A stretch of 54,933 nt of DNA from a virus (Duplodnaviria > Caudoviricetes): positions 1 to 54,933 of IMG/VR virus record IMGVR_UViG_3300046504_000195, one strand, 5' to 3'. Below the pieces are notes generated by a model. It was not told where the DNA came from. It did no database searches and worked only from the letters and a program-made list of their open reading frames with translations. The position numbers and the translations under genes are program-made. This document shows positions 1-54,933 of this stretch, piece by piece (positions within the stretch are counted from its first letter, which is position 1; each line of letters opens with the position of its first letter).

Positions 1-2
1 GT

Positions 3-3000
3 GGTGGATCAACTCCACAACCAATTAATTTATCTCAATATCCAAGAATGGTTCAAGTAATGTCAATTTTCTTAAAAAGATTTTATATTCTTAGTCAATA
101 CGTTCTTCCAAATAGGTTTTATAATGATACTGCATATGCTAATCTTTTTTCTGAATCAGAGGCAATAAATTTAGTTGCTTCTATATCCAATCCAACATAT
201 GTAGAATTATTGACACAATTTGCTAAAGACTATCAAGGAAAACCTGATGCGTTTTATCAATGGATTAGTGTTAATATTCCTAATTTATATAATTTTCCTA
301 CAGGCAAATATGAATTTTTTGACATACTTGACGGTGCTAATATTAATTATAGTGGTCATACTTATAATCCTAATGGTGGCGATGCATATGTAAATAAGGA
401 TGATTTTTATTTTCGTGGATTTACTGTAAATGAAGGAACTTTGAGTGTTCAAGTGCCAACAAGTGGTAGCACAAATCCAATTCAAACATTTATAAGTGCC
501 AAAGCACAAAGTGGTTGGAATAAATTTTGGAAAGGACAGAAACTCGATGCATTTTTGAAATTCACAAATGAAAACGTATTTTTTGTCAAAGATAATAATT
601 CTAAAGACGGTGGAAATAATTTAGGTGTTAAAACAACAAGCCGTTTTCTTGCTCAGTTAGGATATGTTGGAGTTGTACCTATGAATAATCCACTTCAAAC
701 AGAAATGGAATATTCAACACAACCACAAGCAGAATATTACGGTCAATCATCGAGTAGTAGTGGAAGTGCATCAAAAAACCGAATTGATTTTATAAAAACA
801 GTTAATATAATTAATGCCGATGGAAAGCCTAATGGAAATACTGCTTTTATGAAATTAATTCCTCAAGCAGTTGGAAGTAATTCATATGATACTCTTAGTA
901 ATATTGTTGATGTTTGGACTGATCAATTAAGTCAGCATGATGAAGAAATTTATAAAGAAATAATAGATGCAAGTGGTCCACAATACAATCGAGATTTGAG
1001 TTCAGTAATTATTACATCGAATTTTGGCTATTCATTAAGTCCTTTTAGTATATATCCGACAAAATTGAATGAAACATTCTTCAAAATACCTGCAGCCATA
1101 GAAGTACCTTCATATTTGCCATATTATATGGGTTCTTTGGTAGGTATGAGTGCTGAAACAACAGATGTTAAATATCAGACACTATATAATTTTTTTGTTA
1201 CTGGTTCAGGTAAAGCATTAAATAGTTCAGGTGCATTCATTTTCGCAGATATTGCCGATATTAATGCTCAATTGGCATATCATGATAAGTTTATGATCGG
1301 AGAACTATATAACGGTGAATACATGAGTTCAGGTGGCATACATGATAAACTTATTAGTTATTTAAAAATCCTTTCTGGTCCGAATGGTATTGTACAAAAT
1401 GATCCTGAAGTAATTAAAGCAAAAGCCACAGGAGATAAATATAAAATTGCTACTGCAAAGGCTAAAGTATATAAAAAAGCATTTGATTCTAATGATGGCA
1501 ATAGTTCATTCAATACAATTCTTCAACCGTTGATGAATGAATTCAATATTATTAATTTTAGTGAATTGACATTTGGACGTGATATTAAATCCGACATACT
1601 TTATAGAAGTCTTAATGATCTAAACAATCAATTTATCAAATTTCCAAATAAAACTGTTAAGAAATTAAAAGATTCTAACGATAATTTCTTCAAAGTATTT
1701 TTTCAGAAATTAAATGATGGCATAACCACCAAACAAAAACAAATAAAAGATCAGAAAGCCGAAGATTCTAAATTAACTGGAGATGAAGATATTGTAGCAC
1801 AGACATATTATTCATTTAAAAACATCAATGATAAATGGCTCAGTGGACCTCAAAATAATGATCCAAATGCAGGATATCCAACATTTGAAAGAAGACAAAG
1901 TGGGTCAGCAACACCACATTTAATTGATTCATTTGTTTTTGTTGATAGAGCAATGAATCCGGTTGGAGATACTATTATAAATCCAGAAATCCTAACCAAT
2001 ATGTTGGATGATCAAGACATGTCAATATATACTGTATTAACACAATTATTATCACGAAACGGATTTGAATTCTTTCCATTACAGAACTTTATGAAATTTG
2101 ATAAACCAATGGATTGGCAGGATTCATTTAAAATTGATACTATTGGCAATGTTACTCAAGGACCTACATTTGTATGTATGTATATTGGCGGTGGATCAAG
2201 TTATCCAACAGGAATTCAGGCTTTTGGTCAATTTAAAGATGATGGTATTACCGATCTTCTTAGTGCAAACTTACCTGATTTTTCGAAAAGTAGTTGTGAT
2301 ATAGTTCCAAGTAATGACAATCAAGTAGCCACCAATCCTGACTTTCCATTTAGACAAGTACGTGCATTTAGAGTTAGATTTGGCGAACAAAATCAGTCAA
2401 TGTTTACTAATATAAGAATTGATAGTAAAGAATATCCTGAAACCAATGAAAGTATACAAATTATAGCAAGATTGGCTGGCGATAATAAATTACAAGCACC
2501 AACGCCTAAAGGACAGAATTTATACAACCTTTATGAAAACCGTGCATATCGTGCAACTGTAATTGGTTTGGGAAATGCAATGATACAACCAACACAATAT
2601 TTTCAATTGGAAAATGTACCATTATATAATGGTGCGTATCTTATTTTAAGTGTTGAGCATAATATCGAACCAAACAAAATGACAACAACATTCTCAGGTA
2701 CAAAAATATTAAAATATCCTGTACCAAGAGTATTGCAACCATCTGTAATTGTAGGATATCCGGGTGGAAACACCAACAATACTAATCCTGCTGCAGCAAG
2801 TCAGGATGGCTATCATCAAGGAACTGAAGTTGCAGGAATGACACCTGAAAGATTAAAAATGCTCGATTCGGTTTTGGGTGTTGATGTTTCACATTATCAG
2901 GGTAATATAAATTGGATACTTGCCAAAAATTCAGGAGTTAACTTTGCTATTGTAAAAGTTACCGAAGGTGATAAAACATATGAAGGCAATTCAAGAACAT

Positions 3001-3554
3001 ATAATTTGGTGAAAAATATCAGTGATGCACAAAATAATGGTATAAAAGTAAGTTATTATCATTTTGCAAGACCTGGAAATAATGTCGATCCTATAGTTGA
3101 TGCAACAACTGAAGCAAATTGGTTTGTAAGTCACGTAAAAACATTACCTGGAGTTAATTTACCACTTATATTAGATATTGAAGCATATTCAGATACGGTT
3201 CTTTGGACAGATAGAAAAGCAAGTATGCCGATATATGTCTCAACATTTATTGATGTACTGAAATCCAATGGATTTTCGACAATTATATATTCATATAAAT
3301 CATTTCTTGATGAAAATGGCATCACCAATTTTGGTAATAATAAATTGTGGATTGCAAATTATATGAGTTATCCGAAAACCAACCCCGAAAAAGACCTGCC
3401 TTCACTCCCAGTTGGATGGAAGGGAAAAGATTGGCTTGCTCATCAAAACGCACCTATGTGGCAATTTAGTTCACAGGGTCAAATCAATGGAATACAAGGT
3501 AATGTTGATATAAATGTTATGAAAAAAGATTTCTTTAGTAATTCATCCGCATAA
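3..3554 (+). CDS. Large virion (baseplate hub-like) protein with C-terminal GH25 muramidase; 5'-partial
   Basis: Frame is open from base 3. C-terminus has GH25 motifs (GVDVSHYQG, FAIVKVTEG, LDIE, WQFS, NVDIN). Before it is a hub-like segment (GNAMIQPTQYFQLENVP..GAYLILSVEH). Confidence 0.75.
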   Translation, partial: GGSTPQPINLSQYPRMVQVMSIFLKRFYILSQYVLPNRFYNDTAYANLFSESEAINLVASISNPTYVELLTQFAKDYQGKPDAFYQWISVNIPNLYNFPTGKYEFFDILDGANINYSGHTYNPNGGDAYVNKDDFYFRGFTVNEGTLSVQVPTSGSTNPIQTFISAKAQSGWNKFWKGQKLDAFLKFTNENVFFVKDNNSKDGGNNLGVKTTSRFLAQLGYVGVVPMNNPLQTEMEYSTQPQAEYYGQSSSSSGSASKNRIDFIKTVNIINADGKPNGNTAFMKLIPQAVGSNSYDTLSNIVDVWTDQLSQHDEEIYKEIIDASGPQYNRDLSSVIITSNFGYSLSPFSIYPTKLNETFFKIPAAIEVPSYLPYYMGSLVGMSAETTDVKYQTLYNFFVTGSGKALNSSGAFIFADIADINAQLAYHDKFMIGELYNGEYMSSGGIHDKLISYLKILSGPNGIVQNDPEVIKAKATGDKYKIATAKAKVYKKAFDSNDGNSSFNTILQPLMNEFNIINFSELTFGRDIKSDILYRSLNDLNNQFIKFPNKTVKKLKDSNDNFFKVFFQKLNDGITTKQKQIKDQKAEDSKLTGDEDIVAQTYYSFKNINDKWLSGPQNNDPNAGYPTFERRQSGSATPHLIDSFVFVDRAMNPVGDTIINPEILTNMLDDQDMSIYTVLTQLLSRNGFEFFPLQNFMKFDKPMDWQDSFKIDTIGNVTQGPTFVCMYIGGGSSYPTGIQAFGQFKDDGITDLLSANLPDFSKSSCDIVPSNDNQVATNPDFPFRQVRAFRVRFGEQNQSMFTNIRIDSKEYPETNESIQIIARLAGDNKLQAPTPKGQNLYNLYENRAYRATVIGLGNAMIQPTQYFQLENVPLYNGAYLILSVEHNIEPNKMTTTFSGTKILKYPVPRVLQPSVIVGYPGGNTNNTNPAAASQDGYHQGTEVAGMTPERLKMLDSVLGVDVSHYQGNINWILAKNSGVNFAIVKVTEGDKTYEGNSRTYNLVKNISDAQNNGIKVSYYHFARPGNNVDPIVDATTEANWFVSHVKTLPGVNLPLILDIEAYSDTVLWTDRKASMPIYVSTFIDVLKSNGFSTIIYSYKSFLDENGITNFGNNKLWIANYMSYPKTNPEKDLPSLPVGWKGKDWLAHQNAPMWQFSSQGQINGIQGNVDINVMKKDFFSNSSA

Positions 3555-3578
3555 AAAAAGGCATCTTTCGATGCCTTT
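3554..3578. terminator. Bidirectional intrinsic terminator
   Basis: AAAAAAAGGCATC-TTTC-GATGCCTTTT between convergent genes. Confidence 0.85.
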
Positions 3579-3585
3579 TAATATT

Positions 3586-4389
3586 TTAAGTAAGTAATTC
3601 TTTTTTAAATTCATGCAGACCAATTATATTATCATTAATAGTATTTTTACCATATTTCATTTCTTTTATCTTACGAATTGCGTTTGCAATTTTATTATTT
3701 TTTTCTTCAACACTGTCTTTAGGAATACCCTCTAAAATATTAAGATTGTCAGTTTTATATTCTTCAAGCAATTTTTCTTTTTCTGTATCACTCGAATTAA
3801 GAAGTCTTTTCAATAAATTTTTATCTCCTTCGTTCAAAGTATCATATTTTTCGTTAAATTTTTCAATAGCAATTTCAAGTACTTCTTCGTTAATTGGTTT
3901 AACATTAACATCTTCAATCAATATTGTTTTAGGGGTTTTTATGTGATCGAGAACTAAATTAAATGATTCATGTATTGCATCGACATCAATTTTATCGTAA
4001 TCATTAATTGATTCAGTTATTAGAGTATCAATTGCGTTATAAAGTTTGAGTTTTTGTTGTTCACTTACATCATAAAATGGTGGTAATTCTTCACCAACAA
4101 ATCCATTTAATTTCAAACGTTCCTTATCTATTTCACCAATAGTATATACTTCGAACAATTTTATATTGCTGTCGATATAACGTGTTGCTGCCAAGTCGTT
4201 TTCAATATGCTTATTTTCTAAATTATTGAAAACATTAAATTCCAATAGTAAGATTGGAGAACCTTTTATAACATCGAGGAAATCGGTTGTTAGTTTTTTG
4301 GATTCTTCAATCAAATTGTGGTTGAAATACGAATCTTTCAACTTTTTAGAAATTACTAAATTGGCTATTCCTATATTAGTGTTTTTCAT
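3586..4389 (-). CDS. Hypothetical portal-adjacent protein
   Basis: 267-aa ORF with late motif 19 nt upstream. Confidence 0.8.
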   Translation of the reverse strand: MKNTNIGIANLVISKKLKDSYFNHNLIEESKKLTTDFLDVIKGSPILLLEFNVFNNLENKHIENDLAATRYIDSNIKLFEVYTIGEIDKERLKLNGFVGEELPPFYDVSEQQKLKLYNAIDTLITESINDYDKIDVDAIHESFNLVLDHIKTPKTILIEDVNVKPINEEVLEIAIEKFNEKYDTLNEGDKNLLKRLLNSSDTEKEKLLEEYKTDNLNILEGIPKDSVEEKNNKIANAIRKIKEMKYGKNTINDNIIGLHEFKKELLT

Positions 4390-4408
4390 ATTATTTTATC
4401 CGATTTCT

Positions 4409-4417
4409 TATAAATAC
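4409..4417 (-). promoter_or_regulatory. Putative late promoter GTATTTATA
   Basis: Recurrent motif upstream of structural gene starts. Confidence 0.6.
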
Positions 4418-4456
4418 TAATAATTATTATAAAGACTTATTTTTATTATACTTAAA

Positions 4457-6502
4457 TCATTCCTGTACATCGAGGTTTTCGATATCATCAATTTCAATAT
4501 CTTCACCTTCAGTTATTTTTTGCTGTGTATTAATACTTTCACTTTCTTTTAGTAAAGCATCTATTTCACTTACCATGTTTAAAGCAGTAGTATTTAAATT
4601 ACCATTTTTCATATCATTTTCATATATGATTTCTTTCTGCCTTTCTTCCTTTTCATATTCCGGCTTTTGGCTACTACTACCATACACAATTCTTTCTACT
4701 TGCTGATCAAATTCTTTTTCAGTCAATACGTTTCTTCCACGAACACTATCACCAACTACTGGTGGAAGTTCTGCGGGTGTTTGATTTGGTAAACCGGGAA
4801 TTGGTGGTGGAACTTCTCCACCTGCGGGAGCACCGCCACCCATTGGGGGAGCACCTGCACCGCCACCCATAGGAGCACCACCGCCACCACCTGCAGGTGG
4901 CATACCGCCTGTAGTACCGCCAGTTGTAGGAGCACTTGCCAATGCACCTTCAGGTTCACCATATCTCTTATCAATATCTGCAAATAAACCGGACTTCTTA
5001 ATAATAACAGGAGAATCTTGAAGTTCTTGCATAATAACTTTCTCCATTTTCTGTTGTTTCAGGTCTTCAACAATTTCTCTATCACTCATATTGAATAATA
5101 CTCTTTTAGCAGTTGTATGTGACATTGCTGCAATACCACTTTCAGCACGTGTTAATTCAGTATATGTCTGTGCTTTATCACGTAGTAATTCTGACTTCAA
5201 CAATTCTTGTTGTGTTGAAGGATTTGTAAGAGTAAGGTTAAATTCTTTAAGATCATCACCATTATAACCTAATAAATACAAATGGATCATTGCCATTTTA
5301 TTAAGTTCTTGGATCATTGCCTGCTGAATACGATTTACTTTCTTAGAAAATCTAATATCGTACTGTGCCATGTTCTTACCTGCACCTGCAGCATCTTGAA
5401 AACTCAAAAATGGCTTTGGAATGCCTAATCCTGTAAAAAGATTGTCACGCAAGTACTCAATATCCTGAATTGCATCCAAATTACTTGCACCCGGAAGTGT
5501 TTCAATACCTGTTTGCGTATTTGCATTCCTTACAGGCAAGAAATAATCTTCATCATTACCCAAAATGTTGAAACGATAGTCAATTTGACCATCATTTGGC
5601 TGTACTTGTGCTGTTTTTTTGAATTTTGTTGCAACTTTATAGATATAATTCTCAATATCGTCTTCATCTATGTTTCCAACGTCAATTTTAAACACTTTTT
5701 TCTCACCTGCACGAACAATACGATAAGTTAACATGGCATCTTCTGCCATAACAAGTTGCCTGAATACTCTACGGACCTTATTAAGCACTGATGAACCATA
5801 AGGAAGGTACTTATCATCACCCAAAAGTCTAAAATGTGCAATTTCAAACACATTAAATTCATCACCTGTCATTCTTTCTTTGAATTTGACAAGAGGTTTG
5901 CCGTTTTGTATTCTTTCAAATCTTTCAATTTCGTAATTTACAAGTTGTTTTATGTGTGTAATGCCTTTTTTGCGTTCACCATAAAGTAAAACGAAATTAT
6001 CACCATATTTTACAGTATTTCTTACCCAAAATGGTAAATTAACGTTCACATTTACAATATCATAGAAGAATTCTTCCAATAAAAACTTAATGCGGTCTTT
6101 ATTTGAAAAAATATTTAACATTTTACCATTAAAACCAATGGTAGTTGCTTCTTCCATGAACAAATCCAATGCACTACTAATAATTGGATAGAACTCCATA
6201 CCCTCATAGTCAATATATGCGGGTAGTCTGGCTGCTTCATATTGTAATGCTTTTTGGAAACCTCTATCGGTTGTACGGAAAAACTTATTTTGAAGTTCTC
6301 TTTTTTGTTCTAACTCCAAACCTTTTCTGTGAATTTCCTCTGGAGTCATCCCCTTAATAATAACTCTGTCTTCTTTAGGCGGTGGTGCACTTACAGGTGC
6401 TTGTACAGTTGGTGCAGCATTTGCTAAACCCATACCATCTAAGTTCAAGAACTTATTAAGTTGTTGATATATCGTTAATTTATCTTTCTTTTCGTCAGCC
6501 AT
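4457..6502 (-). CDS. Portal protein (T4 gp20-like)
   Basis: EDAMLTYRIVRAGEKKVFKIDVGN, EDYFLP, T.IETLPG..NL..I.DIEY, DIRFSK; Gly/Pro-rich tail. Confidence 0.93.
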   Translation of the reverse strand: MADEKKDKLTIYQQLNKFLNLDGMGLANAAPTVQAPVSAPPPKEDRVIIKGMTPEEIHRKGLELEQKRELQNKFFRTTDRGFQKALQYEAARLPAYIDYEGMEFYPIISSALDLFMEEATTIGFNGKMLNIFSNKDRIKFLLEEFFYDIVNVNVNLPFWVRNTVKYGDNFVLLYGERKKGITHIKQLVNYEIERFERIQNGKPLVKFKERMTGDEFNVFEIAHFRLLGDDKYLPYGSSVLNKVRRVFRQLVMAEDAMLTYRIVRAGEKKVFKIDVGNIDEDDIENYIYKVATKFKKTAQVQPNDGQIDYRFNILGNDEDYFLPVRNANTQTGIETLPGASNLDAIQDIEYLRDNLFTGLGIPKPFLSFQDAAGAGKNMAQYDIRFSKKVNRIQQAMIQELNKMAMIHLYLLGYNGDDLKEFNLTLTNPSTQQELLKSELLRDKAQTYTELTRAESGIAAMSHTTAKRVLFNMSDREIVEDLKQQKMEKVIMQELQDSPVIIKKSGLFADIDKRYGEPEGALASAPTTGGTTGGMPPAGGGGGAPMGGGAGAPPMGGGAPAGGEVPPPIPGLPNQTPAELPPVVGDSVRGRNVLTEKEFDQQVERIVYGSSSQKPEYEKEERQKEIIYENDMKNGNLNTTALNMVSEIDALLKESESINTQQKITEGEDIEIDDIENLDVQE

Positions 6503-6524
6503 TTTATAATTTTTTATATTTTTT

Positions 6525-6533
6525 TATAAATAC
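6525..6533 (-). promoter_or_regulatory. Putative late promoter GTATTTATA (second copy 6560-6568)
   Basis: Upstream of portal ATG. Confidence 0.6.
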
Positions 6534-6571
6534 TTTGATTTTTTGCAAAAGTCATATATTATAAATACATT

Positions 6572-8695
6572 CTATCTTTTCTTTTTATCTTTTATTCCAT
6601 CAAATAACCATGCATTTACTCCATATGGATTCATTGGATTCACACTATCAGGCGAAATCATTGGTCTGTTCTTAACTGTAGTATCTCGGATAAAACGAGT
6701 ATTATTCTCTTTGATAGTATTTGTATTTGTATTACCAGTTTCCATTCTTTTTTTCATTTCATCTGCATCGTTGACCAATATCATTGCATTAAGCATTTTT
6801 TCAGTCAATGCTTTACTTTGTTTAAATCTTGCCATGTCAAAATTTAATACATATAGACCAATTGATAATCCCATAATTGAGTCATCATGAAAACTACGTT
6901 TATGATCTGCAACTCTGTTGCCAGGAACTGTAACAAATGTTTTTAATTCATTTAATAATCTAACTGAATGAATGATAACATCTTCCATATGAATTGCTCT
7001 TTGCATTTCCAATACGACAGATGCCCTATTACCACCAACAAAAAATCCGGGAATTAAATCAACAGTAACAACACTGCCATCTGACATTCTTTTCTGCCCT
7101 TTTTTAACATATCCTTGTAATCTATCTCTTGAAGGCTTATGTGATACTTCAGCATAATGAATATGTTCATCACTATATCCGTATTCAAATAATTTTTCTA
7201 TGCTCTGAACACCATAACCACCTGTTATATCGACTACACAATATGCAAAATTATATCTTTTGCCAAATTGCATTGCAACTTCAGCAAGTTGTTGTGGGGT
7301 TATCTTACCATAATATTCGGCAACTTGTTCAAGTCTATGTCTTTTAATTTTGACCTTTTTAGTACTACCATTTTTAGTAATTTCTCGTTCACTAATTTCT
7401 TCAATGGTTTTTAATAAATTAATTGTGGAATTATCTTCACCATGACCTGGCGAAGCATCCAATGCCATTATGTATTCTTCGGTTGGCAATGGGTCTTCCC
7501 AAATCCACATATTTTTATCAATGTATTCCTGACGAATTGGTGGAAGAACTTCATCTTCCTGAATTCTTTTAAGAAATTCTTCAGCAATAAAGTTATCACC
7601 AGAACCCAAAAATGAACACAAGAGTTCTTGTGCAATTTTACGCATATCACCATTTGCATCACGTACTTGTTCTTCAAACCACGGTGAACTTGCTTCCCAA
7701 CCTTCATCCATTAATTTGATACGTTCTTCATCATTAAATCCAGTATCTTCTTTACGTATTTCAGTTTCTTTGCCTTTATTTTTTAACCAACATAAATCTT
7801 TATTATAACGTGGATCATTAAACCACCATATTTCAACTGGTTCAAAACTATTTTCTCCCCTGCGTGCACCATCGAAATGCTTGTAGAAAACTGCATCCAA
7901 TCCTGATGGTGTTGAAACCATAATTGCATGACCACCAGTACCTAAAGTAGGCTTTGCTGCAGTCCAAAACTTATCACCTTTTTCTGTCCATGCTGTTTCA
8001 TCCCAAAAAATCAGTGTTGGTGTCATACCACGAAGACCTTTAGAACTAAAGGCTGCTAAACGTGAATTATTATCGTAAATTTTATCCTTTTGAGTATCTT
8101 TTAAATTTTTATCAGCAACTCTACCAGTTTTAGGTCTAAGCCATTCAGGGCAACCATCAATAAATAAAACAACATCACTCATAACTTCATCACGAGCAGT
8201 TTCAAGTTTATCGGCAACAATAGCAACCTGTCTGTTACGATTAAACATTATGTACCACGCAATATATCCGCAAGTTGTTGTTGTAATTCCTGCCTGACGA
8301 TATTTATTGGCAACAACGAAACGATTATCCATGTACGTTCGTATCAATTTCTTTTGAAAACCAAATAATCTAAATGGTACAATAAGACCATCTTTTCCTT
8401 GTGTTTGGTCGAAAATTGTTAGATAAGTTTCTATAAAATAAATTGGGTCTGTTTTGCAACGGACAATTTCATGCTCTTGTTCTTCAACAGTTAATTGACT
8501 TGCCTTTTTTGTAACACCATCTTTAGTAGTAATAACGGGTTCAATGACTCCCATTTTTTTTCTCAGTTCGTCTGCTAATTTTCTCAGACGTTCTTTTTCT
8601 TTCTCTCTGGTAAGATCATATGGAATAATCGGAACATGATCTGGAAATTCATCTTGATCATCTTTAATTTTGGTAACATCTATTTCATCACTCAT
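6572..8695 (-). CDS. terL: Terminase large subunit (T4 gp17-like)
   Basis: CKTDPIYF, KYRQAGITT (Walker A-like), LIFWDE (Walker B), VSTPSG, ALD and HDDSIM nuclease motifs; start moved to MSDEID. Confidence 0.93.
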   Translation of the reverse strand: MSDEIDVTKIKDDQDEFPDHVPIIPYDLTREKEKERLRKLADELRKKMGVIEPVITTKDGVTKKASQLTVEEQEHEIVRCKTDPIYFIETYLTIFDQTQGKDGLIVPFRLFGFQKKLIRTYMDNRFVVANKYRQAGITTTTCGYIAWYIMFNRNRQVAIVADKLETARDEVMSDVVLFIDGCPEWLRPKTGRVADKNLKDTQKDKIYDNNSRLAAFSSKGLRGMTPTLIFWDETAWTEKGDKFWTAAKPTLGTGGHAIMVSTPSGLDAVFYKHFDGARRGENSFEPVEIWWFNDPRYNKDLCWLKNKGKETEIRKEDTGFNDEERIKLMDEGWEASSPWFEEQVRDANGDMRKIAQELLCSFLGSGDNFIAEEFLKRIQEDEVLPPIRQEYIDKNMWIWEDPLPTEEYIMALDASPGHGEDNSTINLLKTIEEISEREITKNGSTKKVKIKRHRLEQVAEYYGKITPQQLAEVAMQFGKRYNFAYCVVDITGGYGVQSIEKLFEYGYSDEHIHYAEVSHKPSRDRLQGYVKKGQKRMSDGSVVTVDLIPGFFVGGNRASVVLEMQRAIHMEDVIIHSVRLLNELKTFVTVPGNRVADHKRSFHDDSIMGLSIGLYVLNFDMARFKQSKALTEKMLNAMILVNDADEMKKRMETGNTNTNTIKENNTRFIRDTTVKNRPMISPDSVNPMNPYGVNAWLFDGIKDKKKR

Positions 8696-8734
8696 TGTAT
8701 TGTAAATATTTACAAATAAATACTTACAGTATAT

Positions 8735-8877
8735 AAAAACCGCAAGGCACGGCAATAATCATGTATTGTCGTGCCTCGAAACCTTTTCTTCCGAATATGG
8801 TAAGATAGGCAAAATGCGATATATGTCTTGACATACCGCATTTCGATTTCCTTCACCCAAATGGAGTGATGAACTCC
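8735..8877 (-). ncRNA. Candidate structured late ncRNA / terL 5' leader
   Basis: Non-coding region after late motif 8880-8888 with several hairpins (GGAGT/ACTCC, AAATGCG/CGCATTT, AGGCACGACAATA/TATTGCCGTGCCT). Confidence 0.5.
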
Positions 8878-8887
8878 TATATAAATA

Positions 8888-9370
8888 CTACAGTTTTACT
8901 GAAGAACTCTCTACGAACTCTTTATCTCTTAAAATAATTTTTCTTGCATAAAGTAAATCCTTTACTCTTGCCAATGTCATACCATAATGAAATACTAATA
9001 ATGGCGTATCTTCTTCTTGCTTATCAAACATTTTATCGTATTGATCAAAACCACTATCATTAGGCTTATCTATTTCATACGCCAAGCAATGAATGGTGTG
9101 ATAACCATGCATATATTCCCTATCCACGGCTTCATGTAGGCAAAATAAATCAAACGTGCTTGTTTTTAGGCTAATAACAGCATTTACAAATTCCTCAGTT
9201 GGTGGTAATGCATTATCACAAGCAGGAACTAAATCCCAACACCAACCCTCAATATCTATATTGGTTTCATCATTCGAAAAAATGAATTCATACATGCCTT
9301 CATTTTTTGAATTGAAACCGATTTTAAGTACAAAAATCAACTTGAGTTTTTTTTCATCCACGGTTTCCAT
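8888..9370 (-). CDS. Hypothetical protein
   Basis: ORF; start METVDE follows late motif at 9384-9392. Confidence 0.75.
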   Translation of the reverse strand: METVDEKKLKLIFVLKIGFNSKNEGMYEFIFSNDETNIDIEGWCWDLVPACDNALPPTEEFVNAVISLKTSTFDLFCLHEAVDREYMHGYHTIHCLAYEIDKPNDSGFDQYDKMFDKQEEDTPLLVFHYGMTLARVKDLLYARKIILRDKEFVESSSVKL

Positions 9371-9429
9371 ACTGTGATTTTTCCATAAATACTTTGATAA
9401 AAAGAAAGCCACTTACGTGGCTTTAATTT

Positions 9430-9843
9430 TTATCTACCGAATTCAAATCCAGTTAATTTCTTGATCTCACCTAATGTGGTGCTTAAGCACATATTATAAT
9501 TTTTTAAAATATTCTGTATTTTTAATCCTAACCTAAAGGATATTATCCGGACAATAATTGATATTGTAATTATTGGAAAAAATATTACACTATTATTAAT
9601 AAATAAAATTCCCAAAATCAATATGGCAATACTAACGTAATCTGTTAATTCTTTCCATGAATCCAAGACATTCCAAACATCATCGAAATATTGCATTAAT
9701 ATTCTTCTGTACTCAAGCCAATCACATTCAGAATTATCATCTGCTTTGCCTTGTACTTTCGTAAAGATTCGCATTTCCTTCTGCTTTGAGCCACCAATAT
9801 AGGTTCTGCGATAATTTTTTTTATTAAATGTCCTGTTAATCAT
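9430..9843 (-). CDS. Hypothetical membrane protein
   Basis: Two hydrophobic segments. Confidence 0.65.
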   Translation of the reverse strand: MINRTFNKKNYRRTYIGGSKQKEMRIFTKVQGKADDNSECDWLEYRRILMQYFDDVWNVLDSWKELTDYVSIAILILGILFINNSVIFFPIITISIIVRIISFRLGLKIQNILKNYNMCLSTTLGEIKKLTGFEFGR

Positions 9844-9858
9844 AATATGTATTTGTTC

Positions 9859-9889
9859 ATTATACGTACAAAGATAGTAAATGTTACAA
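9859..9889 (-). promoter_or_regulatory. ECF-like promoter TTGTAACATTT-N10-TACGTATAAT
   Basis: Exact copies at 31283 and 46245; near copy at 23194. Confidence 0.7.
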
Positions 9890-9918
9890 AAAAACCCGAA
9901 TTTCTTCGGGTTCTTTTT
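9889..9918 (-). terminator. Intrinsic terminator (possibly bidirectional)
   Basis: AAAAAACCCGAA-TTTC-TTCGGGTTCTTTTT. Confidence 0.8.
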
Positions 9919-9930
9919 ATTTTTTATTGT

Positions 9931-12474
9931 TTAAATACCGGGTAATCCTGTGCTACCACCACCTTTTGGGGGAGCAATTCCCTGACTTTGTTGTTGTTTA
10001 GTTATATAAACTAATTTTCCGGTATTTTGATCTCTTCTTAAAGAACCGCCACCACCTTTAGCATATTGCTGAAGTAGTGCATATTTTTCTTGAGTAGTTG
10101 CTCTATTTGCTGCATCACCAATAACACTCATATAAGGATTCATCAGAATATTCTTAAATGCCTGTTGAAATAATTCCTTAACACCTGCTTCATCATTTGG
10201 ATCAAGTTTTGCTAATTTTTCTGCAACACTAAAACCTAAAATTTCATTTACTGCACCTTCGTTAACCTTTTTTTTGAGCACTACACCTTCAAACAATTTG
10301 AATTGGTTATCAATAACCACATCAAGTTTCTTCAAAGTTGGAGATTTTTTGCTTTCATTAAGACTTTCTTTTCTTACACCTGCCTTAACTTCAAGACGTT
10401 CACGAATATATTTTCTGAGTTTCTTTTCACCCTCAGACATTTGAATATTAACTGCCTTATCGGGAGTTATATTAACATCAACTGTTGTCATTGGAGCACT
10501 TTCAGGTTTAATAGTATCTACACCAAGATTTTGACTATCTGGACCGAATGCAAATTTAGGAGCACCTGCACCAATTCCTGGTTTTTCTTCGCCTGCGTCA
10601 TCCTTTACATCATCAAGATCAACTTCACCCTTTTCAATTTCTTCACCTTCTGGTTCGTCTTCTTCTTTCATTATTTTAACAGGTGCTTTTGTGCTAAGAG
10701 GTTTGCCTTTCTTTTCAGGAACTACTAATTCTTGGATTGCTTGTGGCTGTGGTGGTTGTGTTTCAACATTTGCAACATCCACATTTTCGGCAACTGCAGG
10801 ATTCAATCCTGCAACGCCAGCACCTTTACCAGTAACTTGTTGTGATACTGCTTTTAATATGTTTTTAACATCAATTGGTTGCTGACCTGCTTTAGTTAAT
10901 CTTGTATTTAATGCCTGAATTTGCTGACCTAAATTGGTTGCAATTCCTTGAAGTTTTTTCACTTCACCAGGAACTTCACCTGCATTATATGTTTGTTTAA
11001 TCGCCTGTCCTGCTTGACCAATCTTTTCTGCGCCTGCTTGTGCTACTTGACCAACTGCCTGTGCACCTCTTTGGACTGCGCCACCAACTGCTTGTGCACC
11101 TCTTCCAATTGCGCCACCAACTGCTTGTGCACCTTTTGCAATTCCTCTACCTGCAGCCTTACCTAAAGATTTTAATCCGCCAAAAAGTTCGTTAAGTTTT
11201 GCAACGCCTTCTTCTTGTGAACATTCATTCATTCCATTAACAACTGGTTCGAGTTTATTTGCATAATCTTCATGACCATAATCATTTTTCAATGTATTTA
11301 ATATTTCTGGATTAATAATTTTAATAATCATAGCAACATTATCAATGTCACCATCATTCTGTCCATCATTATGTGCATTTGCATATCCACTTACCATATT
11401 ACCAACTTCTTCTTCACCGCATTCCATAAGTGCTTCTGCACTATCAACGCCCCTTGACTTTGCATATTCAGTAAATGTACCGCATTCTGCGCACTGTGCT
11501 TCAGGAAGTCCAGATGGTCCAAGATCACCCTCTCCGGGTTTTTCCTGTGGTACACTATCTCCCAAATCTGCAACATCTTCAGGTGATACCACTTTAAGAA
11601 TCATATCGGCTACTTCATGTCTGTCTTCATCATCAATTTTTGCCATTTTATTTGCACTGGCATCTTCCTTTTCATCTTTATTTGGTAAAAATCCTTTAAC
11701 GAATGTTTTAAGTAACCAAGTTAATTCACTTGTATCTAAATCAGAACTTTTAATTTCACTTGCTATTTTGCCAACTTTGCTCTGCATGTCACTTAATTCT
11801 TCTTCACCTTCAGGTTTTTCTTCTGTATCTGTAGGTTTTTCTTCGGTATCACTTGCAGGTAGTTCTTCTGTACTATCTGCAGGTAGTTCTTCTGTACTAT
11901 CTGCAGGTAGTTCTGTTGCATCGCCTGCAGGTACTTCTGTTGCATCGCCTGCAGGTGTCTCAGGTCCTGCTTCAGGTCCTGTTGCTGGTTCTGTTTCTAA
12001 TCCTGCTGTCATTTCAGCACTACCTTCAGGTGCTGTTTTTTCTGCTGAAGTTGCTGCATCCAATTCAGGAACTTTACTTGTTGCCTGATCAATTTCTTCT
12101 TTAGCACCTTCGGTTATAACCATTTTAGTTTTAGTCTTATTAGGCTTCAATGTTTTTGCTTCACTGATATCATGAAAAATAAAATTTCTTTGTTTATCTG
12201 CTTCAGATAATGATTGATATTTATAATCCTTAATATTACCTAATCCACCAATGTAAGCAAAATCTGTAACATTAGGGTCTTTTTTAGTACCACCCTTTTT
12301 GATGAAATATTCATGGTTTTCTTTAACTATACCATATGCAACACCGTCTGGTGCTCTCTTATAATCAATAAGAGTGCCTAAGTTACGTATTTGAGATTCT
12401 TTAACTGAGGGTTTTACATCGGCTAACTTATTTAGTCTTTCATAAAATGCCTCTTTAGTTGTATGTTTTGCCAT
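9931..12474 (-). CDS. Large acidic, repeat-containing putative head/internal protein
   Basis: 847 aa with PAGDATE/PADSTEEL and GAQAVGG repeats; late motif at 12517-12525. Confidence 0.7.
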   Translation of the reverse strand: MAKHTTKEAFYERLNKLADVKPSVKESQIRNLGTLIDYKRAPDGVAYGIVKENHEYFIKKGGTKKDPNVTDFAYIGGLGNIKDYKYQSLSEADKQRNFIFHDISEAKTLKPNKTKTKMVITEGAKEEIDQATSKVPELDAATSAEKTAPEGSAEMTAGLETEPATGPEAGPETPAGDATEVPAGDATELPADSTEELPADSTEELPASDTEEKPTDTEEKPEGEEELSDMQSKVGKIASEIKSSDLDTSELTWLLKTFVKGFLPNKDEKEDASANKMAKIDDEDRHEVADMILKVVSPEDVADLGDSVPQEKPGEGDLGPSGLPEAQCAECGTFTEYAKSRGVDSAEALMECGEEEVGNMVSGYANAHNDGQNDGDIDNVAMIIKIINPEILNTLKNDYGHEDYANKLEPVVNGMNECSQEEGVAKLNELFGGLKSLGKAAGRGIAKGAQAVGGAIGRGAQAVGGAVQRGAQAVGQVAQAGAEKIGQAGQAIKQTYNAGEVPGEVKKLQGIATNLGQQIQALNTRLTKAGQQPIDVKNILKAVSQQVTGKGAGVAGLNPAVAENVDVANVETQPPQPQAIQELVVPEKKGKPLSTKAPVKIMKEEDEPEGEEIEKGEVDLDDVKDDAGEEKPGIGAGAPKFAFGPDSQNLGVDTIKPESAPMTTVDVNITPDKAVNIQMSEGEKKLRKYIRERLEVKAGVRKESLNESKKSPTLKKLDVVIDNQFKLFEGVVLKKKVNEGAVNEILGFSVAEKLAKLDPNDEAGVKELFQQAFKNILMNPYMSVIGDAANRATTQEKYALLQQYAKGGGGSLRRDQNTGKLVYITKQQQSQGIAPPKGGGSTGLPGI
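11049..11132 (-). repeat. 33-nt coding tandem repeat (GAQAVGGAxxR)
   Basis: GCGCCACCAACTGCTTGTGCACC repeated. Confidence 0.75.
11853..11955 (-). repeat. 24-nt coding tandem repeats (PADSTEEL / PAGDATEx)
   Basis: TGCAGGTAGTTCTTCTGTACTATC-like units. Confidence 0.8.
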
Positions 12475-12552
12475 TTGACTATATTTTTAAATTTAATTAT
12501 TTATTTTACACTTTTTTATAAATACTTTATTTGGATCGAAAAATTAAGAAAG

Positions 12553-12801
12553 TTAAATAATTTGACCCGTTTCATTAGTGATTTTATACTTTTGAAGCAT
12601 TTCAACCACTCTTTGATTAATTAGTTTTTTACTCATAAATCCATCAATAACAGATTGATTTGCCTTTTTATGTGAAACATCTTCCTTGAGAAACTTCTGA
12701 TTCTTATGGATTTGCTCCACTATATCATAGAATATCTTCTCGGCTTTTTTAATTTCTACGTATTCCACTAATTGTGCTTCTGTTAATATAAATTTTTTCA
12801 T
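12553..12801 (-). CDS. Hypothetical protein
   Basis: ORF starting MKKFILTEAQL. Confidence 0.7.
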   Translation of the reverse strand: MKKFILTEAQLVEYVEIKKAEKIFYDIVEQIHKNQKFLKEDVSHKKANQSVIDGFMSKKLINQRVVEMLQKYKITNETGQII

Positions 12802-12805
12802 GATC

Positions 12806-13615
12806 CTATGCATTATATTCGTCAAGACTTAATTCTTTAGTAAGAAAACTATTCTTCATATCAACCATTTTTTCTAAATACCCCGAATTTCGTAATATTT
12901 TAAATACTAAGTTTTCTGTAGAATATTCTCCTGCCGTATCAAGTCCGGTTTGTCTGTATTTTTTTATTTTATTTTTAAGTTTTTCATGCTTATTTATAAA
13001 ACTTTCGTCATCCCTATCCTTTTCCAGATCATCAATAGTATTCATTATGTCTGCAGATTTCAATTGTACGTCTGCCATGTCAATATTAACGATCTTTTTG
13101 GTTGGTTTTCTAATCCACTTATCTTTAACCAAAGAATATGTACCAGATGAATGATGTGGTTCTTGAGCATCTTGAAAATACATTTCAACGTCATGTCCTT
13201 TTACTTGAATAGGAAGTCTGTCTGCCCACAATTGTTTTTTTAATTTGAAGAAATCACCAACAAAGTCTTTATTTTCTGAAATTTGATTAAAATTTAATAC
13301 TACATGAACATCCAAGTCTGAATTTTCATTGTAATTGTAATTTGCGAGACTACCTGTCAATATAATATCATTATATTTAAGATTTTCCGCATCACAAAAC
13401 TGAATAAATCTTATGGCATTTTTTAACAACGTTTTTCTAACATCAGGTCTCATTTTTTCGTCTGATTCCCAGATCATTGGGCATAGAGTATCATTCATTT
13501 TAATAGTAGATACATCAACTGCTTCTGGTTCGATGACTTCTTTTAAAACGTCTGATATGTTGTTCTGTTTCCAATATTTAGAACTCCATCTTCTTGGATT
13601 GTCGTTAATATCCAT
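12806..13615 (-). CDS. Pol-beta-superfamily nucleotidyltransferase
   Basis: IILTGSLANYNY..SDLDVH (hGS..DxD motif). Confidence 0.8.
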   Translation of the reverse strand: MDINDNPRRWSSKYWKQNNISDVLKEVIEPEAVDVSTIKMNDTLCPMIWESDEKMRPDVRKTLLKNAIRFIQFCDAENLKYNDIILTGSLANYNYNENSDLDVHVVLNFNQISENKDFVGDFFKLKKQLWADRLPIQVKGHDVEMYFQDAQEPHHSSGTYSLVKDKWIRKPTKKIVNIDMADVQLKSADIMNTIDDLEKDRDDESFINKHEKLKNKIKKYRQTGLDTAGEYSTENLVFKILRNSGYLEKMVDMKNSFLTKELSLDEYNA

Positions 13616-13630
13616 TGCCCATTTATTTTA

Positions 13631-14032
13631 TTATGCCAAATTAGTCTGATTTGAAGTTTCTGGTGGTTTGACTCTTTTTACAACCAATCTATGTACGGTA
13701 TCAATATCCTCATAATCTTCATCAGCAAGGTATTTGTCAATTTCTACTTTTATTTCTTCTGCCTTTTTTCTTAGTTGTTCAACGTTTTCTGCAGGAATGA
13801 AAAAACCTTCATCAACACCTTCATCTTCAATGCCTTTTTTGAAACGTTTTGCTAATGCCTTGCGTGCAGGAGTACAGGTTGGTTTAGTCATTGGAGTACA
13901 ATAACCCTTATGTTCAGGATTAACGGCATTTTGAATCCATTTTTCATCGGCTTCTCTTAATTTGAAGTCGGGATTCAATTTTGCCATATTCTCCAAAAGC
14001 AATGACTTAGTATCTTTTAATACCTTTTTCAT
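13631..14032 (-). CDS. Hypothetical protein with shared N-terminal motif
   Basis: KDTKSLLLENMAKLNPDFK. Confidence 0.75.
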   Translation of the reverse strand: MKKVLKDTKSLLLENMAKLNPDFKLREADEKWIQNAVNPEHKGYCTPMTKPTCTPARKALAKRFKKGIEDEGVDEGFFIPAENVEQLRKKAEEIKVEIDKYLADEDYEDIDTVHRLVVKRVKPPETSNQTNLA

Positions 14033-14057
14033 GTCAATTGAATATGTAAAATAAAAA

Positions 14058-14570
14058 TTATTTACCTACTTTTGCAATTGGAGCAATTGGAATTTTCTTT
14101 CCGTCATTAGGCTTAGTTTCGTCTAATTCTTTCTTTTCCTTATGTTCCTTTTTTTCTTCAGCAGGAGTTTCAGATTCTTCGTGTTCCTTAGATTCTTTAT
14201 CTTCCTTTTTTTCGAAGTTCCATTTCTTGTCTCCGTCCTTTTTATCTTCCTTTTTGTCTTCTTTCTTATCTTCACCCTTTTTCTTATCGAAATTCCATTC
14301 GGTAAGTCCTTCAGGTGCTGTTTCACCAGTTTCTTCAGCAGGAACTTCTTCCTCTTCTTCACCGTGAAGCATAGCATAAAGTTCATCAACCTTTGCTGTT
14401 AATTCTTGAAGTTTTTCTTCAGGAGTTTTTTCTTTTGGTTCTTCAATTGGTGCTTCTGCGCCAGTTTCAGCAGGTAATTCTTCTTCAAATCCTTCATTTA
14501 ATTTAGGCTTGAATGTCTTATCGAGTCTACCCATAACTTCGAATAATCTTTGTTTGTCATTTCTCTTCAT
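14058..14570 (-). CDS. Highly charged hypothetical protein with shared N-terminal motif
   Basis: KQRLFEVMGRLDKTFKPKLNE; late motif at 14606-14614. Confidence 0.75.
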   Translation of the reverse strand: MKRNDKQRLFEVMGRLDKTFKPKLNEGFEEELPAETGAEAPIEEPKEKTPEEKLQELTAKVDELYAMLHGEEEEEVPAEETGETAPEGLTEWNFDKKKGEDKKEDKKEDKKDGDKKWNFEKKEDKESKEHEESETPAEEKKEHKEKKELDETKPNDGKKIPIAPIAKVGK

Positions 14571-14615
14571 ATTCTTGATTTTTATAATTTGTTTATTTTA
14601 TTTAACATAAATACT

Positions 14616-15740
14616 TTAATGGTATAGTAGAAATGTTCTCGCAACATCTTTTCTTTGGGCAGATATATCTCCCTCACCTTTTGGCATTACAATAACATTA
14701 ATTTTTTTCTCGTCTCCAACAGGTGTTTTTAACAATTCATCATAAGTTAATAATGTGTTAATATCCACGCCATATTTATCTGAAATTCTTTGCTTTAAGG
14801 TATTAATGCTATCTTTGCTTTTTGGTACTAATTTGCCTTTTTCATCAACGGCAAAATGTGCACGGTCTCTAACAAATAAATCACCAAATAAAGCAGAAGG
14901 TACAATTTCGGAAGTTTTGGCTTTTGATATATTTACTTTATTTCTTTCTTTCTCACTGGCATCTGTGGAAAAACTTAAAGTAATGTTTGGATCATTTAAA
15001 TTATAAACTTCACCCATTTTAGTATGTGCATAAGATTCAAAATCGTAACCTTCACCCTTTAATTCTTTTGTTATATTTACTGCAATTTCAAAATATTTCT
15101 TAGTAAAAAAATCACCTGCATCATTCCATCTAAAAATAACTTTTTTATTGTCATTTCTGATGGCTAATACTTCTATTTCATGTTTTAATAAATTCTTGAA
15201 TTTATCGGGATAATTAAGTAATAGATTTAATATTCTTGTTTGTTTAAGAAAAATATTTGGTTGAATAACATATCTTCCACGTCTTGCATAACATACTCTC
15301 GCACAAGCACCTGCGCCCGGACATGTATTTACAACATAAAATTCTTTATTTTCAATATCATAAACTAATCCACGTAAAGCAGGAATACCAATATTATATG
15401 TTGCAGAATTTTCAGACCCCGATTTTTCCATTTTGGTATTTTGTGAATAAATTTGTATCGGCATTTGCGTTATACTCTTAATAAATGTGTCAACATCAAT
15501 ATCGCCCTTTTCATCAAATGGAATTGCTTTATTATGTATCAATAAAGATGCCTTGATTCTTTTAGTATCAGGTAAATTGTAATTTGAAATCACATTATTC
15601 AAATAACTTTTTAATTCCTCAACATTAAGGCATTCTTTTGAAACGTCACTAAATTCACCTTCCCAATCAACTTCAGTCAATGGCATGCCACCGACCCTGT
15701 TCATCATTTCGAAAAGTCGTTGCGGAGTATATTTTGTCAT
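14616..15740 (-). CDS. Gp88-like Cys-cluster (radical-SAM-like) protein
   Basis: TCPGAGACARVCYARRG and FRWNDAGDFF motifs. Confidence 0.7.
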   Translation of the reverse strand: MTKYTPQRLFEMMNRVGGMPLTEVDWEGEFSDVSKECLNVEELKSYLNNVISNYNLPDTKRIKASLLIHNKAIPFDEKGDIDVDTFIKSITQMPIQIYSQNTKMEKSGSENSATYNIGIPALRGLVYDIENKEFYVVNTCPGAGACARVCYARRGRYVIQPNIFLKQTRILNLLLNYPDKFKNLLKHEIEVLAIRNDNKKVIFRWNDAGDFFTKKYFEIAVNITKELKGEGYDFESYAHTKMGEVYNLNDPNITLSFSTDASEKERNKVNISKAKTSEIVPSALFGDLFVRDRAHFAVDEKGKLVPKSKDSINTLKQRISDKYGVDINTLLTYDELLKTPVGDEKKINVIVMPKGEGDISAQRKDVARTFLLYH

Positions 15741-15758
15741 TGGAGAACAATATTTTTC

Positions 15759-15800
15759 TATAAATACAAAATTATTAATTAAAATCTAAGAGTATTTATT
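15759..15800. promoter_or_regulatory. Divergent pair of late motifs
   Basis: TATAAATAC at 15759-15767 (minus sense) and GTATTTATT at 15792-15800 (plus sense). Confidence 0.6.
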
Positions 15801-15817
15801 ATAAATTCTTGTACGAA

Positions 15818-17968
15818 ATGAATTTAGAATGCTTAAATGGTATAATCACCGACAACTTGGCTATTCAAATTGATCTAACTCAATTGAAGTCATGGGATTT
15901 AAATACTGATTTCACATCATATAGTTTGACCAAATGGACTGGAGCAGTTTCTGACAATATCAATTTAATTGATTTTGGTTTAACTGGTTTCGATAATGGC
16001 AGAACAAATAAAATGTGGAGTGGATATACATTAACTCCACAGGATAATATATTCTCAATGTATAGAATTGGTTATAATGTAGTTAAGAATCCAACAACAG
16101 GTGAAACAAGTGGTATGACAATAACTACAGAATTTGATCCTTATTATATAAGTGGTGTAACAACAGGTAATAGTGGAAATTATTTCGAACTTAATGGTGG
16201 TTACTTACAAGGATTTTTTAAACTACAGGGATACAATTATGAATTATTACCTGCAAGATATAATAATGGTATAACCGTTGAAACACTTGTTTATCTTAAC
16301 ACGGGTTCATCGGGAATATTTTATATGATGGGTGTGCGTGCGGAAGATAAATATAATCCGCACTTCAGTGGTGAATCAACATTAAATGGAGTTGTCAGTG
16401 GTGGAACAATTGTAGATGTTACTAAAATAAGTGGTGTAACTACAAGTGAAAACAATTATCTTGATGCCTATCAAGAAACTTTAGTAAACCGAGAGGCATT
16501 TATTGATTGGGGAGATAGAAAAAGAAAAGAATATTTCGAAGCACCACCAATTACAAATGTTACTGGCAATACTATTGCATTTTTCTTAACTGCAGATCGC
16601 AGATTAGGATATAAATATATTGATAACAAGGGTATAATTGTTCAGAACATATCACCACGTTCAATTTTGCATAATGCGACAGGATGGACCATGATTGATA
16701 TTGCATTTATTCCTAATGCAACAATTGATGATTCTATCTTAATTAGTACTTGGAACAATGGTTTATTTAGTTTAGGATACCCATATTCTTATAATTATCA
16801 AACATTAATTGACTGTGCACCACAAAGAATTGGTACATTAATATTCTACATTAATGGTAGATCAATGTGGACAATTAATGATTTTCCAGAGTATTTCTTT
16901 AAGGGATTAAAAAATCAAAGAGAAAAACAGATTGGCGTACCATTCTCAATTAGTTGGGGTGGCGGTTCATTTGGATTAAGATATTCATATCATTATGACT
17001 ATCAGAAATATGAACTATATGATGGTCAAAATACTGCATATATAAATCAAAAGTTTTGGGTTCAGAACAATCCATTACCTGATGAATGCGAACCACCTGC
17101 AAGTGATGATTATTTACCGGGATTATCATTAAGTGCAGATAGCAGTACATTCATGATTATTGATAAATGCGATCCACATGTTGAACATCCATATACTGTG
17201 ATGCGTGTTGAATTTACTGGAACAACTGGAATAACCGGAACTTCAGCAATGACATATTTTATTAAATTCAATCAACCAATATCCGTATTATCAAACAGAG
17301 ACTATGAAGTTGATTTATCGTTCTTTAATTCAGGATTCAGCACCAATTTACGAGCAAAATTATTAGTATATGGTACTGTAGATATAGATATTATAAATGA
17401 AACACAATATTCATATCCATTTAGTGCAGAAGATATAATAAGGTTGGAAGGTGCAGGAATATATCCTTTCCCCGACAGACAGGAATATCAATATATGAGA
17501 GATGGTATTATGTATTATGGTGCTACAGGTCTTCCTGTTTTACTTGAAGACGCACTTGTTTATGGTCTTATATCTGTTGAAGGTTTACCAGAAGGTAGTG
17601 TTGTAACAGGTTTAAATAGTTGGAAACCTCTGAAATTGGTTTTCAGAACTGCAGACAATTCAGGGCAACAACATGTATATTTAGGTTTATTGCTTGAAAG
17701 TTCAGAACCATTTAACGAAAATAGTCCAATATTCATAAACAACTTTACATATAAAGGTGCTGATATTTTGGTTAAAGACCCGAAGAAAAATGATTTATTG
17801 ATTCAAGAGAACTTTGATTCATCATTTATTGGCGGGATACAAAAACTTCGAGTATATAATAATGGTCTGACATCAGAAGAAATACTACATAATGCACTTA
17901 TTGAAGCAAAGAGCAATCCAAATTTAAAGTTTAAAGTAAATAAAGGCGGTAGGATAATTTACAGATAA
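15818..17968 (+). CDS. Putative virion structural protein (beta-rich, LamG-like segments)
   Basis: Thr/Gly/Asn rich; C-terminal FIGGIQKLRVYNNGLTSEEI. Confidence 0.6.
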   Translation: MNLECLNGIITDNLAIQIDLTQLKSWDLNTDFTSYSLTKWTGAVSDNINLIDFGLTGFDNGRTNKMWSGYTLTPQDNIFSMYRIGYNVVKNPTTGETSGMTITTEFDPYYISGVTTGNSGNYFELNGGYLQGFFKLQGYNYELLPARYNNGITVETLVYLNTGSSGIFYMMGVRAEDKYNPHFSGESTLNGVVSGGTIVDVTKISGVTTSENNYLDAYQETLVNREAFIDWGDRKRKEYFEAPPITNVTGNTIAFFLTADRRLGYKYIDNKGIIVQNISPRSILHNATGWTMIDIAFIPNATIDDSILISTWNNGLFSLGYPYSYNYQTLIDCAPQRIGTLIFYINGRSMWTINDFPEYFFKGLKNQREKQIGVPFSISWGGGSFGLRYSYHYDYQKYELYDGQNTAYINQKFWVQNNPLPDECEPPASDDYLPGLSLSADSSTFMIIDKCDPHVEHPYTVMRVEFTGTTGITGTSAMTYFIKFNQPISVLSNRDYEVDLSFFNSGFSTNLRAKLLVYGTVDIDIINETQYSYPFSAEDIIRLEGAGIYPFPDRQEYQYMRDGIMYYGATGLPVLLEDALVYGLISVEGLPEGSVVTGLNSWKPLKLVFRTADNSGQQHVYLGLLLESSEPFNENSPIFINNFTYKGADILVKDPKKNDLLIQENFDSSFIGGIQKLRVYNNGLTSEEILHNALIEAKSNPNLKFKVNKGGRIIYR

Positions 17969-17976
17969 ATTTTTAT

Positions 17977-18489
17977 ATGCAAAATCTTTATGAAATTATA
18001 TTAGATGAAATTGATAAAATGTCAGCAATTAATTTGCAATCTTATTATCAACAACATGCCAATAATAAAGAATGGCTTCGAATTCTATCCAAATTTCCAG
18101 AAGAATTACAACGTGAAATTATTGATGAAAGACCCGAAGGCAATAAAGAAGATATTGAAGAAATTAAACAATTAAAATTAATCTCACCACAACCAATAAC
18201 AGTTAACACCAAAGATGTTTTACAATCAACACTAAAAGTTGATAATTTTTTAAATAGAACACCACAAGAAGTTGTTGATGTAATTAATAAAAATTGGGGA
18301 ACTCAAGGAAAAACTGAAATTGTATATGACCAAAATCCCCAAAGATATTTTCAATATGCAAAAATGTCATCATCAACAGCAAAACCAAGTATTATGGTAA
18401 ATAATGTTATTGAATGGGGTATTGGTAGATTTATTGCAACATTAATTCGTGGTGATAAAACAATAAATGTTTGGAATATGAAAAGATAG
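17977..18489 (+). CDS. Hypothetical protein
   Basis: 170-aa ORF; N-terminal IILDEI motif. Confidence 0.7.
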   Translation: MQNLYEIILDEIDKMSAINLQSYYQQHANNKEWLRILSKFPEELQREIIDERPEGNKEDIEEIKQLKLISPQPITVNTKDVLQSTLKVDNFLNRTPQEVVDVINKNWGTQGKTEIVYDQNPQRYFQYAKMSSSTAKPSIMVNNVIEWGIGRFIATLIRGDKTINVWNMKR

Positions 18490-18490
18490 T

Positions 18491-18697
18491 ATGAGTCAGT
18501 TAAGTGAAATTTTGGAAGGTTGGACAAATCTCACATTCCCCTTAAGTCCAAAAATAAAAGAATTGGCAAAAAAAAGAATCGAAATTTGTGTTAATTGCGA
18601 TAAATTAAATAAAAGGAATTTTTGTAAAGTATGTGGTTGTTATATGCCAGCAAAGGTCCGAAGTCGTAGATCAAAATGTTTAAAGAATTTGTGGTAA
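18491..18697 (+). CDS. Small Cys-rich protein
   Basis: RIEICVNC..CKVCGC..K..C...W. Confidence 0.75.
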   Translation: MSQLSEILEGWTNLTFPLSPKIKELAKKRIEICVNCDKLNKRNFCKVCGCYMPAKVRSRRSKCLKNLW

Positions 18698-18706
18698 TTA
18701 TATTGA

Positions 18707-19327
18707 TTAACAATATGGTACACTTCGCACAGTATCCCTCATTTCAGGAGTACGAATATCTAAATTAGTATAATTCATGATAAAATCCTGACAAAATTCC
18801 CTAATGAATAATATCTGAATTTTTGGTGGTGCTTTTTCAAATGCAATAAATTTGATTTCATCACCATCAGGAGTATATAAATCAACATTAATGTCACGCC
18901 AATCAAATCTATCAAACCATGCTTCACCTGATGGTTCTCTGTCAGTTTCAGGAGTACCCCCAACATGTCCTCTATCTTGCCATCCGGTTTTGCCAACATC
19001 TACTTTATCTGCATAAAAATTCAAATCAAATTTAATTGGTTCTTTACTTTGATCATATTTATATTCTATTTTTAAGAAGTACTCAATACTCATACGGTCT
19101 GTATCATCAAAATTATCCTCTTCCCAATTGCCACCAATACGAGAATCATAAACATCGGTTTTAAGATTTTTCTTATTTATTAATGAATCACAAATAAATT
19201 GTTTCTGTAAATCTTCGTTTTTTAATAGATCGACATTCTCTTCTTCCTTGAGATATTCATCGTTACCCAAAAAATCGAATTCTGAAATTACTTCATTTAT
19301 TGTTCTTATTAATTCCTTTTTTTTCAT
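18707..19327 (-). CDS. Hypothetical protein
   Basis: ORF with late motif at 19343-19351. Confidence 0.75.
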   Translation of the reverse strand: MKKKELIRTINEVISEFDFLGNDEYLKEEENVDLLKNEDLQKQFICDSLINKKNLKTDVYDSRIGGNWEEDNFDDTDRMSIEYFLKIEYKYDQSKEPIKFDLNFYADKVDVGKTGWQDRGHVGGTPETDREPSGEAWFDRFDWRDINVDLYTPDGDEIKFIAFEKAPPKIQILFIREFCQDFIMNYTNLDIRTPEMRDTVRSVPYC

Positions 19328-19402
19328 CAAATTTAATTTACTAATAAATACTATTATTTTTACATAAATTTTAAATCATATGACACGATGTGAGTATTTA
19401 TA

Positions 19403-19560
19403 GGAAAGTCATTGCTTAATTGAAGAATTAAGTTACGTCTGAAAAATCAGAAATGATTCTTTAAATTTTATTGCCAGTTAGTGGTTATGTAAAATTTAAG
19501 ACCTAACTAATTAATTTTTAAAAGGATAGTTGCACCCAAATCATTGGGTGCAATTTTTTT
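19403..19560 (+). ncRNA. Candidate late-expressed structured ncRNA
   Basis: Late motif at 19394-19402, no ORF, several hairpins, possible pseudoknot, terminator at 19528-19560. Confidence 0.5.
19528..19560 (+). terminator. Intrinsic terminator
   Basis: AGTTGCACCCAA-ATCA-TTGGGTGCAATT-TTTTT. Confidence 0.85.
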
Positions 19561-20764
19561 ATAGTGGATATGAATATTCTTCACCAAGATAATTAATCAA
19601 TATAATTTCATTTTTCCTGATTTCTTTTACATAATTAGGCAAAAGTGGAATTTTACCACCACCGCCAGGAGCATCAATAACAAATTGTGGTACTGCATAT
19701 CCACTGGTAAAACCACGAAGTCCTTTGATTATATCTAATCCAACTTGTATGTCAGTACGGAAATGTTCAGAACCGGGAATTGGATCACATTGGTATATAT
19801 AATATGGTCTGACTCTGATCTTCAACAAACCTTTATTAAGTGCTCTGAATATTTCGACACTATCGTTAATTCCTTTTAATAATACACTCTGAGACCCCAA
19901 CGGAATACCAGCATCAGCCAACATATTACATGCTAATTGCACTTCAGGAGTAAGTTCGTCAGGGTGAGTAAAATGTATACTCATGAATAACGGATGATAT
20001 TTCTTTAATATATCTGTTAATTCCTTGGTGATACGCATTGGTAATACTACGGGTATTTTTGTTCCAATACGTATAATCTCTACATGTTCTATACTACGCA
20101 ATCTACAGAGAATGTATTCAATTTGATCATCACGTAATGTCAGAGGATCACCGCCAGAAACAATAACGTCTCGGATTTCAGGATGATCTTTAATGTACTG
20201 AAAACCTGCTTCCCATTCTTTTGTTGAAATATTTATTGATGTTCGTTTAGAAGTCATATGACTTCTTGTGCAATAACGACAATATAATGAGCAAAATCCC
20301 GTAACCAAAAATAATGCACGATCTGGATATCTGTGAACAATATTTGGAACAGGTGAAAACTTCTCCTCATCAAGAGGGTCTTCTTTCTCACCCTCAATTG
20401 AATTTAGTTCATTGACTGTTGGTATAATTGTCTTATATAGAGGATGATCACTTGATAATGTGTCCAATAAGTACACAAAATATGGTGTTATTCTGAAAGG
20501 TAAATGATTTTTTGGCATGTTAATAATAGTACCATTTTTCTTTTTACCCAATACCGTAAGTAATTTTTCAGTATCCGTTATACTATTTTTTATCTGCCAC
20601 TTCCAATCATACCATTCTTCAAGAGTTGTTCTTCTAAAATTTTCGTCAATAAAGAGTTTTAATTTAATTTTTTCGAGCAAGGTATCGTTGTCCTTGCGTT
20701 TCGCAGGATAATCATCACTGCATTCTGTTTCATTTTGAGACTGTTGTGAAATTTGTTCGTTCAT
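19559..20764 (-). CDS. kamA: KamA-family radical SAM aminomutase (lysine 2,3-aminomutase-like)
   Basis: HRYPDR, CSLYCRYCTR, SGGDPL, SQSVLLKGIND, RPYY, DAPGGGGKIP. Confidence 0.9.
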   Translation of the reverse strand: MNEQISQQSQNETECSDDYPAKRKDNDTLLEKIKLKLFIDENFRRTTLEEWYDWKWQIKNSITDTEKLLTVLGKKKNGTIINMPKNHLPFRITPYFVYLLDTLSSDHPLYKTIIPTVNELNSIEGEKEDPLDEEKFSPVPNIVHRYPDRALFLVTGFCSLYCRYCTRSHMTSKRTSINISTKEWEAGFQYIKDHPEIRDVIVSGGDPLTLRDDQIEYILCRLRSIEHVEIIRIGTKIPVVLPMRITKELTDILKKYHPLFMSIHFTHPDELTPEVQLACNMLADAGIPLGSQSVLLKGINDSVEIFRALNKGLLKIRVRPYYIYQCDPIPGSEHFRTDIQVGLDIIKGLRGFTSGYAVPQFVIDAPGGGGKIPLLPNYVKEIRKNEIILINYLGEEYSYPL

Positions 20765-20913
20765 CTATTTTTGGTTTTGTATAAATATGTAGAATACATA
20801 AAAAAGTCGGGCAAAATTACAATTTTTTTAATAAAAAACAACAATAAAAAATAATTATTTTAAACACATTCAAACATACGTTATTATGGAAGTATTTATA
20901 GGAAATTAAAATT

Positions 20914-21240
20914 ATGAAGGCAAAAAAAGATACAAAACAATTACTTTTTGAAAACATGGAGAAACTCAATCCAACTTTTAAAATTCAAGAAGTAGCACCC
21001 ATTGCTGCCACAAGTACTGCAACACAACAATATGGTCAACAACCTGACGTTACATATGCCGATAGCACATATAAAACAATTGCACCTGCATTAAAACAGA
21101 TCAATACTCCTGAAAAATTTGCTGGAGCATTCAAAGGTTGGTTTCAATACTTGGGATATTCACCACAAGCAGGTAACATGAGCATTCAAAGAGCCAGAAT
21201 GGATGTTGAAAATGCTTTGAAAGGATTGGGTTATAAATAA
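20914..21240 (+). CDS. Hypothetical protein with shared N-terminal motif
   Basis: MKAKKDTKQLLFENMEKLNPTFK; late motif at 20892-20900. Confidence 0.75.
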   Translation: MKAKKDTKQLLFENMEKLNPTFKIQEVAPIAATSTATQQYGQQPDVTYADSTYKTIAPALKQINTPEKFAGAFKGWFQYLGYSPQAGNMSIQRARMDVENALKGLGYK

Positions 21241-21275
21241 AAAATTAAGTTTTTTGAAAAATAATTTGCATTTTG

Positions 21276-21306
21276 TTTGTATTTATAATTTTAATGCATA
21301 TATTTG
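21276..21306 (+). promoter_or_regulatory. Bacteroidota-type sigmaA promoter, tRNA array 1
   Basis: TTTG-N19-TATATTTG. Confidence 0.75.
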
Positions 21307-21338
21307 CACCGTGTAGTTAAACATTTTTAAAGTAGAAG

Positions 21339-21413
21339 ATGATGAAAAATTTCTTACATATCCAGCCCCAACCACAACATCCGCAAGATGCTGAATGGGA
21401 AAGATATGCTTGA
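21339..21413 (+). CDS. Leader peptide 1 (MMKNFLHIQPQPQHPQDAEWERYA)
   Basis: 9 of codons 7-16 are His/Gln/Pro; lies between promoter and terminator upstream of Pro/His/Gln tRNAs. Confidence 0.8.
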   Translation: MMKNFLHIQPQPQHPQDAEWERYA

Positions 21414-21451
21414 AACTTTCATCGAAGTTGGAAAGAATTAAGTTAAACATG

Positions 21452-21479
21452 AACCCCATTCGCAAGAGTGGGGTTTTTT
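21452..21479 (+). terminator. Attenuator terminator 1
   Basis: AACCCCATTC-GCAA-GAGTGGGGTT-TTTT; 5' arm also pairs with GAATGGG at 21393-21399. Confidence 0.85.
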
Positions 21480-21494
21480 CGTTCTTTAATATAT

Positions 21495-21589
21495 CAGGGG
21501 TTGATCGAGTTGGTTGAAGATGCTGGTCTTGGAAGCCAGTGACGGCACAAAGGTAGTGTCGTCCGTGGGTTCGAACCCCACACCCCTGA
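21495..21589 (+). tRNA. tRNA-Pro(TGG) with long variable arm
   Basis: CAGGGGT/ACCCCTG-A; loop CTTGGAA; ~25-nt extra arm. Confidence 0.85.
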
Positions 21590-21595
21590 CAATAA

Positions 21596-21670
21596 CTGGG
21601 TGTTCCGCAGATGGCTATACGGGCGTGTTCCGGAGACACGTGTTCGCAGGTTCAAATCCTGCCATCCAGA
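21596..21670 (+). tRNA. tRNA-Pro(CGG), C33
   Basis: CTGGGTG/CATCCAG; loop TCCGGAG. Confidence 0.85.
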
Positions 21671-21676
21671 CAACAT

Positions 21677-21752
21677 GGTGAAGGTAGTTCAATGGTAGAA
21701 TTCCAGATTGTGGTTCTGGTAGTTGCGGGTTCGAGTCCCGTCCTTCACCCCA
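21677..21752 (+). tRNA. tRNA-His(GTG)
   Basis: G-1, 8-bp acceptor stem, loop TTGTGGT, CCA. Confidence 0.93.
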
Positions 21753-21838
21753 AAATATCGTCAGAAAATACGATAATTTGAAAATATCGTGTGTAGATAG
21801 CATAAACAGTATTTATGCATTAAAAGCACGATAAATTT

Positions 21839-21914
21839 CGGGATGTGGTGTAGTTGGTAACATGCGTGCTTTGGGAGCATGAGACCGTGGGTTCGAGTCC
21901 CGCCATCCCGACCA
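21839..21914 (+). tRNA. tRNA-Pro(TGG)
   Basis: CGGGATG/CATCCCG-ACCA; loop TTTGGGA. Confidence 0.95.
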
Positions 21915-21917
21915 TAT

Positions 21918-21993
21918 GGTGATTGTAGAGGAATTGGTAGACTCTCCTGACTGTGAATCAGGAATCTTGCGGGTTCGAGTCCCGTCTTTCACC
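21918..21993 (+). tRNA. tRNA-His(GTG), second copy
   Basis: Loop CTGTGAA; two acceptor-stem mismatches. Confidence 0.8.
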
Positions 21994-22007
21994 CAAATAT
22001 TGACGTT

Positions 22008-22148
22008 ATGAGAAAAGGTAACAAACAAAATGCTTTCCTTAATGGCGAATGGGCAGCACACATGCGTAAATGGGGTAAATTTTTCACCGCCAAGGCACGT
22101 AGAACTGTCGATAAAAAAGTTATCAGGGAAGAACTTAAAAATGCATGA
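22008..22148 (+). CDS. Small basic hypothetical protein (46 aa)
   Basis: MRKGNKQNAFLNGEWAAHMRKWGK... between tRNAs. Confidence 0.55.
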   Translation: MRKGNKQNAFLNGEWAAHMRKWGKFFTAKARRTVDKKVIREELKNA

Positions 22149-22192
22149 TAAAATAATGTGATATTTTAAATTATCACGCATTTAAGTGATAT

Positions 22193-22265
22193 TGTCTTAT
22201 GGTGTAATTGGCAACACGTTTGACTCTGAATCAAAAGAGTGGGGGTTCGAAACCCTCTAAGACAA
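22193..22265 (+). tRNA. tRNA-Gln(CTG)
   Basis: TGTCTTA/TAAGACA; loop CTCTGAA. Confidence 0.9.
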
Positions 22266-22316
22266 CAATAGATTTTTTGCAATAAGTACTGAAAAACGGT
22301 CCTTTGCGCAAAATAT

Positions 22317-22399
22317 TGCCCTCTGGCAGAATGGTTATTGCATCGGTCTTTGAAGCCGACACTCATCAGGGTTTGTGGGTTCGAGTCCCACGGGGGCGA
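22317..22399 (+). tRNA. tRNA-Gln(TTG) with long variable arm
   Basis: Loop CTTTGAA; ~15-nt extra arm. Confidence 0.8.
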
Positions 22400-22414
22400 C
22401 AATGAAATTTATAT

Positions 22415-22488
22415 TGTCCTTTGGTGTAATTGGTTAACACATCTGATTTTGATTCAGGCGAGTGTAGGTTCGAGTCCTACAAGGACAA
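22415..22488 (+). tRNA. tRNA-Gln(TTG)
   Basis: TGTCCTT/AAGGACA; loop TTTTGAT. Confidence 0.9.
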
Positions 22489-23175
22489 CTAATTTATAAT
22501 TTTGATTCTTTGAGGATCAAAAACCATTCTAACTGTTGATTTGGTCACACCACCTTGATAACTATCAAGAACTCCAAGTACATCTACAATATCATAACCC
22601 AATTGTTGTGCAATTACTGCCAGATCATCTGTTGTAAGTTTAGTTCCATTTCCGGTGATTGTATCTTGAAACATTTGTAAATATTTATCAATTGTACCAT
22701 CATCAATACCATCATCATTCAATGCTTTTCTCACAGCATCAATACGAATTCCTCTGAATTTTTCACCATGCGCAGGAACTTGTAGTATTTTACCACTATC
22801 ATCTATATTGACTTTGATTGTGTTTGGAATTGATTCCTGATAATCAAATGCTCTTTTATCGTTTGCATATGTATTTGCAACACCATAATTGTCTGTAAAA
22901 AATATTGGTTTTTTAAACGGCATTCTACCATGCAGAGTTCCGGCATCTTTTAAAAGTTCAAAATATAATTTTTCGTCACCTGCTTCTCTTGCTTTCTGCA
23001 TTCCTGCCTGCAATTCGTTCCATTTTTGAGGATCAGTAATATAAGTTGCAGTACTGGTCCTTGGAACAAAATTACCTGCCTTTTTAACATCTCTGATATC
23101 AGGAGTACCATGATACCAAACCTTGTTTTGGACCACTTCAGCAATTACCTCATTTATAATATTGACAATATTCAT
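22489..23175 (-). CDS. Possible ADP-ribosyltransferase-like protein
   Basis: WYHGT, IFFTDN..VA.TYA, GYD, VFDPQRIK resemble phage ART-like domains. Confidence 0.5.
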   Translation of the reverse strand: MNIVNIINEVIAEVVQNKVWYHGTPDIRDVKKAGNFVPRTSTATYITDPQKWNELQAGMQKAREAGDEKLYFELLKDAGTLHGRMPFKKPIFFTDNYGVANTYANDKRAFDYQESIPNTIKVNIDDSGKILQVPAHGEKFRGIRIDAVRKALNDDGIDDGTIDKYLQMFQDTITGNGTKLTTDDLAVIAQQLGYDIVDVLGVLDSYQGGVTKSTVRMVFDPQRIKIIN

Positions 23176-23193
23176 ATAAATAAATACTAAAAT

Positions 23194-23224
23194 TTGTAAC
23201 ATATTGTATTTATTTTCGTATAAT
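23194..23224 (+). promoter_or_regulatory. ECF-like promoter (2 mismatches)
   Basis: TTGTAACATAT-N10-TTCGTATAAT. Confidence 0.6.
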
Positions 23225-23242
23225 TGCACAAACAAATTAACA

Positions 23243-23626
23243 ATGGGATACAAATTATTTCTTGACGATTTCCGTGAGCCACGTGATGCATTCTTTTATA
23301 AAGGGTTTCCAATATATAATGAGGATGATTGGACTGTCGTGCGTAATTATTCGGAATTCGTTAAAGTAATTGAAGAACTTGGAATTCCTGAAGCAGTTAG
23401 TTTTGACCATGATTTGGCAGATGTTCATTATGAAAAATCGTCATTCAATTATGACGATGAAAATTTGGAAAAGACCGGATATCATTGTGCCAAATGGTTG
23501 ATCTATTATTGTATTGACAACAAAAAAGAACTTCCTGCAATCATTTTAGTTCATTCAATGAATACTGCAGGAAGTCAGAATATTTGGTCATTATTTAATA
23601 GTTATTGGAAATCACTTAAAATGTAA
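23243..23626 (+). CDS. Cyclic-phosphate-processing receiver-like domain protein
   Basis: LFLDD.R.P, VRNY.EF, SFDHDL, TGY.CAKWL, VHSMN. Confidence 0.75.
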   Translation: MGYKLFLDDFREPRDAFFYKGFPIYNEDDWTVVRNYSEFVKVIEELGIPEAVSFDHDLADVHYEKSSFNYDDENLEKTGYHCAKWLIYYCIDNKKELPAIILVHSMNTAGSQNIWSLFNSYWKSLKM

Positions 23627-23629
23627 TTA

Positions 23630-24103
23630 TTATGAGATGGGTTTATCATTAATAATATCTTTATTTTCCAAAATATTGGGTTTTTTATTTTCTAAGTCTT
23701 TGAGTCTCTGATCTTCTAAATCTCTAAGTCTCTGATCATGATCCAAAAGTTTCTTATGAATTATAATTAACTCCAAACTAATGCTTTTTACTTCTAATTT
23801 TAATTCCTTGATTTCAACTTTTGTTTCTTTCATTTCAATTCGTAATTCTTTAATGTCTCTCTTGATTTCCAAAATGGCTTCCATAACAGCATCCATTTTA
23901 AGATGAAAAGAGGCATTATTATCAATAAGAATTTCAGCCAAGAAACGTTGATTTTCACTGAGTTTATCCTTTAAATAACCAATAACACCATCAAATTCTC
24001 TTTTAATAAACTGACGATCTCCGCCAGTAAGTGTTATACCCGACATGCCCTTTTCTGACATAGTTGGTTGCTCAATTAATTCTTGTACTGTCTTTTTTGC
24101 CAT
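23630..24103 (-). CDS. Coiled-coil hypothetical protein
   Basis: Heptad-rich C-terminal half. Confidence 0.7.
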   Translation of the reverse strand: MAKKTVQELIEQPTMSEKGMSGITLTGGDRQFIKREFDGVIGYLKDKLSENQRFLAEILIDNNASFHLKMDAVMEAILEIKRDIKELRIEMKETKVEIKELKLEVKSISLELIIIHKKLLDHDQRLRDLEDQRLKDLENKKPNILENKDIINDKPIS

Positions 24104-24157
24104 TTTGTTTAATTACTTTAATGTTGTAGATATGCTTTATACTATCTACTGATGGTA

Positions 24158-24529
24158 TTATTTGTTGTTTTTTTTTAATTCTTCAATAAAATTATCTAAA
24201 TCTTGTTTTGTTGCTAATCTATTGTTTCTAATAAAATTAGTTACAGCATTTGTAAGATTTTCCTGGCTTCTTTGCACTTGATTTACTTTACCTTCAAGTA
24301 CTGCCAAGCCATTTAATTTCAACAGTATTGAATCTCTGATAACTCTGTCTTGCTGTTGATTCTGAATTACAGTCTCAACTTTATCCTTGACAATAACTGC
24401 ACTGCTATCTTTCTTGGTAAAGTAAGCACTTACAAGCCAAATACTTGCAGCAAAACCAAAGACTGCAGAAAAAGTCACCATGACTTTAAATGCTTTTTTA
24501 AATGTACCATTTGTTGTACCTGTTGTCAT
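24158..24529 (-). CDS. Membrane-anchored coiled-coil protein
   Basis: N-terminal TM helix. Confidence 0.65.
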   Translation of the reverse strand: MTTGTTNGTFKKAFKVMVTFSAVFGFAASIWLVSAYFTKKDSSAVIVKDKVETVIQNQQQDRVIRDSILLKLNGLAVLEGKVNQVQRSQENLTNAVTNFIRNNRLATKQDLDNFIEELKKNNK

Positions 24530-24628
24530 TTTGAAATTTTATGTTAAACTATTCAATAATAAATAGTCAAATATTTCATAAAATAACACAAATTTTAGTG
24601 ATTATTATCATAACATAAAATTACTCAA

Positions 24629-25720
24629 TTATCTTCTTGTACCTGAAGTTCTTGAAGAACTTGAACCACCAGAATTTGAACCACTACCCGAACTTCTGTT
24701 GGCACTACCGGAATTATATGAACCACTTGAATAGTTAGAACTTCTATTAACATTGCCAGAATTATAACTTCTTGATGGCTGTGAATATGTTGAACTTCTT
24801 GAAGGTACAGAATAATTGCGTGATTGAGTACTTCTTTGATTATTTGATTGAATATAAGTACGTCTTTCCGTATTTGCCTGAGTACGTGATTGAGTATTTA
24901 CTTGAGACCTTCTATTCAATATGTTATTATCAATACGTGAATTATTATATTGAGGTCTTGTATTCATACGTGGATTATTGTAGGAAGGTTGATATGACCT
25001 TCTGTTTGCTTGATACGTTGCTTTTGTTTGTGGTTGGACCACACGTCTATTAATATTTGATGAACTTTCTTGACGAATATGTGCATATCCATGATTACTA
25101 TTATATCCATTACCACCATTATTCCAATTATGATTGTGAGTATACCAATTATGATTGCCGGACCAATTATGATTATGTCTCCAAGGACTCCAATTAGAAT
25201 ACCACCAATTATTGAATCCGAAACCAAAACCGAAATCATTATAATACCAAGGATTCCAGAATGAACTTCCCATGAATCCATATTCCCAATTCCAATTATC
25301 CATCATCCAATAGTTATTATAAAACCAAGGGTCTGAATACATCCAATAATTAAAACCGCCATGATAGAACCTTCCAATATTATATGAGTATAAAAAAGGG
25401 TCGTATTCATAATAATTAACATTGATATTAGGATTTTCTTTTACGAGTGTATCTACGATTGCTCTTAACGTGTCTTCAGTATTAACTCTTTTGTGTTTTT
25501 TGATTTTTTGAGCATCTTTATTTGGTTGATAATACAAATCATCATATTCAGGTTTTACTGAAGTAATTTGATTTTCTGTTGCATTATTACTTGAAGTCAT
25601 TTGACTTTTTGTAATCGAGTCTTCCCTGGCTTGCCAATATTTTTCATAATTGGATATTTTCTGTGCTGATAATGTGAACGTTAAAAGCACAAGTACGATT
25701 GATAATAGTAGTTTTTTCAT
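24629..25720 (-). CDS. Secreted Bacteroidota-like low-complexity protein
   Basis: Signal peptide MKKLLLSIVLVLLTFTLSAQ, YDDLYY motif, W/Y/G-rich middle, S/R/N-rich tail. Confidence 0.7.
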   Translation of the reverse strand: MKKLLLSIVLVLLTFTLSAQKISNYEKYWQAREDSITKSQMTSSNNATENQITSVKPEYDDLYYQPNKDAQKIKKHKRVNTEDTLRAIVDTLVKENPNINVNYYEYDPFLYSYNIGRFYHGGFNYWMYSDPWFYNNYWMMDNWNWEYGFMGSSFWNPWYYNDFGFGFGFNNWWYSNWSPWRHNHNWSGNHNWYTHNHNWNNGGNGYNSNHGYAHIRQESSSNINRRVVQPQTKATYQANRRSYQPSYNNPRMNTRPQYNNSRIDNNILNRRSQVNTQSRTQANTERRTYIQSNNQRSTQSRNYSVPSRSSTYSQPSRSYNSGNVNRSSNYSSGSYNSGSANRSSGSGSNSGGSSSSRTSGTRR

Positions 25721-25806
25721 TTTTATATATATTATATGTATATAAATAGCAATATTCATACCAAAGTTTTTCTATCTTTAAGGTGTATTTATAAGAAATT
25801 CAAATT

Positions 25807-26739
25807 ATGAAGGCAAAAAAAGATACTAAGCAATTGTTATTTGAAAACATGGCTAAATTAAACCCAACCTTTAAGCCAAAATTAAATGAAGATATGGGTT
25901 ATAGTTATGAACCACCAATGTTAAAATCACAACCAAATGATTCTTACAAAAAAATAATGAGTGATTTTCCTGGTCATGCTAAAAGTGCTAATCCAATTGA
26001 TTCTCCACAATATAAATGGTATCAACGTGTATCGAAGTTTATTCAAGGTAATAATAATGTAAATGAAAAGGCAGAATTAGTTAAATTTTTTCAAAACAAT
26101 TTTTTGGGTATGGATTATGACATACTTCAAACACCTGCAGAAACTGTGAGTTGGTGGTTATCTCCCGAACAACAAGAATTTATAAAAGATGAAATGAATA
26201 CTCCAAAAGACAGTAATGATGATTTAAACGAAGATAGTGAATTTCAAGAAAAAATTAAAAATGGTGATGTTTGGTTAGATTACTATGCACCTTCAGATAG
26301 TGAAGAATATACCGATGGACAATTTTGGTATAATAGAAGTGGTCAGGCAATGAGAGACCCTGAAGAATATAATCCACATAGTGATGGATATACACCATTT
26401 GGTGATGAAAGTGTGGTTAAGGAATCTCCTATGTTTGGTGGAGAAAAGGTATCGCAGGATCAATATGATGAACTTCAATACGATAAAGCCAATATGGAAA
26501 AAGCAATGGGTGATGCATTCAAAACACCTGAAGGTTATCAAATGAAACATCCTGCAAATCCTGGTGAAACCATTCAATTAAAAGATGGTGATAATGTATT
26601 AGTGAAAAGTATAGATCAAGCAACTGGAAATATTAACGTGAGATTATTTTTTAATGATAAAGATGCAATAAAATTCTCACCAAAAGGATATGCTGATGTT
26701 AGTTGGAGTCCGGTACAATTCGATACAATTGTTGGTTAG
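25807..26739 (+). CDS. Hypothetical protein with shared N-terminal motif
   Basis: MKAKKDTKQLLFENMAKLNPTFKPKLNE; late motif at 25785-25793. Confidence 0.75.
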   Translation: MKAKKDTKQLLFENMAKLNPTFKPKLNEDMGYSYEPPMLKSQPNDSYKKIMSDFPGHAKSANPIDSPQYKWYQRVSKFIQGNNNVNEKAELVKFFQNNFLGMDYDILQTPAETVSWWLSPEQQEFIKDEMNTPKDSNDDLNEDSEFQEKIKNGDVWLDYYAPSDSEEYTDGQFWYNRSGQAMRDPEEYNPHSDGYTPFGDESVVKESPMFGGEKVSQDQYDELQYDKANMEKAMGDAFKTPEGYQMKHPANPGETIQLKDGDNVLVKSIDQATGNINVRLFFNDKDAIKFSPKGYADVSWSPVQFDTIVG

Positions 26740-26785
26740 ATTTATTTAGAATCCGTATAAATAATATTACAATACTTTTTGACTT

Positions 26786-27064
26786 ATGAAAAAAGATAGT
26801 AGAGAAAGACTTTTCGAAGTCATGCAAAGGGTTGATAAAACATTCAAACCTAAATTGAATGAAGACTTCGGTGAAGAAAAAGAACTTGTTGTTTCGGAAG
26901 ATATAAATATTGATGTAGAAGTGGGTGACACTATTATGATGGGCAGATTTAAAAATTCGCCAACAGTAGTAAAGTCAATAGGAAAAGACGAACATGGTAT
27001 GCCAATTATTAACGGTAAGAAAGTAGTAACATTTAGAAAGGCTACTGAAAAAAATAAAAAATAA
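26786..27064 (+). CDS. Hypothetical protein with shared N-terminal motif
   Basis: RERLFEVMQRVDKTFKPKLNE. Confidence 0.75.
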   Translation: MKKDSRERLFEVMQRVDKTFKPKLNEDFGEEKELVVSEDINIDVEVGDTIMMGRFKNSPTVVKSIGKDEHGMPIINGKKVVTFRKATEKNKK

Positions 27065-27096
27065 TTTAAATTTTTTTAAAAATAATTGAAAAAATA

Positions 27097-27126
27097 TTTG
27101 GAATTAAGAAAACTTTATTATCTTTG
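27097..27126 (+). promoter_or_regulatory. Bacteroidota-type promoter, tRNA array 2
   Basis: TTTG-N18-TATCTTTG. Confidence 0.75.
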
Positions 27127-27170
27127 CCGAGTATTTAATTGAAAGAAACAACGAATTTAATAACAAAACA

Positions 27171-27263
27171 ATGAAAAGGTTATTCGACATATTGGTAGCA
27201 GTCCTCATGGTGGATGTCCTATTATGGGCAGCCGAAGAGGATAAGTTATGCACTGTCGGGTAA
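27171..27263 (+). CDS. Leader peptide 2 (MKRLFDILVAVLMVDVLLWAAEEDKLCTVG)
   Basis: 17 of codons 6-24 are D/E/L/V/A/W. Confidence 0.8.
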   Translation: MKRLFDILVAVLMVDVLLWAAEEDKLCTVG

Positions 27264-27295
27264 TACTTGAATATTACACTCCTTTCTTTTACAAG

Positions 27296-27332
27296 AAAAA
27301 AACCCGACTACTCATAACAGTCGGGTTTTTTT
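27296..27332 (+). terminator. Attenuator terminator 2
   Basis: AACCCGACT...AGTCGGGTT-TTTTT; 5' arm also pairs with GTCGGGT at 27255-27261. Confidence 0.85.
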
Positions 27333-27348
27333 ATGCAAGAAAGGAGAG

Positions 27349-27360
27349 GTTCTTTGACAT
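27349..27360 (+). promoter_or_regulatory. boxA-like element
   Basis: GTTCTTTGACAT just before the first tRNA. Confidence 0.55.
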
Positions 27361-27372
27361 GTTGGAAATTTC

Positions 27373-27442
27373 GAGGTCGTAGTTTAATGGTTAGAATATC
27401 GCACTGTCTATGCGAGGAAGGGGTTCGAATCCCACGGCTTCG
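27373..27442 (+). tRNA. tRNA-Asp(GTC)
   Basis: GAGGTCG/CGGCTTC-G; loop CTGTCTA. Confidence 0.85.
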
Positions 27443-27504
27443 GCATACTTGTTTATTTGATATTTATTTATTATTTTTGTCGAACACTAAGTATTTATAT
27501 TTAA

Positions 27505-28155
27505 ATGACAGACATGAATAAAATAATATTGGAAAAAACAATAAAAGAATCTATATCATTTTCTGACGTATCGAGAAAGATATATGGAAATAATTTATGT
27601 GGTAATAGACAAACAATAAAAAAATATGTGAAACAATATAATATAGATATTTCACATTTCATTCAAATACCGCAAAAACATAATTTTCGTTCTAAAAGAG
27701 AACTTTCCGAAATATTGGTGGAGCATTCGATTTTTGATACAACAAATTTAAAAAATCGTTTATATTATGAAGGATTAAAAAAACGAATTTGTGAAAAATG
27801 TGGACAAGACGAAAATTGGCACGGTGAACACATAAGTTTAATTCTTGATCATATTAATGGTATAAATGATGATTTAAGAATAGAAAATTTAAGAATACTT
27901 TGTCCTAATTGTAACGCAACATTACCCACACATGGTGGCAAAAACGTAAAGCATAAATCAAAAGAAAAAATAAATAAACTTAGAAATTCTCAAAAAGTAT
28001 CTATGTCTCAACGAAAAGTAATGCGTCCACCACATGAACAACTTCAAAACGAAATAAATGAATTAGGATTTACAGGAACTGGAAAAAAATATGGTGTAAG
28101 TGATAATGCAATAAGAAAATGGATTAAATTTTATAATAAACATACACTCTCGTAG
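27505..28155 (+). CDS. HNH endonuclease (free-standing, homing-type)
   Basis: CEKC..LILDHINGINDDLRIENLRILCPNC; C-terminal HTH. Confidence 0.88.
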   Translation: MTDMNKIILEKTIKESISFSDVSRKIYGNNLCGNRQTIKKYVKQYNIDISHFIQIPQKHNFRSKRELSEILVEHSIFDTTNLKNRLYYEGLKKRICEKCGQDENWHGEHISLILDHINGINDDLRIENLRILCPNCNATLPTHGGKNVKHKSKEKINKLRNSQKVSMSQRKVMRPPHEQLQNEINELGFTGTGKKYGVSDNAIRKWIKFYNKHTLS

Positions 28156-28220
28156 GCTTCTTGGTGAAGAACTTGGCTGTCACCCATGTAAAACAGACGG
28201 ATCGTAACCGTTCGGGAGTG
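28146..28220 (+). tRNA. tRNA-Asp(GTC), atypical T loop
   Basis: ACTCTCG/CGGGAGT-G; loop CTGTCAC; T loop ATCGTAA. Confidence 0.7.
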
Positions 28221-28227
28221 CAAAAAT

Positions 28228-28299
28228 GCTCGGTTCTTCTAATGGTCCGGAAAGTAGACTCTCAATCTACGAATAGCAGTTCGATTCTGCTACCGAGTA
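28228..28299 (+). tRNA. tRNA-Glu(CTC)
   Basis: GCTCGGT/ACCGAGT; loop CTCTCAA. Confidence 0.9.
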
Positions 28300-28307
28300 C
28301 AAAAAAT

Positions 28308-28390
28308 GCTGCGTTATACAAGTCCGGTTAAAGTAGGCAGACCTTCAAACTGTCCCGAAAGGTTCGTGGGTTCGAATCCCACACGCAGTA
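28308..28390 (+). tRNA. tRNA-Glu(TTC), long variable arm, C33
   Basis: GCTGCGT/ACGCAGT; loop CCTTCAA; arm CCCGAAAGG. Confidence 0.75.
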
Positions 28391-28395
28391 CAAAA

Positions 28396-28493
28396 TGAAT
28401 CGAAACAACGGCAAGGTACAGCCAAGAGTACAGGATGGTAATGCTTGAAGATATACGAAAACCGCCTTCAAGTTCGAGTGTTTCGATTCACCA
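28396..28493 (+). ncRNA. Structured ncRNA candidate ending in CCA
   Basis: 12-bp TGAATCGAAACA/TGTTTCGATTCA stem followed by CCA; inner CTTGAAG/CTTCAAG hairpin. Confidence 0.5.
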
Positions 28494-28495
28494 AT

Positions 28496-28567
28496 GCTCG
28501 GTTCGTATAAAGGTTAGTACCTAAGACCTTCAATCTTAGTATACGGGTTCGACTCCCGTACCGAGTA
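28496..28567 (+). tRNA. tRNA-Glu(TTC), C33
   Basis: GCTCGGT/ACCGAGT; loop CCTTCAA. Confidence 0.88.
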
Positions 28568-28637
28568 CAAAAAATGTTGCTTTTATTAATCATTATCGTT
28601 ATATTTGCCCAATAATGATTATTAAATCCATCAAATT

Positions 28638-29321
28638 ATGAAAATACTTATTTTAGGTGACGGACTATTGGGATCAGAAATAGTCAAACAAATGGGTTGG
28701 GATTATCTCTCAGTCAACAAAGACGGAATTGATGTCTTAAATGATTTTGGCGGATTTGTGAGTAAGGTATATGAATTTCATCCAACAGTAATAATAAATT
28801 GCATTGGATATACAAAGACATACGATACTGAAAGGCAACATCATTGGGATTTAAACTATGGATTTGTAGTAAAACTTGTAGATATGTGCAATGATTTCGG
28901 ATATAAATTAGTGCATATTTCAACAGATTACATTTACGCCAATAGTAAAAATAAAAAATCTGAAAAAGATATTCCTGTTCATCAGGAAACTTGGTACTCA
29001 TATTGCAAATTAATTTCAGATGCATACGTGCAATTAAAAGCAAGAGATTATCTGATGTTCAGATGTTCATTTAAACCTAAACCCTTTCCATATGAAAAAG
29101 CATTTGTAAATATCATGGGAAATTTTGATTATGTCGATGTTTTGGCAAAACAAATGATTGCCTTAATTATTGAAGAAAGAACAGGCGTTTGGAATATCGG
29201 TACAGAATTTAAATCAGTATATGAATTGGCAATTCAAACACGACAAGTAGTAGATTTTTCTTATTCAAATCAATTGCCAATCATTGAAATGGACCTCAGT
29301 AAATTCAATAATAGAGTATGA
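28638..29321 (+). CDS. RmlD-like NAD(P)-dependent sugar-nucleotide reductase
   Basis: ILILGDGLLG, IINCIG, VHISTDYIY, YSYCK; TATATTTG promoter at 28600. Confidence 0.8.
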   Translation: MKILILGDGLLGSEIVKQMGWDYLSVNKDGIDVLNDFGGFVSKVYEFHPTVIINCIGYTKTYDTERQHHWDLNYGFVVKLVDMCNDFGYKLVHISTDYIYANSKNKKSEKDIPVHQETWYSYCKLISDAYVQLKARDYLMFRCSFKPKPFPYEKAFVNIMGNFDYVDVLAKQMIALIIEERTGVWNIGTEFKSVYELAIQTRQVVDFSYSNQLPIIEMDLSKFNNRV

Positions 29322-29728
29322 GAGAAATTAAACGAAGAAGAAACTGTAAAAATTGTGATAAAAAATTAATTAGAACCGACAACATTTATTGTAATATCGG
29401 ATGCTATCAGGAATATCAATTTAAAAACAAATATCTTCCATTATTTTATCTTGGAGAAATAAGAGAAAATAAAACATTAAGAAAAATACTTATATATCTC
29501 TATGGTAATAAATGTTCTGAGTGCCCTTGTGAGTCTATTTGGAATGGAAAGCCATTAGTTATGCAAGTAGATCATAAGGATGGCAATTCCGATAATAACA
29601 TGCCAGAAAATGTAAGATTGCTCTGTCCCAATTGTCACACTCAAACTCCAACGTTTTGTGCTGGTGACAATAAACAAACAAGAAGAAATAAATATCTTAG
29701 AAAATATAAAAATAGTATGCTCCTTTAG
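29318..29728 (+). CDS. HNH endonuclease
   Basis: MQVDHKDGNSDNNMPENVRLLCPNCH. Confidence 0.88.
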   Translation: MREIKRRRNCKNCDKKLIRTDNIYCNIGCYQEYQFKNKYLPLFYLGEIRENKTLRKILIYLYGNKCSECPCESIWNGKPLVMQVDHKDGNSDNNMPENVRLLCPNCHTQTPTFCAGDNKQTRRNKYLRKYKNSMLL

Positions 29729-29796
29729 TTCAGTTGGTTCAGAATATCTGCCTTACAAGCAGAGGGTCATTGGTTCGAATCCAATAGGGAGCACCA
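29719..29796 (+). tRNA. tRNA-Val(TAC)
   Basis: GCTCCTT/AGGGAGC-ACCA; loop CTTACAA. Confidence 0.93.
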
Positions 29797-29800
29797 AAAT

Positions 29801-29886
29801 GGGAAGATAGTGTAACTGGATAAACATCCCACTCCTACAAAGTGGAGACGAGAAGTATAATCAGGGTTCGAGTCCCTGTCATCCCA
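29801..29886 (+). tRNA. tRNA-Val(TAC), long variable region, C33
   Basis: Stem CCACT/AGTGG; loop CCTACAA; 16-nt extra region. Confidence 0.75.
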
Positions 29887-29889
29887 CAA

Positions 29890-29966
29890 TGGGTCGTAAG
29901 TTGTGTTGGTTAATTGCCAAATCGGTGTTATAACCGATAAAACGCCAATATCGGCTCTACGACCTA
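29890..29966 (+). ncRNA. Structured spacer RNA candidate
   Basis: TGGGTCGTA/TACGACCTA, GTGTTGG/CCAATAT, ATCGGT/ACCGAT. Confidence 0.4.
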
Positions 29967-29974
29967 TAATTTAA

Positions 29975-30056
29975 CCTCAAGTGGTGGAATTGGTAGACAC
30001 GTGCGTTTAAGAGGCGCATGCCGAAAGGTTTGCGAGTTCGATTCTCGCCTTGAGGA
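29975..30056 (+). tRNA. tRNA-Leu(AAG)
   Basis: CCTCAAG/CTTGAGG; stem TGCGT/GCGCA; loop TTAAGAG; long arm. Confidence 0.85.
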
Positions 30057-30061
30057 CAATT

Positions 30062-30145
30062 GCGGATGTGGCTAATAGAGAATGGCAGATCGTCCTGGCT
30101 TAGAACCAGGAAACCTTGTAGGTTCGAGTCCTATCATCCGCACCA
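30062..30145 (+). tRNA. tRNA-Leu(TAG), short variable arm, odd D arm
   Basis: GCGGATG/CATCCGC-ACCA; loop CTTAGAA. Confidence 0.8.
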
Positions 30146-30146
30146 T

Positions 30147-30221
30147 GTGGACATGCCGGAACTGGTATACGGGTTGGTCTCAGACACCAATTTTTTGTGG
30201 GTTCGACTCCCATTGTCCACA
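30147..30221 (+). tRNA. tRNA-Leu(CAG), short variable arm
   Basis: GTGGACA/TGTCCAC; loop CTCAGAC. Confidence 0.85.
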
Positions 30222-30262
30222 CAAAGGTGAATGTTGTTACTTTTTGCAGGAGTAGCACCACC

Positions 30263-30358
30263 TGTGCCGAATAACTTGTAGAGGGAGAAGTAGTACTTTC
30301 AAATACATCATGTATCTGCAACATCTGATGATGGTTGAGTTATTAAAAAGGCACACCA
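30263..30358 (+). ncRNA. Structured ncRNA candidate ending in CCA
   Basis: Nested stems TGTGCC/GGCACA-CCA, AATAACTT/GAGTTATT, TTGTAGA/TCTGCAA. Confidence 0.45.
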
Positions 30359-30359
30359 C

Positions 30360-30433
30360 GGGGTCGTGGCATAATTGGCTATTGCACCTGCCTTGCACGC
30401 AGGGGACTGAGGGTTCGAGTCCCTTCGACTCCA
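30360..30433 (+). tRNA. tRNA-Ala(TGC)
   Basis: GGGGTCG/CGACTCC with G3:U70; loop CTTGCAC. Confidence 0.93.
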
Positions 30434-30513
30434 CAAAAAATACTCCATATGGTTTGAAAGTCCATTCAAGGGTATCAGTTATAATATTCACTGACTGCTA
30501 TCTGGGAGAACAC

Positions 30514-30586
30514 GGGGCAGTGGTGACAAAGGCTAACACGGCAGACCTGCAATCTGTAGATGAGGGTTCGATTCCCTTCTGCTCCA
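30514..30586 (+). tRNA. tRNA-Ala(TGC), C33
   Basis: GGGGCAG/CTGCTCC with G3:U70; loop CCTGCAA. Confidence 0.9.
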
Positions 30587-30670
30587 CGAGAATTTGGTTT
30601 TGGTTATTTCCGTCAACCTTGCAATAAGAACGTCAAAAACTACGGTATAAATTCTTTCCAAATTCATCAT

Positions 30671-30744
30671 GGCACTGTACTCCAATCGGCAGAGGGGACA
30701 GACTTAAAACCTGTAAAGTGTGGGTTCGAATCCCACCAGTGCTA
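30671..30744 (+). tRNA. tRNA-Leu(TAA), short variable arm
   Basis: GGCACTG/CAGTGCT; loop CTTAAAA. Confidence 0.85.
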
Positions 30745-30752
30745 CAAAATAT

Positions 30753-30835
30753 ACGTCAGTGACCGAGTGGCTGAAGGTGATGGTCTCCAAAACCATTTGC
30801 GAAAGCACACGTGGGTTCGAATCCTACCTGGCGTG
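30753..30835 (+). tRNA. tRNA-Trp(CCA) with long variable arm
   Basis: ACGTCAG/CTGGCGT-G; loop CTCCAAA; arm TGCGAAAGCA. Confidence 0.85.
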
Positions 30836-30840
30836 CAAAA

Positions 30841-30972
30841 TGAAGTGATAGTAAAAATCGCAGGTATGTACTGCAGGTTGGCGTTCAGTCCAAATGAACT
30901 AAGTGTACAACGACCACTGAGGGCAGAAATGTTCCCAAGAGCAATATCAGTTAGCAGTACACTACCACTTCA
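30841..30972 (+). ncRNA. Multibranched structured ncRNA candidate
   Basis: TGAAGTG/CACTTCA, TGTACTGC/GCAGTACA, GTTCA/TGAAC, ACTGA/TCAGT, TGTTC/GAGCA. Confidence 0.5.
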
Positions 30973-31022
30973 GAAAGTTCCTAATATTTCCAAATTATTA
31001 CTAATTTAGGAATAATTAGTAA

Positions 31023-31280
31023 TTGTTAGTATTAACTTTAATAAGAAAGGAGTACATCTTCAAAATCAAATTCAGGTATCGCAGAACATTGTGGTGGAAA
31101 TTCGTACATTACAATTACTTCCACAAGAAACTCTTCAAAGAATATTATATTCAAAGGAGAAGAAAACCATTTAGTGACAGAGAAATCCAAAAATACGAAC
31201 TCTATAAGAAACTTGATGATTTGATTACATTAAGACGTGTTGATTGGTTACGAGAATTTATTTGGAGATTAGAACCATAA
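31023..31280 (+). CDS. Hypothetical basic protein
   Basis: ORF only; start uncertain. Confidence 0.4.
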   Translation: MLVLTLIRKEYIFKIKFRYRRTLWWKFVHYNYFHKKLFKEYYIQRRRKPFSDREIQKYELYKKLDDLITLRRVDWLREFIWRLEP

Positions 31281-31282
31281 AT

Positions 31283-31313
31283 TTGTAACATTTCCGGAAT
31301 TCATACGTATAAT
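31283..31313 (+). promoter_or_regulatory. ECF-like promoter
   Basis: TTGTAACATTT-N10-TACGTATAAT. Confidence 0.7.
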
Positions 31314-31338
31314 ATGTATTTATTGTAAATTTATAAAT

Positions 31339-31764
31339 ATGAAAAAGACATTTATTGTAATTATTATGTTGTTAATTTCTGCAATATCTTATTCGCAGAA
31401 ACCACATGAAAAGTATTATCAAAATATTGCTGCTGAACGCATGCATGGTCGAACTGAAGTTGTATTGGAAGATAGGTCTCGTGCAGATATTGTAACCGAT
31501 ACATTTGCGATTGAAGTTGAATTTGCTCATAAATGGGCAGAAAGCATTGGACAGTCAGAATTTTATTCATTAGAACTTCACAAGAAAGCAGGTATTGTAT
31601 TAATTACTGATGGAATGAAAGATGATAAATATGTTCAGAGATTAATGAAAGTTGCAACAAAACTTAAAATTACTGTTTGGGTAATATTTACCACTGACAA
31701 TAGTTGGGGAATTGTTGATAGCATTCCAAAAAAAGATGGAGAGCACATGAAATATATTTATTAA
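31339..31764 (+). CDS. Signal-peptide protein with PD-(D/E)XK-like motif
   Basis: MKKTFIVIIMLLISAISYSQ; RADIVTDTFAIEVEFAHKWAESIGQ. Confidence 0.6.
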   Translation: MKKTFIVIIMLLISAISYSQKPHEKYYQNIAAERMHGRTEVVLEDRSRADIVTDTFAIEVEFAHKWAESIGQSEFYSLELHKKAGIVLITDGMKDDKYVQRLMKVATKLKITVWVIFTTDNSWGIVDSIPKKDGEHMKYIY

Positions 31765-31805
31765 AACTTGTTAATCTCCCGATAAAAAGTTAATTTTGAT
31801 CCGTT

Positions 31806-32549
31806 ATGTATATCATTGCAAAGAAAAAAGATTATTATGATGGTGTTGCTGGTACAAGTGGCATCGACAAAACTATTGTTTATGAACGTGATACTATTGA
31901 AGTCGAAGACAAGGATGTGCCGGATTTTTTTCGGAAAACAACATTCTTTAATCATTTCAGGGGAAGAGAAGATAATCCCTTTTACAAATTAGGCAACTCT
32001 CATATGGATAATAAATATTGGGAAATATATCCATATCATTCATATTTTATTATTGGATTTTGTGGAAAACTCTATGTTGGCTTCAAACTCTATAGCATTG
32101 ATAAAAACACCAATGATTATAATAATGTTATCACAAGAATCACATATGATCGGGATTTAATGATAAAACTTTTTGAGAAAAAAACATATTGGGGACATTT
32201 TCAGGATAATCTTAATCACGTACTTCAATATGATGCAATGGATTGGTTTAGAAATATGAATACACCTTGTTTTGCATATGATCAAAGTTATGGTGGTATG
32301 AATCATATTGATTTGAAACATGGTAGAGAAAATTACGATTCAAAATTTATTATAAATCCATTACTAAAAGACTACGAATTTTATAAAGTATTTGACACAG
32401 TTCAGGCATTTCAGGAAATTCAGATGTTTATAGGTGGAGTACTTGGAAACAAAGAAAAGGAAATTGTAAATGTTGCAGATAAATATAAAATCGAACAACA
32501 CGGATTTGATAAGTGGAGTTTTAGAAAAATGCCGGAAGATAAAAAATGA
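31806..32549 (+). CDS. Hypothetical phage protein
   Basis: KDYYD..FCGKLY..AFQEI..HGFDK. Confidence 0.75.
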   Translation: MYIIAKKKDYYDGVAGTSGIDKTIVYERDTIEVEDKDVPDFFRKTTFFNHFRGREDNPFYKLGNSHMDNKYWEIYPYHSYFIIGFCGKLYVGFKLYSIDKNTNDYNNVITRITYDRDLMIKLFEKKTYWGHFQDNLNHVLQYDAMDWFRNMNTPCFAYDQSYGGMNHIDLKHGRENYDSKFIINPLLKDYEFYKVFDTVQAFQEIQMFIGGVLGNKEKEIVNVADKYKIEQHGFDKWSFRKMPEDKK

Positions 32550-32749
32550 AAAAGAAAAAATCTTTGGGTATAATGTCATTAATGTCAACAGGAAAATTGA
32601 CAATACCAACAAAAGAAGAATTGGAACGGGAATTTGGCAGACCATATAGACCAAATGATCCAATAATAATGGGTTCAATAGAGTTCATTGAAAAGTTTAA
32701 TAAGGCAATTGAAGAATACGATAAAACGCATGGAACAAAAACTACATAA
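32546..32749 (+). CDS. Hypothetical protein
   Basis: Start overlaps upstream stop. Confidence 0.55.
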   Translation: MKKKKSLGIMSLMSTGKLTIPTKEELEREFGRPYRPNDPIIMGSIEFIEKFNKAIEEYDKTHGTKTT

Positions 32750-32999
32750 AATACAAATACTTCCTGCTAAGTTCGTTGAAAAAAGACCTGATGGCAGATA
32801 TGTTGTGGGCATTTTAATTGCAGATGATCGTATTGACAACATGATATTTGATTCATTTTCACTTGAAGGTATGGTAAATCCAAAGTATTTACTGATAGGT
32901 ATAATGACAGGTGCAGGTTTTTCTCAGATAACATTTGTTGATGCAAATGATCTGGAAAAAACATTTAAAAAGAAATGGAAAGAATTAATTGATTATTGA
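32730..32999 (+). CDS. Hypothetical protein
   Basis: ORF from MEQKLH. Confidence 0.6.
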   Translation: MEQKLHKIQILPAKFVEKRPDGRYVVGILIADDRIDNMIFDSFSLEGMVNPKYLLIGIMTGAGFSQITFVDANDLEKTFKKKWKELIDY

Positions 33000-33000
33000 T

Positions 33001-33195
33001 ATGGAAGATTTTGACAAAGTAGTAGGAGAAATAATATCGCAATTAGCAAGTATTGAATATTGTGGTGATATGTCAGATATTGGAAATGAAATCGGAATTG
33101 CAATTGGTAATCAATTCGATAAAGATAATACAATTGAAGACTTTATAATGGGTCTGAGACACGGAGTATCTTTGGCAGATGGTACACATGGATAG
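33001..33195 (+). CDS. Hypothetical protein
   Basis: ORF from MEDFDK. Confidence 0.6.
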   Translation: MEDFDKVVGEIISQLASIEYCGDMSDIGNEIGIAIGNQFDKDNTIEDFIMGLRHGVSLADGTHG

Positions 33196-33209
33196 TTCTT
33201 TAAAATATT

Positions 33210-33561
33210 GGGGATGACTTGGTTTTGACAGCAGGATCGAGTAGTATTGTAAGCAAGTAGTAGTTGAATCAGACTACTTAAAAAAGGTTCAAAACAACAA
33301 ACGCAGAAGACATAATGTCTATTCCAACTTCTCTCACGAGAGGTAAAGCAGTTTTTGCAAGAAATACTGAACTTGCATTAGCAGCATAGGAAACAGCAAA
33401 AATCAGTAAAGAACCTTCCAACTTGAGGAAGTAATAATCAAGACGACTTGTAATTGTGTCGATGTACAATTAATATTTTGTTGGTTAAGAAAAACCAAAT
33501 AAACTTGTAGAAATCATATTAGTCACTTGACTGGACCGGGGTTCGACACCCCGCATCTCCA
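33210..33561 (+). ncRNA. ssrA: tmRNA; tag ORF 33303-33389 (AEDIMSIPTSLTRGKAVFARNTELALAA)
   Basis: GGGGATGA..TTGACAG 5' end; GGACCGGGGTTCGACACCCCGCATCTCCA 3' end; G3:U70; tag ends LALAA*. Confidence 0.93.
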
Positions 33562-33598
33562 CAAATTACTTAAATATTAAGTAGTTATTTGAAAATTT

Positions 33599-33684
33599 GG
33601 CAAAGTGGTGGAATTGGTAGACACGCAGGACTTAAAATCCTGTGGGCAGTGTTGCCTGTGTGGGTTCGACTCCCATCTTTGCTA
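33599..33684 (+). tRNA. tRNA-Leu(TAA), long arm
   Basis: GGCAAAG/CTTTGCT; loop CTTAAAA. Confidence 0.93.
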
Positions 33685-33728
33685 CAAAATTAAATGAAAT
33701 GAGATTTACTAATAAAATAAATGAAAAA

Positions 33729-34109
33729 ATGGCAACAAATCCAAAATTATTTGAAATTGCAGATACTTTAACTAAGTTGACAGTATTAGAAGCAAAACAA
33801 TTGATCGATATTCTCGAAAACGATTATGGAATCAAAGGAGCACAGAGCATCGTTCAGAAACCCGTGACAACTGAAGATAATATTGCCGTGGTTGAACAAA
33901 CTGAATTTAATGTGTATTTAAAGGAAATTGGTAATCAAAAATTACAGGTTATCAAAAAAGTAAAAGAAATACAGAATTTAGGACTTAAAGAAGCAAAAGA
34001 TTTGGTTGATTCTGCACCATGTTTATTGCGTGAAAAGGTTTCAAAAGCAGATGCAGAAATAATAAGAACTGAATTGCAGAATTTATTTGCTGTGGTTGAA
34101 ATAAAATAG
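33729..34109 (+). CDS. rplL: Ribosomal protein bL12 (L7/L12)
   Basis: LTVLEA..L, EQTEFNVYL, KLQVIKKVKE..NLGLKEAKDLVDSAP, VSKADAE, VEIK. Confidence 0.93.
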   Translation: MATNPKLFEIADTLTKLTVLEAKQLIDILENDYGIKGAQSIVQKPVTTEDNIAVVEQTEFNVYLKEIGNQKLQVIKKVKEIQNLGLKEAKDLVDSAPCLLREKVSKADAEIIRTELQNLFAVVEIK

Positions 34110-34257
34110 TAATTATGATAACAACTTATTATCAGTCAATACCAATAAACTATACGCCAATCATTGTGCCAATTGGTAGTCAATTCGATTTTCCAAATAT
34201 GGTTATGTGTAGTGGTGGCTTTTTAGTTTATTGCATGCCGTCAAAACCATTATTTCA

Positions 34258-34524
34258 ATGAAAAAACCAAATATTCCCATTGACATTCTATATGAAGAAT
34301 GTATTGTAGCAGTCAAGAAAGAAATCGCAAAGCAATATCATGCAGAGGCAAAAGAAATTATTCGATTGGCTTCAAGAGAAGATCGTCAAGAATTCTTAAA
34401 ATATTTCAGAGAAGATAAAGGCAATATTTGTTGTTTGGTCCTTGATAGAATAAAACGTGATTTGATAGCAAAGAAAAAATGGATAATGGAAAACATGGAT
34501 GATTTTGGTAAACCTTTGATATAA
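34258..34524 (+). CDS. Hypothetical protein
   Basis: ORF from MKKPN. Confidence 0.6.
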   Translation: MKKPNIPIDILYEECIVAVKKEIAKQYHAEAKEIIRLASREDRQEFLKYFREDKGNICCLVLDRIKRDLIAKKKWIMENMDDFGKPLI

Positions 34525-34715
34525 TGTTACCTTATGGAAAAAGTGCAAAAATGAGGTACAACTACACCGATTGTCATCCAAAAAGATTGAGTAAATTGTG
34601 GGGTGGAAAATGGGTAAATTGGTGGGAAGCAGAACTTGGTGGTATCGATAAGGGTGCTGAAAGGCAACGTATTAAAAGTGAGATAAAAAAAGAAATAAAT
34701 GGGATTACTATTTAG
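34524..34715 (+). CDS. Hypothetical protein
   Basis: Start overlaps upstream stop. Confidence 0.6.
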   Translation: MLPYGKSAKMRYNYTDCHPKRLSKLWGGKWVNWWEAELGGIDKGAERQRIKSEIKKEINGITI

Positions 34716-34899
34716 AAATTGGTTAGAAGAAGGTTATTATGAAGAAGACAGTTGGGGTGATTTAACACGAATTGAAGACTCTGCTGATATTCTTCGGGCA
34801 CAAAAAGAAGGTAAATTATACCAAAATGATGGTATGGCAACCACCAAAGTAGGTGAAGACGAAAAACTTGATTTAAGTCATGGCAAATACAAAGATTAA
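34699..34899 (+). CDS. Hypothetical protein
   Basis: ORF. Confidence 0.55.
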   Translation: MGLLFRNWLEEGYYEEDSWGDLTRIEDSADILRAQKEGKLYQNDGMATTKVGEDEKLDLSHGKYKD

Positions 34900-34983
34900 A
34901 AGGGAAAATGATTGTCATTGCGGAAAACCATTAAAAATTAATGATCCAAAGAGAAGAATTATTCGTAAAGTACCAAAGAAAAA

Positions 34984-35151
34984 ATGAAAAAACTTCCCAA
35001 AAAAGTAGATTTGCGGAAACATCTTAAAAATATTCCGGTTTACGACCAAAGTGAACTTGGTTCTTCTGTTGCATGTGCACTTGCTGTATCATTTGCACTT
35101 GAACATGCGAAGAAAAGTAACGTAAATTTTATTTATTACAACTCCAAGTGA
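34984..35151 (+). pseudogene. 55-aa fragment homologous to C1A peptidase N-terminus (catalytic Cys to Ser)
   Basis: LPKKVDLR..PVYDQSELGSSVACALA..FIYYN vs PPLVDL..PVYDQGDLGSCTANALA..FIYYN at 39463. Confidence 0.7.
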
Positions 35152-35223
35152 TGGAATTGGTAGTCAAGCATGCCTCAAAAGCATGTGCCGAAAGGCGTGT
35201 CGGTTCGAGTCCGACCTTGGAGA
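35142..35223 (+). tRNA. tRNA-Leu(CAA)
   Basis: CTCCAAG/CTTGGAG; loop CTCAAAA; long arm. Confidence 0.9.
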
Positions 35224-35228
35224 CAAAT

Positions 35229-35312
35229 GGCAAGGTTAATAGTACCAATGGGGTACAAACATAGCAAATGACTATGGAAAGAAAAAAGGTGGTTCGAATC
35301 CCGCCTTTGCCA
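35229..35312 (+). pseudogene. Aberrant tRNA-like element (loop CAAATGA)
   Basis: GGCAAGG/CTTTGCC acceptor and GGTTCGAATCC T loop, but A33 and irregular D/variable regions. Confidence 0.55.
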
Positions 35313-35335
35313 CAAATTAGGGAGTATTTATATGT

Positions 35336-35560
35336 ATGAATCATATAAGGATATTTGAGAAGTTAAATGAACAAAAAGGTAGAGCATTGGGTAAGAAAAT
35401 GGATGAAATTGATGAACTACTTAAACCACATACAATAATTTTGGAGAATGGTATGGAAGAAGTAACTATACCCGATGCTGAAACGGCTTTCAAATATGAA
35501 AAACTCATGAAAGAATTTCATGAAATTGTAGAAGAAATAAGACTTATAGATCAAAACTAA
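35336..35560 (+). CDS. Hypothetical protein
   Basis: ORF; late motif at 35324. Confidence 0.65.
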   Translation: MNHIRIFEKLNEQKGRALGKKMDEIDELLKPHTIILENGMEEVTIPDAETAFKYEKLMKEFHEIVEEIRLIDQN

Positions 35561-35615
35561 TGATTATGAAAAGAAATTGGGGATTCTTGTAACGCACTAA
35601 GGCGTATACGAGAAA

Positions 35616-35939
35616 ATGAAAAGCAAAACAATTAGTAAAACAACCACTAATCGTGGTGAATTTAATCGTGCCTACAAGTTTTATCTTGAACAATCAGGTA
35701 AACTTCGTTGTTCCTATTGTGGTTATCACCGTAATGAAAATTCTGATAAAAAATGGTATGGTGGATATGTTTACGATGACATGGAAAATTGTCGTGGTAA
35801 AAGAAAAGGAACAAATACCAGACATCCAAATTGGAAATTAGTTTCTAAAAAGCCAAAACAATGGATGAAAAAACCCATCAAATTTAATATAAGATATTAC
35901 GGTGGGTATCAACACATTTATATCGACATTATTTGGTAG
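35616..35939 (+). CDS. Hypothetical basic protein (CxxC)
   Basis: CSYCGYH..NWKLVSK..KQW. Confidence 0.65.
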   Translation: MKSKTISKTTTNRGEFNRAYKFYLEQSGKLRCSYCGYHRNENSDKKWYGGYVYDDMENCRGKRKGTNTRHPNWKLVSKKPKQWMKKPIKFNIRYYGGYQHIYIDIIW

Positions 35940-35951
35940 TGTCGATTTTAT

Positions 35952-36024
35952 ACCGCCATCTGTCCAATGGTTAAGACGGCTCTTTCATACGGAGTAGATC
36001 GTGGTTCGATTCCACGTGGCGGTA
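35952..36024 (+). tRNA. tRNA-Met or Ile2 (CAT)
   Basis: ACCGCCA/TGGCGGT; loop TTCATAC. Confidence 0.85.
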
Positions 36025-36025
36025 C

Positions 36026-36053
36026 AAAAAACCCATCGAATTCGATGGGTTTA
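36026..36053. terminator. Terminator between convergent units
   Basis: AAAAACCCATCGAATTCGATGGGTTT. Confidence 0.75.
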
Positions 36054-36068
36054 AATTTCCAACATATG

Positions 36069-36383
36069 TTATGCTGTAGGAGTTGTAGGCGGTGCTTTTT
36101 TAAACAATATTTGTATACCAAGTCCTTGAATAAGAACATAGTATAAAATCATCGCAATCAACCATACTTTCAAGACTAATGCAAGAACAACATCTTTATC
36201 TGCTTTAAGTTTCCAATATGCAAATAATATAACAAGAAAGTTTACTATTTCTTTCCAATTTTTCTTTATCCATGCAAGTTCCTGACCCAAGAACCAAGTC
36301 TTGAATTTTAACCATAATCCTTTTAACCAAGGTAACACAACTGCTTTCAGCCATGCTACGAATTTCTGCCATAAATTTTTCAT
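36069..36383 (-). CDS. Membrane protein (holin-like candidate)
   Basis: Amphipathic W/K N-terminus plus two TM helices; late motif at 36400. Confidence 0.6.
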   Translation of the reverse strand: MKNLWQKFVAWLKAVVLPWLKGLWLKFKTWFLGQELAWIKKNWKEIVNFLVILFAYWKLKADKDVVLALVLKVWLIAMILYYVLIQGLGIQILFKKAPPTTPTA

Positions 36384-36415
36384 TACTTTAATTTTTATAT
36401 ATAAATACTATTATT

Positions 36416-37261
36416 TTAACTTATTTCTATAGTTTCCCAATCACTTGGATTGCCAGGAAGTTCCACCTCACTTATCTGTGCAGGCACGCCCTTCTTCAAT
36501 TTTACACTTTTAATAATTTTATCATTAAGAAGTTGTTCAAGCAAATTATCAGATAATCTCGAATATGAAAAACCTCTTCTAAAACTTCTTAATATTCTTT
36601 TACCAATTAATTCGGGATTTTTTGATTCAATTGCAGTTATTTCAACATTTCTAACTAATCCACGATTAAGTGCTCTTTCATAATAAGTAAGAAGAAAATC
36701 AAAATCATTGTTATAAACATTTGGCGTTGTAACACTAAGAAAATATTCACCGTCAACATCATAAACTATAGCAATTAATGTCTTAGCATTTGCTTTTATT
36801 TCATCAGATACCTGAATTTCTTCATTATTTTTATGCGTTATATCATAACCGAGACCCATACCGTTAATTCTATAGGCTTCTTTGTCAAAACTCCAACCAT
36901 GACTACCATTTTGTCCAGTAACAATCTGTTTCACGTGGATCATTTCATGTGCTAAAGTATTTTTAAATTGGCGATAATTAGTCTTATAAAATACCGACAT
37001 ACCCAAGTTAACAACTTTCATTTCACCCGTAAATCTGTTACGTGCTGCAGTAACTACACCTAACCTTCTTTTACTATTATCCCATTTTAAAGGAACTATT
37101 GGTAATGTGCCGTCAAAAAGTTGTTGATTTAATTTATTATATTCAAATTGTAAATCAATATTTTGCCTTCCAACAATTTCATCATCAGTATGATCAACTG
37201 CCTCATTAAGAAATTTAGCAACTTCTTCTTGAATCAAAGATTTTAAATTTTTGCCAAGCAT
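36416..37261 (-). CDS. SprT-like zinc metalloprotease
   Basis: YNKLNQQLFDG.LP, TLAHEMIH, HGWSF. Confidence 0.82.
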   Translation of the reverse strand: MLGKNLKSLIQEEVAKFLNEAVDHTDDEIVGRQNIDLQFEYNKLNQQLFDGTLPIVPLKWDNSKRRLGVVTAARNRFTGEMKVVNLGMSVFYKTNYRQFKNTLAHEMIHVKQIVTGQNGSHGWSFDKEAYRINGMGLGYDITHKNNEEIQVSDEIKANAKTLIAIVYDVDGEYFLSVTTPNVYNNDFDFLLTYYERALNRGLVRNVEITAIESKNPELIGKRILRSFRRGFSYSRLSDNLLEQLLNDKIIKSVKLKKGVPAQISEVELPGNPSDWETIEIS

Positions 37262-37266
37262 ATGAT

Positions 37267-37713
37267 TTACATAAAAGTGAGTTTACATACATTATCTTTA
37301 AAGTCGAATTCCAAATCTTTTACATTTAATGGTTTACCTAATTCAAGAACTACATCATCCTGAACAATAAATTTCCATTGATTATCTTGAATATTTTTTT
37401 GTACTTGTTGTTTTAATTCGAATGAATGCTGATCATATAATTCTATGGTATAAGGACCTTCGACTTTTTGACCCTCTATAATAAATTTCTGAATGCCTTG
37501 ACTATTGGTCCAAAATGAAACCTGCCAGGTAACAACAATATTACTTTCTCGTACATCTACATCATACTCAGTTGAAAAACTACTATAATTATAAAAAAAT
37601 ACTTTTGGTACTTGTTGTATAAAATGAAAATCATCACCAGTTACAATACGTGATCTTTCACCCGCAAATTTTTGAACCTCTTCTTTAATAATGTCATTCA
37701 TTGAAATTTTCAT
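37267..37713 (-). CDS. Hypothetical protein
   Basis: N-terminal IIKEEV; late motif at 37730. Confidence 0.7.
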   Translation of the reverse strand: MKISMNDIIKEEVQKFAGERSRIVTGDDFHFIQQVPKVFFYNYSSFSTEYDVDVRESNIVVTWQVSFWTNSQGIQKFIIEGQKVEGPYTIELYDQHSFELKQQVQKNIQDNQWKFIVQDDVVLELGKPLNVKDLEFDFKDNVCKLTFM

Positions 37714-37776
37714 TAAGATGTTGATTTTTTATAAATACTTTGTAAACGTTTAAAATTTTAATATATTTGTACTTTA

Positions 37777-38295
37777 ATGAAATGCATGATACAGGAATAT
37801 ACAGGTGCAAGAACATCAATAAAACAAGTTCCGGCAGGATTTAAAATAGTTGACAAACACTTTGGTTGGCAGGCAAATACTGTCAATTTAGACATCGGTG
37901 GTGGAAAATATGACCTGATGACTGAAAAATTATTGAAGAAAAATGTAACAAATTTGGTATTTGATCCGTATAATAGGAGTTTGGAACATAATTTAAAGGT
38001 TGTTTACAGAATTTATGATAATGATGTTGATACTGTAACAATATTTAATGTACTGAATGTTATTAAGGAGTATAAAATACAATTACGACTATTAAGATTG
38101 GCTCGCAGTGCATTAAAAGTCGGTGGGATGCTCTACGTTAGGTCAACATATAAGAACCCCGCAAAACAATCGGGAGTGACCAAATCAGGAACGTTCCAAC
38201 ATTATAAAACACAAGAAGAATATCTTGAAATAGTAAAAAAGATTTTTCCCAAAGCAGAATTGAAATTCGGTATTATTTATGCAAAGAAAGGATAA
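37777..38295 (+). CDS. Class I SAM-dependent methyltransferase-like protein
   Basis: NLDIGGGKYD, FDPYNR, NVLNVI, LKVGG. Confidence 0.72.
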   Translation: MKCMIQEYTGARTSIKQVPAGFKIVDKHFGWQANTVNLDIGGGKYDLMTEKLLKKNVTNLVFDPYNRSLEHNLKVVYRIYDNDVDTVTIFNVLNVIKEYKIQLRLLRLARSALKVGGMLYVRSTYKNPAKQSGVTKSGTFQHYKTQEEYLEIVKKIFPKAELKFGIIYAKKG

Positions 38296-38297
38296 TT

Positions 38298-39407
38298 ATG
38301 GAATTATTATTAAAAGTTGATTGGAATGTTTTAAACGATTACATCGACAACAACCTTATCGTAGCAAACAAGCACCCAGAATATGATATCTGGATTCTTA
38401 ACTATTCTCCAAAGACTCAGGCAAAGAAATTTTGGGATGCATATACTATGTCATGTCGTGGACTTGTTGTTGATGCAGAAGGAAATATCCTTGCACGTCC
38501 ATTTCAGAAATTTAAGAACTATGAAGAACATGATCCATCAGAAATTGATATGTCACAAGCATTCGAAATCTATGAAAAAATGGATGGTTCACTTATCATA
38601 TTGTTTTACTATGAACCACGTATGGAATGGATAATTGCATCAAGAGGTTCTTTCATTTCAGAACAAATGATAGAAGCACAAAAATTATTTAATGCCGCAG
38701 TATATGATGCATTGAGTGTGCATTTGACATATCTGTTTGAAATTATATATCCAGAAAACCGTATTGTAGTTGATTATGGTAATAGAAAAGAACTCGTATT
38801 ACTTGCTGTGATCGAAACCGCAAGTGGTTTTGAAGTACAATACGAAAAAGTATTTGCCACGTATTCAAAATACTTTACTGTTGTTAAGCAATATAAAATC
38901 AAGAATATCAAAGACCTTAACGACTTGAAGAAACTTGAAGAAGACAACCGAGAAGGTTTTGTGGTAAAATTTCCGGATAAAAGGGTTAAAGTTAAGTTCA
39001 GTGAATATGTCAGATTACATGGTATCTTAACAAATGTTTCAAACTTAACTGTTTGGGAACACTTGATGAATAACTATGATTTTGATGCATTACTTGACAG
39101 AGTTCCAGATGAATTTTATACATGGTTACAAAATGTGGTTGCTAAATTACAATCAGGTTTTAATGACATCGAAAGAGAATCATTGAAAGAATTCACGAGA
39201 ATTTCACACATTAATGAAATTATTGGACGTAAAGAGTTTGCTGCAGAAGCAATAAAATCTCCATATCGTGCAATCTTATTCAAGATGTGTGATAAGAAAC
39301 CATACAGTGATTTGATTTGGAAAATGATCAAACCAACGTTCAGTAAACCATTCAAGGATGGTCATGAAATTACTGATTCGGATTACTTTGAACAAAAAGT
39401 AAATTAA
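38298..39407 (+). CDS. T4 Rnl1-type RNA ligase
   Basis: CRGLV, ARPFQKFKN, YEKMDGS, ASRGSF, FEII, EGFVV, VKVKF..Y. Confidence 0.88.
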   Translation: MELLLKVDWNVLNDYIDNNLIVANKHPEYDIWILNYSPKTQAKKFWDAYTMSCRGLVVDAEGNILARPFQKFKNYEEHDPSEIDMSQAFEIYEKMDGSLIILFYYEPRMEWIIASRGSFISEQMIEAQKLFNAAVYDALSVHLTYLFEIIYPENRIVVDYGNRKELVLLAVIETASGFEVQYEKVFATYSKYFTVVKQYKIKNIKDLNDLKKLEEDNREGFVVKFPDKRVKVKFSEYVRLHGILTNVSNLTVWEHLMNNYDFDALLDRVPDEFYTWLQNVVAKLQSGFNDIERESLKEFTRISHINEIIGRKEFAAEAIKSPYRAILFKMCDKKPYSDLIWKMIKPTFSKPFKDGHEITDSDYFEQKVN

Positions 39408-39408
39408 A

Positions 39409-39436
39409 GAAACGAAGAGAAGTCTTCGTTTTTTTT
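39409..39436 (+). terminator. Intrinsic terminator
   Basis: AAACGAAGA-GAAG-TCTTCGTTT-TTTTT. Confidence 0.8.
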
Positions 39437-39462
39437 ATGTATTTATAGTAAACTTATTTACT

Positions 39463-40263
39463 ATGAATATACTTACTTTAGTTACCAGGAACTTCGAACA
39501 AGAAGTAAAACCAATAGAAAGAAAATTTGGTTGGAAACGAGATTTACATGATCAAAATGACTTTAAATTTAAAGTAATTGCACCAGTACCAACACCACCG
39601 TTGGTAGACCTAACACCTTTCTGTCCACCAGTTTATGATCAAGGTGATCTTGGCAGTTGTACTGCAAATGCTCTTGCTGCAGCATATGAATTTGAAAAAA
39701 TGAAACAAAAACAATCGTACTTTATGCCCTCAAGACTTTTCATATATTATAATGAAAGAGTAATAGAAAATACTATAAAATCAGATGCTGGCGCAGCATT
39801 AAGAGACGGTATTAAATCATTAAATACTCAAGGTGTTTGTCCTGAAGATATGTGGGGATATAATATTAAAAAATTTGCATCAAAACCATCTTGCAGATGT
39901 TATTCAACAGCAAAGAAAAATGAAATAAAAGAATATCTTGCAGTTAATCACACATCAATAGATGATATAAGACAATGTTTTGCACAAGGTTATCCAATTG
40001 CATTTGGTATTAGTGTATATTCATCATTTATGTCAGACGAAGTTGCCAGAACAGGTATTGTACCTATGCCAAAACCAGACGAATCACTTGAAGGTGGTCA
40101 TGCAATATTAGGAGTAGGATATAATGACACCAAAAGAGTGGTAATCGTTAGAAATAGTTGGGGAACTGATTGGGGACTTAAAGGATATTTCTTATTACCA
40201 TATGAATACATTACTTCTGCTCAATTAGCATCAGACTTTTGGACAATCAGATTGGTTGCATAA
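39463..40263 (+). CDS. Papain-like C1A cysteine peptidase
   Basis: DQGDLGSCTANA, GGHAILGVGY, RNSWGTDWG; late motif at 39439. Confidence 0.92.
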   Translation: MNILTLVTRNFEQEVKPIERKFGWKRDLHDQNDFKFKVIAPVPTPPLVDLTPFCPPVYDQGDLGSCTANALAAAYEFEKMKQKQSYFMPSRLFIYYNERVIENTIKSDAGAALRDGIKSLNTQGVCPEDMWGYNIKKFASKPSCRCYSTAKKNEIKEYLAVNHTSIDDIRQCFAQGYPIAFGISVYSSFMSDEVARTGIVPMPKPDESLEGGHAILGVGYNDTKRVVIVRNSWGTDWGLKGYFLLPYEYITSAQLASDFWTIRLVA

Positions 40264-40264
40264 A

Positions 40265-40786
40265 ATGAAAAGTATTGTTGACATCATAAAAGAAGAAATT
40301 GCAAGTGTAATGGTCGAAGACTATAACCATGCCAATTATTTAAAGTGGAAAAGACAAAACGTAACACTCAGAGGTTTACGTGATAATAATAATTCTGCGG
40401 AGAATGGTGGTATGGCTAAATATGGACAAGGTTTATATACTGCATTCTTAGGAAATAAGGAAATGGCAAAACAATATGGTAAGGTATATTTTGTTGTTAA
40501 TGCTATTCCAAAACATCCTAAGATTGTATATAGTACAAATGATGCAGAAATTTTCGAACAAGAAATGGTTACAAATTATTGTAAAATGCATGGCGTACCA
40601 AGAAGTAACGAATTTTTTAGTAAGAATACAACAATTGCAGATGAAATGCAAAGACTTGGATACGATGGTTTAGTCATAAGAGGCAGAGAAATGGTTAACT
40701 ACACTCCACCCGATAACGTGCTGTATTTCAATACTGAACAACAATTAATAAATTATTATGATGTCGTAATCGAAAAAAAATCATAA
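40265..40786 (+). CDS. Hypothetical protein, possibly ART-like
   Basis: TLRG..YGQGLY..AKQYG.V..GYDGLVI; N-terminal IIKEEI. Confidence 0.5.
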   Translation: MKSIVDIIKEEIASVMVEDYNHANYLKWKRQNVTLRGLRDNNNSAENGGMAKYGQGLYTAFLGNKEMAKQYGKVYFVVNAIPKHPKIVYSTNDAEIFEQEMVTNYCKMHGVPRSNEFFSKNTTIADEMQRLGYDGLVIRGREMVNYTPPDNVLYFNTEQQLINYYDVVIEKKS

Positions 40787-40802
40787 AATAGTTACGATTT
40801 TG

Positions 40803-40834
40803 TTTGGTGGTCTCGTATTTATATTATATTTTTG
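40803..40834 (+). promoter_or_regulatory. Bacteroidota-type promoter, tRNA array 3
   Basis: TTTG-N20-TATTTTTG. Confidence 0.7.
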
Positions 40835-40873
40835 TCACCTGATATTTTAAACAAACAGATAAAGAATAAAGCA

Positions 40874-40966
40874 ATGATTACATTTGGAACATATTATTTC
40901 GGTAAAAAATCTTATAAAAAGTACTTTATAAGAATCGGGAAATTTATGTCCATTTGTGAAAAATAA
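40874..40966 (+). CDS. Leader peptide 3 (MITFGTYYFGKKSYKKYFIRIGKFMSICEK)
   Basis: 8 of codons 7-17 are Lys/Tyr. Confidence 0.8.
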   Translation: MITFGTYYFGKKSYKKYFIRIGKFMSICEK

Positions 40967-40997
40967 GCAATAATTTTACAGACAATGGATTCTAAGC

Positions 40998-41026
40998 AAA
41001 CCCGATTCAAATGAGTCGGGTTTTTT
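40998..41026 (+). terminator. Attenuator terminator 3
   Basis: AAACCCGATTCA-AA-TGAGTCGGGTTT-TTT; 5' arm also pairs with GAATCGGG at 40932-40939. Confidence 0.85.
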
Positions 41027-41034
41027 ATTTGCAT

Positions 41035-41158
41035 AAAAACACATATTGTTGCATAAAAACTCTTAGAATATGTAAAATAGGTAGAAAAACACATATTTTG
41101 TGAAAAACAGTTATTTGTTATGAAAAACGTTTAAAAACATGGGGTTTTTATGAAAAAC
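41035..41158. repeat. Phased AAAAAC repeats
   Basis: Seven copies ending at 41040, 41060, 41090, 41108, 41128, 41138, 41158. Confidence 0.7.
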
Positions 41159-41164
41159 AGGTTT

Positions 41165-41236
41165 GTGCTCGTAGCAAAGTTGGTTTAGCCTCGGACTTTT
41201 AATCCGAAGACGTGGGTTCGAGTCCCACCGGGCACA
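41165..41236 (+). tRNA. tRNA-Lys(TTT)
   Basis: GTGCTCG/CGGGCAC; loop CTTTTAA. Confidence 0.9.
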
Positions 41237-41306
41237 CATGACAGGGTAGAACATTTTAGGATTTTTCGATGAACTGAGTAAAGGTATTCATGAGAAAAAT
41301 TCATTT

Positions 41307-41378
41307 GCACTCGTAGCAAAGAGGCAATGCTACTGCCCTTTAAGCAGACGAACGTGGGTTCGACTCCCACCGAGTGCA
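41307..41378 (+). tRNA. tRNA-Lys(TTT), C33
   Basis: GCACTCG/CGAGTGC; loop CCTTTAA. Confidence 0.85.
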
Positions 41379-41420
41379 CAATAAATTTGGTGATGGCATT
41401 AATGTCGTGAGCAAATAAGT

Positions 41421-41533
41421 GAGAATGTGGCTGAACGGAAAGTGCAGACTGAATTGGTACACTGCTTGGGTTTACAACCTTAACAAGCAGAAGAGGTCTG
41501 ATAAGTAAGCAGGTTCGAGTCCTGCCATCCTCA
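41421..41533 (+). tRNA. tRNA-like gene with ~40-nt insertion in the anticodon loop (identity uncertain)
   Basis: GAGAATG/CATCCTC; T arm GCAGGTTCGAGTCCTGC; CAGAC/GTCTG stem encloses CTGCTTG/CAAGCAG hairpin. Confidence 0.65.
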
Positions 41534-41539
41534 CAAATT

Positions 41540-41608
41540 GGGATTGATTCTTTGGAGAAACCGGGTCTGTAAAACCCCACATAGTAGGTTCGATGCCTAC
41601 CAGTCCCA
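41540..41608 (+). tRNA. tRNA-Tyr(GTA), compact, no long arm
   Basis: GGGATTG/CAGTCCC; loop CTGTAAA. Confidence 0.75.
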
Positions 41609-41614
41609 CAAAAT

Positions 41615-41686
41615 GAATCTGTGGCAGAATGGCTATGCTCTTGACTCTTAATCAAGATGATGAGGGTTCGACTCCCTTCGGGTTCA
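41615..41686 (+). tRNA. tRNA-Lys(CTT)
   Basis: GAATCTG/CGGGTTC; loop CTCTTAA. Confidence 0.9.
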
Positions 41687-41694
41687 CTAAAATT

Positions 41695-41937
41695 ATGATT
41701 ATGGAAAATATTACGACAATCGTAAAAGGAACAAATGCAAGTTTAAGCCATGTATGTAATGGCAAAGCATGCTATAAAATTATGACAGCAAATCATTCAT
41801 ATCAACTTGAAATAAATTTGATGGATGCTGAATGGAAGGATGTTTATGTATTTCCAGAATACAAGGCAATAACTTTGATGCGTTGGATCAGGAAAGGCAT
41901 TGAAAGTCAAGATGATTCATTCATAATGTTGAAATAA
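41695..41937 (+). CDS. Hypothetical protein
   Basis: KAITLMRWIRK motif; sits between tRNAs. Confidence 0.7.
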   Translation: MIMENITTIVKGTNASLSHVCNGKACYKIMTANHSYQLEINLMDAEWKDVYVFPEYKAITLMRWIRKGIESQDDSFIMLK

Positions 41938-41938
41938 T

Positions 41939-42019
41939 GAGTAGGTGGGTGAGTGGTTAAAACCGCCTGACTGTAGATCAGGTCCTTCGGGTTCGGGGGT
42001 TCGAATCCCTCTCTGCTCA
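41939..42019 (+). tRNA. tRNA-Tyr(GTA), long arm
   Basis: GAGTAGG/TCTGCTC; loop CTGTAGA. Confidence 0.9.
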
Positions 42020-42020
42020 C

Positions 42021-42049
42021 AACCCGTCAAGCAATTGACGGGTTTTTTT
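42021..42049 (+). terminator. Terminator ending tRNA array 3
   Basis: AACCCGTCAA-GCAA-TTGACGGGTT-TTTTT. Confidence 0.9.
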
Positions 42050-42171
42050 ATTTGCAGTATTTATAAGTCCAAATAATTTTTATTTAGTCTAATTAAAAAT
42101 AATCTTGCATTTCTGAAAGAAATGCATTATATTTGGGAAAAATAATTTTATTTTAATGCTTATGTATAAAA

Positions 42172-42963
42172 ATGGCTAAAAAGAAAAAAGTAACTACAAC
42201 AGTTACAACAACCGTTACGGAAGAAGTTATAAGTACTCCGACTAACGAGAAAACACACATTATCTGTATCTTGGACCGCAGTGGATCAATGGCAAGTATT
42301 ATGTCAGATTCCATTGGTGGATTTAACACTTTTTTAAAGAAACAAAAAGAACTTCCTGATGAAGCAACAATAACTGTTGCATTATTCGATGACAAGTATG
42401 AACTGCTTTATGATAATGTTGATATTAAAAAAGCAGAAGAACTTACAAACAAAATTTGGTATCCACGTGGCACAACTGCATTATATGATGCACTTGGCAA
42501 AACCATAAACACCGACAGGGCAAAACTTAGAAGCCTTGGAAATGAAGCACCTGCAAAAGTATTGGTAGTTATAGTAACCGATGGTTTAGAAAATGCAAGT
42601 GTTGAATACAAAGGTGATCCTGGCAGAGAAAGAATCAAAAGTCTTATCAAAGAATGCGAAAATGATGATTGGAACTTCATTTATCTTGCTGCAAATCAAA
42701 ATGCTTTCGCAGTTGGTACATCATTTGGCGTAAGTTATGCTAACACCCATACATATACTGCCAATTCTGTAGGCGTTGCAGGTATGTCAGTAACAATGAG
42801 TAATGCAAGTACTATGTATAGAAGCATGAGTTCAACAAGTCATGATTTCAAAACCAAATCAAAATCATTGATAAATGATCCAAATGATGATAAAAAAGAA
42901 CCTGAAGACAATGGTCCTATAACTACTAATAATACAACGGGAAGTTTCACCGTAAATAATTAA
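42172..42963 (+). CDS. vWA-domain protein
   Basis: ILDRSGSM MIDAS, GTTALYDA, VTDGLENAS. Confidence 0.9.
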   Translation: MAKKKKVTTTVTTTVTEEVISTPTNEKTHIICILDRSGSMASIMSDSIGGFNTFLKKQKELPDEATITVALFDDKYELLYDNVDIKKAEELTNKIWYPRGTTALYDALGKTINTDRAKLRSLGNEAPAKVLVVIVTDGLENASVEYKGDPGRERIKSLIKECENDDWNFIYLAANQNAFAVGTSFGVSYANTHTYTANSVGVAGMSVTMSNASTMYRSMSSTSHDFKTKSKSLINDPNDDKKEPEDNGPITTNNTTGSFTVNN

Positions 42964-43000
42964 TATTTTTTTCTGTTTTTGTATCTATTTCGTTTTTTTT

Positions 43001-43027
43001 AAGAGTGCTTTCGGGCACTCTTTTTTT
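43001..43027 (+). terminator. Intrinsic terminator
   Basis: AAGAGTGCT-TTCG-GGCACTCTT-TTTTT. Confidence 0.88.
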
Positions 43028-43170
43028 GTTAAAAGTTTAATGCTGAACTGATTGAAAAATATCGAAAAAATATTTTAATTTTTATAAGAAAAACTGCATC
43101 AACACTTGTATTTATGGATGCCATTCCATATATTTGTAACCATAAAAATTTATAAAAAATTATTATTCTC

Positions 43171-45738
43171 ATGATAGAAAAAAATCAAAAAAGTTTTACA
43201 AAATTAGAAATCCAAAAAGCAACATTACAGTATTTTAAAGGCGATGACTTAGCCACCGATGTATGGATGAAAAAATACTGCTTAAAAGACGAAAAAAATT
43301 ATTACGAACTGACCCCCGATGACATGCATCATAGAATTGCCAAAGAATTGGCAAGGATTGAAGCAAAATATGAAAATCCTCTCACAGAAGAACAGATTTA
43401 CGAAACCCTGAAAGGCTTTAAAAGAATTGTACCACAAGGCTCGCCAATGGCAGGTATTGGTAATGATTATCAGGTAGTCAGTCTTTCTAATTGTTTTGTT
43501 ATTGGAAATAAAGGCGAAGGTGATAGTTATGGTGGTATATTGAAAATCGATCAGGAACAAATTCAACTAATGAAACGCAGAGGCGGTGTTGGACATGATT
43601 TATCACATATTCGTCCTTCAGGAAGTCCTGTGAAGAATTCCGCAATTACTTCAACAGGTATTGTTCCGTTTATGGAAAGATATTCAAACAGTACAAAAGA
43701 AGTAGCACAAGATGGTCGCAGGGGCGCACTGATGTTAAGTATATCGATTAAACATCCTGATAGTGAAGGATTTATTGATGCTAAACTTGAACAAGGAAAA
43801 GTCACCAATGCAAATGTGTCTGTGAAAATTCACAATGATTTTATGGAAGCAGCAACACAGGGAACTACATATCAACAGAAATTTCCAATTAATGCAATAG
43901 AACCAAAATATACAAAAGAAATTGATGCACAAAAACTTTGGAAGAAAATAATTCATAATGCTTGGAAGTCCGCAGAACCGGGAATTCTATTTTGGGATAA
44001 AATCATTGAAGAAAGTATTCCTGATTGTTATGCTGATGAAGGTTTCACAACTGTAAGTACCAATCCGTGCGGTGAAATACCACTATGTCCGTATGATAGT
44101 TGCAGATTATTATGTATTAATTTATATGGTTATGTTGATGAACCATTTACAAAAAATGCAATGTTTCGTTGGGAATTTTATAAACATGATGTTCAAATTG
44201 CCATGCGTTACATGGATGATATTATTGATCTGGAAGTAGAAAAAATAGATGCAATACTTGCCAAAATTGAATCCGATCCTGAAGATGAATTACTTAAATT
44301 ATATGAAATAAATCTTTGGAAAAATATTAAAGATATGACACTAAAAGGTCGTAGGACCGGATTAGGCGTTACTGCTGAAGGTGATATGCTTGCTGCACTT
44401 GGATTACGTTATGGCACAAAGGAAGCAACAAATTTCAGTGAAGAGGTTCATAAAACTTTGAAGTTAAATGCGTATAAGTCAAGTGCTATTATGGCAAAAG
44501 AACGTGGTGCATTTCCTGTTTTTGATTTCGAAAAAGAAAAAGGCAATCCATTTATTGAAAGAATTAAACAAGAAGATTTCGAAACTTGGGTATTGATGCA
44601 ATATCATGGCAGAAGAAATATTGCATTACTTACAATCGCACCAACCGGAACAGCAAGTCTCATGACACAAACGACATCAGGCATTGAACCAGTATTCTTA
44701 CCTGTATATAAAAGACGTAGAAAAGTTAATTCACAAGAAAAAGATGCACGTATCGATTTTGTAGATGATGAAGGCGTTGCATGGCAAGAGTATCCAGTAT
44801 TTCATCATAAGTTCGAAACATGGTTGGAAGCCAATGGTTATGATGTAAGTATTGTTAAAACAATGAGTACCGCACAAGTAGATGAAATTGTTAAACAATC
44901 ACCTTATTATAAAGCAACATCAAACGATGTTGATTGGATTGAAAAAGTTGAAATGCAAGGCAGAATTCAAAAACATGTAGATCATAGTATTTCTGTAACA
45001 GTTAATCTTCCAAGTGATGCTACCGAAGAAACCGTTGCTAAAGTATATGAAACAGGTTGGAAATCGGGTTGTAAGGGCATTACTGTTTATCGTGATGGCA
45101 GTCGTAGTGGTGTTTTGATTCAAGACAATGATAAAAAAGACTCAGAATTTCACGAAACCCATGCGCCTAAACGTCCTAAAAGATTAAAAGGTGAGATTCA
45201 TAGATTCCAAAACAATTTGGAAAAGTGGATCGCAGTTGTTGGACTAAGAGACGGTAGACCTTATGAAATATTTACAGGTAAACATGAAAATGGATTAGCA
45301 TATTTACCAAATAATCTAAAAGATTGCGAAGTAGTTAAGCAAATCTTTGAAGTTGAAGAACTTGATGAAACTGGAAAAATGATTAAGGTCAGAAAGAAAA
45401 GATATGACATTGAATATATTGATAATGACGGTGAGAAACAAGTTCATACCGGACTAAATCAAGCATTTAATCCCGAATTTTGGAACTATGCAAAATTTAT
45501 ATCTGCTGTTTTAAGACATGGAATGCCACTCGTTTATACATATGAATTAATTGATTCGATGACTTTTAAAGAAAATAATATTAACACATGGAAAAATGGT
45601 GTTGAACGTACAATTAAAAAATATATAAAAGACGGTGAAAAAGGTAAGGGCAGATGTTTAGAGTGCGGTAGTGAAAATCTTCAATTTGATGAAGGATGTC
45701 TTGTTTGTAAAGGTTGTGGAAGTTCAAAATGCGGGTAA
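43171..45738 (+). CDS. nrdJ: Class II (adenosylcobalamin) ribonucleotide reductase
   Basis: LSNCFV, TNPCGEIPL, TIAPTGT, GCKGITVYRDGSR, C-terminal CLECG..CKGCGSSKC. Confidence 0.93.
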   Translation: MIEKNQKSFTKLEIQKATLQYFKGDDLATDVWMKKYCLKDEKNYYELTPDDMHHRIAKELARIEAKYENPLTEEQIYETLKGFKRIVPQGSPMAGIGNDYQVVSLSNCFVIGNKGEGDSYGGILKIDQEQIQLMKRRGGVGHDLSHIRPSGSPVKNSAITSTGIVPFMERYSNSTKEVAQDGRRGALMLSISIKHPDSEGFIDAKLEQGKVTNANVSVKIHNDFMEAATQGTTYQQKFPINAIEPKYTKEIDAQKLWKKIIHNAWKSAEPGILFWDKIIEESIPDCYADEGFTTVSTNPCGEIPLCPYDSCRLLCINLYGYVDEPFTKNAMFRWEFYKHDVQIAMRYMDDIIDLEVEKIDAILAKIESDPEDELLKLYEINLWKNIKDMTLKGRRTGLGVTAEGDMLAALGLRYGTKEATNFSEEVHKTLKLNAYKSSAIMAKERGAFPVFDFEKEKGNPFIERIKQEDFETWVLMQYHGRRNIALLTIAPTGTASLMTQTTSGIEPVFLPVYKRRRKVNSQEKDARIDFVDDEGVAWQEYPVFHHKFETWLEANGYDVSIVKTMSTAQVDEIVKQSPYYKATSNDVDWIEKVEMQGRIQKHVDHSISVTVNLPSDATEETVAKVYETGWKSGCKGITVYRDGSRSGVLIQDNDKKDSEFHETHAPKRPKRLKGEIHRFQNNLEKWIAVVGLRDGRPYEIFTGKHENGLAYLPNNLKDCEVVKQIFEVEELDETGKMIKVRKKRYDIEYIDNDGEKQVHTGLNQAFNPEFWNYAKFISAVLRHGMPLVYTYELIDSMTFKENNINTWKNGVERTIKKYIKDGEKGKGRCLECGSENLQFDEGCLVCKGCGSSKCG

Positions 45739-45977
45739 AACATAGTCATAAGTATTTTAAAAATATTGATTGTAAATATTTTCCTTGCCATGAAATAAAA
45801 AATGATGGTTTTTTTAATTGTTTATTCTGTTTTTGCCCATTATTTTCAGACAAAAACTGTGGTGGTAAGTATTTATTAGTGAATGAAAAAAAGGATTGTA
45901 GTCAATGTACAATAGTGCATGATAAACCTGGATATAAATATATTCAGAAAAAACTACAAAAGTTCTTTGAAATATGA
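45729..45977 (+). CDS. Cys-rich small-domain protein
   Basis: CKYFPCH..NCLFCFCPL..KDCSQC..H. Confidence 0.8.
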   Translation: MRVKHSHKYFKNIDCKYFPCHEIKNDGFFNCLFCFCPLFSDKNCGGKYLLVNEKKDCSQCTIVHDKPGYKYIQKKLQKFFEI

Positions 45978-46013
45978 AATAATTGTAATACATTTGCTTC
46001 TTAAACTATTTCT

Positions 46014-46229
46014 ATGATCATTTTAGAAAGTAAACTCGTCAAAAGAGATTCACCTGCACATAGTGAATACTTAAATTATGAATATGTCGATGGATATTTT
46101 TTAACGATTGACGATTTACAAAGACTCGTAAGAGATTTTCAAGCAGATTGTCATGATGGATTCGTCTCAAATGATAATTCTTATCTTGAAGCATGGTTGA
46201 AGAAGCATGATCAAATTGTAAAGAAATAA
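46014..46229 (+). CDS. Hypothetical protein
   Basis: ORF. Confidence 0.6.
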   Translation: MIILESKLVKRDSPAHSEYLNYEYVDGYFLTIDDLQRLVRDFQADCHDGFVSNDNSYLEAWLKKHDQIVKK

Positions 46230-46244
46230 AATAATTGCATTTTA

Positions 46245-46275
46245 TTGTAACATTTAAGATATTGTTACGTATAAT
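46245..46275 (+). promoter_or_regulatory. ECF-like promoter
   Basis: TTGTAACATTT-N10-TACGTATAAT. Confidence 0.7.
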
Positions 46276-46317
46276 GCAAGGTGTAGTAATAAATAACTGT
46301 AATATAAATTAAATTGT

Positions 46318-48582
46318 ATGAAAAAAAATGTAAAACTTGTTGAAAACTATTATCTCACTACACAGGAAGTTAATAGTACAGTGACTGTAGAAGTCGCAAA
46401 AAAAACAAACCACATCTTCGTGGTTGACGTATCAGGCTCAATGTCTTGGGAACTCCCGAAAATCCGTACACAACTAAAGAACAAACTCTCCAACATCATG
46501 AAGGAAGGTGATACTATTTCTATAGTATGGTTCTCCGGTAATCGTGACTCAGGAATTCTTAAAGAAGAAGTTGAGGTAAAATCACTCAAAACACTTACAG
46601 ACCTGCATGGTGCTATCGACAGATGGCTTGTTCCAATTGGTCTTACTGCATTTCTGAAACCATTACAATTGGTTAAAGAACTTGTTGCAAGAATTAAGAA
46701 AAACAGACCTGATTCAGTGTATTCCCTGATTTTCCTTTCAGATGGTTATAATAACGACTGTCCGTGGAATGAAGTAATCAAGGCACTTAAAGACCTTGAA
46801 ACAGACATAGCATCTTCAACATTCGTTGAATACGGATACTATGCTGACACACAAAAACTCACCCAAATGGCATCTATTTTGGGCGGTGAAAAAATCAGTT
46901 GCAATGGTTTTGATGATTTTGAACCTATTTTCGAAAACAAAATTTCGAAGAGTGCCAAAGGTGGAAAGAAAACCGTTGTGCCAATCACCGACAAATATCT
47001 TTATGATTTTGTATTCAGTGTTGATGGCGGTAGTGTACTTCTGTACAATATCGTTGACGGCAAAGTATTGGTTGGTTCAGATGTAAAAGAAATTTATTTC
47101 TTCTCACCTACAGCCGTTGGTGTTGACGCAGGTAATAACACAACTGATGCTTCTTTGTATGCAGCAATTTATGTGCTTGCAGACAAACTTATGAATGATG
47201 ATGCAGAGAAAATTTTCTATGCTCTTGGTGACAACTATTATTACAAGGTATTAGCCAATGCATTTGGAAAACAGAAACTCAATGCATTCAAAAATGCAAT
47301 CAAAGAATGTGTTGGTGACGCATCAAAAAGATTTCTTGAAGGTGGTCGTTCAGCAATTAAACCCGTTAGTGATAACGCATATTGCTTGATGAACCTTATT
47401 AACGATTTGGGCGGTTTGGAAGGTTGTTTATTCTTCCCAAGTCATCCTGAATTCCAATACAACAGGATTGGTAGAAAGAAAGTTGCAGTTGGAAGTACTC
47501 TTACCGATGCCGACAAGAAAAGACTTGCAGAAGCAAAAAATCTTGACGAAGTGAATAAAATCACCGCAGAACTTGCTGAAAAGAAAGTTGATATTAAATT
47601 TGTCAGCACCGATCCGGATAAAGGTTATCCTCTTACTGATTTGGTATGGAATGAAGAACGTGCCAATTTAAGTGTTCGTATTTTTATTAATGGTGAAGTA
47701 CAACTTCCTACGAACAAATTCAAGATCGAAAAGGTTGCCTCTTTCAAATATAACACCTTTACCCTTGTAAAAGACGGTATTGTGAATGTCGAAAAACTTC
47801 CGGTATTATATTCTGATGAATTAAGTGATCTTTTGTCAAAAAATGGTGTCAAATTCGAACTTGAAGGTTCAAAACTCTCACCGAATGATATGAGGATCAT
47901 CATTGATCTTAACAGTCTTCCTATTGTCAACAGGGGTATGGTTAAAGCAGTTTCAGCAATGCAACTTGCAAAACAAGAATGGGAACTCATTAAGATACAA
48001 GGTGAGAAGAAAGTTTACGATTATTACAAAAAATCATTGTTTCCAAAAACCAGTAAGTCATTCTTGGAATTAGGTTTTACACAGGAAGCAGTCGATTGGC
48101 TGAAAGAAGTCGGTGTCACGGACTTCAACGGCTTTGCTCCAAAGGTAACAAGTGCCGAAGCAACAGACTTCTATATGTCAGTTGTACTTGCTACAAAGAT
48201 CAAAGGTCTGTCAAGTCTTCCAAAGGTCGAAGATGTTGTTGCCAAGATCAAAGCAAAGGGTTCATTGAAATTGAATGAATGGGTTATGGCAGATGCAATC
48301 AAGAAATATCTTGCTCAGACAGAAACTGACATGTATCAAACATTGAATGATGATCAGAAAAAAGGTGTGCTTGAAGTGTATCTCAATACCAAATCAAGTA
48401 TGCTGAATAAAAAGAGAAGGAGTATCCTGCAGGAAATCGCACAGATTAAATTCTCATTGATCCTTTCAAAGAAATGGTTCACTGAATTCAAGAGTTTTGA
48501 TGAAAATAAACTCGCAGTGAACTTTGATGGTCAGGACTTGGACTTTACTTTCGATTTAAGTGAAAAAGAAGAAAAAATCTAA
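46318..48582 (+). CDS. Large vWA-domain protein
   Basis: VVDVSGSM, GLTAF, FLSDGYNN. Confidence 0.85.
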   Translation: MKKNVKLVENYYLTTQEVNSTVTVEVAKKTNHIFVVDVSGSMSWELPKIRTQLKNKLSNIMKEGDTISIVWFSGNRDSGILKEEVEVKSLKTLTDLHGAIDRWLVPIGLTAFLKPLQLVKELVARIKKNRPDSVYSLIFLSDGYNNDCPWNEVIKALKDLETDIASSTFVEYGYYADTQKLTQMASILGGEKISCNGFDDFEPIFENKISKSAKGGKKTVVPITDKYLYDFVFSVDGGSVLLYNIVDGKVLVGSDVKEIYFFSPTAVGVDAGNNTTDASLYAAIYVLADKLMNDDAEKIFYALGDNYYYKVLANAFGKQKLNAFKNAIKECVGDASKRFLEGGRSAIKPVSDNAYCLMNLINDLGGLEGCLFFPSHPEFQYNRIGRKKVAVGSTLTDADKKRLAEAKNLDEVNKITAELAEKKVDIKFVSTDPDKGYPLTDLVWNEERANLSVRIFINGEVQLPTNKFKIEKVASFKYNTFTLVKDGIVNVEKLPVLYSDELSDLLSKNGVKFELEGSKLSPNDMRIIIDLNSLPIVNRGMVKAVSAMQLAKQEWELIKIQGEKKVYDYYKKSLFPKTSKSFLELGFTQEAVDWLKEVGVTDFNGFAPKVTSAEATDFYMSVVLATKIKGLSSLPKVEDVVAKIKAKGSLKLNEWVMADAIKKYLAQTETDMYQTLNDDQKKGVLEVYLNTKSSMLNKKRRSILQEIAQIKFSLILSKKWFTEFKSFDENKLAVNFDGQDLDFTFDLSEKEEKI

Positions 48583-48606
48583 AACTCTTCAAATCAGATA
48601 TTTAAG

Positions 48607-48636
48607 AACCTCAGAAAATTTTCTGAGGTTTTTTTT
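48607..48636 (+). terminator. Intrinsic terminator
   Basis: AACCTCAGAAAATTTTCTGAGGTT-TTTTTT. Confidence 0.88.
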
Positions 48637-48656
48637 GTAAAATAATTGAAAAAAAG

Positions 48657-48687
48657 TTTGGTGGTAATGAAACATTTTATATCTTTG
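48657..48687 (+). promoter_or_regulatory. Bacteroidota-type promoter, tRNA array 4
   Basis: TTTG-N19-TATCTTTG. Confidence 0.78.
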
Positions 48688-48754
48688 CCACGTATTTAAT
48701 AGAAAACGAACTTATAATAGTTTTAATTAAGAGATCACAATTAATAAATAAATA

Positions 48755-48886
48755 ATGAAAACGTACAGGCACATATCAGCAATCATTACATCGACCTCAA
48801 GTCGCAACGGGATATCTATATTCTGTTCAGACTTTACAGGCAGAAATAATGGAATTGATACGGGTTATGGTTTTCTTATGAGATAA
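48755..48886 (+). CDS. Leader peptide 4 (MKTYRHISAIITSTSSRNGISIFCSDFTGRNNGIDTGYGFLMR)
   Basis: 26 of codons 7-34 are T/S/I/R/N/G/F/C. Confidence 0.8.
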   Translation: MKTYRHISAIITSTSSRNGISIFCSDFTGRNNGIDTGYGFLMR

Positions 48887-48907
48887 ACTTAAAAGTTTTA
48901 GTAAACC

Positions 48908-48939
48908 AAAAACCCGAATCGCAAGTTTCGGGTTTTTTT
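48908..48939 (+). terminator. Attenuator terminator 4
   Basis: AAAAACCCGAA..GCAA..TTCGGGTTTTTTT; 5' arm also pairs with GATACGGGTT at 48857-48866. Confidence 0.85.
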
Positions 48940-48956
48940 GTTGTTCTTTCAGATAT

Positions 48957-49027
48957 GCCGAGATAGTCCAAAGGTAGAACTTCTGTGTGGTATTCAGAGG
49001 ATACGAGTTCGAGTCTCGTTCTTGGCT
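48957..49027 (+). tRNA. tRNA-Thr(GGT)
   Basis: GCCGAGA/TCTTGGC; loop GTGGTAT. Confidence 0.8.
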
Positions 49028-49035
49028 CAAATAAA

Positions 49036-49137
49036 ATAAGGTTATAACCTTATATCTTATGAATATAAGATTATTGCCTTAATAAAATATAACTCTTACA
49101 GGTTATAAACACAATTAATAACCCAAGCAGGTTATTA
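49036..49137. repeat. Cluster of ATAACC/GGTTAT palindromes
   Basis: Perfect palindrome ATAAGGTTATAACCTTAT plus three related inverted repeats. Confidence 0.6.
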
Positions 49138-49147
49138 TCTGTAAGAC

Positions 49148-49159
49148 GATCTTTGACAT
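49148..49159 (+). promoter_or_regulatory. boxA-like element
   Basis: GATCTTTGACAT. Confidence 0.55.
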
Positions 49160-49171
49160 GCTGGTAATTTT

Positions 49172-49256
49172 GTCGGGATGCCTGAGTGGTTGAAGGGGAC
49201 GGTCTGCAAAACCGTTTGCTACGCACGCATGGGTTCGAATCCCATTCCCGACTCCA
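49172..49256 (+). tRNA. tRNA-Cys(GCA) with long variable arm
   Basis: GTCGGGA/TCCCGAC-TCCA; loop CTGCAAA. Confidence 0.88.
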
Positions 49257-49258
49257 AT

Positions 49259-49334
49259 GTTCCTGTCGTACTATAACTGGTAAGACCGCACCCTGTTAAG
49301 GTGAACAATGTAGGTTCGAATCCTACCGGGAACG
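49259..49334 (+). tRNA. tRNA-Asn(GTT)
   Basis: GTTCCTG/CGGGAAC-G; loop CTGTTAA. Confidence 0.82.
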
Positions 49335-49339
49335 CAAAT

Positions 49340-49412
49340 TGTCTCGTAACTCAGTTGGTAGAGTATCACACTGATAATGTGGAAGTCGTCAGTTCAAGTC
49401 TGACCGAGACAA
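49340..49412 (+). tRNA. tRNA-Ile(GAT)
   Basis: TGTCTCG/CGAGACA; loop CTGATAA. Confidence 0.92.
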
Positions 49413-49422
49413 CTAATAATAT

Positions 49423-49503
49423 AGTGAGGTGGATGAATGGTTTAGTCACCTGTCTGATACACAGGGTCGCAAGACGATGTGGGTTCGAGTCCCATCTTCA
49501 CTA
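49423..49503 (+). tRNA. tRNA-Ile(GAT) with long variable arm
   Basis: AGTGAGG/CTTCACT; loop CTGATAC; arm GTCGCAAGAC. Confidence 0.85.
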
Positions 49504-49532
49504 CAACCTGACGAGGTTCTTGTTGCAACATG

Positions 49533-49619
49533 AGCAACTGAAAGTTTATAGCATAGTGGCAATGCTGCCCATTGAAAAGGGTGAAGATTGGTTCGAATCC
49601 AATTAAACAATCGGTTGCT
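49533..49619 (+). ncRNA. tRNA-like RNA with extended acceptor stem and 8-nt anticodon loop
   Basis: AGCAACTGA-AA-GTTTA / TAAAC-AA-TCGGTTGCT; normal D and T arms; loop ATTGAAAA. Confidence 0.6.
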
Positions 49620-49624
49620 ATTTT

Positions 49625-49711
49625 GGAGAGTTGTCTGAGTGGTCTATAGAGGCGGTCTTGAAAACCGTTGGGCGTTCGTTCGCCCCGTGGGTTCGAATCC
49701 TACACTCTCCG
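49625..49711 (+). tRNA. tRNA-Ser(TGA)
   Basis: GGAGAGT/ACTCTCC-G; loop CTTGAAA; long arm. Confidence 0.93.
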
Positions 49712-49784
49712 CAAAGTCAAGTGCAATGGATTACATCACTTGACCTAAACATTGAAAAGGAAGTCATGAGCCAATTCAGTGTAA

Positions 49785-49938
49785 TAGTTCTGGGTTGCAT
49801 AAGAGGCTGCCCTAATGTTCAGTAGAAAATTTTGTGCACGCATTTGGCAATGCGGTTATGTGCATTATCGACTCCGAGACATTTATGATAGTTGTAATAC
49901 TAACGGGAAACGTGAGTAGAAGGCTCACACCAGAACTT
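49785..49938 (+). ncRNA. Structured ncRNA candidate
   Basis: Closing stem AGTTCTGG/CCAGAACT; inner TGCAC..CGCATT/AATGCG..GTGCA and GTGAGT/GCTCAC. Confidence 0.45.
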
Positions 49939-49942
49939 AAAC

Positions 49943-50015
49943 GGAGCAGTAGCAAAGGTGGTCTATGCACCGGACTGAAAATCCGGCTATGTTGGTTCGA
50001 CTCCAACCTGCTCCA
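49943..50015 (+). tRNA. tRNA-Phe(GAA)
   Basis: GGAGCAG/CTGCTCC; loop CTGAAAA. Confidence 0.92.
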
Positions 50016-50024
50016 CCGATTTTT

Positions 50025-50143
50025 CGATTTTTAGGCAAATCATCCTTCCTTCTTTTAGGACTATCCACGTCCTATGGGTTGCACGAATGCAAAATTCCCC
50101 CTGCCTCAGAGCAGGTGAATCCAAGAGGTTCAGCAAAAAGTCG
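50025..50143 (+). ncRNA. Four-hairpin structured ncRNA candidate
   Basis: CGATTTTT/AAAAGTCG closes TAGGAC/GTCCTA, TTGCA/TGCAA, CCTGC/GCAGG, TGAATC/GGTTCA. Confidence 0.5.
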
Positions 50144-50149
50144 TGGCAC

Positions 50150-50221
50150 GCAGGTGTAGCACAAAGGTTAGTGTGTCAGACTTCCAATCTGATGATGTGG
50201 GTTCGATTCCCATCACCTGCT
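50150..50221 (+). tRNA. tRNA-Gly(TCC)
   Basis: GCAGGTG/CACCTGC-T; loop CTTCCAA. Confidence 0.93.
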
Positions 50222-50275
50222 CAAAAAAGGTCTGAGGGAGTCCTTTAAAGGTATAAATAACCTGTCCCTCTCCAT

Positions 50276-50348
50276 AGTGGTGTGGCGCAATGGTTGGCGC
50301 AGGACTCTTATAAGGTCAAGGTTGGGGGTTCAAGTCCCTTCACCACTA
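50276..50348 (+). tRNA. tRNA-Ile(TAT)
   Basis: AGTGGTG/CACCACT; loop CTTATAA. Confidence 0.85.
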
Positions 50349-50353
50349 CAAAT

Positions 50354-50427
50354 GCATCGGTGGCTCAGTTGGTCAGAGCAATTGACTGTTAATCAATGGG
50401 TCGCAGGTTCGAATCCTGCCCGGTGCG
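50354..50427 (+). tRNA. tRNA-Asn(GTT)
   Basis: GCATCGG/CCGGTGC-G; loop CTGTTAA. Confidence 0.93.
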
Positions 50428-50499
50428 CAAAAATAATTTATTAAGTATTGATTTTGTAATCTATTTTGTTTACTTTTGAAGTTTACTTTATTTAATTAA

Positions 50500-50685
50500 A
50501 TGGAAGTTAATCTTGAAAAACTAAAAGATGAGAATATCAAATTGATTAAAAAAATCAAAAATTCTCGATTCACTAACGGTCATAGATACAAACAATGCTA
50601 TTTTGAACCGGATAAAAAAGTACCAAACAACTATAATTGTTGTTTACCTTGTGATATTTATTGTCCAAATAGAATAAAAAATTAA
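50500..50685 (+). CDS. Small Cys-rich hypothetical protein
   Basis: ORF. Confidence 0.5.
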   Translation: MEVNLEKLKDENIKLIKKIKNSRFTNGHRYKQCYFEPDKKVPNNYNCCLPCDIYCPNRIKN

Positions 50686-51035
50686 TGAAGAAATACTTAT
50701 TTGTAGGCGAAAGAAGAAGTCCAACTGCAATACGAATGAATGTCACATGGGTTGACAAACGCCTTTGTGCCGGACACCTTTCAAAAGCCGTAGAAAACCT
50801 TGGAATTGATTGGAATGAATGTGCCTTTTTAAATGTGTTTGAAGATGATATACGGGACATCAGAGTATTTAAAGGTGTAGTTATAGCAATGGGAAGAAAC
50901 GTTGAGAAAGTGCTTAAAAAAGAACAAATCAGGCATGAATTCATTTATCATCCTGCAACACGTGGAGCAGTAAGAAATATACAAAAATACAAGGATCACG
51001 TAAAAGAAAGAATAGGACACATAGTATTGTCATGA
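50685..51035 (+). CDS. Hypothetical protein, possible UDG-like fold
   Basis: LFVGE..FLNV..VIAMGR..IYHPA. Confidence 0.55.
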   Translation: MKKYLFVGERRSPTAIRMNVTWVDKRLCAGHLSKAVENLGIDWNECAFLNVFEDDIRDIRVFKGVVIAMGRNVEKVLKKEQIRHEFIYHPATRGAVRNIQKYKDHVKERIGHIVLS

Positions 51036-51226
51036 CAAATAAAAAAAAGAAAAAACAATATGACAGAAAACGTTATCTTGAAAAGAAACAATATTTCAAC
51101 GATAAAAGTAAAAAGTGGGCAGATGCTCATAAAGAATTTCTACAAGAATATCAAAAGGAATGGAATGAAAATCATAAAGACTATCAAAAAAACTATTATT
51201 TGGAACACAAGAAATTGCCGGAATAA
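51032..51226 (+). CDS. Basic helical protein (resembles an HNH N-terminal region)
   Basis: K/Y/W periodic repeats; overlaps tRNA-Thr. Confidence 0.5.
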   Translation: MTNKKKKKQYDRKRYLEKKQYFNDKSKKWADAHKEFLQEYQKEWNENHKDYQKNYYLEHKKLPE

Positions 51227-51289
51227 CTCAATTGGTAGAGTATCTGATTCGTATTCAGAATGTTGCAGATTCGAGTTCTGCTTCTGGCT
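51217..51289 (+). tRNA. tRNA-Thr(CGT)
   Basis: GCCGGAA/TTCTGGC; loop TTCGTAT. Confidence 0.85.
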
Positions 51290-51302
51290 CAAAAATAAAA
51301 AT

Positions 51303-51758
51303 ATGAGAAAACCGAATACGTGTTGCTCTGATTGTGGTAAACCATTATATCGTAGACCATGCGAACTTATTAAGTGGAAAAAGGTTTATTGTAAAAATTG
51401 TCAGAAACTACATATGAATGATGCAGCAAAAGTGAAAAATGATAGTCTCTATGTTGCATATATTGCAAAATGGAAAGCAGGTTTGGTTGATGGAATGAAA
51501 GGCGAATATCAAATATCTCGACATTTAATAAGGTATTTATTTGAAAAATTTGGTAATAAATGTAGCAAATGTGGTTGGAATGAAGTAAATCCATTTACTA
51601 AAAAAATACCTTTAGAAACTGAACACATTGATGGCGATTATAGAAATAACAAAGAAGAAAATTTGGATTTATTATGTCCTAATTGTCATAGTTTAACACC
51701 AACATATAAAGGTGCAAACAGAGGTAAAGGAAGAAAAGAAAGAAAAAAGTATGCCTGA
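51303..51758 (+). CDS. HNH endonuclease
   Basis: LETEHIDGDYRNNKEENLDLLCPNCH; start moved to MRKPN. Confidence 0.88.
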   Translation: MRKPNTCCSDCGKPLYRRPCELIKWKKVYCKNCQKLHMNDAAKVKNDSLYVAYIAKWKAGLVDGMKGEYQISRHLIRYLFEKFGNKCSKCGWNEVNPFTKKIPLETEHIDGDYRNNKEENLDLLCPNCHSLTPTYKGANRGKGRKERKKYA

Positions 51759-51826
51759 TTAACTTTAATTGGTAGAGTGCCACACTTGTAATGTGGAAGT
51801 TGGGGGTTCGAGTCCCTCATTAGGCT
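51753..51826 (+). tRNA. tRNA-Thr(TGT)
   Basis: GCCTGAT/ATTAGGC; loop CTTGTAA. Confidence 0.92.
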
Positions 51827-51837
51827 CAATAAATAAT

Positions 51838-51920
51838 GCCGATATGGTTCAGTGGCGACAACACCAGTTTTGTAAACTGGCACTTAATAGACATCGGGGG
51901 TTCGAATCCCTCTATCGGCT
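51838..51920 (+). tRNA. tRNA-Thr(TGT), long variable region
   Basis: GCCGATA/TATCGGC; loop TTTGTAA; 15-nt extra region. Confidence 0.82.
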
Positions 51921-51935
51921 CAAATACAATTAGTT

Positions 51936-52160
51936 ATGGAAAGACTACCAAGTGAAAATCATGAAGAAAAATTCTTGAAGAAATTACAATCAAGATTTAA
52001 AGAGTATGTTGATCTGACACCATACTTAGTAAAGGTTGCAATTGTAACAGTAATAATATTTATTGCATCTTCATTAATTTGGTATAGTTTTTTTCGTATT
52101 GACAAAAATAAGCCAATATATAAAAACATTATCGAGCAATTTGAATCAAAGAAAAAATGA
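51936..52160 (+). CDS. Small membrane protein
   Basis: One TM helix. Confidence 0.6.
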   Translation: MERLPSENHEEKFLKKLQSRFKEYVDLTPYLVKVAIVTVIIFIASSLIWYSFFRIDKNKPIYKNIIEQFESKKK

Positions 52161-52405
52161 AATTATTGATAAAATTTCCAGATCAATCAACATCATTTAC
52201 ATATGGTGTTGAATTTGGCAGGCTTTTGGAAAAAATTGAAAGAGGGGATGATGTCATAATGAATAATGGTTTTCCTGTAAGAATAGAAAATGTCAATTTA
52301 TTGAAAGAAACATGTCAGAAATTCGGATATATTCCTATCTTTGGCAAAAAATATTTTAATGAATGGATTGAATTTGTAGGCATTAAACAATCAAATAAGA
52401 ATTAA
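52157..52405 (+). CDS. Hypothetical protein
   Basis: Start overlaps upstream stop. Confidence 0.65.
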   Translation: MKLLIKFPDQSTSFTYGVEFGRLLEKIERGDDVIMNNGFPVRIENVNLLKETCQKFGYIPIFGKKYFNEWIEFVGIKQSNKN

Positions 52406-52406
52406 A

Positions 52407-52955
52407 ATGGGCAAAAAGGAAATCCGTAAAAACAAAATCCCGCATCAATACTTTGTGACCAAAGGATTCGGAGTTGATCCTTTTGAGAAACATGCAGGTG
52501 CATATCACATGGCATTGTATGATGCAGGGATAGCAAATTTTAATATTCAAACATATAGTTCAGTACTTTCACCACACTCTGAATTGGTTACTCTTGATGA
52601 AATTGATTTGGATGAATATGGCAGTGAAATGAAATGCATAATGTCTTGTGAATTCGGTGAATTTGGTGAATACATCAGTGCCGGAATAGCATACGCATGG
52701 ATGTACAAAGATCAGGAGTTCGATAAAAAGTTTGGTGGAATAGTTTGCGAGGTCCACGGAAAATTTTCAATTGACAGTCTTGAAGAAAGACTTTATATGG
52801 TTTTAAATAATTTGTATGAAAAAACATATAAAGATAAAGGTCTGTTTCTTGGTGAACCTCAAGTAATAACACAAGGTGGTTCAGTACCTAATAATATAAG
52901 GTATGGTTGTGCATTGGTTTCACTTTGTTTTGTAAATTATATAATTGTAGAATGA
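52407..52955 (+). CDS. pdaD: Pyruvoyl-dependent arginine decarboxylase
   Basis: IP.QYFVTKG.G, ALYDAGIANFNIQTYSSVL (SS self-cleavage site), ISAGIAYA, GIVCE. Confidence 0.82.
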   Translation: MGKKEIRKNKIPHQYFVTKGFGVDPFEKHAGAYHMALYDAGIANFNIQTYSSVLSPHSELVTLDEIDLDEYGSEMKCIMSCEFGEFGEYISAGIAYAWMYKDQEFDKKFGGIVCEVHGKFSIDSLEERLYMVLNNLYEKTYKDKGLFLGEPQVITQGGSVPNNIRYGCALVSLCFVNYIIVE

Positions 52956-53374
52956 AAACTATAATTTGTAAGAACTGTAATAATCCAATTGGTTTTAAAA
53001 ATTGGAGAAAACAACAATTTTGTAATAAAAAATGCGAAGGTGAATATAAATCTAAGATGAAATATCTGGATTATTTAAATAATAATGAAAAATATTGTAA
53101 AGCATCATATGCACTTAGAGCCATAAAACCACATATATTAAAAGAACAAAATAATAAGTGTGCAATTTGTAATAATGAAAATATTTGGAATAATAAATTT
53201 TTGGTATTCATTATGGATCATATTGATGGTAACGCATCTAACAATAAACGTGAAAATGTCAGATTAATTTGTCCTAACTGTGATAGCCAATTAGATACAT
53301 ATAAATCAAAAAATAAAAATTCGGCAAGAAAAGAAAGATATTTACAATCAAAAAATCATGCACCCGTAGCATAA
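52952..53374 (+). CDS. HNH endonuclease
   Basis: IMDHIDGNASNNKRENVRLICPNC. Confidence 0.88.
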   Translation: MKTIICKNCNNPIGFKNWRKQQFCNKKCEGEYKSKMKYLDYLNNNEKYCKASYALRAIKPHILKEQNNKCAICNNENIWNNKFLVFIMDHIDGNASNNKRENVRLICPNCDSQLDTYKSKNKNSARKERYLQSKNHAPVA

Positions 53375-53433
53375 CTGGACAATGCATCACTCTTCTAAAG
53401 TGGTGATTGTGGGTTCGAGTCCCACCGGGTGTA
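53360..53433 (+). tRNA. tRNA-Arg(TCT)
   Basis: GCACCCG/CGGGTGT; loop CTTCTAA. Confidence 0.92.
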
Positions 53434-53449
53434 CAAATAAATTTTGAAT

Positions 53450-53593
53450 ATGGCAACAGCAATTTGTCCTAAGTGTGGAAAAGTAATTTATGTACCTGAT
53501 AGTCCGGTACAATTGGAAAAAGATTTTGTAATTTGTTGTGATGAAGTAATATACATACCAAGTGAAGTACAAGATAGTAAAGATGAAGCATAA
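53450..53593 (+). CDS. Small Zn-ribbon-like protein (47 aa)
   Basis: MATAICPKCGK..ICCDE. Confidence 0.55.
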   Translation: MATAICPKCGKVIYVPDSPVQLEKDFVICCDEVIYIPSEVQDSKDEA

Positions 53594-53774
53594 ATTGGAA
53601 TACACTGATAATAAGGTGTTTATTTCATTAAATGGTTATGCTTTTATTGATGAAGGCGGTCAGACAATAATAATTGTGTACGGAGAAGGTCGCAGAGACG
53701 ATATGTCGAAGTATTTAAATGAAAATGGTGACAGAATAGGAATAAAGTATAAGATAATTAATTTGCTCTCATAG
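53583..53774 (+). CDS. Hypothetical protein
   Basis: ORF. Confidence 0.5.
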   Translation: MKHKLEYTDNKVFISLNGYAFIDEGGQTIIIVYGEGRRDDMSKYLNENGDRIGIKYKIINLLS

Positions 53775-53836
53775 TTTAATGGATAGAATTGGGGTTTCCT
53801 AAACCTTAGATTCGGGTTCGATTCCCGGTGAGAGTA
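53765..53836 (+). tRNA. tRNA-Arg(CCT)
   Basis: GCTCTCA/TGAGAGT; loop TTCCTAA. Confidence 0.9.
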
Positions 53837-53852
53837 CTAAAACAACACTTTT

Positions 53853-54050
53853 ATGAGAACAAGTGAAGTAAATAAAAAGATGAGAGAACTTAAAAAAGTT
53901 GGTTTGCTTGATAATTTTACAAGAGTGCAAAAAAAACTTTTAAAACAATTAATAGAAAACCAACAAGATTTTATCATCATGGAGAATGACCGGAAAGAAA
54001 CCGAAAAATCTCTTTTTAAAGCAAAAGGTTTGGAATTACATTTAAAATAA
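53853..54050 (+). CDS. Hypothetical protein
   Basis: ORF. Confidence 0.55.
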   Translation: MRTSEVNKKMRELKKVGLLDNFTRVQKKLLKQLIENQQDFIIMENDRKETEKSLFKAKGLELHLK

Positions 54051-54063
54051 ATTTATACAACAA

Positions 54064-54291
54064 ATGGAAATAATACTTAATATCGAAATTTCTGACTCTG
54101 AAATAATTCTTCTCAAAAGTTTTAAAGAGCATGAACGAAAAATATTTAATGAATATCATTCCATCGCATGGGAACTCGAATATAAAGGAATATTGTTATC
54201 GACAACTCTTAATGAACAAGGCAAAGAAACAAATAATCGATACTTTCTACTTTCAGGACTTGGTAAAGAAATTATAAAAGAAATTATATGA
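54064..54291 (+). CDS. Hypothetical protein (winged-helix-like)
   Basis: LEYKGIL..YFLLSGLGKE. Confidence 0.55.
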   Translation: MEIILNIEISDSEIILLKSFKEHERKIFNEYHSIAWELEYKGILLSTTLNEQGKETNNRYFLLSGLGKEIIKEII

Positions 54292-54299
54292 ACAAGAAT

Positions 54300-54372
54300 G
54301 CCTCTGTAGTTCAATGGATAGAACGTGAGTCCTCGGAACTCACTGTTGGGGGTTCGAGTCCCTCCAGGGGTA
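54300..54372 (+). tRNA. tRNA-Arg(TCG), C33
   Basis: GCCTCTG/CAGGGGT; loop CCTCGGA. Confidence 0.87.
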
Positions 54373-54375
54373 CAA

Positions 54376-54669
54376 ATGAAAACAACTGAATTAATACCAG
54401 TGTTTGTTGACCAATTGCCTCTTGAAGTCGAAGAAGGTAAGATGTATATTACAGATAAATATGGTATATCTGTCCATCTTTGTGCTTGTGGTTGTGGTGA
54501 AAAAACTTTTCTACCGTTCAGACATATAATTGAGGGTCAAGAGCATGGATGGGTTCATTCAATTCAAGACGGTAAAGTTTCTACAACACCGTCAATAGGT
54601 AATTGGTTGTGGGAGAATCCTTATCATGCACATTATTTTATAGTGAATAACAAAATAGTTTGGTGTTAA
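54376..54669 (+). CDS. DUF6527-like protein
   Basis: HLCACGCGEK..PSIGNW..HYFI..I.W. Confidence 0.7.
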   Translation: MKTTELIPVFVDQLPLEVEEGKMYITDKYGISVHLCACGCGEKTFLPFRHIIEGQEHGWVHSIQDGKVSTTPSIGNWLWENPYHAHYFIVNNKIVWC

Positions 54670-54672
54670 TAT

Positions 54673-54747
54673 GCACCCGTAGCATAATTGGATTAGTGCA
54701 TTGGTCTACGAAACCAAAGGTTGTGAGTTCGAATCTCACCGGGTGTA
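54673..54747 (+). tRNA. tRNA-Arg(ACG)
   Basis: GCACCCG/CGGGTGT; loop CTACGAA. Confidence 0.92.
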
Positions 54748-54789
54748 CAAAACAAAACTCAAACGTATTTATATTAAAGGTTTGAAACG

Positions 54790-54933
54790 ATGATTGAATA
54801 TAATGAAAATAAATTACGTCAAGTAGTTGCGGAATGTAATACGTATAGGGATGTTTTGCATAAATTTGAAAGAAATGAATCGGGTGCATCATATAAGACA
54901 CTACATAGACGTTTAAATGAATGGAAGATTGAT
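54790..54933 (+). CDS. Probable HNH endonuclease, N-terminus only (3'-partial)
   Basis: MIEYNENKLRQVVAECNTYRDVL..YKTL..WKID resembles the N-terminus of the 27505 HNH. Confidence 0.55.
   Translation, partial: MIEYNENKLRQVVAECNTYRDVLHKFERNESGASYKTLHRRLNEWKID

What the first reader, a model, noticed from the sequence alone, without database searches (positions are those of the whole stretch)
21276..54747. Four amino-acid-sorted tRNA arrays, each gated by a leader-peptide attenuator matching its own tRNAs
Seen: the tRNA genes are grouped by amino acid. Each group is preceded by the same cassette: Bacteroidota-type promoter, short ORF missing from the ORF track, intrinsic terminator, then tRNAs. 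Leader composition mirrors the array. Leader 1 is H/Q/P-rich and its array is Pro/His/Gln only. Leader 2 is D/E/L/V/A/W-rich and its array is Asp/Glu/Val/Leu/Ala/Trp (Met distal). Leader 3 is K/Y-rich and its array is Lys/Tyr. Leader 4 is T/S/I/R/N/G/F/C-rich and its array is Thr/Cys/Asn/Ile/Ser/Phe/Gly/Arg. Together they partition essentially all 20 amino acids. In all four, a 7-10 nt segment near the leader 3' end pairs with the terminator 5' arm (antiterminator) and can also be sequestered by the leader 5' part (protector). Established: this is the trp/his/ilv/pheST attenuation layout. Inference: here the output is tRNA itself, so the phage would sense stalling on a codon class (starvation, or host anticodon-nuclease/tRNA-toxin defence) and release only the matching tRNA array. 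I know of no described leader-peptide attenuation of tRNA operons, but could not search the literature.
Basis: partly seen in the sequence, partly recalled or inferred. Interest (0 to 1): 0.97.

Follow-up and report, generated by a model that had tools for sequence, protein, structure and literature searches.

The report
Leader-peptide attenuators gating phage tRNA arrays
A fragment of a giant phage of Bacteroidota sorts its 45 tRNA genes into four blocks by amino acid, and in front of each block sits a tiny gene rich in that block's own amino acids followed by a stop signal for transcription, which looks like a sensor that switches a block on only when its kind of tRNA runs short.

Summary
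ARAGORN finds 45 tRNAs plus a tmRNA in four blocks that split the 20 amino acids without overlap. Each block is preceded by a Bacteroidota-type promoter, a short ORF at the first ATG, an intrinsic terminator and, in three of four, a boxA-like element.

Own-block residues make up 73 of 123 leader positions against 33.8 expected (0 of 2,000,000 random draws as extreme).

All four leaders recur in relatives, including five complete 327-365 kb genomes. Other lineages partition their tRNAs differently, and their leaders follow. In 10 of 10 leader-array pairs every array amino acid occurs in the leader.

A leader 3' segment that copies the terminator's 3' arm is conserved, with a few compensatory changes. 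The enriched zone ends where a stalled ribosome would begin to cover that segment.

Best reading: classical ribosome-mediated attenuation whose output is tRNA, a demand-driven tRNA supply. Nothing is shown experimentally, because no RNA data exist. Nine literature searches found no description of this. I rate it a new variant of a known kind, of high interest.

The parts
21272..21306 (+). Promoter 1 (Bacteroidota -33/-7 pattern)
   Evidence: consensus quoted in PMC7366714
21339..21413 (+). Leader ORF 1, 24 codons, rich in His/Gln/Pro (9 of 23)
   Evidence: homologues in 5 of 5 complete relatives and other loci
21393..21400 (+). Leader 1 antiterminator strand (region 2), complementary to the terminator's 5' arm
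   Evidence: 98.8% of cells paired, 1 compensatory change, at most 62% when slid
21451..21476 (+). Intrinsic terminator 1, followed by a T run
21481..21491 (+). Short boxA-like element before the first tRNA
   Evidence: shares the first 7 nt of the 19-nt element
21495..22489 (+). Array 1: 8 tRNAs (Pro x3, His x2, Gln x3)
27097..27126 (+). Promoter 2
27171..27263 (+). Leader ORF 2, 30 codons, rich in Asp/Glu/Val/Leu/Ala/Trp/Met (21 of 29)
   Evidence: 21 homologues aligned
27182..27188 (+). Leader 2 protector strand (region 1)
   Evidence: RNAalifold consensus, columns 12-18 with 95-101
27255..27261 (+). Leader 2 antiterminator strand (region 2), overlapping the last two codons and the stop
   Evidence: 94% paired, 2 pairs with compensatory change, 20-50% when slid
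27300..27328 (+). Intrinsic terminator 2 (9-nt loop), followed by a T run
27349..27367 (+). boxA-like 19-nt element, 4 nt before the first tRNA
27372..36025 (+). Array 2: Asp x2, Glu x2, Val x2, Leu x4, Ala x2, Trp (27372-30836), then tmRNA, Leu x2, Met; interrupted by ORFs, including HNH endonucleases
40803..40834 (+). Promoter 3
40874..40966 (+). Leader ORF 3, 30 codons, rich in Lys/Tyr (10 of 29)
   Evidence: 15 homologues
40932..40939 (+). Leader 3 antiterminator strand (region 2)
   Evidence: predicted by RNAalifold itself as the consensus pairing with the terminator's 5' arm
40998..41023 (+). Intrinsic terminator 3
41165..42020 (+). Array 3: Lys x3, Tyr; closed by a terminator at 42021-42044
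48657..48687 (+). Promoter 4 (the upstream gene has its own terminator at 48605-48632)
48755..48886 (+). Leader ORF 4, 43 codons, rich in Thr/Ser/Ile/Arg/Asn/Gly/Phe/Cys (33 of 42)
   Evidence: 18 homologues
48860..48866 (+). Leader 4 antiterminator strand (region 2)
   Evidence: 87% paired, 2 compensatory changes, 16-60% when slid
48908..48937 (+). Intrinsic terminator 4
48943..48953 (+). Short boxA-like element before the first tRNA
48957..54748 (+). Array 4: Thr x4, Cys, Ile x3, Ser, Phe, Gly, Asn, Arg x4 and one undetermined tRNA; the window ends soon after

Best explanation
Each of the four cassettes is a ribosome-mediated transcription attenuator of the classical trp/his/thr/ilv type. 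What it gates is a block of tRNA genes rather than an enzyme operon.

Proposed sequence of events:
1. The host RNA polymerase starts at a Bacteroidota-type promoter.
2. A ribosome loads at the first ATG and reads a 24-43 codon leader. That leader samples every amino acid, and most anticodons, of the tRNAs downstream.
3. If decoding is fast, the ribosome reaches the last codons and covers a 7-8 nt segment that copies the terminator's 3' arm. The terminator then forms and transcription stops before the tRNAs.
4. If the ribosome stalls on any sampled codon because that aminoacyl-tRNA is scarce, the segment stays free. It pairs with the terminator's 5' arm, and the polymerase reads on.
5. The polymerase then passes a boxA-like element identical to one in host rRNA operons. 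This presumably makes it resistant to termination, and it transcribes the array.

The result would be four independent negative-feedback loops that supply phage tRNAs on demand, one per codon class.

Shown by sequence analysis: the layout, the composition match, its conservation and covariation, and the complementarities. Inferred: translation of the leaders, the regulated switch, the boxA function, and the physiological trigger.
For: (1) Composition. 73 of 123 leader residues belong to the leader's own array against 33.8 expected. 0 of 2,000,000 random draws are as extreme, and the true assignment is the best of 24.

(2) Conservation.
- The same four leader families and the same array order occur in five complete relatives.
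- A leader of the block-4 family precedes the Thr/Cys-led array in 20 of 20 loci that have one.
- Indels inside the ORFs are mostly multiples of three (alignments).
- Residues in leader 2 homologues shuffle but stay within the same amino-acid set.

(3) Covariation across lineages.
- One lineage has two arrays. In one, the leader's control stretch uses the eight amino acids of its eight-amino-acid array. In the other, the leader contains all 13 array amino acids and lacks the five that are absent from the array.
- A one-array lineage has 19 amino acids in both leader and array, with Pro missing from both.
- A variant of leader 1 gains Arg where its array gains two tRNA-Arg.
- A variant of leader 2 loses Val from its control stretch where its array has no tRNA-Val.
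- In 10 of 10 pairs every array amino acid is in the leader (85 of 85). The chance of this per pair ranges from 0.68 down to 6e-5.
- The six-family permutation ranks 1 of 720.

(4) Family-agnostic count. Among 67 unique candidates, own residues are 1198 of 2174 against 653.9 expected. 46 of 67 reach P<0.01, against a mean of 10.8 (maximum 20) when arrays are shuffled among records.

(5) Codon level.
- Leaders use 45 distinct own-amino-acid codons against 35.4 +/- 2.4 expected.
- They use 20 rare codons against 7.3 +/- 2.5.
- 28 of 34 array anticodons have a fully complementary codon in their own leader against 22.4 +/- 2.1 (P=0.006).

(6) Antiterminator. Complementarity between leader and terminator 5' arm beats at least 95% of shuffles in 56 of 59 unique leaders of the four families. 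Compensatory changes occur in three families.

(7) Geometry. With a 28-nt footprint, stalling in the enriched zone leaves the terminator's 5' arm paired upstream (P about 0.6-0.7). A ribosome on the last codons, about 6 to 14 depending on the leader, gives about 0.1-0.3. By hand count, own residues are 60 of 84 in the permissive zone and 13 of 39 in the tail.

(8) Space. Only 18-43 nt separate the end of the terminator stem from the first tRNA in cassettes 1, 2 and 4 (18, 43 and 19 nt), and the boxA-like element lies within that gap.

(9) Host precedent. Leader-peptide attenuation is reported as likely in the host phylum (PMC9723704, passage read).
Against: - No transcript, ribosome-profiling or reporter data exist; no RNA run was listed.
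- At equilibrium the full-length RNA always prefers the terminator, so the switch would have to be kinetic.
- For leaders 3 and 4 the truncated naked RNA already pairs the 5' arm upstream (0.70 and 0.67). The 'no translation = off' state is therefore not predicted there, and no protector helix appears in their consensus folds.
- Third-position excess of variation is clear for families 1 and 2, but weak for family 4 and absent for family 3.
- Compensatory changes are few, 1-2 pairs per helix. Shuffles reach the observed values in 51/500 (family 1), 5-19/500 (family 2) and 1-12/500 (family 4), apart from the count of further pair types, which shuffles match in 232 to 500 of 500.
- Leader 3 also carries many block-4 residues.
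- Antiterminator complementarity is weaker in the other lineages (z -1.1 to -1.9).
- A few homologues have frameshifted tails (two, one).
- Matches to the -7 box alone occur inside arrays 2-4 at about chance density, so internal promoters for distal tRNAs cannot be excluded.
- 21 of 67 candidates are not significant at P<0.01, and 11 of 67 lack full coverage. Several of these arise from arrays cut by locus ends or from alternative-frame ORFs.
- Rare GC-rich codons may partly reflect the needs of RNA structure.
Confidence: 0.72

Rival explanations
1. The short ORFs are translated and sense decoding speed, but they act through another route. Candidates are Rho-dependent polarity, ribosome-dependent RNA cleavage or stability, or control of tRNA precursor processing. 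On this reading the hairpin plus T run is only a structural or processing element.
For: The composition and coverage results fit any translation-coupled sensor. The boxA-like element points to Rho and Nus factors being relevant. In leader 2 a second helix encloses the terminator. At equilibrium the terminator always wins.
Against: Canonical GC-rich hairpins followed by T runs are conserved in all families. A leader segment that copies the terminator's 3' arm is conserved, with compensatory changes. That feature has no role unless the terminator is being switched.
Confidence: 0.1
2. The terminators are constitutive insulators or leaky attenuators. The arrays would be expressed mainly from promoters not recognised here, for example phage-specific promoters or -7-only sites inside the arrays. 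The leaders would be small genes with an unrelated role.
For: Matches to the -7 box alone lie inside arrays 2-4. In one other lineage a -7-like box lies between terminator and boxA-like element (L064). Array 3 has a 140-nt spacer after its terminator. Leaderless arrays with only promoter plus boxA-like element exist.
Against: This does not explain why leader composition tracks array content across lineages. The gap of 18-43 nt between the end of the terminator stem and the first tRNA in cassettes 1, 2 and 4 leaves no room for a promoter of the known type. The full promoter pattern does not occur inside the arrays.
Confidence: 0.08
3. The leaders are untranslated structured RNA elements, riboswitch-like or tRNA-sensing like a T-box, and the ORFs are incidental.
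For: There is strong nucleotide-level conservation with internal hairpins in families 3 and 4 and no codon periodicity there. The region 2 motif is kept even where the frame differs.
Against: An open frame from the first ATG is kept in all homologues examined. Indels are mostly in threes. Third-position variation is seen in families 1 and 2. The amino-acid composition and coverage match has no meaning for an untranslated RNA. No Rfam family, T-box included, matches any leader even at E up to 1.
Confidence: 0.05
4. The ORFs encode small functional peptides whose biased composition has another cause, and their position before tRNA arrays is coincidental.
For: Peptide cores are well conserved in families 3 and 4. 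Leader 2 is hydrophobic.
Against: At least eight unrelated peptide families each match their own array. Residues shuffle within the set rather than keeping positions. Tails outside the control zone vary or shift frame.
Confidence: 0.03

Closest known systems
Classical leader-peptide (ribosome-mediated) transcription attenuators of amino-acid biosynthetic operons and of pheST in Enterobacteria (trp, his, leu, thr, ilvGMEDA, pheA). Named from established knowledge; likely present in Bacteroidota per PMC9723704 (passage).
   Same: Shared features are a promoter-proximal short ORF enriched in codons cognate to the regulated product, an intrinsic terminator, and an alternative pairing of a leader segment with the terminator's 5' arm. 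Families 1 and 2 also have a protector pairing. Multi-amino-acid leaders exist among the classical cases too (thr and ilv).
   Different: The regulated genes are tRNAs, not enzymes or synthetases, so the sensed molecule and the product are the same class and the loop is direct. One leader samples up to 8 amino acids in this genome, and up to 19 in other lineages, at roughly one to a few codons each and spread over isoacceptors. Classical leaders use runs of one or two amino acids. The system is phage-encoded, and a boxA-like element follows the terminator.
T-box riboswitches (tRNA-sensing leaders of aminoacyl-tRNA synthetase and amino-acid genes, mainly Firmicutes)
   Same: Both are leaders that read tRNA charging status and switch a terminator/antiterminator.
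   Different: No T-box match was found. Sensing here would go through a translating ribosome, not by direct tRNA binding. One leader covers many tRNA species.
rRNA-operon boxA antitermination (NusB/NusE-nucleated complex; Berg, Squires and Squires 1989, seen only as a title in the reference list of PMC2800207; abstracts in the listing)
   Same: The 19-nt element before array 2 is letter-identical to an element in more than 120 stretches of Bacteroidota genomes. In 79 of 123 occurrences, 23S rRNA sequence follows within 450 nt (Rfam confirms this in 4 of 8 loci).
   Different: Here the element precedes tRNA arrays and sits downstream of an attenuator. Binding of Nus factors is not tested. The name 'boxA' rests on position and on recalled consensus similarity.
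Phage tRNA clusters as codon supplements or counter-defence against tRNA-cleaving immunity (PMC10264068, PMC11464382: search listing and start of abstract only)
   Same: A large phage-borne tRNA set is present. A T4 Rnl1-like RNA ligase gene lies next to the Lys/Tyr array.
   Different: As far as the listings show, those reports concern which tRNAs phages carry, not a sensor that gates their transcription. Sorting by amino acid with matched leaders is not mentioned in anything I saw.

Membership tests
Leader-peptide transcription attenuator | Short ORF between promoter and regulated genes | tested here: met
   Each ORF starts at the first ATG after the promoter and is the longest ORF ending before the terminator, in all four cassettes
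Leader-peptide transcription attenuator | Control codons cognate to the regulated product | tested here: met
   73/123 against 33.8 expected; 85 of 85 array amino acids covered in 10 pairs; 28 of 34 anticodons sampled
Leader-peptide transcription attenuator | Intrinsic terminator between leader and regulated genes | tested here: met
   conserved in alignments
Leader-peptide transcription attenuator | Antiterminator pairing that competes for the terminator's 5' arm | tested here: met
   87-99% of cells paired against 16-62% when slid; 1-2 compensatory pairs in three families; consensus fold for family 3; 56 of 59 beat shuffles. In silico only
Leader-peptide transcription attenuator | Protector/pause hairpin (1:2) that sequesters the antiterminator strand without translation | tested here: inconclusive
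   Consensus helix for family 2 (7 pairs) and a short one for family 1; none for families 3 and 4; single-sequence folds show one in all four
Leader-peptide transcription attenuator | Leader is translated and read-through rises when the cognate charged tRNA is scarce | not testable with these tools
   No RNA run listed; needs Ribo-seq, Term-seq or reporters
Leader-peptide transcription attenuator | Regulated genes encode amino-acid biosynthesis enzymes or aminoacyl-tRNA synthetases | tested here: not met
   The downstream genes are tRNAs; this is the point of novelty
Rfam leader families and T-box (curated RNA families) | Match to the family covariance model | tested here: not met
   No match on any leader at gathering score or at E up to 1 over 20800-49100
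rrn boxA antitermination element | Sequence shared with the host rRNA-operon element upstream of 23S rRNA | tested here: met
   (79 of 123 occurrences followed by 23S sequence; 5 of 123 by tRNA arrays, probably phage contigs in bins)
rrn boxA antitermination element | Binds NusB/NusE and renders RNA polymerase termination-resistant | not testable with these tools
   Inference from position and recalled consensus

The most novel reading that the evidence does not exclude
Giant phages of Bacteroidota carry a modular, self-regulating tRNA supply. Every tRNA block has its own ribosome-read 'test strip' that samples each amino acid, and most isoacceptors, of that block. Transcription of the block opens only when decoding of those codons slows. 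This would be the first case of leader-peptide attenuation controlling tRNA genes. It would be a direct homeostat for decoding capacity, and an inducible answer to host tRNA depletion, whether from host shut-off, codon mismatch or tRNA-cleaving defence. Downstream, processive antitermination would be borrowed from host rRNA operons. The principle recurs in several lineages with different partitions (four, two or one array), so it is a general design and not a curiosity of one genome.
Probability: 0.6. Interest if true: 0.95.

Novelty: new variant of a known kind. Interest (0 to 1): 0.9.

Why it matters
If it is true, three things follow.

1. It extends a textbook mechanism to a new class of output. 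tRNA genes are thought to be controlled by growth-rate and stringent mechanisms, not by attenuation. Here the sensor (ribosome speed on given codons) and the product (the tRNAs that read them) would close the shortest possible feedback loop.

2. It explains an odd genome feature, tRNA genes sorted by amino acid. Sorting lets one leader report on one codon class.

3. It gives a testable handle on why large phages carry near-complete tRNA sets. The sets would be switched on by need, block by block, which fits current work on tRNA-targeting antiphage systems.

The leaders are also compact natural sensors of decoding capacity for up to 19 amino acids and could serve as reporters. The reuse of the host rRNA boxA-like element after the attenuator suggests an ordered two-step design: first decide, then commit.

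Tried and rejected
- Megablast of 21200-27400 against GenBank phages found no match. A protein search with the neighbouring VWA protein found only relatives at 33% identity or less, so no cultured close relative is in that collection.
- The search for related loci with the 310-aa and 108-aa flanking proteins gave only 2 and 3 loci. I reached leaders 1 and 2 in relatives through DNA searches in five complete records instead and through a 19-nt pattern scan.
- Equilibrium folding of the full leader plus terminator with a masked ribosome showed no switch, because the terminator always wins. I replaced it with folding of RNA truncated at the terminator loop.
- A helix enclosing terminator 2, between a motif upstream and a purine-rich stretch downstream, looks real in single sequences. 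It beats shuffles in only 4 of 19 and is absent from the other families, so I left it as a side note.
- The -33/-7 pattern as such is not enriched in the window, so it supports position only.
- The sigma-70 consensus scan is uninformative here.
- No RNA holder was listed for 21200-31199.
- For the Lys/Tyr array, 14 of 19 loci show a Lys/Tyr-rich leader within 450 nt. In four others the terminator lies 330-420 nt upstream and my 450-nt window cut the ORF, and I did not follow these up. In the fifth, where the array is a single Tyr tRNA, no leader was found within 450 nt.
- Supplementary files of papers were not consulted. Supplements of PMC9723704 and PMC7366714 list candidate leader ORFs in Bacteroidota and may bear on the host precedent.
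- Literature: nine searches returned no paper that describes leader-peptide control of tRNA genes. Subscription journals are not covered.

Full report
What the window is. The window is a whole viral record of 54,933 nt, estimated 17% complete, with about 30-38% G+C. Relatives found through a neighbouring gene include records of 321-365 kb, so it is a fragment of a jumbo phage. Two features match Bacteroidota: the promoter type (consensus quoted in PMC7366714, passage read) and a 19-nt element shared letter for letter with Bacteroidota genomes. That is the likely host phylum. GenBank phages hold no close relative.

The observation. ARAGORN lists 45 tRNA genes and one tmRNA gene, all on the + strand, and Rfam agrees. 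They fall into four blocks:
- Pro/His/Gln (21495-22489)
- Asp/Glu/Val/Leu/Ala/Trp, then tmRNA, Leu, Leu, Met (27372-36025)
- Lys/Tyr (41165-42020)
- Thr/Cys/Ile/Ser/Phe/Gly/Asn/Arg (48957-54748)

The four sets hold 3, 7, 2 and 8 amino acids, all 20 with none shared. Upstream of each block the same order of parts is found:
- the stop of an unrelated gene;
- a match to the -33/-7 promoter pattern (four of the ten matches in the window, none inside an array);
- a short ORF that begins at the first ATG after the promoter and is the longest ORF ending before the hairpin;
- a GC-rich hairpin with a T run.

In cassettes 1, 2 and 4 the first tRNA starts 18, 43 and 19 nt after the end of the terminator stem. 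That gap holds a shared short element.

Is the composition match more than chance? I used the amino-acid usage of the window's long ORFs as background. Own-block residues are 9/23, 21/29, 10/29 and 33/42 against 2.1, 10.5, 3.8 and 17.4 expected. Summed, that is 73 of 123 against 33.8. None of 2,000,000 random draws reached the combined score, and the true pairing of leaders with arrays is the best of the 24 possible (16.6 against 10.2 for the next). Leader 3 is the weakest and also holds many block-4 residues.

The leaders also spread their codons. They use 45 distinct codons for own amino acids against 35.4 +/- 2.4 expected from the phage's synonymous usage. They use 20 rare codons against 7.3 +/- 2.5. 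28 of 34 distinct array anticodons find a fully complementary codon in their own leader against 22.4 +/- 2.1 (P=0.006), and the cross-comparisons are lower. RNA structure may demand some of the GC-rich rare codons, so this last point is softer.

Relatives. A VWA-domain gene next to leader 4 fetched 27 loci. The Lys/Tyr and Thr/Cys-led arrays recur in most of them (25 loci scanned). A leader of the same family precedes the Thr/Cys-led array in 20 of 20 loci that have one. A Lys/Tyr-rich leader lies within 450 nt of the Lys/Tyr array in 14 of 19. Of the other five, four have the terminator further upstream and I did not follow them up. The fifth has a single Tyr tRNA and no leader within 450 nt. 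Five complete relatives (327-365 kb) show the same four blocks in the same order. All five have leaders of types 1 and 2.

In leader 2 homologues the residues differ from genome to genome but stay within the same set. Gaps inside the ORFs are mostly multiples of three. Column variation is highest at third codon positions in families 1 and 2 (0.47/0.53/0.86 and 0.47/0.61/0.73). That excess is weak in family 4 (0.84/0.97/0.98) and absent in family 3.

Covariation across lineages. A scan with the 19-nt element found 79 viral stretches, among them phages with other tRNA partitions. A composition-blind scan (short ORF, then terminator, then a tRNA within 260 nt) over all loci gave 87 records.
- One lineage has two arrays. 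The first leader's control stretch uses the eight amino acids of its eight-amino-acid array. The second leader contains all 13 amino acids of its array and lacks the five that the array lacks.
- A one-array lineage has 19 amino-acid types in a 32-residue leader and 19 in the array, with Pro missing from both.
- Another single array lacks Gly, and so does its leader.
- A type-1 leader gains Arg where two tRNA-Arg head the array.
- A type-2 leader has no Val in its control stretch where the array has no tRNA-Val.

In 10 of 10 pairs every array amino acid is present in the leader (85 of 85). The chance of that per family is 0.68, 0.14, 0.10, 0.10, 0.06, 0.0015, 0.0003 and 0.00006. The true pairing ranks first of 720 among six independent families.

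Without any family labels, 67 unique candidates give 1198 own residues of 2174 against 653.9 expected. 46 of 67 reach P<0.01, and 56 of 67 have full coverage. When arrays are shuffled among records, the means are 10.8 and 21.0 (maxima 20 and 29). The records are related, so these are descriptive figures. The 21 non-significant cases include arrays cut by locus ends and alternative-frame ORFs.

RNA switch. In each family a 7-8 nt segment in the 3' part of the leader copies the terminator's 3' arm and so can pair with the 5' arm.
- Family 1: 98.8% of cells paired, with one change mirrored in leader, 5' arm and 3' arm.
- Family 2: 94% paired, two pairs with compensatory change.
- Family 4: 87% paired, two compensatory changes.
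- Family 3: the pairing is invariant, and RNAalifold itself proposes it.

Sliding the partner by 1-3 columns drops pairing to 16-62%. The complementarity beats at least 95% of shuffles in 56 of 59 unique leaders. It is weaker in the other lineages. The variation is small, so the covariation statistics are modest.

A protector helix between early codons and this segment is in the consensus fold of family 2 (7 pairs), and a short one is in family 1. Families 3 and 4 do not show one.

Single-sequence folds give leader hairpin plus terminator. With the whole terminator present, equilibrium folding never releases it. In RNA cut at the terminator loop, a 28-nt ribosome mask placed in the enriched zone leaves the 5' arm paired upstream (about 0.6-0.7). 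A mask on the last codons, about 6 to 14 depending on the leader, gives about 0.1-0.3. With no ribosome the values are 0.32, 0.14, 0.70 and 0.67, so only leaders 1 and 2 show the full three-state logic.

By hand count from the peptides and the segment positions above, own residues are 60 of 84 where a stalled ribosome would leave the segment free and 13 of 39 beyond that point.

The element after the terminator. The 19-nt element at 27349-27367 lies 3-10 nt before the first tRNA of many phage arrays, with or without a leader. The same letters occur in more than 120 stretches of Bacteroidota genomes. In 4 of 8 loci scanned with Rfam it sits in the 16S-23S spacer, 97-110 nt before 23S rRNA. 79 of 123 occurrences are followed within 450 nt by 23S sequence, and only 5 by tRNA arrays, which are probably phage contigs in bins. 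That position is where spacer boxA elements of rRNA operons are known to lie (title of Berg et al. 1989 in the reference list of PMC2800207). The name and the consensus resemblance are recalled, not tested. Placed after the attenuator, such an element would let the decision be taken first and then protect the long untranslated transcript.

Context. Around the arrays lie:
- a T4 Rnl1-like RNA ligase (38298-39404) and a ribonucleotide reductase;
- a ribosomal protein L7/L12 homologue;
- HNH endonucleases inside array 2;
- a lysine-2,3-aminomutase-like radical SAM protein on the other strand beside the Pro/His/Gln block;
- a pyruvoyl arginine decarboxylase among the Arg tRNAs.

This is a translation-oriented island, but none of it bears directly on the mechanism.

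Comparison with what is known. The layout is that of classical leader-peptide attenuators, and a passage in PMC9723704 reports strong clues for such attenuators before amino-acid operons in a flavobacterium. The defining difference is the output, which is tRNA genes. A second difference is the leader's design: many amino acids at one to a few codons each, spread over isoacceptors, instead of runs of one residue. No Rfam family, T-box included, matches the leaders. Nine full-text searches found nothing on leader-peptide control of tRNA genes or on amino-acid-sorted phage tRNA arrays with matched leaders. The library lacks most subscription journals, so absence from print is not proven. Papers on phage tRNAs as counter-defence (PMC10264068, PMC11464382) were seen only as listings and abstract starts.

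Verdict. The trigger (starvation, host shut-off, codon mismatch or tRNA-cleaving defence) is open. I rate it a new variant of a known kind, with high interest.

Noticed in passing
window 27349-27367 (shorter versions at 21481-21491 and 48943-48953): A 19-nt element just before the first tRNA is identical to an element upstream of 23S rRNA in many Bacteroidota genomes. It also heads leaderless tRNA arrays in other phages. It is probably a boxA-type antitermination site borrowed from host rRNA operons, and it points to the host phylum.
   Followed up: yes
window 27279-27288 and 27338-27347: A pyrimidine-rich motif between the leader 2 stop and the terminator resembles, by recall, the 3' end of 16S rRNA. 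It can pair with a purine-rich stretch after the T run, enclosing the terminator in a longer helix. Partners differ between relatives, but only 4 of 19 beat shuffles. It may be a processing site in read-through transcripts.
   Followed up: partly
window 41024-41164: The 140-nt spacer between terminator 3 and the first tRNA-Lys holds repeated short A-rich units and mini-ORFs. Relatives have Lys/Asn/Tyr-rich mini-ORFs at the same place. No boxA-like element is present here. Its function is unknown.
   Followed up: no
window 33082-33564: A phage-encoded tmRNA lies inside array 2, and its tag peptide is conserved in four complete relatives. It is directly followed by a ribosomal protein L7/L12 homologue (33642-34109).
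   Followed up: partly
window 38298-39407: A T4 Rnl1-like RNA ligase gene lies upstream of the Lys/Tyr array. By recall, that enzyme family repairs anticodon-nuclease damage in T4.
   Followed up: no
window 19559-20764 (- strand): A radical SAM protein with a lysine-2,3-aminomutase C-terminal domain lies beside the Pro/His/Gln block. By recall, this is the family of the EF-P beta-lysylation enzyme, which would fit proline-rich decoding.
   Followed up: no
window 27505-28155 and 29318-29728; G002 region in L053: HNH endonuclease ORFs are inserted between tRNAs. Their positions vary between relatives: one relative has one between leader 1 and its array. Another relative, G004 in L055, has an insertion of about 300 nt, not HNH, at the same place.
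   Followed up: partly
L018, L019, L020, L028: Some relatives carry a tRNA with anticodon CTA, an amber suppressor that ARAGORN labels Pyl. This hints at stop-codon recoding in part of the group.
   Followed up: no
window 28308-28390 and 41421-41533: Rfam finds two extra tRNA-like matches that ARAGORN does not list. The second is 113 nt long and may hold an intron.
   Followed up: no
window 52407-52955: A pyruvoyl-dependent arginine decarboxylase homologue is encoded among the tRNA-Arg genes.
   Followed up: no
L138, L201, L206, L213 (short contigs of one Bacteroides genome) and L216: The 19-nt element also occurs on short contigs with no Rfam match in the 3 of them that were scanned (L138, L201, L206), and twice in opposite orientation in L216, also without an Rfam match. 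The context is not identified.
   Followed up: no

Follow-up and report, generated by a model that had tools for sequence, protein, structure and literature searches.

A predicted multivalent leader-peptide attenuator ahead of the Pro/His/Gln tRNA operon of a phage tRNA region

The window, as the DNA analysed here is called below, comprises all 54,933 bases of an IMG/VR virus record. The record is rated 17% complete, which implies that it is only part of a jumbo-phage genome of about 300 kb. It is AT-rich (GC about 0.30-0.39) and carries, on the + strand only, 45 tRNA genes and a tmRNA gene as detected with ARAGORN and Rfam, the tRNA genes being blocked by amino acid. A cmscan search of the whole window against Rfam returned 46 matches, all of them tRNA or tmRNA. 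No close relative was found in the GenBank phage collection, where 93 records match the window in tRNA-sized pieces only. The DNA is present in peat and wetland metagenome runs, one of which (run X1) contains 0.90 of its words.

Rfam and ARAGORN disagree on the tRNA genes at 28308-28390, 30062-30142 and 41421-41533, and also at 21495-21590 and 22317-22400, where a tRNA was either missed by ARAGORN or given other borders. One tRNA match is 113 nt long, and unusual lengths also occur among the Pro (96 nt) and Gln (84 nt) genes, which suggests that the overlong tRNAs contain insertions or introns. A tRNA-like gene in the fourth operon (49542-49612), between tRNA-Ile and tRNA-Ser, has a four-base anticodon according to ARAGORN and a weak Rfam tRNA match of 34.3 bits. 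The phage-encoded tmRNA gene (33082-33564; 104.6 bits in Rfam, with a tag peptide read by ARAGORN) lies within the tRNA region 3' of operon 2. Two HNH endonuclease genes (27505-28155 and 29318-29728, by Pfam) are inserted among the tRNA genes of that operon, and similar open reading frames (ORFs) occur in the arrays of relatives.

The window contains four tRNA operons, each of which is preceded by a promoter motif, a small ORF and a terminator. The first operon (21495-22489, + strand) consists of eight tRNA genes in the order Pro(UGG), Pro(CGG), His(GUG), Pro(UGG), His(GUG), Gln(CUG), Gln(UUG) and Gln(UUG). The ARAGORN calls thus bear out an earlier sequence-only reading of this DNA, which had described an array of three Pro, two His and three Gln tRNAs and nothing else. 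Seven of the eight genes also reach the Rfam gathering score, while Pro(CGG) at 21596-21671 is called by ARAGORN only. An RNA run available as contigs only (X24) covers 21809-21997, which holds two of the tRNAs, and 22200-22233; the leader region is not covered. The unit is flanked by genes for a lysine-2,3-aminomutase-like radical SAM protein (19559-20764, - strand) and for a protein with a cyclic-phosphate-processing receiver domain (23204-23626, + strand), as identified with Pfam, two families linked to translation-factor modification and RNA repair. Three further ORFs (20914-21240, 25807-26739 and 26786-27064) resemble one another in an N-terminal stretch and are without a Pfam match; two of them terminate immediately 5' of the promoters that precede leaders 1 and 2.

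Ahead of the Pro/His/Gln array, a pattern scan found a promoter-like site at 21276-21306 on the + strand (TTTG, a spacer, then TAnnTTTG), a motif of the type described for Bacteroidota promoters; the transcript would probably start near 21312-21316. The same scan of the window gave 10 sites against 6.4 expected, with no overall enrichment, and four of these 10 lie directly 5' of the four leader ORFs (at 21276, 27097, 40803 and 48657). The site before the first operon is followed by a leader ORF of 24 codons with an ATG start and a TGA stop (21339-21413, + strand). Its codons 7-16 (21357-21386), hereafter the control codons, read His, Ile, Gln, Pro, Gln, Pro, Gln, His, Pro, Gln, comprising four Gln, three Pro, two His and one Ile. 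The sequence-only reading had placed a leader with His, Gln and Pro codons here, and nine of the ten codons agree with it. The control codons in use are CAT, CAG, CCC, CAA, CCA and CCG. Over the whole leader, His, Gln and Pro account for 9 of 23 residues (background 0.092), and the other 14 fall outside the set supplied by the array. Enrichment as high as this is found in 2 of the 313 small ORFs of the window, leader 1 itself counted.

Between the leader and the array lies an intrinsic terminator (21451-21479, + strand), identified by a terminator scan and by RNAalifold, with a 5' arm (segment 3) at 21451-21461, a 3' arm (segment 4) at 21466-21476 and a T-run extending to 21479. This 11-pair hairpin with its 4-nt loop, located where the earlier reading had put a terminator, ranks at the top of the terminator-like sites listed for 20000-36500, and its 48-nt fold has an energy of -17.5 kcal/mol. 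The first tRNA begins just 15 nt past the T-run, which implies that the array can be transcribed only through the terminator; the pattern scan found no promoter motif between the two. In a peat metagenome run (X2), one contig matches both flanks and omits the 143 bases 21309-21451; it may come from a relative with a different or absent leader between promoter and terminator.

Intergenic terminators are common and the upstream gene (20914-21240) needs an end, so that the hairpin could be a constitutive terminator or insulator of that gene next to a small ORF present by chance, with the tRNAs arising from leak-through or from another promoter. The overall count of promoter motifs in the window, being no higher than chance, would fit such an account. 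However, the terminator lies 210 nt beyond the stop codon of the upstream gene and behind a promoter motif, the space between it and the first tRNA offers neither room nor motif for a promoter, and the ORF, with a coding signature, is conserved in 41 relatives described below. A match between leaders and arrays as good as that reported below would moreover arise by chance about once in 24 for the window alone and once in 720 for one of its relatives. We consider this explanation highly improbable.

The leader RNA is predicted to have alternative pairings. Segment 1, the 5' strand of a protector helix identified from folds (21357-21370, + strand), lies inside the control codons, with codons 10-12 as the partners of segment 2. 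The segment 2 region (21393-21408, + strand), delimited by complementarity and folds, has two parts: the first, 21393-21399, has alternative partners in segment 1 and in the terminator's 5' arm, and the second, 21403-21408, closes the outer protector stem. In the minimum-energy fold of 21315-21490, a long hairpin spans the ORF (21341-21423) and is followed by the terminator, with z = -4.05 and none of 200 shuffles as stable. This fold pairs 21357-21362 with 21403-21408 and 21367-21370 with 21396-21399, and so recovers the protector proposed from the letters alone (CATATC/GATATG with an inner CCCA/TGGG). The proposed antiterminator also holds, since GAATGGG at 21393-21399 is the exact reverse complement of CCCATTC at 21455-21461 in the 5' arm of the terminator. 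An exact 7-nt complement to the terminator arm within the 135 nt upstream occurred in 1.1% of 2000 shuffles (p 0.011). A spacer hairpin (21408-21443, + strand) predicted to fold inside the antiterminator stem holds the leader stop codon (21411-21413). The stretch 21388-21463 folds at -16.9 kcal/mol, and a hairpin is found at this place in the three relatives folded, in one of them (L072) with a different sequence.

We modelled how a translating ribosome would influence these pairings by masking a footprint from -18 to +12 relative to the A site on leader 1 of the window. With the A site at codons 3-14, all seven pairs that join segments 2 and 3 are in place while the terminator's 3' arm has yet to be made; this number drops to six at codon 15, to three at codon 16, and to zero from codon 17 to the stop codon. 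Nine of the ten control codons are therefore placed such that a stall would leave segment 2 free in this model. When folding was treated as an equilibrium, the terminator of attenuator 1 was favoured at every ribosome position, which implies that the switch has to be kinetic, as in classical attenuators.

To look for relatives of this element, we scanned IMG/VR with a pattern composed of segments 2, 3 and 4 only, without the leader codons. The scan yielded 51 loci, comprising 49 with a His/Gln/Pro leader (one with a shifted stop codon), one with a Lys-rich leader and one false match in a long ORF. The Lys-rich leader, in a 372-kb genome (L010), uses the same RNA backbone and stands before four tRNA-Lys genes. 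In 53 of the 58 rows examined (a number that counts duplicates, the window, and six loci found via neighbouring proteins) a tRNA array begins within 840 nt, the first tRNA being Pro in 51 rows, Arg in one and Lys in one. The remaining five rows are the false match and four rows with less than 100 nt of downstream DNA. The converse scan, using the leader codons only, gave 40 loci, 36 of which were already in the structural set, an overlap indicating that leader and switch travel together. An alignment of 41 distinct orthologues shows joint conservation of the leader ORF with its His/Gln/Pro codons, of segment 2 and of the terminator, before Pro/His/Gln arrays.

Across this family, variation in the control codons is mostly synonymous. 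Among the leaders with 24 codons, of which there are 31, CCA, CCC, CCG and CCT all occur in the core Pro columns and CAA and CAG in the Gln columns, while columns 9-15 show few amino-acid changes, with three of the five types of change remaining within His/Gln/Pro. The amino acid changes freely in columns 5, 6, 17, 18, 22 and 24, and hardly any change is seen across the 41 sequences in segment 2 and in part of the spacer. Segment 2 is kept in a relative in which the reading frame over it differs (L074) and in another in which the leader stop codon overlaps it (L011). Judged from these sequences, the constraint 3' of the control codons is on the RNA rather than on the peptide.

Where an added tRNA-Arg(ACG) heads the array (L050), a CGC codon has been gained at the start of the control run of the leader. 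In the arrays of L006, L034 and L042, tRNA-His was not detected by ARAGORN or Rfam, yet the leaders keep a His codon. A supposed joint loss of the core His codon and tRNA-His in L052 was dropped, as Rfam and a relaxed ARAGORN search found tRNA-His(GUG) in L052, L039 and L007. The sequence-only reading had proposed that the leader codons sample the anticodons supplied downstream; this stands at the level of amino acids and is weaker for the single codon and anticodon, as relatives with only Pro(UGG) still use CCG. Three relatives (L005, where it occupies 5975-6150 on the - strand, L006 and L007) also carry a conserved structured element with its own terminator directly 5' of the leader promoter (fold z -6.78). 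This element, a candidate small RNA, belongs to no Rfam family and does not occur in the window.

The predicted switch was also examined by folding each of the 41 sequences. In 40 of the 41, segment 2 is paired upstream in silico, in the protector, before the terminator has been made. When segment 1 was removed, segments 2 and 3 paired in all 41 folds, a result that is partly one of ascertainment, since 37 rows were found by the pattern that fixes segments 2-4 and their complementarity is partly built in. On average over the 41 sequences, the antiterminator fold has an energy of -19.0 kcal/mol and the terminator fold -18.4 kcal/mol. RNAalifold on the 41 leaders recovered the terminator as consensus and nothing else. 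The helices are nearly invariant within this orthologous family, with one compensatory pair between segments 2 and 3 (a T-A to C-G change in L072) and none between segments 1 and 2. Beyond this single case, covariation within the family was dropped as support, such covariation being almost absent. A Fisher-combined p of 2e-30 over 21 units was likewise set aside as inflated, because the units are homologous and were preselected for a complement of at least 6 nt.

A leader that is translated and senses codons could also have a non-classical output, such as a response of reversed sign in which a stall would bring about termination, an effect on RNA processing or stability, or an action of the terminated leader RNA or of the peptide in trans. 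In the masking model, a stall at codon 16 or later does mask segment 2. There is also a precedent in Sinorhizobium trpL, whose terminated leader is reported to function as a small RNA and whose leader peptide is reported to act in trans. These possibilities sit poorly with the position of nine of the ten control codons where a stall would free segment 2. A peptide acting in trans is further opposed by the C-terminal half of the leader, which is not conserved as a peptide, and a function in trans has no need for a terminator 15 nt before the array. We judge a non-classical output to be quite unlikely.

The other three operons of the window are preceded by sister units, all on the + strand. Attenuator 2 (27171-27325; ORF 27171-27263, terminator hairpin 27303-27325) precedes Asp, Glu, Val, Leu, Ala and Trp tRNAs, followed by Leu and Met. 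Attenuator 3 (40874-41020; ORF 40874-40966, hairpin 41001-41020) precedes Lys and Tyr tRNAs, and attenuator 4 (48755-48932; ORF 48755-48886, hairpin 48913-48932) precedes Thr, Cys, Ile, Ser, Phe, Gly, Asn and Arg tRNAs. Each leader is enriched for the amino acids of its own array. For leader 2 these make up 20 of 29 residues (Asp/Glu/Val/Leu/Ala/Trp; background 0.338), or 21 of 29 with z 4.4 under the composition-blind rule described below, for leader 3 they make up 10 of 29 (Lys/Tyr; background 0.132, z 2.8), and for leader 4 they account for 33 of 42 (Thr/Cys/Ile/Ser/Phe/Gly/Asn/Arg; background 0.414, z 4.6). Per leader, only one to three of the 313 small ORFs in the window are equally enriched for its set, the leader itself counted. 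Each sister unit has its own segment 2 and segment 3 sequences, which are mutually complementary each time over 6-11 nt. The terminator of unit 3 does not adjoin the first tRNA; the roughly 140 nt between them (41021-41164) contain a short A-rich motif in about five copies, and this part of the unit is conserved in a relative (G003).

To pair leaders with arrays without regard to composition, we used a rule that applies to terminators with a tRNA within the next 900 nt and selects the longest ORF with an ATG start, a length of 15-60 codons and an end 10-100 nt ahead of the terminator; candidates with empty arrays (one each in G002 and G001) were left out. An earlier version that required an exact complement had missed 4 of 25 units, its terminator finder being too strict. 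In the window, the rule picks exactly the four leader ORFs, leader 1 included, and their real assignment to the arrays is the best of 24 permutations, in line with the four matches mentioned in the sequence-only reading. We extended the comparison to five relatives with complete genomes of 327-372 kb and 36-59 tRNA matches each, four of which have the operon order and leaders of the window. In six genomes (the window, these four relatives, and the fifth relative, G001, with other tRNA groupings) the rule gave 25 leader/array pairs, all with positive own-set z (1.7 to 6.3), and the real assignment ranked first among 24 permutations in the window, among 24, 24, 6 and 24 in the four relatives, and among 720 in G001. 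Applied to the tRNA-rich regions of three Proteobacteria phages, the same rule returned no candidate leaders.

In G001, a 372-kb phage, the groups are Ser/Arg/Trp, Asp/Gly/Tyr/Met/Pro/Ala, Asn/His/Thr, Lys, Leu/Cys and Gln/Phe/Arg/Val, and its six leaders fit their own groups with own-set z of 1.7-5.4. The design recurs with further groups, for example Phe/His/Lys, Arg/Ser, Glu/Tyr, Ile/Gly/Ala, Pro/Asp and Gln, in the GenBank phages LR756502.1 (642 kb) and LR745206.1 (635 kb). In the 146-kb genome of Cellulophaga phage phi4:1, which is in culture with its host Cellulophaga baltica, at least three units are present (9566-9690, about 10526-10665 and 12272-12415 of locus L078). One of these, standing before Pro, Glu, Gln, His, Leu, Leu and Arg tRNAs, has a leader in which 11 residues in a row all belong to this very set. 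A second phi4:1 leader, apparently with a non-ATG start, was missed by the rule and was read by eye. At this place the annotated 'hypothetical protein' gp075 (10490-10609 of locus L078) overlaps a promoter motif and is followed by a terminator and an Ala-to-Met tRNA block; the true product is more probably a leader peptide that is shorter than annotated, begins at a non-ATG codon and serves the next tRNA block.

The relatives also carry tRNAs with a CUA anticodon, at the distal ends of the arrays of G002-G005. In G001 (L068-L071) there are two, together with one UUA tRNA; the window ends before the corresponding place. These tRNAs hint at stop-codon read-through or reassignment.

A conditional terminator might respond to some other signal, for instance a protein or small RNA bound to segment 2 or the spacer, or the leader might report general translation capacity. 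The near-invariance of segment 2 and part of the spacer would suit a binding site as well, as would the retention of segment 2 where the peptide frame changes. Neither version explains why leaders match the amino acids of their own arrays in at least four independent groupings, or why the control codons vary synonymously. The paralogous units, moreover, differ in their segment 2 and 3 sequences and are complementary every time, which argues for RNA-RNA pairing and against a common protein site. We regard another signal as unlikely, although less so than the alternatives discussed above.

All the comparative tests that were run, namely the conservation of the complete set of parts in 41 relatives, the synonymous variation, the masking model and the matching leaders in other lineages, support the attenuator interpretation that had been proposed from the window alone. 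We consider it likely that the element is a multivalent, ribosome-mediated (leader-peptide) transcription attenuator with feedback on tRNA supply, a reading that draws on sequence comparison and modelling. From the same material we infer that the ORF is translated, that termination is conditional and that the response has the sign described next.

In the proposed mechanism, transcription would begin at the promoter near 21306, and a ribosome would translate the 24-codon leader behind the advancing RNA polymerase. When His, Gln and Pro codons are decoded fast, the ribosome would reach the end of the ORF and cover 21393-21399, the terminator (21451-21476) would form, and transcription would stop 15 nt before the first tRNA. 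When charged tRNA for any of the control codons is scarce, the ribosome would stall in codons 7-15, holding segment 1 and leaving segment 2 free. Free segment 2 would then pair with the emerging 5' arm of the terminator, no terminator would form, and the eight Pro/His/Gln tRNA genes would be transcribed. If the leader is not translated at all, both the protector (1:2) and the terminator (3:4) would form and transcription would stop. Such a circuit would amount to negative feedback on exactly the tRNAs produced, with four circuits in the window, one per tRNA operon. As the tRNA product relieves the signal, each operon would act as a homeostat of the tRNAs that it encodes. Lack of an amino acid would likewise lead to read-through, though extra tRNA is no help then.

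Leader-peptide attenuators are well known in enterobacteria, where those of ilvGMEDA, ilvBN and thr are multivalent and those of his and trp are further examples. The phage element shares with them a short leader with clustered control codons, the 1:2, 2:3 and 3:4 pairings, and a terminator just before the first regulated gene. It would also share the selection of the hairpin by the position of the ribosome and, with the multivalent ones, the sensing of several amino acids by a single leader. In silico, attenuator 1 has the structural parts of this family (an ORF with clustered codons, terminator, antiterminator, protector and masking geometry). It falls outside the classical scope, in which the regulated genes make or charge the sensed amino acid, as the genes downstream are eight tRNA genes. 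Unlike the ilv, thr, his and trp leaders, it would thus regulate tRNA genes and not enzymes, and a single phage genome has four to seven units of this kind, which would each be matched to the operon that follows, with up to 8 amino acids per leader.

The closest counterpart among genes of the translation apparatus is the pheM leader of E. coli pheST, an attenuator of an aminoacyl-tRNA synthetase gene. In both cases leader-peptide attenuation would govern a component of that apparatus in response to the level of charged tRNA. However, pheM senses one amino acid and controls a synthetase, whereas the product of the phage unit is the tRNA itself, which would give direct feedback on abundance. T-box elements, which are typical of Firmicutes, bind uncharged tRNA through a specifier codon and the T-box sequence and need no ribosome. 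The phage element would share with them a conditional terminator that lies ahead of genes with a role in translation and answers to the state of a particular tRNA, but it has an ORF with many codons. The cmscan of the whole window gave no match at the gathering score to the Rfam leader families (His, Trp, Leu, Thr) or to the T-box.

Among the matches listed by our full-text literature searches, no paper was found that connects leader peptides or attenuation with tRNA genes or phage tRNA arrays, and neither term was present in those on jumbo and huge phages. If our reading holds, this would be the first case of leader-peptide attenuation of tRNA genes, and a widespread one, in genomes from 146 kb to 642 kb that include a cultured phage.

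To our knowledge, the way in which phages control the tRNA genes they carry, and the reason why these are kept in ordered arrays, are largely unexplained. If attenuation is at work here, tRNA supply would be under direct codon-by-codon feedback, a logic that we did not find described for any tRNA gene in these searches. The leader would then provide a sequence rule predicting which tRNAs share a transcription unit, and small 'hypothetical proteins' such as gp075 of phi4:1 would be re-annotated as leader peptides. The leaders would also constitute a natural family of multi-input codon sensors and would suggest a built-in sensor for tRNA-targeting host defences. As the design is present in a cultured phage-host pair, it can be tested at the bench now.

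More broadly, we lean towards the view, with less confidence than for the element itself, that large Bacteroidota phages run their whole tRNA complement as demand-sensing homeostats, in which a per-operon leader 'barcode' of the codons served co-evolves with operon content. If true, this would explain why phage tRNA genes are grouped by amino acid. The use of such a system may be to match tRNA supply to the codon demand of the phage, or to respond to selective tRNA loss in infection, and homeostats of this kind would give an operon-by-operon answer to such loss, whether it is caused by host anticodon nucleases or by the phage's own host shut-off.

Follow-up and report, generated by a model that had tools for sequence, protein, structure and literature searches.

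Amino-acid biosynthetic operons of the trpL, hisL, leuL, thrL, ilvL and pheL class are regulated by attenuators in which a short ORF is located between the promoter and the genes, its regulatory codons correspond to the function under control, alternative 1:2, 2:3 and 3:4 pairing decides whether an intrinsic terminator is formed, and the stop codon abuts region 2. The leader typically contains a run of codons for one amino acid, and multi-amino-acid leaders occur as well (thr, ilv). T-box elements also couple terminator read-through to the state of the tRNA pool; they bind uncharged tRNA directly and need no ORF. Control of a component of the translation apparatus, and not of biosynthesis, is described in PMC2965389 for the phenylalanyl-tRNA synthetase operon, which has such an attenuator, and for hisS paralogues preceded by His leader peptides. 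In rRNA operons, antitermination by boxA and Nus factors precedes long untranslated RNA genes. The boxA consensus GYTCTTTAANA is given in PMC5725501.

The DNA analyzed here, called the window below, is a stretch of 54,933 nucleotides (positions 1 to 54,933 of IMG/VR virus record IMGVR_UViG_3300046504_000195, Duplodnaviria; Caudoviricetes). Positions 27097-27371 on its plus strand are interpreted as a ribosome-mediated (leader-peptide) transcription attenuator that gates a phage tRNA array and in this way senses decoding capacity by feedback, and a probability of about three in four is assigned to this reading. The sequence-level features of a ribosome-mediated attenuator are all present and most of them are conserved. 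The arrangement of ORF, predicted alternative pairings, terminator and stop codon is that of the amino-acid operons; in contrast to these, phage tRNA genes, a tmRNA and an L7/L12 gene would be placed under control instead of enzymes, and the leader samples about 11 tRNA species and six amino acids in place of a run of one. Because the downstream targets are tRNAs, tmRNA, L7/L12 and HNH ORFs, and not biosynthetic or aminoacyl-tRNA synthetase genes, the locus is regarded as a variant of classical attenuation that stands outside the described leader families. The synthetase leaders control an enzyme for a single amino acid, whereas here the regulated product would be the tRNA itself, so that the loop would close directly on decoding capacity.

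At gathering score, Rfam models matched only tRNA and tmRNA in the window. The Thr_leader model reached 23.4 bits against a cut-off of 55, on the terminator only, and no sequence or Rfam relationship to the leaders of the amino-acid operons was found. On one strand or the other, the terminator hairpin accounted for nearly all of the 34 sub-threshold Rfam matches (27090-27375, E up to 10), which were discarded as generic terminator resemblance. The T-box model gave no match, whether across the window at gathering score or within 27090-27375 at E up to 10.

A promoter-like site of the form TTTG-spacer-TAnnTTTG is located on the plus strand at 27097-27126, 45 nt upstream of the leader ATG; the TTTG / TAnnTTTG consensus is presumably that of Bacteroidota promoters. 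The strict pattern has eight matches in the window, all on the plus strand, and four of them (21276, 27097, 40803, and 48657) each lie 33-68 nt upstream of one of four leader ATGs. The site at 27097-27126 and the promoter of unit 4 have the block TATCTTTGCCnnGTATTTAAT in common. The presumed regulated unit occupies 27372-36025 on the plus strand and contains, in order, tRNAs for Asp, Asp, Glu, Glu, Val (two), Leu (three), Ala (two), Leu and Trp, then the tmRNA, a tRNA-Leu, the L7/L12 gene, another tRNA-Leu and a tRNA(CAT), with HNH and other ORFs scattered among them. The first tRNA starts at 27372, and the terminator of the leader lies 38 nt before the array. No further match to the strict promoter pattern was present in 27127-37738, and a scan limited to loops of up to 8 nt returned no terminator-like sites on the plus strand in 27333-36025. 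A transcript is thus predicted to span the whole unit. A T4 Rnl1-like RNA ligase is encoded nearby.

The leader ORF (27171-27263, plus strand) has 30 codons and encodes MKRLFDILVAVLMVDVLLWAAEEDKLCTVG. Its proposed regulatory codons, 6 to 24 (27186-27242), read D I L V A V L M V D V L L W A A E E D. The original prediction held that 17 of these 19 codons specify amino acids of the downstream array, and a recount gave the same figure for D/E/V/L/A/W; the four Leu codons (TTA, TTG, CTC, and CTA), the three Val codons (GTA, GTC, and GTG), the single TGG for Trp, the two exceptions (ATA and ATG) and the identities of the downstream tRNAs were likewise as described there. The tRNA(CAT) at 35952 has a paired position 1-72 and an anticodon stem without a run of three G-C pairs, and is therefore not initiator-like in appearance; Met and Ile2 both remain candidates for its identity. 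Among the 312 ATG-initiated ORFs of 20-50 aa found on either strand of the window, the leader alone reached a D/E/V/L/A/W/M fraction of 0.72, and its best 19-codon window contained 17 matching codons, the runner-up having 13. Against the 44 long ORFs of the window, where the expected own-group fraction is 0.36, the binomial P of the leader was 5.9e-5. The leader has cognate codons for every tRNA species of the unit except Leu(cag), 11 of 12 (null mean 5.9); 11 species were attained by only 2 of 290 ORF starts, one of which is the leader. Ten leader codons, namely ATA, ATG and eight more, lie outside the array amino acids. Two Asp residues occur within the 18-residue hydrophobic stretch of the peptide, and searches of Pfam and PHROGs with the four leader peptides of the window (E up to 10) returned no family.

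Three segments of the leader RNA can pair in alternative ways. Region 1 (TTCGACA, 27183-27189), the 5' strand of the protector, or anti-antiterminator, was proposed in the original prediction to pair with TGTCGGG (27254-60) with an inner TCCTC/GAGGA helix, and this pairing was recovered in the minimum free energy (MFE) fold and in the RNAalifold consensus. Region 2 (27245-27261) consists of GTCGGGT (27255-61), whose final T opens the stop codon, and GTTATG (27245-50); its partner is either region 1 or the 5' arm and loop of the terminator, the antiterminator being formed by GTCGGGT with ACCCGAC (27302-08) and by a second part, 27245-50 with 27313-18. The first of these antiterminator helices had been predicted, and its pairing is kept across 39 relatives. 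The intrinsic terminator, seen in the sequence, the MFE fold and the consensus, is composed of region 3 (ACCCGACT, 27302-09), the loop ACTCATAAC and region 4 (AGTCGGGT, 27319-26), followed by a T-run to 27332; its stem of 8 bp is lengthened by A/T pairs and followed by 7 T. It was missed by the terminator scan because its loop of 9 exceeds the limit of 8. Upstream of the terminator lie a small hairpin that includes the stop codon (GTAATA/TATTAC, 27260-27277), for which relatives have, as judged by eye, a hairpin with differing stems, and a pyrimidine-rich element, CTCCTTTCTT (27279-27288), whose CCTTTC core is seen by eye in most of the 39 aligned relatives. A further helix between CTCCTTTCTT (27279-88) and AAGAAAGGAG (27337-46) had also been proposed. 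It is present in the MFE fold of the window; among 40 distinct relatives, with 10 or fewer of 200 shuffles reaching the helix as the threshold, it exceeded shuffles in only 6, for which reason it was rejected as a conserved part of the device; the partner is kept in a minority.

Masked folds were computed as thermodynamic folds of the nascent RNA from which a 28-nt ribosome footprint was excluded. With the A site at codon 6, 9, 12, 15, 21 or 24 (6 of the 7 positions tried), region 2 paired with region 3; at codon 18, region 1 was paired with region 2 around the footprint. The terminator was formed with a ribosome on the stop codon and also without a ribosome. Leaders 1, 3 and 4 of the window showed the same behavior.

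Conservation was assessed in relatives, 51 of whose loci had been fetched by a pattern inside the ORF, and the conservation of the ORF core is consequently biased, that of regions 2 to 4 being free of this effect. One row was dropped as a false pattern match with an unrelated ORF (L036), two because they were cut by the locus end (L019 and L043), and three because region 3 or 4 was unmatched by the patterns (L025, L045, and L059); L066, which meets the locus end, was dropped from alignment A2 only. The alignment comprised 39 distinct relatives, and some counts were made on 40 sequences; 38 distinct homologous peptides of this leader (leader 2) were found. A megablast search of 20800-37000 against 50,697 phage records gave tRNA-sized matches only, in 4 records, and no close relative among them. 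Among the matches listed, the sequence was present in 19 sequencing runs, all of them DNA.

The leader ATG is invariant across the 39 relatives and indels in the core are multiples of three. In the 38 peptides, D/E/V/L/A/W make up 682 of the 822 core residues, the motifs LDIL, LLW and ED are kept in position, and the same positions swap radically among A, V, D and E, all within the set. In 33 of the 38, the segment of 7-12 residues that separates IL from LLW contains residues of the set D/E/N/S/R/T/K. Mean entropy was 0.32, 0.50 and 0.60 at codon positions 1, 2 and 3, respectively, the third being the most variable with a modest signal. An Asp-first order of the downstream array is common to the relatives, and the alignment also contains an invariant GTCCTATTATGGG block.

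The RNAalifold consensus of the 39 distinct sequences consisted of the protector and the terminator, the latter with compensatory changes. Variation in the protector (columns 18-24 with 101-107) was all one-sided, with no compensatory double changes, and the helix is broken in two relatives carrying CTCAAC. The helix between regions 2 and 3 was paired in 92.1% of cells across the 39 relatives, as against at most 47% in slid registers, and changes on both sides were found at 5 of 10 pairs (16 cells). When compared with 500 shuffles, none reached the observed value on four of five measures and 114 did so for further pair types, although such controls overstate independence because the 39 sequences are related. 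Extension of the helix toward the loop gave a sum of 61 versus 44.2 +/- 3.9 in permutations (0/20000; anchored counts, 40 sequences), four Watson-Crick pair types are found at antiterminator position -2/+2, and in the lineage of L015 and L066 regions 2, 3 and 4 are altered jointly (GGG/CCC to GAG/CTC). Region 2 is read as V-G-stop, S-G-H-V-N or G-R-E-R depending on the relative while its bases are unchanged, and constancy in three reading frames points to a constraint at the RNA level. Where relatives have longer C-terminal tails, their stop codon falls 16-30 nt beyond the start of region 2; a terminating ribosome would thus not always be over region 2, and the step that depends on a ribosome at the stop codon is not universal.

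Directly before the first tRNA, at 27349-27371 on the plus strand, lies a boxA-like motif with a conserved extension. The motif itself, GTTCTTTGACA (27349-27359), agrees with the boxA consensus at 10 of 11 positions and, as in rRNA operons, precedes long untranslated RNA genes; unlike in those operons, it lies in a phage, before tRNA arrays and after a putative leader-peptide attenuator. The relaxed pattern GYTCTTTNANA has 9 matches in the window (1.99 expected), three of which (21481, 27349, and 48943) directly follow three of the four attenuator terminators and one of which (33195) directly precedes the Rfam start of the tmRNA. The 20-mer pattern of this element had 127 occurrences, mostly in Bacteroidota genomes, and 48 of them preceded 23S rRNA, at a median of 62 nt; no 16S rRNA was found downstream of it, either by a primer-type pattern or by BLAST with a 16S 5' segment; the motif is hence a 23S-proximal and not a 16S-leader element in the sampled genomes. 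The position in rRNA spacers argues for a boxA rather than a promoter at 27350-71. A role of that segment as a promoter of the tRNA array was rejected by inspection, as the spacing fits neither promoter type and the tRNA starts directly after it. Use of the motif at 27349-27359 by Nus factors is inferred from these similarities. Of the 127 occurrences, 67 had no rRNA nearby, and 66 of these were also without tRNA within 400 nt. Rfam gave no match on four motif loci without rRNA; four examples contain a hairpin followed by apparent direct repeats, and loci of this kind are suspected to be candidate CRISPR leaders.

Each of the four tRNA arrays in the window, which jointly span all 20 amino acids, is preceded by a promoter-like site, a small ORF and a terminator. 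In a 4x4 table of leaders by arrays, 73 of 123 residues fell on the diagonal (chi-square 90.9), a sum reached by none of 200000 permutations, and 32 of the 34 tRNA species have a cognate codon in the leader of their own unit. The three other leaders are not hydrophobic and have the same architecture as leader 2. The tRNAs of LR756501.1, an unrelated phage of 735 kb, are grouped otherwise than in the window, and a small ORF with a terminator and a core matching the array was found at 5 of the 7 tRNA clusters fetched. The cores are TPAPAVAFRRGTGTGTGT before Arg/Thr/Val/Ala/Gly/Pro tRNAs, IINMIQEQMQQIQ before Met/Gln/Ile/Glu tRNAs, SKHSKHFSSSSKWF before Trp/His/Phe/Lys/Ser tRNAs and YNDYCIND before Ile/Cys/Asp/Asn/Tyr tRNAs, and a Leu-rich ORF precedes five tRNA-Leu. 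For the four tabulated leaders, 62 of 117 residues fell on the diagonal, again reached by none of 200000 permutations. Recurrence in non-homologous leaders suggests a general and possibly convergent principle.

In the proposed mechanism, transcription would begin at the promoter-like site and a ribosome would translate the 30-codon leader, sampling codons of 11 of the 12 downstream tRNA species. With plentiful aminoacyl-tRNAs the ribosome would reach the stop codon and cover region 2 (27255-61), the terminator (27302-32) would form, and transcription would end before the tRNAs; with no translation, region 1 would pair with region 2 and the terminator would form again. Scarcity of any sampled tRNA would cause a stall within codons 6-24, leaving region 1 unpaired and allowing region 2 to take the 5' arm and loop of the terminator, and RNA polymerase would then enter the boxA-like element and the tRNA array. 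Translation of the leader ORF, and stalling as the trigger of read-through, are inferred from its sequence. As the leader is written in codons of the downstream tRNAs, it is probable that the phage raises its tRNA output only at times of shortage at the ribosome.

Four other explanations were weighed against this reading. The match between leader and tRNAs could be ascribed to chance, since the residues L, V, A, D and E are common and an own-group fraction of 0.36 is expected; the leader nevertheless ranks 1 of 312, four units match their arrays (0/200000), the pattern is replicated in LR756501.1 and it is kept in 38 homologues, which leaves this explanation a negligible probability. It is unlikely that a ribosome-driven switch senses general translation status (ribosome availability, global slowdown or infection stage) and not particular tRNAs. 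Such a sensor would fit a leader that samples many codon types instead of repeating one, the ineffective stall in one of seven masked folds, and the leader codons unrelated to the array. It would not need leaders partitioned by array, and the four leaders of the window and five in LR756501.1 are enriched for the amino acids of their own array and not of others; the coverage of 32 of 34 tRNA species by the leaders of their own units also argues against it.

The ORF might instead encode a functional small protein, for instance a toxin or membrane peptide, and have its own terminator, the tRNAs being expressed independently or by constitutive leak-through. Its hydrophobic center, the position-conserved LDIL, LLW and ED in 38 homologues, and the description, in abstracts on peTrpL, of leader peptides with functions in trans would agree with this. 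It is nonetheless judged quite improbable: charged or polar residues interrupt the hydrophobic stretch in 33 of 38 homologues, exchanges among A, V, D and E at the same positions are radical, region 2 keeps its RNA sequence across three frames and the antiterminator covaries, no Pfam or PHROGs family was matched, and three non-hydrophobic leaders share the architecture. The membrane-toxin scenario, which the original prediction had named as refuting, accordingly fits poorly. Binding of the leader RNA by a trans factor (a protein or uncharged tRNA, in the manner of T-box or TRAP), with the ORF incidental and the position of the ribosome irrelevant, would give a role to the conserved CTCCTTTCTT element, the stop-codon hairpin and the GTCCTATTATGGG block, which lie outside the attenuator roles. 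Against it stand the lack of any such Rfam family at gathering score, with T-box absent and sub-threshold matches nearly all within the terminator hairpin, the conserved ATG and reading frame with core indels in threes, and an amino-acid composition that follows the arrays in non-homologous leaders beyond sequence, and it is considered very improbable.

The literature searched contained no description of tRNA genes controlled by leader-peptide attenuation, whether in cells or in viruses, and the results support attenuation of tRNA genes as a new form of classical attenuation. Huge phages of Bacteroidota-like hosts may well hold their whole tRNA complement under codon-sampling attenuators, each array being followed by a boxA-type signal and transcribed only on stalling. 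Large phages can have dozens of tRNA genes. If the leaders work as proposed, ribosome stalling would feed back directly on tRNA genes, and the resulting circuit would tune the supply of decoding capacity by itself and could also sense depletion or cleavage of host tRNAs by defense systems. The attenuators would then provide a testable readout of the codons that limit phage translation and would explain the otherwise arbitrary grouping of tRNAs into arrays. The leaders would be compact, modular 'codon-hunger' sensors, and their composition could predict the transcription-unit structure and the host phylum of uncultured huge phages.

The original prediction that positions 27171-27360 form an attenuator ahead of the second tRNA array was supported by the match between leader and array composition, by the conservation of an RNA switch, and by the repetition of the arrangement at other arrays. 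The leader 2 ORF (27171-27263) translates as MKRLFDILVAVLMVDVLLWAAEEDKLCTVG*. Rereading of the sequence confirmed that 17 of the 19 residues of codons 6-24 are D, E, V, L, A or W, with ATA and ATG as the exceptions, and that, as had been described, the ORF uses four different codons for Leu and three for Val, plus one TGG. The fraction of residues belonging to the ORF's own tRNA group (21/29, Met counted) had a binomial P of 5.9e-5 relative to the composition of 44 long ORFs in the window. Leader 2 alone attained this fraction among the 312 ATG-ORFs (20-50 aa, both strands) of the whole window, and its best 19-codon stretch scored 17, compared with 13 for the runner-up. Leader 2 lacks a cognate codon for only one of the 12 distinct tRNA species in its unit (Leu-cag) and so covers 11; over 290 ORF starts of the same length the mean was 5.9, and 11 was attained by two, leader 2 included.

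The window (54,933 bases, 33% G+C) is a virus record encoding a T4-like portal protein, large terminase, GH25 lysozyme, and ribonucleotide reductase, as well as an L7/L12 protein, HNH endonucleases, and a T4 Rnl1-type RNA ligase. Its 45 tRNA genes and one tmRNA are all on the + strand and form four blocks: Pro/His/Gln (21495-22489); Asp/Glu/Val/Leu/Ala/Trp, then tmRNA, Leu, Leu, and a tRNA with a CAT anticodon (27372-36025); Lys/Tyr (41165-42020); and Thr/Cys/Ile/Ser/Phe/Gly/Asn/Arg (48957-54748). Combined, the blocks cover all 20 amino acids, and no amino acid is common to two of them. Several of the tRNAs are unusually long (83-96 nt), one (49542-49612, tgaa) has an anticodon loop of 8 bases, and HNH-type endonuclease ORFs (27505-28155 and 29318-29728) sit among the tRNA genes within array 2. 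Directly after tRNA(CAT), a hairpin at 36027-36052 (CCCATCGAATTCGATGGG between A and T runs) is a candidate for the end of transcription unit 2, as proposed earlier. The RNA ligase gene (38298-39404; Pfam RNA_lig_T4_1, E 3e-19) has a tRNA array on either side. Ligases of the Rnl1 class mend cleaved tRNA in T4, and the gene hints that tRNA damage matters to this phage.

Every helix named in the original prediction was found in the window sequence. Region 1 (TTCGACA, 27183-89) can pair with region 2 (GTCGGGT, 27255-61, the final T being the first base of the stop codon) as a protector, region 2 with region 3 (ACCCGAC, 27302-08) as an antiterminator, and region 3 with region 4 (GTCGGGT, 27320-26, followed by seven T) as an intrinsic terminator. 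The unconstrained MFE fold included the protector and the terminator, the inner TCCTC/GAGGA helix, and an outer helix of CTCCTTTCTT (27279-88) with AAGAAAGGAG (27337-46). This outer helix, part of the earlier proposal, is present in the sequence and in the MFE fold but scored above shuffles in just 6 of 40 relatives. The effect of a ribosome was modeled by folding the nascent RNA, cut off immediately 5' of region 4, with a 28-nt footprint kept unpaired; such folds are thermodynamic predictions rather than measurements. When the A site was placed at codon 6, 9, 12, 15, 21, or 24 (six of the seven positions modeled), 27255-61 was predicted to pair with 27302-08, and an additional pairing of GUUAUG (27245-50) with CAUAAC (27313-18), the latter inside the terminator loop, was predicted for the stalled ribosome. 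With the A site at codon 18, region 1 was instead predicted to close on region 2 around the footprint. The terminator was predicted to form in the full transcript when the ribosome was at the stop codon or absent. Located 3' of the stop codon and 5' of the terminator is a conserved pyrimidine-rich stretch with a CCTTTC core, CTCCTTTCTT (27279-27288). Most of 39 relatives have it at the corresponding position, and it presumably resembles the pyrimidine-rich 3' end of 16S rRNA.

Relatives of leader 2 were reached through a protein encoded upstream of unit 2, which pointed to a 327-kb viral contig whose leader is homologous and whose array order is the same, through exact copies, in 18 IMG/VR loci, of the 22-nt motif located 3' of the terminator and 5' of the first tRNA, and through a pattern within the ORF (51 metagenome loci). 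A total of 69 units were extracted, 45 of them distinct at the DNA level, and 38 distinct peptides were obtained after one false hit was dropped. In all flanks of sufficient length, an Asp-first array was located 3' of the leader. Of the 822 residues in the peptide cores, 682 were D/E/V/L/A/W (Ile 43, Met 42, others 55), and single-position exchanges were often chemically radical yet stayed within the set A, V, D, E. Mean entropies at codon positions 1, 2, and 3 were 0.32, 0.50, and 0.60, and this greatest variation at position 3 is consistent with a modest coding signal. A charged or polar residue occurs between IL and LLW in 33 of the 38 peptides, which argues against a membrane helix. The synonymous sites of the V-L-L-W-A codons at 27222-27237 (GTCCTATTATGGGCAG) are nearly invariant, even in 12 relatives retrieved without that block as the search pattern; this conservation exceeds what coding alone needs.

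The RNAalifold consensus of 39 distinct sequences (alignment A2) contained the protector and the terminator. In the same alignment, 92.1% of cells in the region 2:region 3 helix were standard pairs, falling to 20-47% when the partner was slid by 1-3 columns, and double-sided changes were found in 5 of 10 pairs (16 cells). The observed values were attained by none of 500 shuffles on four of five measures and by 114 of 500 on the fifth, further pair types, although these controls overstate independence because the sequences are related. Counts anchored on conserved hexamers in 40 distinct sequences gave four Watson-Crick pair types at antiterminator position -2/+2 (CG 13, TA 9, AT 3, GC 3). Contiguous extension of the antiterminator toward the loop summed to 61, versus 44.2 +/- 3.9 with permuted flanks (0/20000), and the terminator's own extension to 86, versus 55.9 +/- 4.2. 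In one lineage (loci L015 and L066), region 3 changed from CCCGAC to CTCGAC, and regions 4 and 2 both from GTCGGG to GTCGAG. Most relatives translate region 2 as V-G-stop, some as S-G-H-V-N, and the L015/L066 lineage as G-R-E-R, while the bases of the region are kept; the constraint therefore acts on the RNA rather than on the peptide. In longer-tailed relatives the stop codon is 16-30 nt past the region 2 start. Protector variation was one-sided only, and the helix is broken in two relatives with CTCAAC. Sequence analysis could hardly make the conserved terminator/antiterminator switch more secure. A small hairpin (27260-27277) enclosing the stop codon was kept, as judged by eye in A2, in relatives with differing stem sequences, which suggests that it covaries.

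The layout of unit 2, with a promoter-like site, small ORF, intrinsic terminator, and first tRNA, was also found upstream of blocks 1, 3, and 4 (21276-21491, 40803-41030, and 48657-48953). Leader 1 (21339-21413, MMKNFLHIQPQPQHPQDAEWERYA) precedes Pro/His/Gln, leader 3 (40874-40966, MITFGTYYFGKKSYKKYFIRIGKFMSICEK) Lys/Tyr, and leader 4 (48755-48886, MKTYRHISAIITSTSSRNGISIFCSDFTGRNNGIDTGYGFLMR) Thr/Cys/Ile/Ser/Phe/Gly/Asn/Arg. When leader residues were tabulated against array groups for the four units, 73 of 123 were diagonal (chi-square 90.9, 9 df), a sum attained in 0 of 200000 random re-deals of residues, and 32 of 34 tRNA species had a cognate codon in their own leader. In masked folds, leaders 1, 3, and 4 were predicted to behave like leader 2, with strands within the ORFs (21389-99, 40932-39, and 48856-66, respectively) pairing onto the 5' arm of their own terminator. 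The Pro/His/Gln leader family (11 distinct members, all with a QPQPQQHPQ core) agrees with this and keeps a GAATGGGG strand complementary to terminator CCCCATTC, the window copy being GAATGGG. The strict pattern TTTG-spacer-TAnnTTTG, which we take to be the Bacteroidota promoter consensus, had eight window matches, overall no excess over shuffles; all eight were on the + strand, and four were located 33-68 nt 5' of the four leader start codons. Three ORFs (20914-21240, 25807-26739, and 26786-27064) share a KKD..LFE.M.K.N.TFKPKLNED-like N-terminus, and two of them end a short distance before the promoter-like sites that precede leaders 1 and 2.

Adjoining the first tRNA of unit 2, GTTCTTTGACA (27349-59) matches 10 of 11 positions of GYTCTTTAANA, the boxA consensus in a passage of PMC5725501. 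The relaxed form GYTCTTTNANA had nine window matches, versus 1.99 +/- 1.43 in shuffles, including GTTCTTT-type motifs just 3' of the terminators of unit 1 (21481-21491), unit 2 (27349; motif 27349-27371), and unit 4 (48943-48953) and one just 5' of the Rfam start of the tmRNA (33195-33205). The 22-nt motif recurs with three mismatches at 49149-49170, where it abuts tRNA-Cys, and the pattern search of the window gave no clear boxA-like copy in the Lys/Tyr unit. A 20-nt form was found at at least 120 loci (L079-L198) in a bacterial genome collection, mostly in records named Bacteroidota. Among the matches listed, 48 of 127 occurrences were a median of 62 nt upstream of the 23S rRNA 5' region, after spacer tRNAs, 67 were in other contexts without rRNA, and 12 had a flank too short to judge. 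At four non-rRNA loci viewed, the motif was followed by a hairpin and apparent direct repeats, and some such loci are possibly CRISPR-array leaders. The element at 27349-59 is a putative boxA-type signal, which would keep polymerase processive through the long untranslated tRNA array once past the attenuator, and it may also point to a Bacteroidota host.

The sole match between the window and LR756501.1, a 735-kb phage record, was tRNA-sized. This record has 66 tRNA matches in separate clusters, and five of seven clusters inspected are immediately preceded by a small ORF, whose core matches the array, and a terminator. The five leaders (loci L072-L076) are non-homologous: TPAPAVAFRRGTGTGTGTCVPAG precedes Arg, Thr, Val, Ala, Gly, Pro; IINMIQEQMQQIQ precedes Met, Gln, Ile, Glu; ILHINLLNSLCLLGIKL precedes five tRNA-Leu; SKHSKHFSSSSKWF precedes Trp, His, Phe, Lys, Ser; and YNDYCIND precedes Ile, Cys, Asp, Asn, Tyr. 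For four tabulated leaders, 62 of 117 residues were diagonal (attained in 0 of 200000 permutations). The two clusters without a leader hold merely two or three unusual tRNAs each. The first of the five LR756501.1 leaders holds GGGTGTGGG, complementary by eye to terminator-arm CCCACACCC. The grouping of amino acids differs from that in the window and the leaders track it, which is the strongest evidence for a functional composition match.

The device is functionally like classical ribosome-mediated attenuation but belongs to none of the described leader families, because no Rfam leader family attained cut-off on the window, the leader peptides matched no Pfam or PHROGs family, and it targets tRNA genes, not genes for biosynthesis or synthetases. 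In the openly searchable article texts, no report was found, for phages or cells, of tRNA genes, arrays, or operons controlled by leader-peptide or ribosome-mediated attenuation. By word search, 'attenuat', 'leader', and 'terminator' are absent from the main text of a huge-phage survey (PMC7162821), as are 'tRNA gene' and 'tRNA operon' from PMC2965389. The best-supported mechanism, to which we assign a probability of roughly three in four, is that the switch is operated by ribosomes that stall at codons which the downstream tRNAs read. Attenuation of tRNA genes by a leader peptide would be a new version of a known regulation, and it is probably general among huge phages.

What the first reader, a model, noticed from the sequence alone, without database searches (positions are those of the whole stretch)
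40874..41026. Attenuator 3: Lys/Tyr leader before a self-contained Lys/Tyr array
The YYFGKKSYKKY core uses AAA, AAG, TAT and TAC. The array is Lys(TTT)x2, Lys(CTT), Tyr(GTA)x2, closed by the terminator at 42021. Protector: TGGAACATA/TATGTCCA enclosing TCTTATAAA/TTTATAAGA. Antiterminator: GAATCGGG/CCCGATTC (8 bp). Established: tRNA-Lys is the target of PrrC and PARIS AriB, and tRNA-Tyr is a target of retron-associated PtuAB and colicin E5. Inference: this small dedicated unit may be an inducible counter-defence module.
Basis: partly seen in the sequence, partly recalled or inferred. Interest (0 to 1): 0.85.

Follow-up and report, generated by a model that had tools for sequence, protein, structure and literature searches.

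The report
Lys/Tyr leader attenuator gating phage tRNAs
A huge bacteriophage seems to switch on its own lysine and tyrosine tRNA genes only when ribosomes stall on lysine and tyrosine codons in a tiny upstream reading frame, and three sister switches cover the other 18 amino acids.

Summary
Window 40803-41026 holds, in order, a Bacteroidota-type promoter motif, a 30-codon ORF (40874-40966) with a core of 8 Lys/Tyr in 11 residues, a long protector hairpin, an 8-bp antiterminator (40932-40939 with 41001-41008) and an intrinsic terminator (40998-41026). A Lys/Tyr-only tRNA array follows and ends at a second terminator (42021-42044).

The unit recurs in 52 distinct versions from viral and metagenome contigs:
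- The ORF is open in 52 of 52.
- The protector shows compensatory changes.
- The antiterminator motif is kept even where the reading frame shifts.
- ARAGORN calls Lys or Tyr for 140 of 149 downstream tRNAs.

Three more units in the window use the same design with other cognate leaders. Together the four partition all 20 amino acids, and two complete relatives of about 350 kb do the same.

Best reading (0.77): a classical ribosome-mediated attenuator whose target is the cognate tRNA genes themselves, giving demand-driven tRNA supply. Its Lys/Tyr-specific counter-defence reading is untested and is weakened by the code-wide design. A T4 Rnl1-like RNA ligase next door and a C33 tRNA-Lys variant keep it open. 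I obtained no expression data, and seven literature searches found no description of such a system.

The parts
40803..40834 (+). Promoter-like site: TTTG, 20 nt, TATTTTTG (Bacteroidota -33/-7 type; the consensus is recalled)
   Evidence: 8 full matches in the window (4.3 expected). Four of them lie directly upstream of the four leader ORFs and none lies between a leader terminator and its tRNAs. The equivalent motif is present upstream of the relatives' leaders.
40874..40966 (+). Leader ORF, 30 codons plus stop: MITFGTYYFGKKSYKKYFIRIGKFMSICEK
   Evidence: The ORF is open in 52 of 52 distinct relatives, 26-31 codons long. YY and the first core Lys are invariant.
40892..40924 (+). Regulatory core, codons 7-17 (YYFGKKSYKKY): 4 Tyr codons (TAT x3, TAC) and 4 Lys codons (AAA x3, AAG)
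   Evidence: Lys codons 11-12 lie in an unpaired internal loop of the protector yet are 90% or more conserved.
40883..40954 (+). Protector (anti-antiterminator) hairpin. Pairings: 40883-88/40949-54, 40890-93/40945-48, 40897-903/40934-40 and 40910-18/40925-33. It sequesters the antiterminator arm.
   Evidence: Fold. On 52 sequences 88.2% of cells pair against 37-49% when partners are slid. Seven pairs have changes on both sides, in 38 cells, reached by 0 of 500 shuffles.
40932..40939 (+). Antiterminator 5' arm GAATCGGG, inside leader codons 20-22
   Evidence: RNAalifold picks this helix. 98.6% of cells pair on 52 sequences. The motif is kept in three different reading frames. One compensatory A-U to U-A change occurs in L041.
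40998..41026 (+). Intrinsic terminator: stem 40998-41023 and T run 41021-41026. Its 5' arm 41001-41008 is the antiterminator partner.
41027..41164 (+). Spacer with about seven (T)G(N)A(W)AAAAC repeats. Function unknown. It is absent in most relatives.
   Evidence: conserved in 8 units including the window. In 16 of 25 relatives the first tRNA starts 157-165 nt after the leader ATG, directly behind the terminator.
41165..41237 (+). tRNA-Lys (UUU)
   Evidence: 64.6 bits
41307..41379 (+). tRNA-Lys (UUU) variant with anticodon loop CCUUUAA (C at position 33)
   Evidence: alignment. Homologues in L049 and L122 are called Leu(taa) by ARAGORN through a one-base register shift.
41421..41533 (+). tRNA-like gene with a 45-nt insertion in the anticodon loop
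   Evidence: 36.1 bits. ARAGORN does not call it.
41540..41608 (+). Weak tRNA-like element with GUA in the anticodon loop and no long variable arm
   Evidence: 25.7 bits, below the gathering score of 29. ARAGORN does not call it.
41615..41687 (+). tRNA-Lys (CUU)
41695..41937 (+). 80-codon ORF of unknown function inside the regulated unit
   Evidence: No Pfam or PHROG family. No informative Atlas hit. Conserved in L018, L032, L033 and L041.
41939..42020 (+). tRNA-Tyr (GUA), with long variable arm
42021..42044 (+). Intrinsic terminator that closes the unit

Best explanation
This is a ribosome-mediated (leader-peptide) transcription attenuator that gates a phage operon of tRNA-Lys and tRNA-Tyr genes.

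How it is proposed to work:
1. Transcription starts at the promoter at 40803-40834 and a ribosome begins the 30-codon leader.
2. If Lys and Tyr codons are decoded quickly, the ribosome runs on. The local protector hairpin re-forms behind it and holds GAAUCGGG. The terminator (40998-41026) then forms and the transcript ends before the tRNAs.
3. If charged tRNA-Lys or tRNA-Tyr is scarce, the ribosome stalls on codons 7-16. It covers the 5' half of the protector but not GAAUCGGG.
4. The freed GAAUCGGG pairs with CCCGAUUC as that segment emerges. The terminator cannot form and RNA polymerase reads into the Lys/Tyr tRNA genes.
5. The new tRNAs relieve the stall, so the loop is negative feedback on the decoding capacity for these two amino acids.

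Shown here: the sequence elements, their conservation, covariation in the protector, the cognate match, and the same design at three other arrays.

Inferred: that the ORF is translated, that stalling selects the antiterminator, and that the terminator works in the unknown host, which is probably a member of Bacteroidota.
For: 1. Anatomy. Promoter motif, ORF, protector, antiterminator and terminator stand in the classical order.

2. Cognate match. The four leaders were scored against the four arrays:
- Their own amino acids are enriched: 9/23, 21/29, 10/29 and 33/42 residues, P = 1e-4, 7e-5, 3e-3 and 2e-6.
- No off-diagonal cell has P below 0.05. A six-frame background gives the same picture.
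- Each leader is the only one of 349 small ORFs to reach its own best-window score.

3. The four units partition all 20 amino acids once in the window. The two complete relatives keep the same grouping: G005 has all 20, while ARAGORN called no tRNA-Ala in G004.

4. Conservation without selecting on the leader. 80 metagenome loci were found through the neighbouring gene:
- 39 have at least 2000 nt upstream, and 35 of those have a Lys/Tyr leader.
- In the 41 loci with a leader, 140 of 149 tRNA calls between leader and neighbour gene are Lys or Tyr, and 33 of 41 arrays are Lys/Tyr only.
- Of the 9 other calls, the six examined are Lys/Tyr-like oddities and two lie on the minus strand.

5. Translation-type constraint. 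The ORF is open in 52 of 52 distinct units, 26-31 codons. One indel in the core is 3 nt (L046). The peptide after the core is free to change frame.

6. RNA-type constraint:
- Protector: 88.2% of cells pair against 37-49% slid, and 38 cells show compensatory changes, reached by 0 of 500 shuffles.
- Antiterminator: perfect in 51-52 of 52 units. It is kept in three reading frames, so it is not a peptide motif. L041 carries one compensatory change.
- The terminator tolerates a mismatch at the position that always pairs in the antiterminator.

7. No room for another promoter. In 16 of 25 viral-contig relatives the first tRNA starts directly behind the terminator. No promoter motif lies in the window's spacer.

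8. Geometry. With the terminator's 3' arm not yet made, a 28-nt ribosome mask with its A site on codons 2-16 leaves all 8 antiterminator pairs, and on codons 18-27 none.
Against: - I obtained no direct evidence of transcription, translation, stalling or termination.
- Equilibrium folding does not by itself give a switch. With the whole RNA, the terminator is in the minimum-energy fold for 27 of 30 A-site positions, and the antiterminator only with the A site at codons 10, 11 and 13.
- In the nascent RNA the antiterminator state (-26.7 kcal/mol) is already below the protector state (-23.1) without any ribosome. Termination must therefore rest on kinetic trapping of the earlier-made local hairpin.
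- The antiterminator is invariant in the alignments, so it shows no covariation there. Its support is conservation, frame independence and a single variant.
- Specificity is not absolute. 17 of 29 leader residues belong to the amino acids of unit 4 (P = 0.05-0.19), and several of them lie in the stall-competent stretch.
- Some Lys/Tyr codons lie in paired arms, so part of their conservation may be structural.
- The window has a 138-nt repeat-rich spacer of unknown function behind the terminator. It could hold a promoter of a kind I cannot recognise.
- Two relatives (L117, L127) have the leader but no terminator.
- A more distant relative (G002) does not group its tRNAs by amino acid.
Confidence: 0.77

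Rival explanations
1. The unit is primarily an inducible counter-defence module. Host anticodon nucleases that destroy tRNA-Lys or tRNA-Tyr cause the stall, and the induced phage tRNAs, some perhaps cleavage-resistant, restore translation. It uses the same mechanism as the best explanation and differs only in the selected function.
For: - tRNA-Lys and tRNA-Tyr are documented targets, and phage tRNAs rescue infection (abstracts of PMC11555353 and PMC11464382).
- A T4 Rnl1-type RNA ligase (phrog_562, E = 7e-68; PF09511, E = 3e-19) lies 1.5 kb upstream. It is syntenic with the unit in relatives, with under about 220 nt between it and the leader in L044 and L047. That T4 Rnl1 repairs PrrC-cut tRNA-Lys is recalled.
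- One tRNA-Lys(UUU) copy has C instead of U at position 33, next to the wobble base. The variant is conserved in relatives.
Against: - The same design serves all 20 amino acids, so nothing singles out Lys and Tyr.
- Synteny within one phage family is expected from common descent.
- No defence gene, host or phenotype is available.
- No resistance of the C33 variant has been shown.
Confidence: 0.25
2. The short ORF is not a sensor. The element is an ordinary leaky terminator or a small-RNA gene. The tRNAs are made constitutively, by read-through or from an unrecognised promoter. The Lys/Tyr codons are a by-product of an A/U-rich structured RNA.
For: - AAR and UAY codons are favoured in A/T-rich sequence.
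- Part of the core lies in paired arms.
- The window's spacer could hide a promoter.
- Two relatives lack the terminator.
- Equilibrium folds do not switch cleanly.
Against: - The six-frame A/T-rich background still gives P = 0.0015, and only 1 of 349 small ORFs reaches the core score.
- Three unrelated leader sequences match their own, different, tRNA sets.
- Lys codons 11-12 are conserved although unpaired.
- The ORF is open in 52 of 52 units.
- In 16 of 25 relatives there is no space for a promoter.
Confidence: 0.08
3. The RNA senses tRNA or a protein directly, in the manner of a T-box or a TRAP-like system, without translation of the ORF.
For: - The RNA is highly structured and conserved.
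- The repeat spacer could bind a multimeric factor.
Against: - No T-box or other cis-regulatory family matches 40780-42080, even at E up to 1. Only chance-level small-RNA hits far below their thresholds appear.
- The start codon is invariant and the frame is kept open in 52 of 52 units.
- The spacer is absent in most relatives.
Confidence: 0.04

Closest known systems
Classical leader-peptide attenuators of amino-acid biosynthesis operons (trp, his, leu, thr, ilv, pheA of enterobacteria; recalled textbook cases; the modelling paper PMC1183508 was seen only in the listing)
   Same: - A promoter-proximal short ORF rich in codons cognate to the regulated product.
- A protector, an antiterminator and an intrinsic terminator as mutually exclusive helices.
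- A signal given by ribosome speed at the regulatory codons.
   Different: - The regulated genes are the cognate tRNA genes themselves, not biosynthetic enzymes.
- Two amino acids are sensed together.
- The element is viral.
- It is one of four units that together cover the whole code.
pheST (phenylalanyl-tRNA synthetase) attenuator of E. coli, and predicted attenuators of aminoacyl-tRNA synthetase operons (recalled; a survey of such operons is reference 7 of PMC4833913, whose passages I read)
   Same: Leader-peptide attenuation applied to a component of the decoding apparatus, giving feedback on the supply of charged tRNA.
   Different: The target is a synthetase protein gene in a cellular genome. 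Here the output is the tRNA, so the product acts directly at the stalled codon.
T-box riboswitches
   Same: Transcription attenuation that responds to the state of a specific tRNA.
   Different: A T-box binds uncharged tRNA directly and needs no ORF. No T-box match was found here, and a conserved ORF is present.
Phage T5-type tRNA counter-defence (tRNA-Tyr against retron-Eco7 PtuAB; tRNA-Lys against PrrC and PARIS AriB): abstracts of PMC11555353 and PMC11464382
   Same: Phage-encoded Lys and Tyr tRNAs that can replace host tRNAs lost during infection.
   Different: [quoted passage not shown] Here a sensor of decoding failure appears to control expression.

Membership tests
Ribosome-mediated (leader-peptide) transcription attenuator | Short translatable ORF directly downstream of a promoter and upstream of the regulated genes | tested here: met
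   ORF 40874-40966, 40 nt behind the promoter motif. The ATG is invariant and the ORF is open in 52 of 52 relatives. Translation itself is not shown.
Ribosome-mediated (leader-peptide) transcription attenuator | Regulatory codons cognate to the regulated product | tested here: met
   8 Lys/Tyr in 11 codons, reached by 1 of 349 small ORFs. The downstream tRNAs are Lys and Tyr.
Ribosome-mediated (leader-peptide) transcription attenuator | Intrinsic terminator between the leader and the regulated genes | tested here: met
   40998-41026. Present in 52 aligned relatives and missing in L117 and L127.
Ribosome-mediated (leader-peptide) transcription attenuator | Antiterminator helix that uses the terminator's 5' arm | tested here: met
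   40932-40939 pairs with 41001-41008. 98.6% of cells pair on 52 sequences. One compensatory variant.
Ribosome-mediated (leader-peptide) transcription attenuator | A ribosome stalled at the regulatory codons frees the antiterminator, and an unstalled one does not | tested here: inconclusive
   The geometry fits: with the A site at codons 2-16 the arm is free, and at codons 18-27 it is masked. Equilibrium folds form the antiterminator in the nascent RNA even without a ribosome, so kinetic trapping has to be assumed.
Ribosome-mediated (leader-peptide) transcription attenuator | Regulated genes encode amino-acid biosynthesis or aminoacylation enzymes (all described cases known to me) | tested here: not met
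   The regulated genes are tRNA genes plus one small ORF. This is the respect in which it is a new variant.
Ribosome-mediated (leader-peptide) transcription attenuator | Read-through rises when the cognate charged tRNA is limiting | not testable with these tools
   Needs reporter or transcript assays.
T-box riboswitch | Specifier loop plus T-box sequence, recognised by the Rfam model | tested here: not met
   No such match among all Rfam hits up to E = 1 in 40780-42080.
Phage tRNA counter-defence (T5 type) | The phage encodes the tRNA species that a defence nuclease destroys | tested here: met
   Lys(UUU), Lys(CUU) and Tyr(GUA) are present. The targets are named in the abstracts read.
Phage tRNA counter-defence (T5 type) | The phage tRNA escapes cleavage and rescues infection in a defended host | not testable with these tools
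   A C33 variant of tRNA-Lys exists, but resistance and rescue are untested.

The most novel reading that the evidence does not exclude
The window shows a code-wide tRNA homeostat of a huge phage. Four leader-peptide sensors divide the 20 amino acids among them:
- Pro/His/Gln
- Asp/Glu/Val/Leu/Ala/Trp/Met, together with a tmRNA
- Lys/Tyr
- Thr/Cys/Ile/Ser/Phe/Gly/Asn/Arg

Each sensor derepresses only the phage tRNA operon whose codons are being read too slowly. Because the sensor reads the consequence (ribosome stalling) and not the cause, it would answer codon-usage mismatch, host tRNA decay and any tRNA-cleaving immune system alike. That would make it a generic, self-limiting counter to tRNA-targeting defence.
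Probability: 0.45. Interest if true: 0.95.

Novelty: new variant of a known kind. Interest (0 to 1): 0.88.

Why it matters
Leader-peptide attenuation is a textbook mechanism. As far as I recall, and as far as seven full-text searches show, it has been described for amino-acid biosynthesis and synthetase genes, not for tRNA genes and not in a virus.

If the reading holds:
- It shows how a virus with a near-complete tRNA set decides when to make which tRNAs.
- It gives a natural sensor of codon-specific decoding capacity.
- It makes two questions directly testable: why huge phages carry so many tRNAs, and whether phage tRNA expression responds to tRNA-targeting immunity. One reporter construct per unit would do.
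- The units are compact (about 190 nt) and modular, so they could also serve as parts for sensing tRNA availability.

Tried and rejected
- Named phage genomes: only tRNA-sized matches covering 2-3% of the query, so no annotated relative.
- Expression: no RNA holder was listed among 24 runs, and all holders are DNA metagenomes kept as contigs.
- Rfam gave no regulatory family over the leader.
- Repeat motif of the spacer: a loose pattern is not enriched in the window, 13 matches against 16.7 expected. The spacer's function stays open.
- A candidate helix between the Lys-codon stretch and the conserved motif behind the stop codon was inconclusive: 72.4% of cells pair against 64.5% with a one-column slide.
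- A peptide-pattern scan for the Pro/His/Gln leader core gave 11 unrelated G+C-rich hits, none followed by tRNAs. It serves only as a negative control. That unit's relatives were found instead by fetching G004.
- Bacterial genomes: the Lys/Tyr leader pattern hit one contig of 362,763 bases, filed under a Candidatus Paceibacterota MAG. It has the same length as a viral contig of this family and is probably a binned phage contig.
- The ORF inside the array has no Pfam, PHROG or useful Atlas hit.
- My first automatic leader finder missed many ORFs, and its regex missed L089 and L099, which do have the terminator.
- Rows left out of alignment A3: duplicates, L075 (terminator mis-detected by my script), L117 and L127 (no terminator), L011 and L024 (locus ends inside the unit).
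- Supplementary files of papers were closed and not consulted.
- Papers:
  - PMC11555353 and PMC11464382: outline and abstract only.
  - PMC4833913: passages found by term.
  - All others: search listings only.

Full report
**What the window is**

The window is the whole record held, 54,933 bases. It carries 45 tRNA genes and a tmRNA, all on the + strand. Homing-type HNH endonuclease ORFs lie among them. Neighbouring genes include a class I-type ribonucleotide reductase, a papain-like protease and a T4 Rnl1-like RNA ligase.

- Relatives are viral contigs of up to 365 kb.
- Two are complete by CheckV, G004 of 348,923 bases and G005 of 364,702 bases with terminal repeats.
- The window is therefore a piece of a huge phage.
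- Promoter-like sites follow the TTTG ... TAnnTTTG pattern, which I recall as the Bacteroidota consensus. That suggests the host phylum. This is an inference.

**The observation**

- The ORF 40874-40966 encodes MITFGTYYFGKKSYKKYFIRIGKFMSICEK.
- The terminator is 40998-41023, with T's to 41026.
- The minimum-energy fold is one long hairpin over the ORF plus the terminator. It has z = -4.84, and 0 of 200 shuffles fold as well.
- GAATCGGG (40932-40939) is complementary to the terminator's 5' arm.
- Downstream lie Lys(ttt), Lys(ttt), Lys(ctt) and Tyr(gta).
- Rfam adds an insertion-bearing tRNA-like gene at 36.1 bits and a sub-threshold GUA element at 25.7 bits.
- There is also an 80-codon ORF and a closing terminator at 42021-42044.
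- The core of 8 Lys/Tyr in 11 residues is reached by 1 of 349 small ORFs of the window, namely this one.

**It is one of four units**

Terminators with the same look stand just before three other arrays. Each is preceded by a promoter motif and a short ORF.

| Unit | Leader (or its core) | tRNAs downstream |
|---|---|---|
| 1 | HIQPQPQHPQ (core) | Pro, His, Gln |
| 2 | MKRLFDILVAVLMVDVLLWAAEEDKLCTVG | Asp, Glu, Val, Leu, Ala, Trp, a tmRNA, Leu, Met, up to the terminator at 36032 |
| 3 | YYFGKKSYKKY (core; this finding) | Lys, Tyr |
| 4 | MKTYRHISAIITSTSSRNGISIFCSDFTGRNNGIDTGYGFLMR | Thr, Cys, Ile, Ser, Phe, Gly, Asn, Arg |

- In a leader-by-unit matrix only the diagonal is enriched, with P from 3e-3 to 2e-6. 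No off-diagonal cell has P below 0.05.
- The four sets contain each of the 20 amino acids exactly once.
- That units 2 and 4 are single transcription units is inferred from the lack of strong + strand terminators inside them.
- All four show a protector hairpin over the ORF and a 6-8 bp antiterminator candidate in its 3' half.

**Relatives**

Selected on the peptide core:
- A degenerate pattern for the peptide core found 27 viral contigs.
- All 25 with enough sequence carry Lys/Tyr arrays behind the leader.
- The two odd calls are a 114-nt intron-mode call in L009 and a call at the locus end in L018.
- A structure-only pattern added four units with diverged cores such as YYLYKTYKK and SYYRYKSYKK.

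Selected without using the leader:
- I scanned metagenome contigs with the neighbouring VWA-like protein and obtained 80 loci.
- 35 of the 39 loci with at least 2000 nt upstream have a Lys/Tyr leader.
- 140 of 149 tRNA calls between leader and neighbour gene are Lys or Tyr.
- Of the 9 other calls, the six examined are Lys/Tyr-like tRNAs with a C33 loop or with insertions, and two lie on the minus strand.

Complete genomes:
- G004 and G005 show the same grouping into four units, with cognate leaders wherever the fetched sequence reached them. ARAGORN called no tRNA-Ala in G004.
- G001 conserves the leaders of units 2 and 4.
- Four further unit-4 leaders differ in sequence but keep the Thr/Ser/Ile/Asn/Gly/Phe/Cys/Arg-rich make-up.
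- G002, a more distant relative, does not group its tRNAs by amino acid.

**Constraints on the Lys/Tyr unit (52 distinct versions, alignment A3)**

- The ATG is invariant and the ORF is open in all 52, at 26-31 codons.
- YY and the first core Lys are invariant.
- The protector pairs in 88.2% of cells against 37-49% when partners are slid. Seven pairs have changes on both sides, in 38 cells, which 0 of 500 shuffles reach.
- RNAalifold on the first 21 sequences chose the antiterminator as the consensus long-range helix. It pairs in 98.6% of cells.
- GAATCGGG is read as R/G-I-G in most units. After one-base indels it is read as E-S-G or in a third frame, so it is conserved as RNA.
- In L041 the arm reads GATTCGGG and the partner CCCGAATTC. 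This is an A-U to U-A exchange that keeps the helix.
- The terminator's 3' arm often leaves a mismatch at exactly this position.
- The stretch between the stop codon and the terminator is variable, apart from a short motif of unknown role.

**Mechanism**

I assumed a 28-nt ribosome footprint (recalled) and the terminator's 3' arm not yet transcribed.

- An A site on codons 2-16 leaves all 8 antiterminator pairs.
- An A site on codons 18-27 masks the arm.
- Seven of the eight Lys/Tyr codons of the core lie within codons 7-16.

Equilibrium folding alone does not discriminate:
- In the nascent RNA the antiterminator state (-26.7 kcal/mol) is below the protector state (-23.1) even without a ribosome.
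- In the full RNA the terminator wins at 27 of 30 A-site positions.

The model therefore needs the usual kinetic assumption. The local protector, made about 60 nt earlier, forms first and re-forms behind a ribosome that does not stall. Units 1 and 2 do switch at equilibrium.

**Can the tRNAs be transcribed independently?**

- In 16 of 25 viral-contig relatives the first tRNA starts 157-165 nt after the leader ATG, which is directly behind the terminator.
- The window and seven of the relatives aligned instead carry a conserved spacer of about 140 nt with A-tract repeats.
- The spacer has no Bacteroidota-type promoter motif (sequence). Its function is unknown, and I cannot exclude a promoter of another type.

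**Function**

The design is negative feedback. Slow decoding of Lys/Tyr codons turns on Lys/Tyr tRNA genes. Because all amino acids are served in the same way, the simplest purpose is demand-driven supply of tRNA during infection.

- In its favour: Lys and Tyr tRNAs are known targets of anti-phage nucleases (abstracts). An Rnl1-type ligase is a conserved neighbour. One tRNA-Lys copy has C33.
- Against it as the sole purpose: the design is code-wide.

**Novelty**

- Seven full-text searches found no paper describing leader-peptide attenuators in front of tRNA genes or in phages.
- Supplements could not be read.
- The mechanism is of a known kind. The target, the viral setting and the four-way partition of the code are new to my knowledge.
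- The Lys/Tyr pattern was absent from one genome each of 185,579 prokaryote species, apart from one probable phage contig in a MAG.

**Verdict**

- The attenuator reading is well supported by comparative evidence but lacks any expression or biochemical test.
- The defence-specific reading remains open.
- Confidence in the attenuator mechanism is 0.77 and interest is 0.88.

Noticed in passing
window 21276-22489; 27097-36049; 48657-54748: Three further units of the form promoter, leader ORF, terminator, tRNA array, with leaders rich in the cognate amino acids: Pro/His/Gln; Asp/Glu/Val/Leu/Ala/Trp/Met; Thr/Cys/Ile/Ser/Phe/Gly/Asn/Arg. With the Lys/Tyr unit they cover each of the 20 amino acids once.
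   Followed up: partly
window 33082-33564: A phage tmRNA gene lies inside unit 2, with no strong + strand terminator before it. If it is co-transcribed, ribosome stalling would also induce the ribosome-rescue RNA.
   Followed up: no
window 41027-41164: A 138-nt spacer with about seven repeats of (T)G(N)A(W)AAAAC at roughly 20-nt spacing lies between the terminator and the first tRNA. It is conserved in 8 units including the window and absent in most relatives. Its function is unknown.
   Followed up: partly
window 41307-41379: A tRNA-Lys(UUU) copy has the anticodon loop CCUUUAA, with C where U33 is almost universal (recalled). It is conserved in L049 and L122, where ARAGORN calls it Leu(taa).
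   Followed up: partly
window 41421-41533; also 21495-21590, 22317-22400, 29801-29887: Several tRNA genes are oversized. One has a 45-nt insertion in the anticodon loop. Relatives carry similar insertion-bearing Lys-like genes, in L100 and L114. The insertions are too short for group I introns (recalled), and how they would be processed is unknown.
   Followed up: partly
window 37777-39407: A T4 Rnl1-like RNA ligase (38298-39407; phrog_562, E = 7e-68) is preceded by a 172-aa protein of no known family and has its own promoter motif at 37739-37769. The pair is syntenic with the Lys/Tyr unit in many relatives.
   Followed up: partly
window 27350-27371; G001 (reverse strand of L004-L006) before its unit 2 and unit 4 arrays: A 22-nt motif, TTCTTTGACATGTTGGAAATTT, abuts the first tRNA of unit 2. 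It recurs in near-identical form before the first tRNA of two units in G001. It may be a processing signal or a promoter of another type.
   Followed up: no
window 40967-40980 and alignment A3 columns 112-138: A short motif, GCAATGAYTTT, just behind the leader stop codon is conserved although its surroundings vary. A proposed pairing with the Lys-codon stretch was inconclusive.
   Followed up: partly
window 49542-49612: ARAGORN calls a tRNA with a four-base anticodon (tgaa). Rfam scores it 34.3 bits.
   Followed up: no
G001, G004 and G005, downstream of unit 4: Each relative has a tRNA with anticodon CTA (amber-reading) beyond the Arg tRNAs, which hints at TAG reassignment or suppression in this phage family. 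The window ends before that point.
   Followed up: no
L117 and L127: Two metagenome relatives keep the Lys/Tyr leader but have lost the terminator hairpin. They may be naturally derepressed variants.
   Followed up: partly
L129 (genome contigs): A contig of 362,763 bases carrying the Lys/Tyr leader is filed in a Candidatus Paceibacterota MAG. An IMG/VR contig of the same length (L032) carries the same unit, so this is probably a phage contig binned into a bacterial MAG.
   Followed up: no
window 27505-28155; 29318-29728: ORFs matching HNH endonuclease families are inserted between tRNA genes. Relatives have similar ORFs at other places in the arrays.
   Followed up: partly
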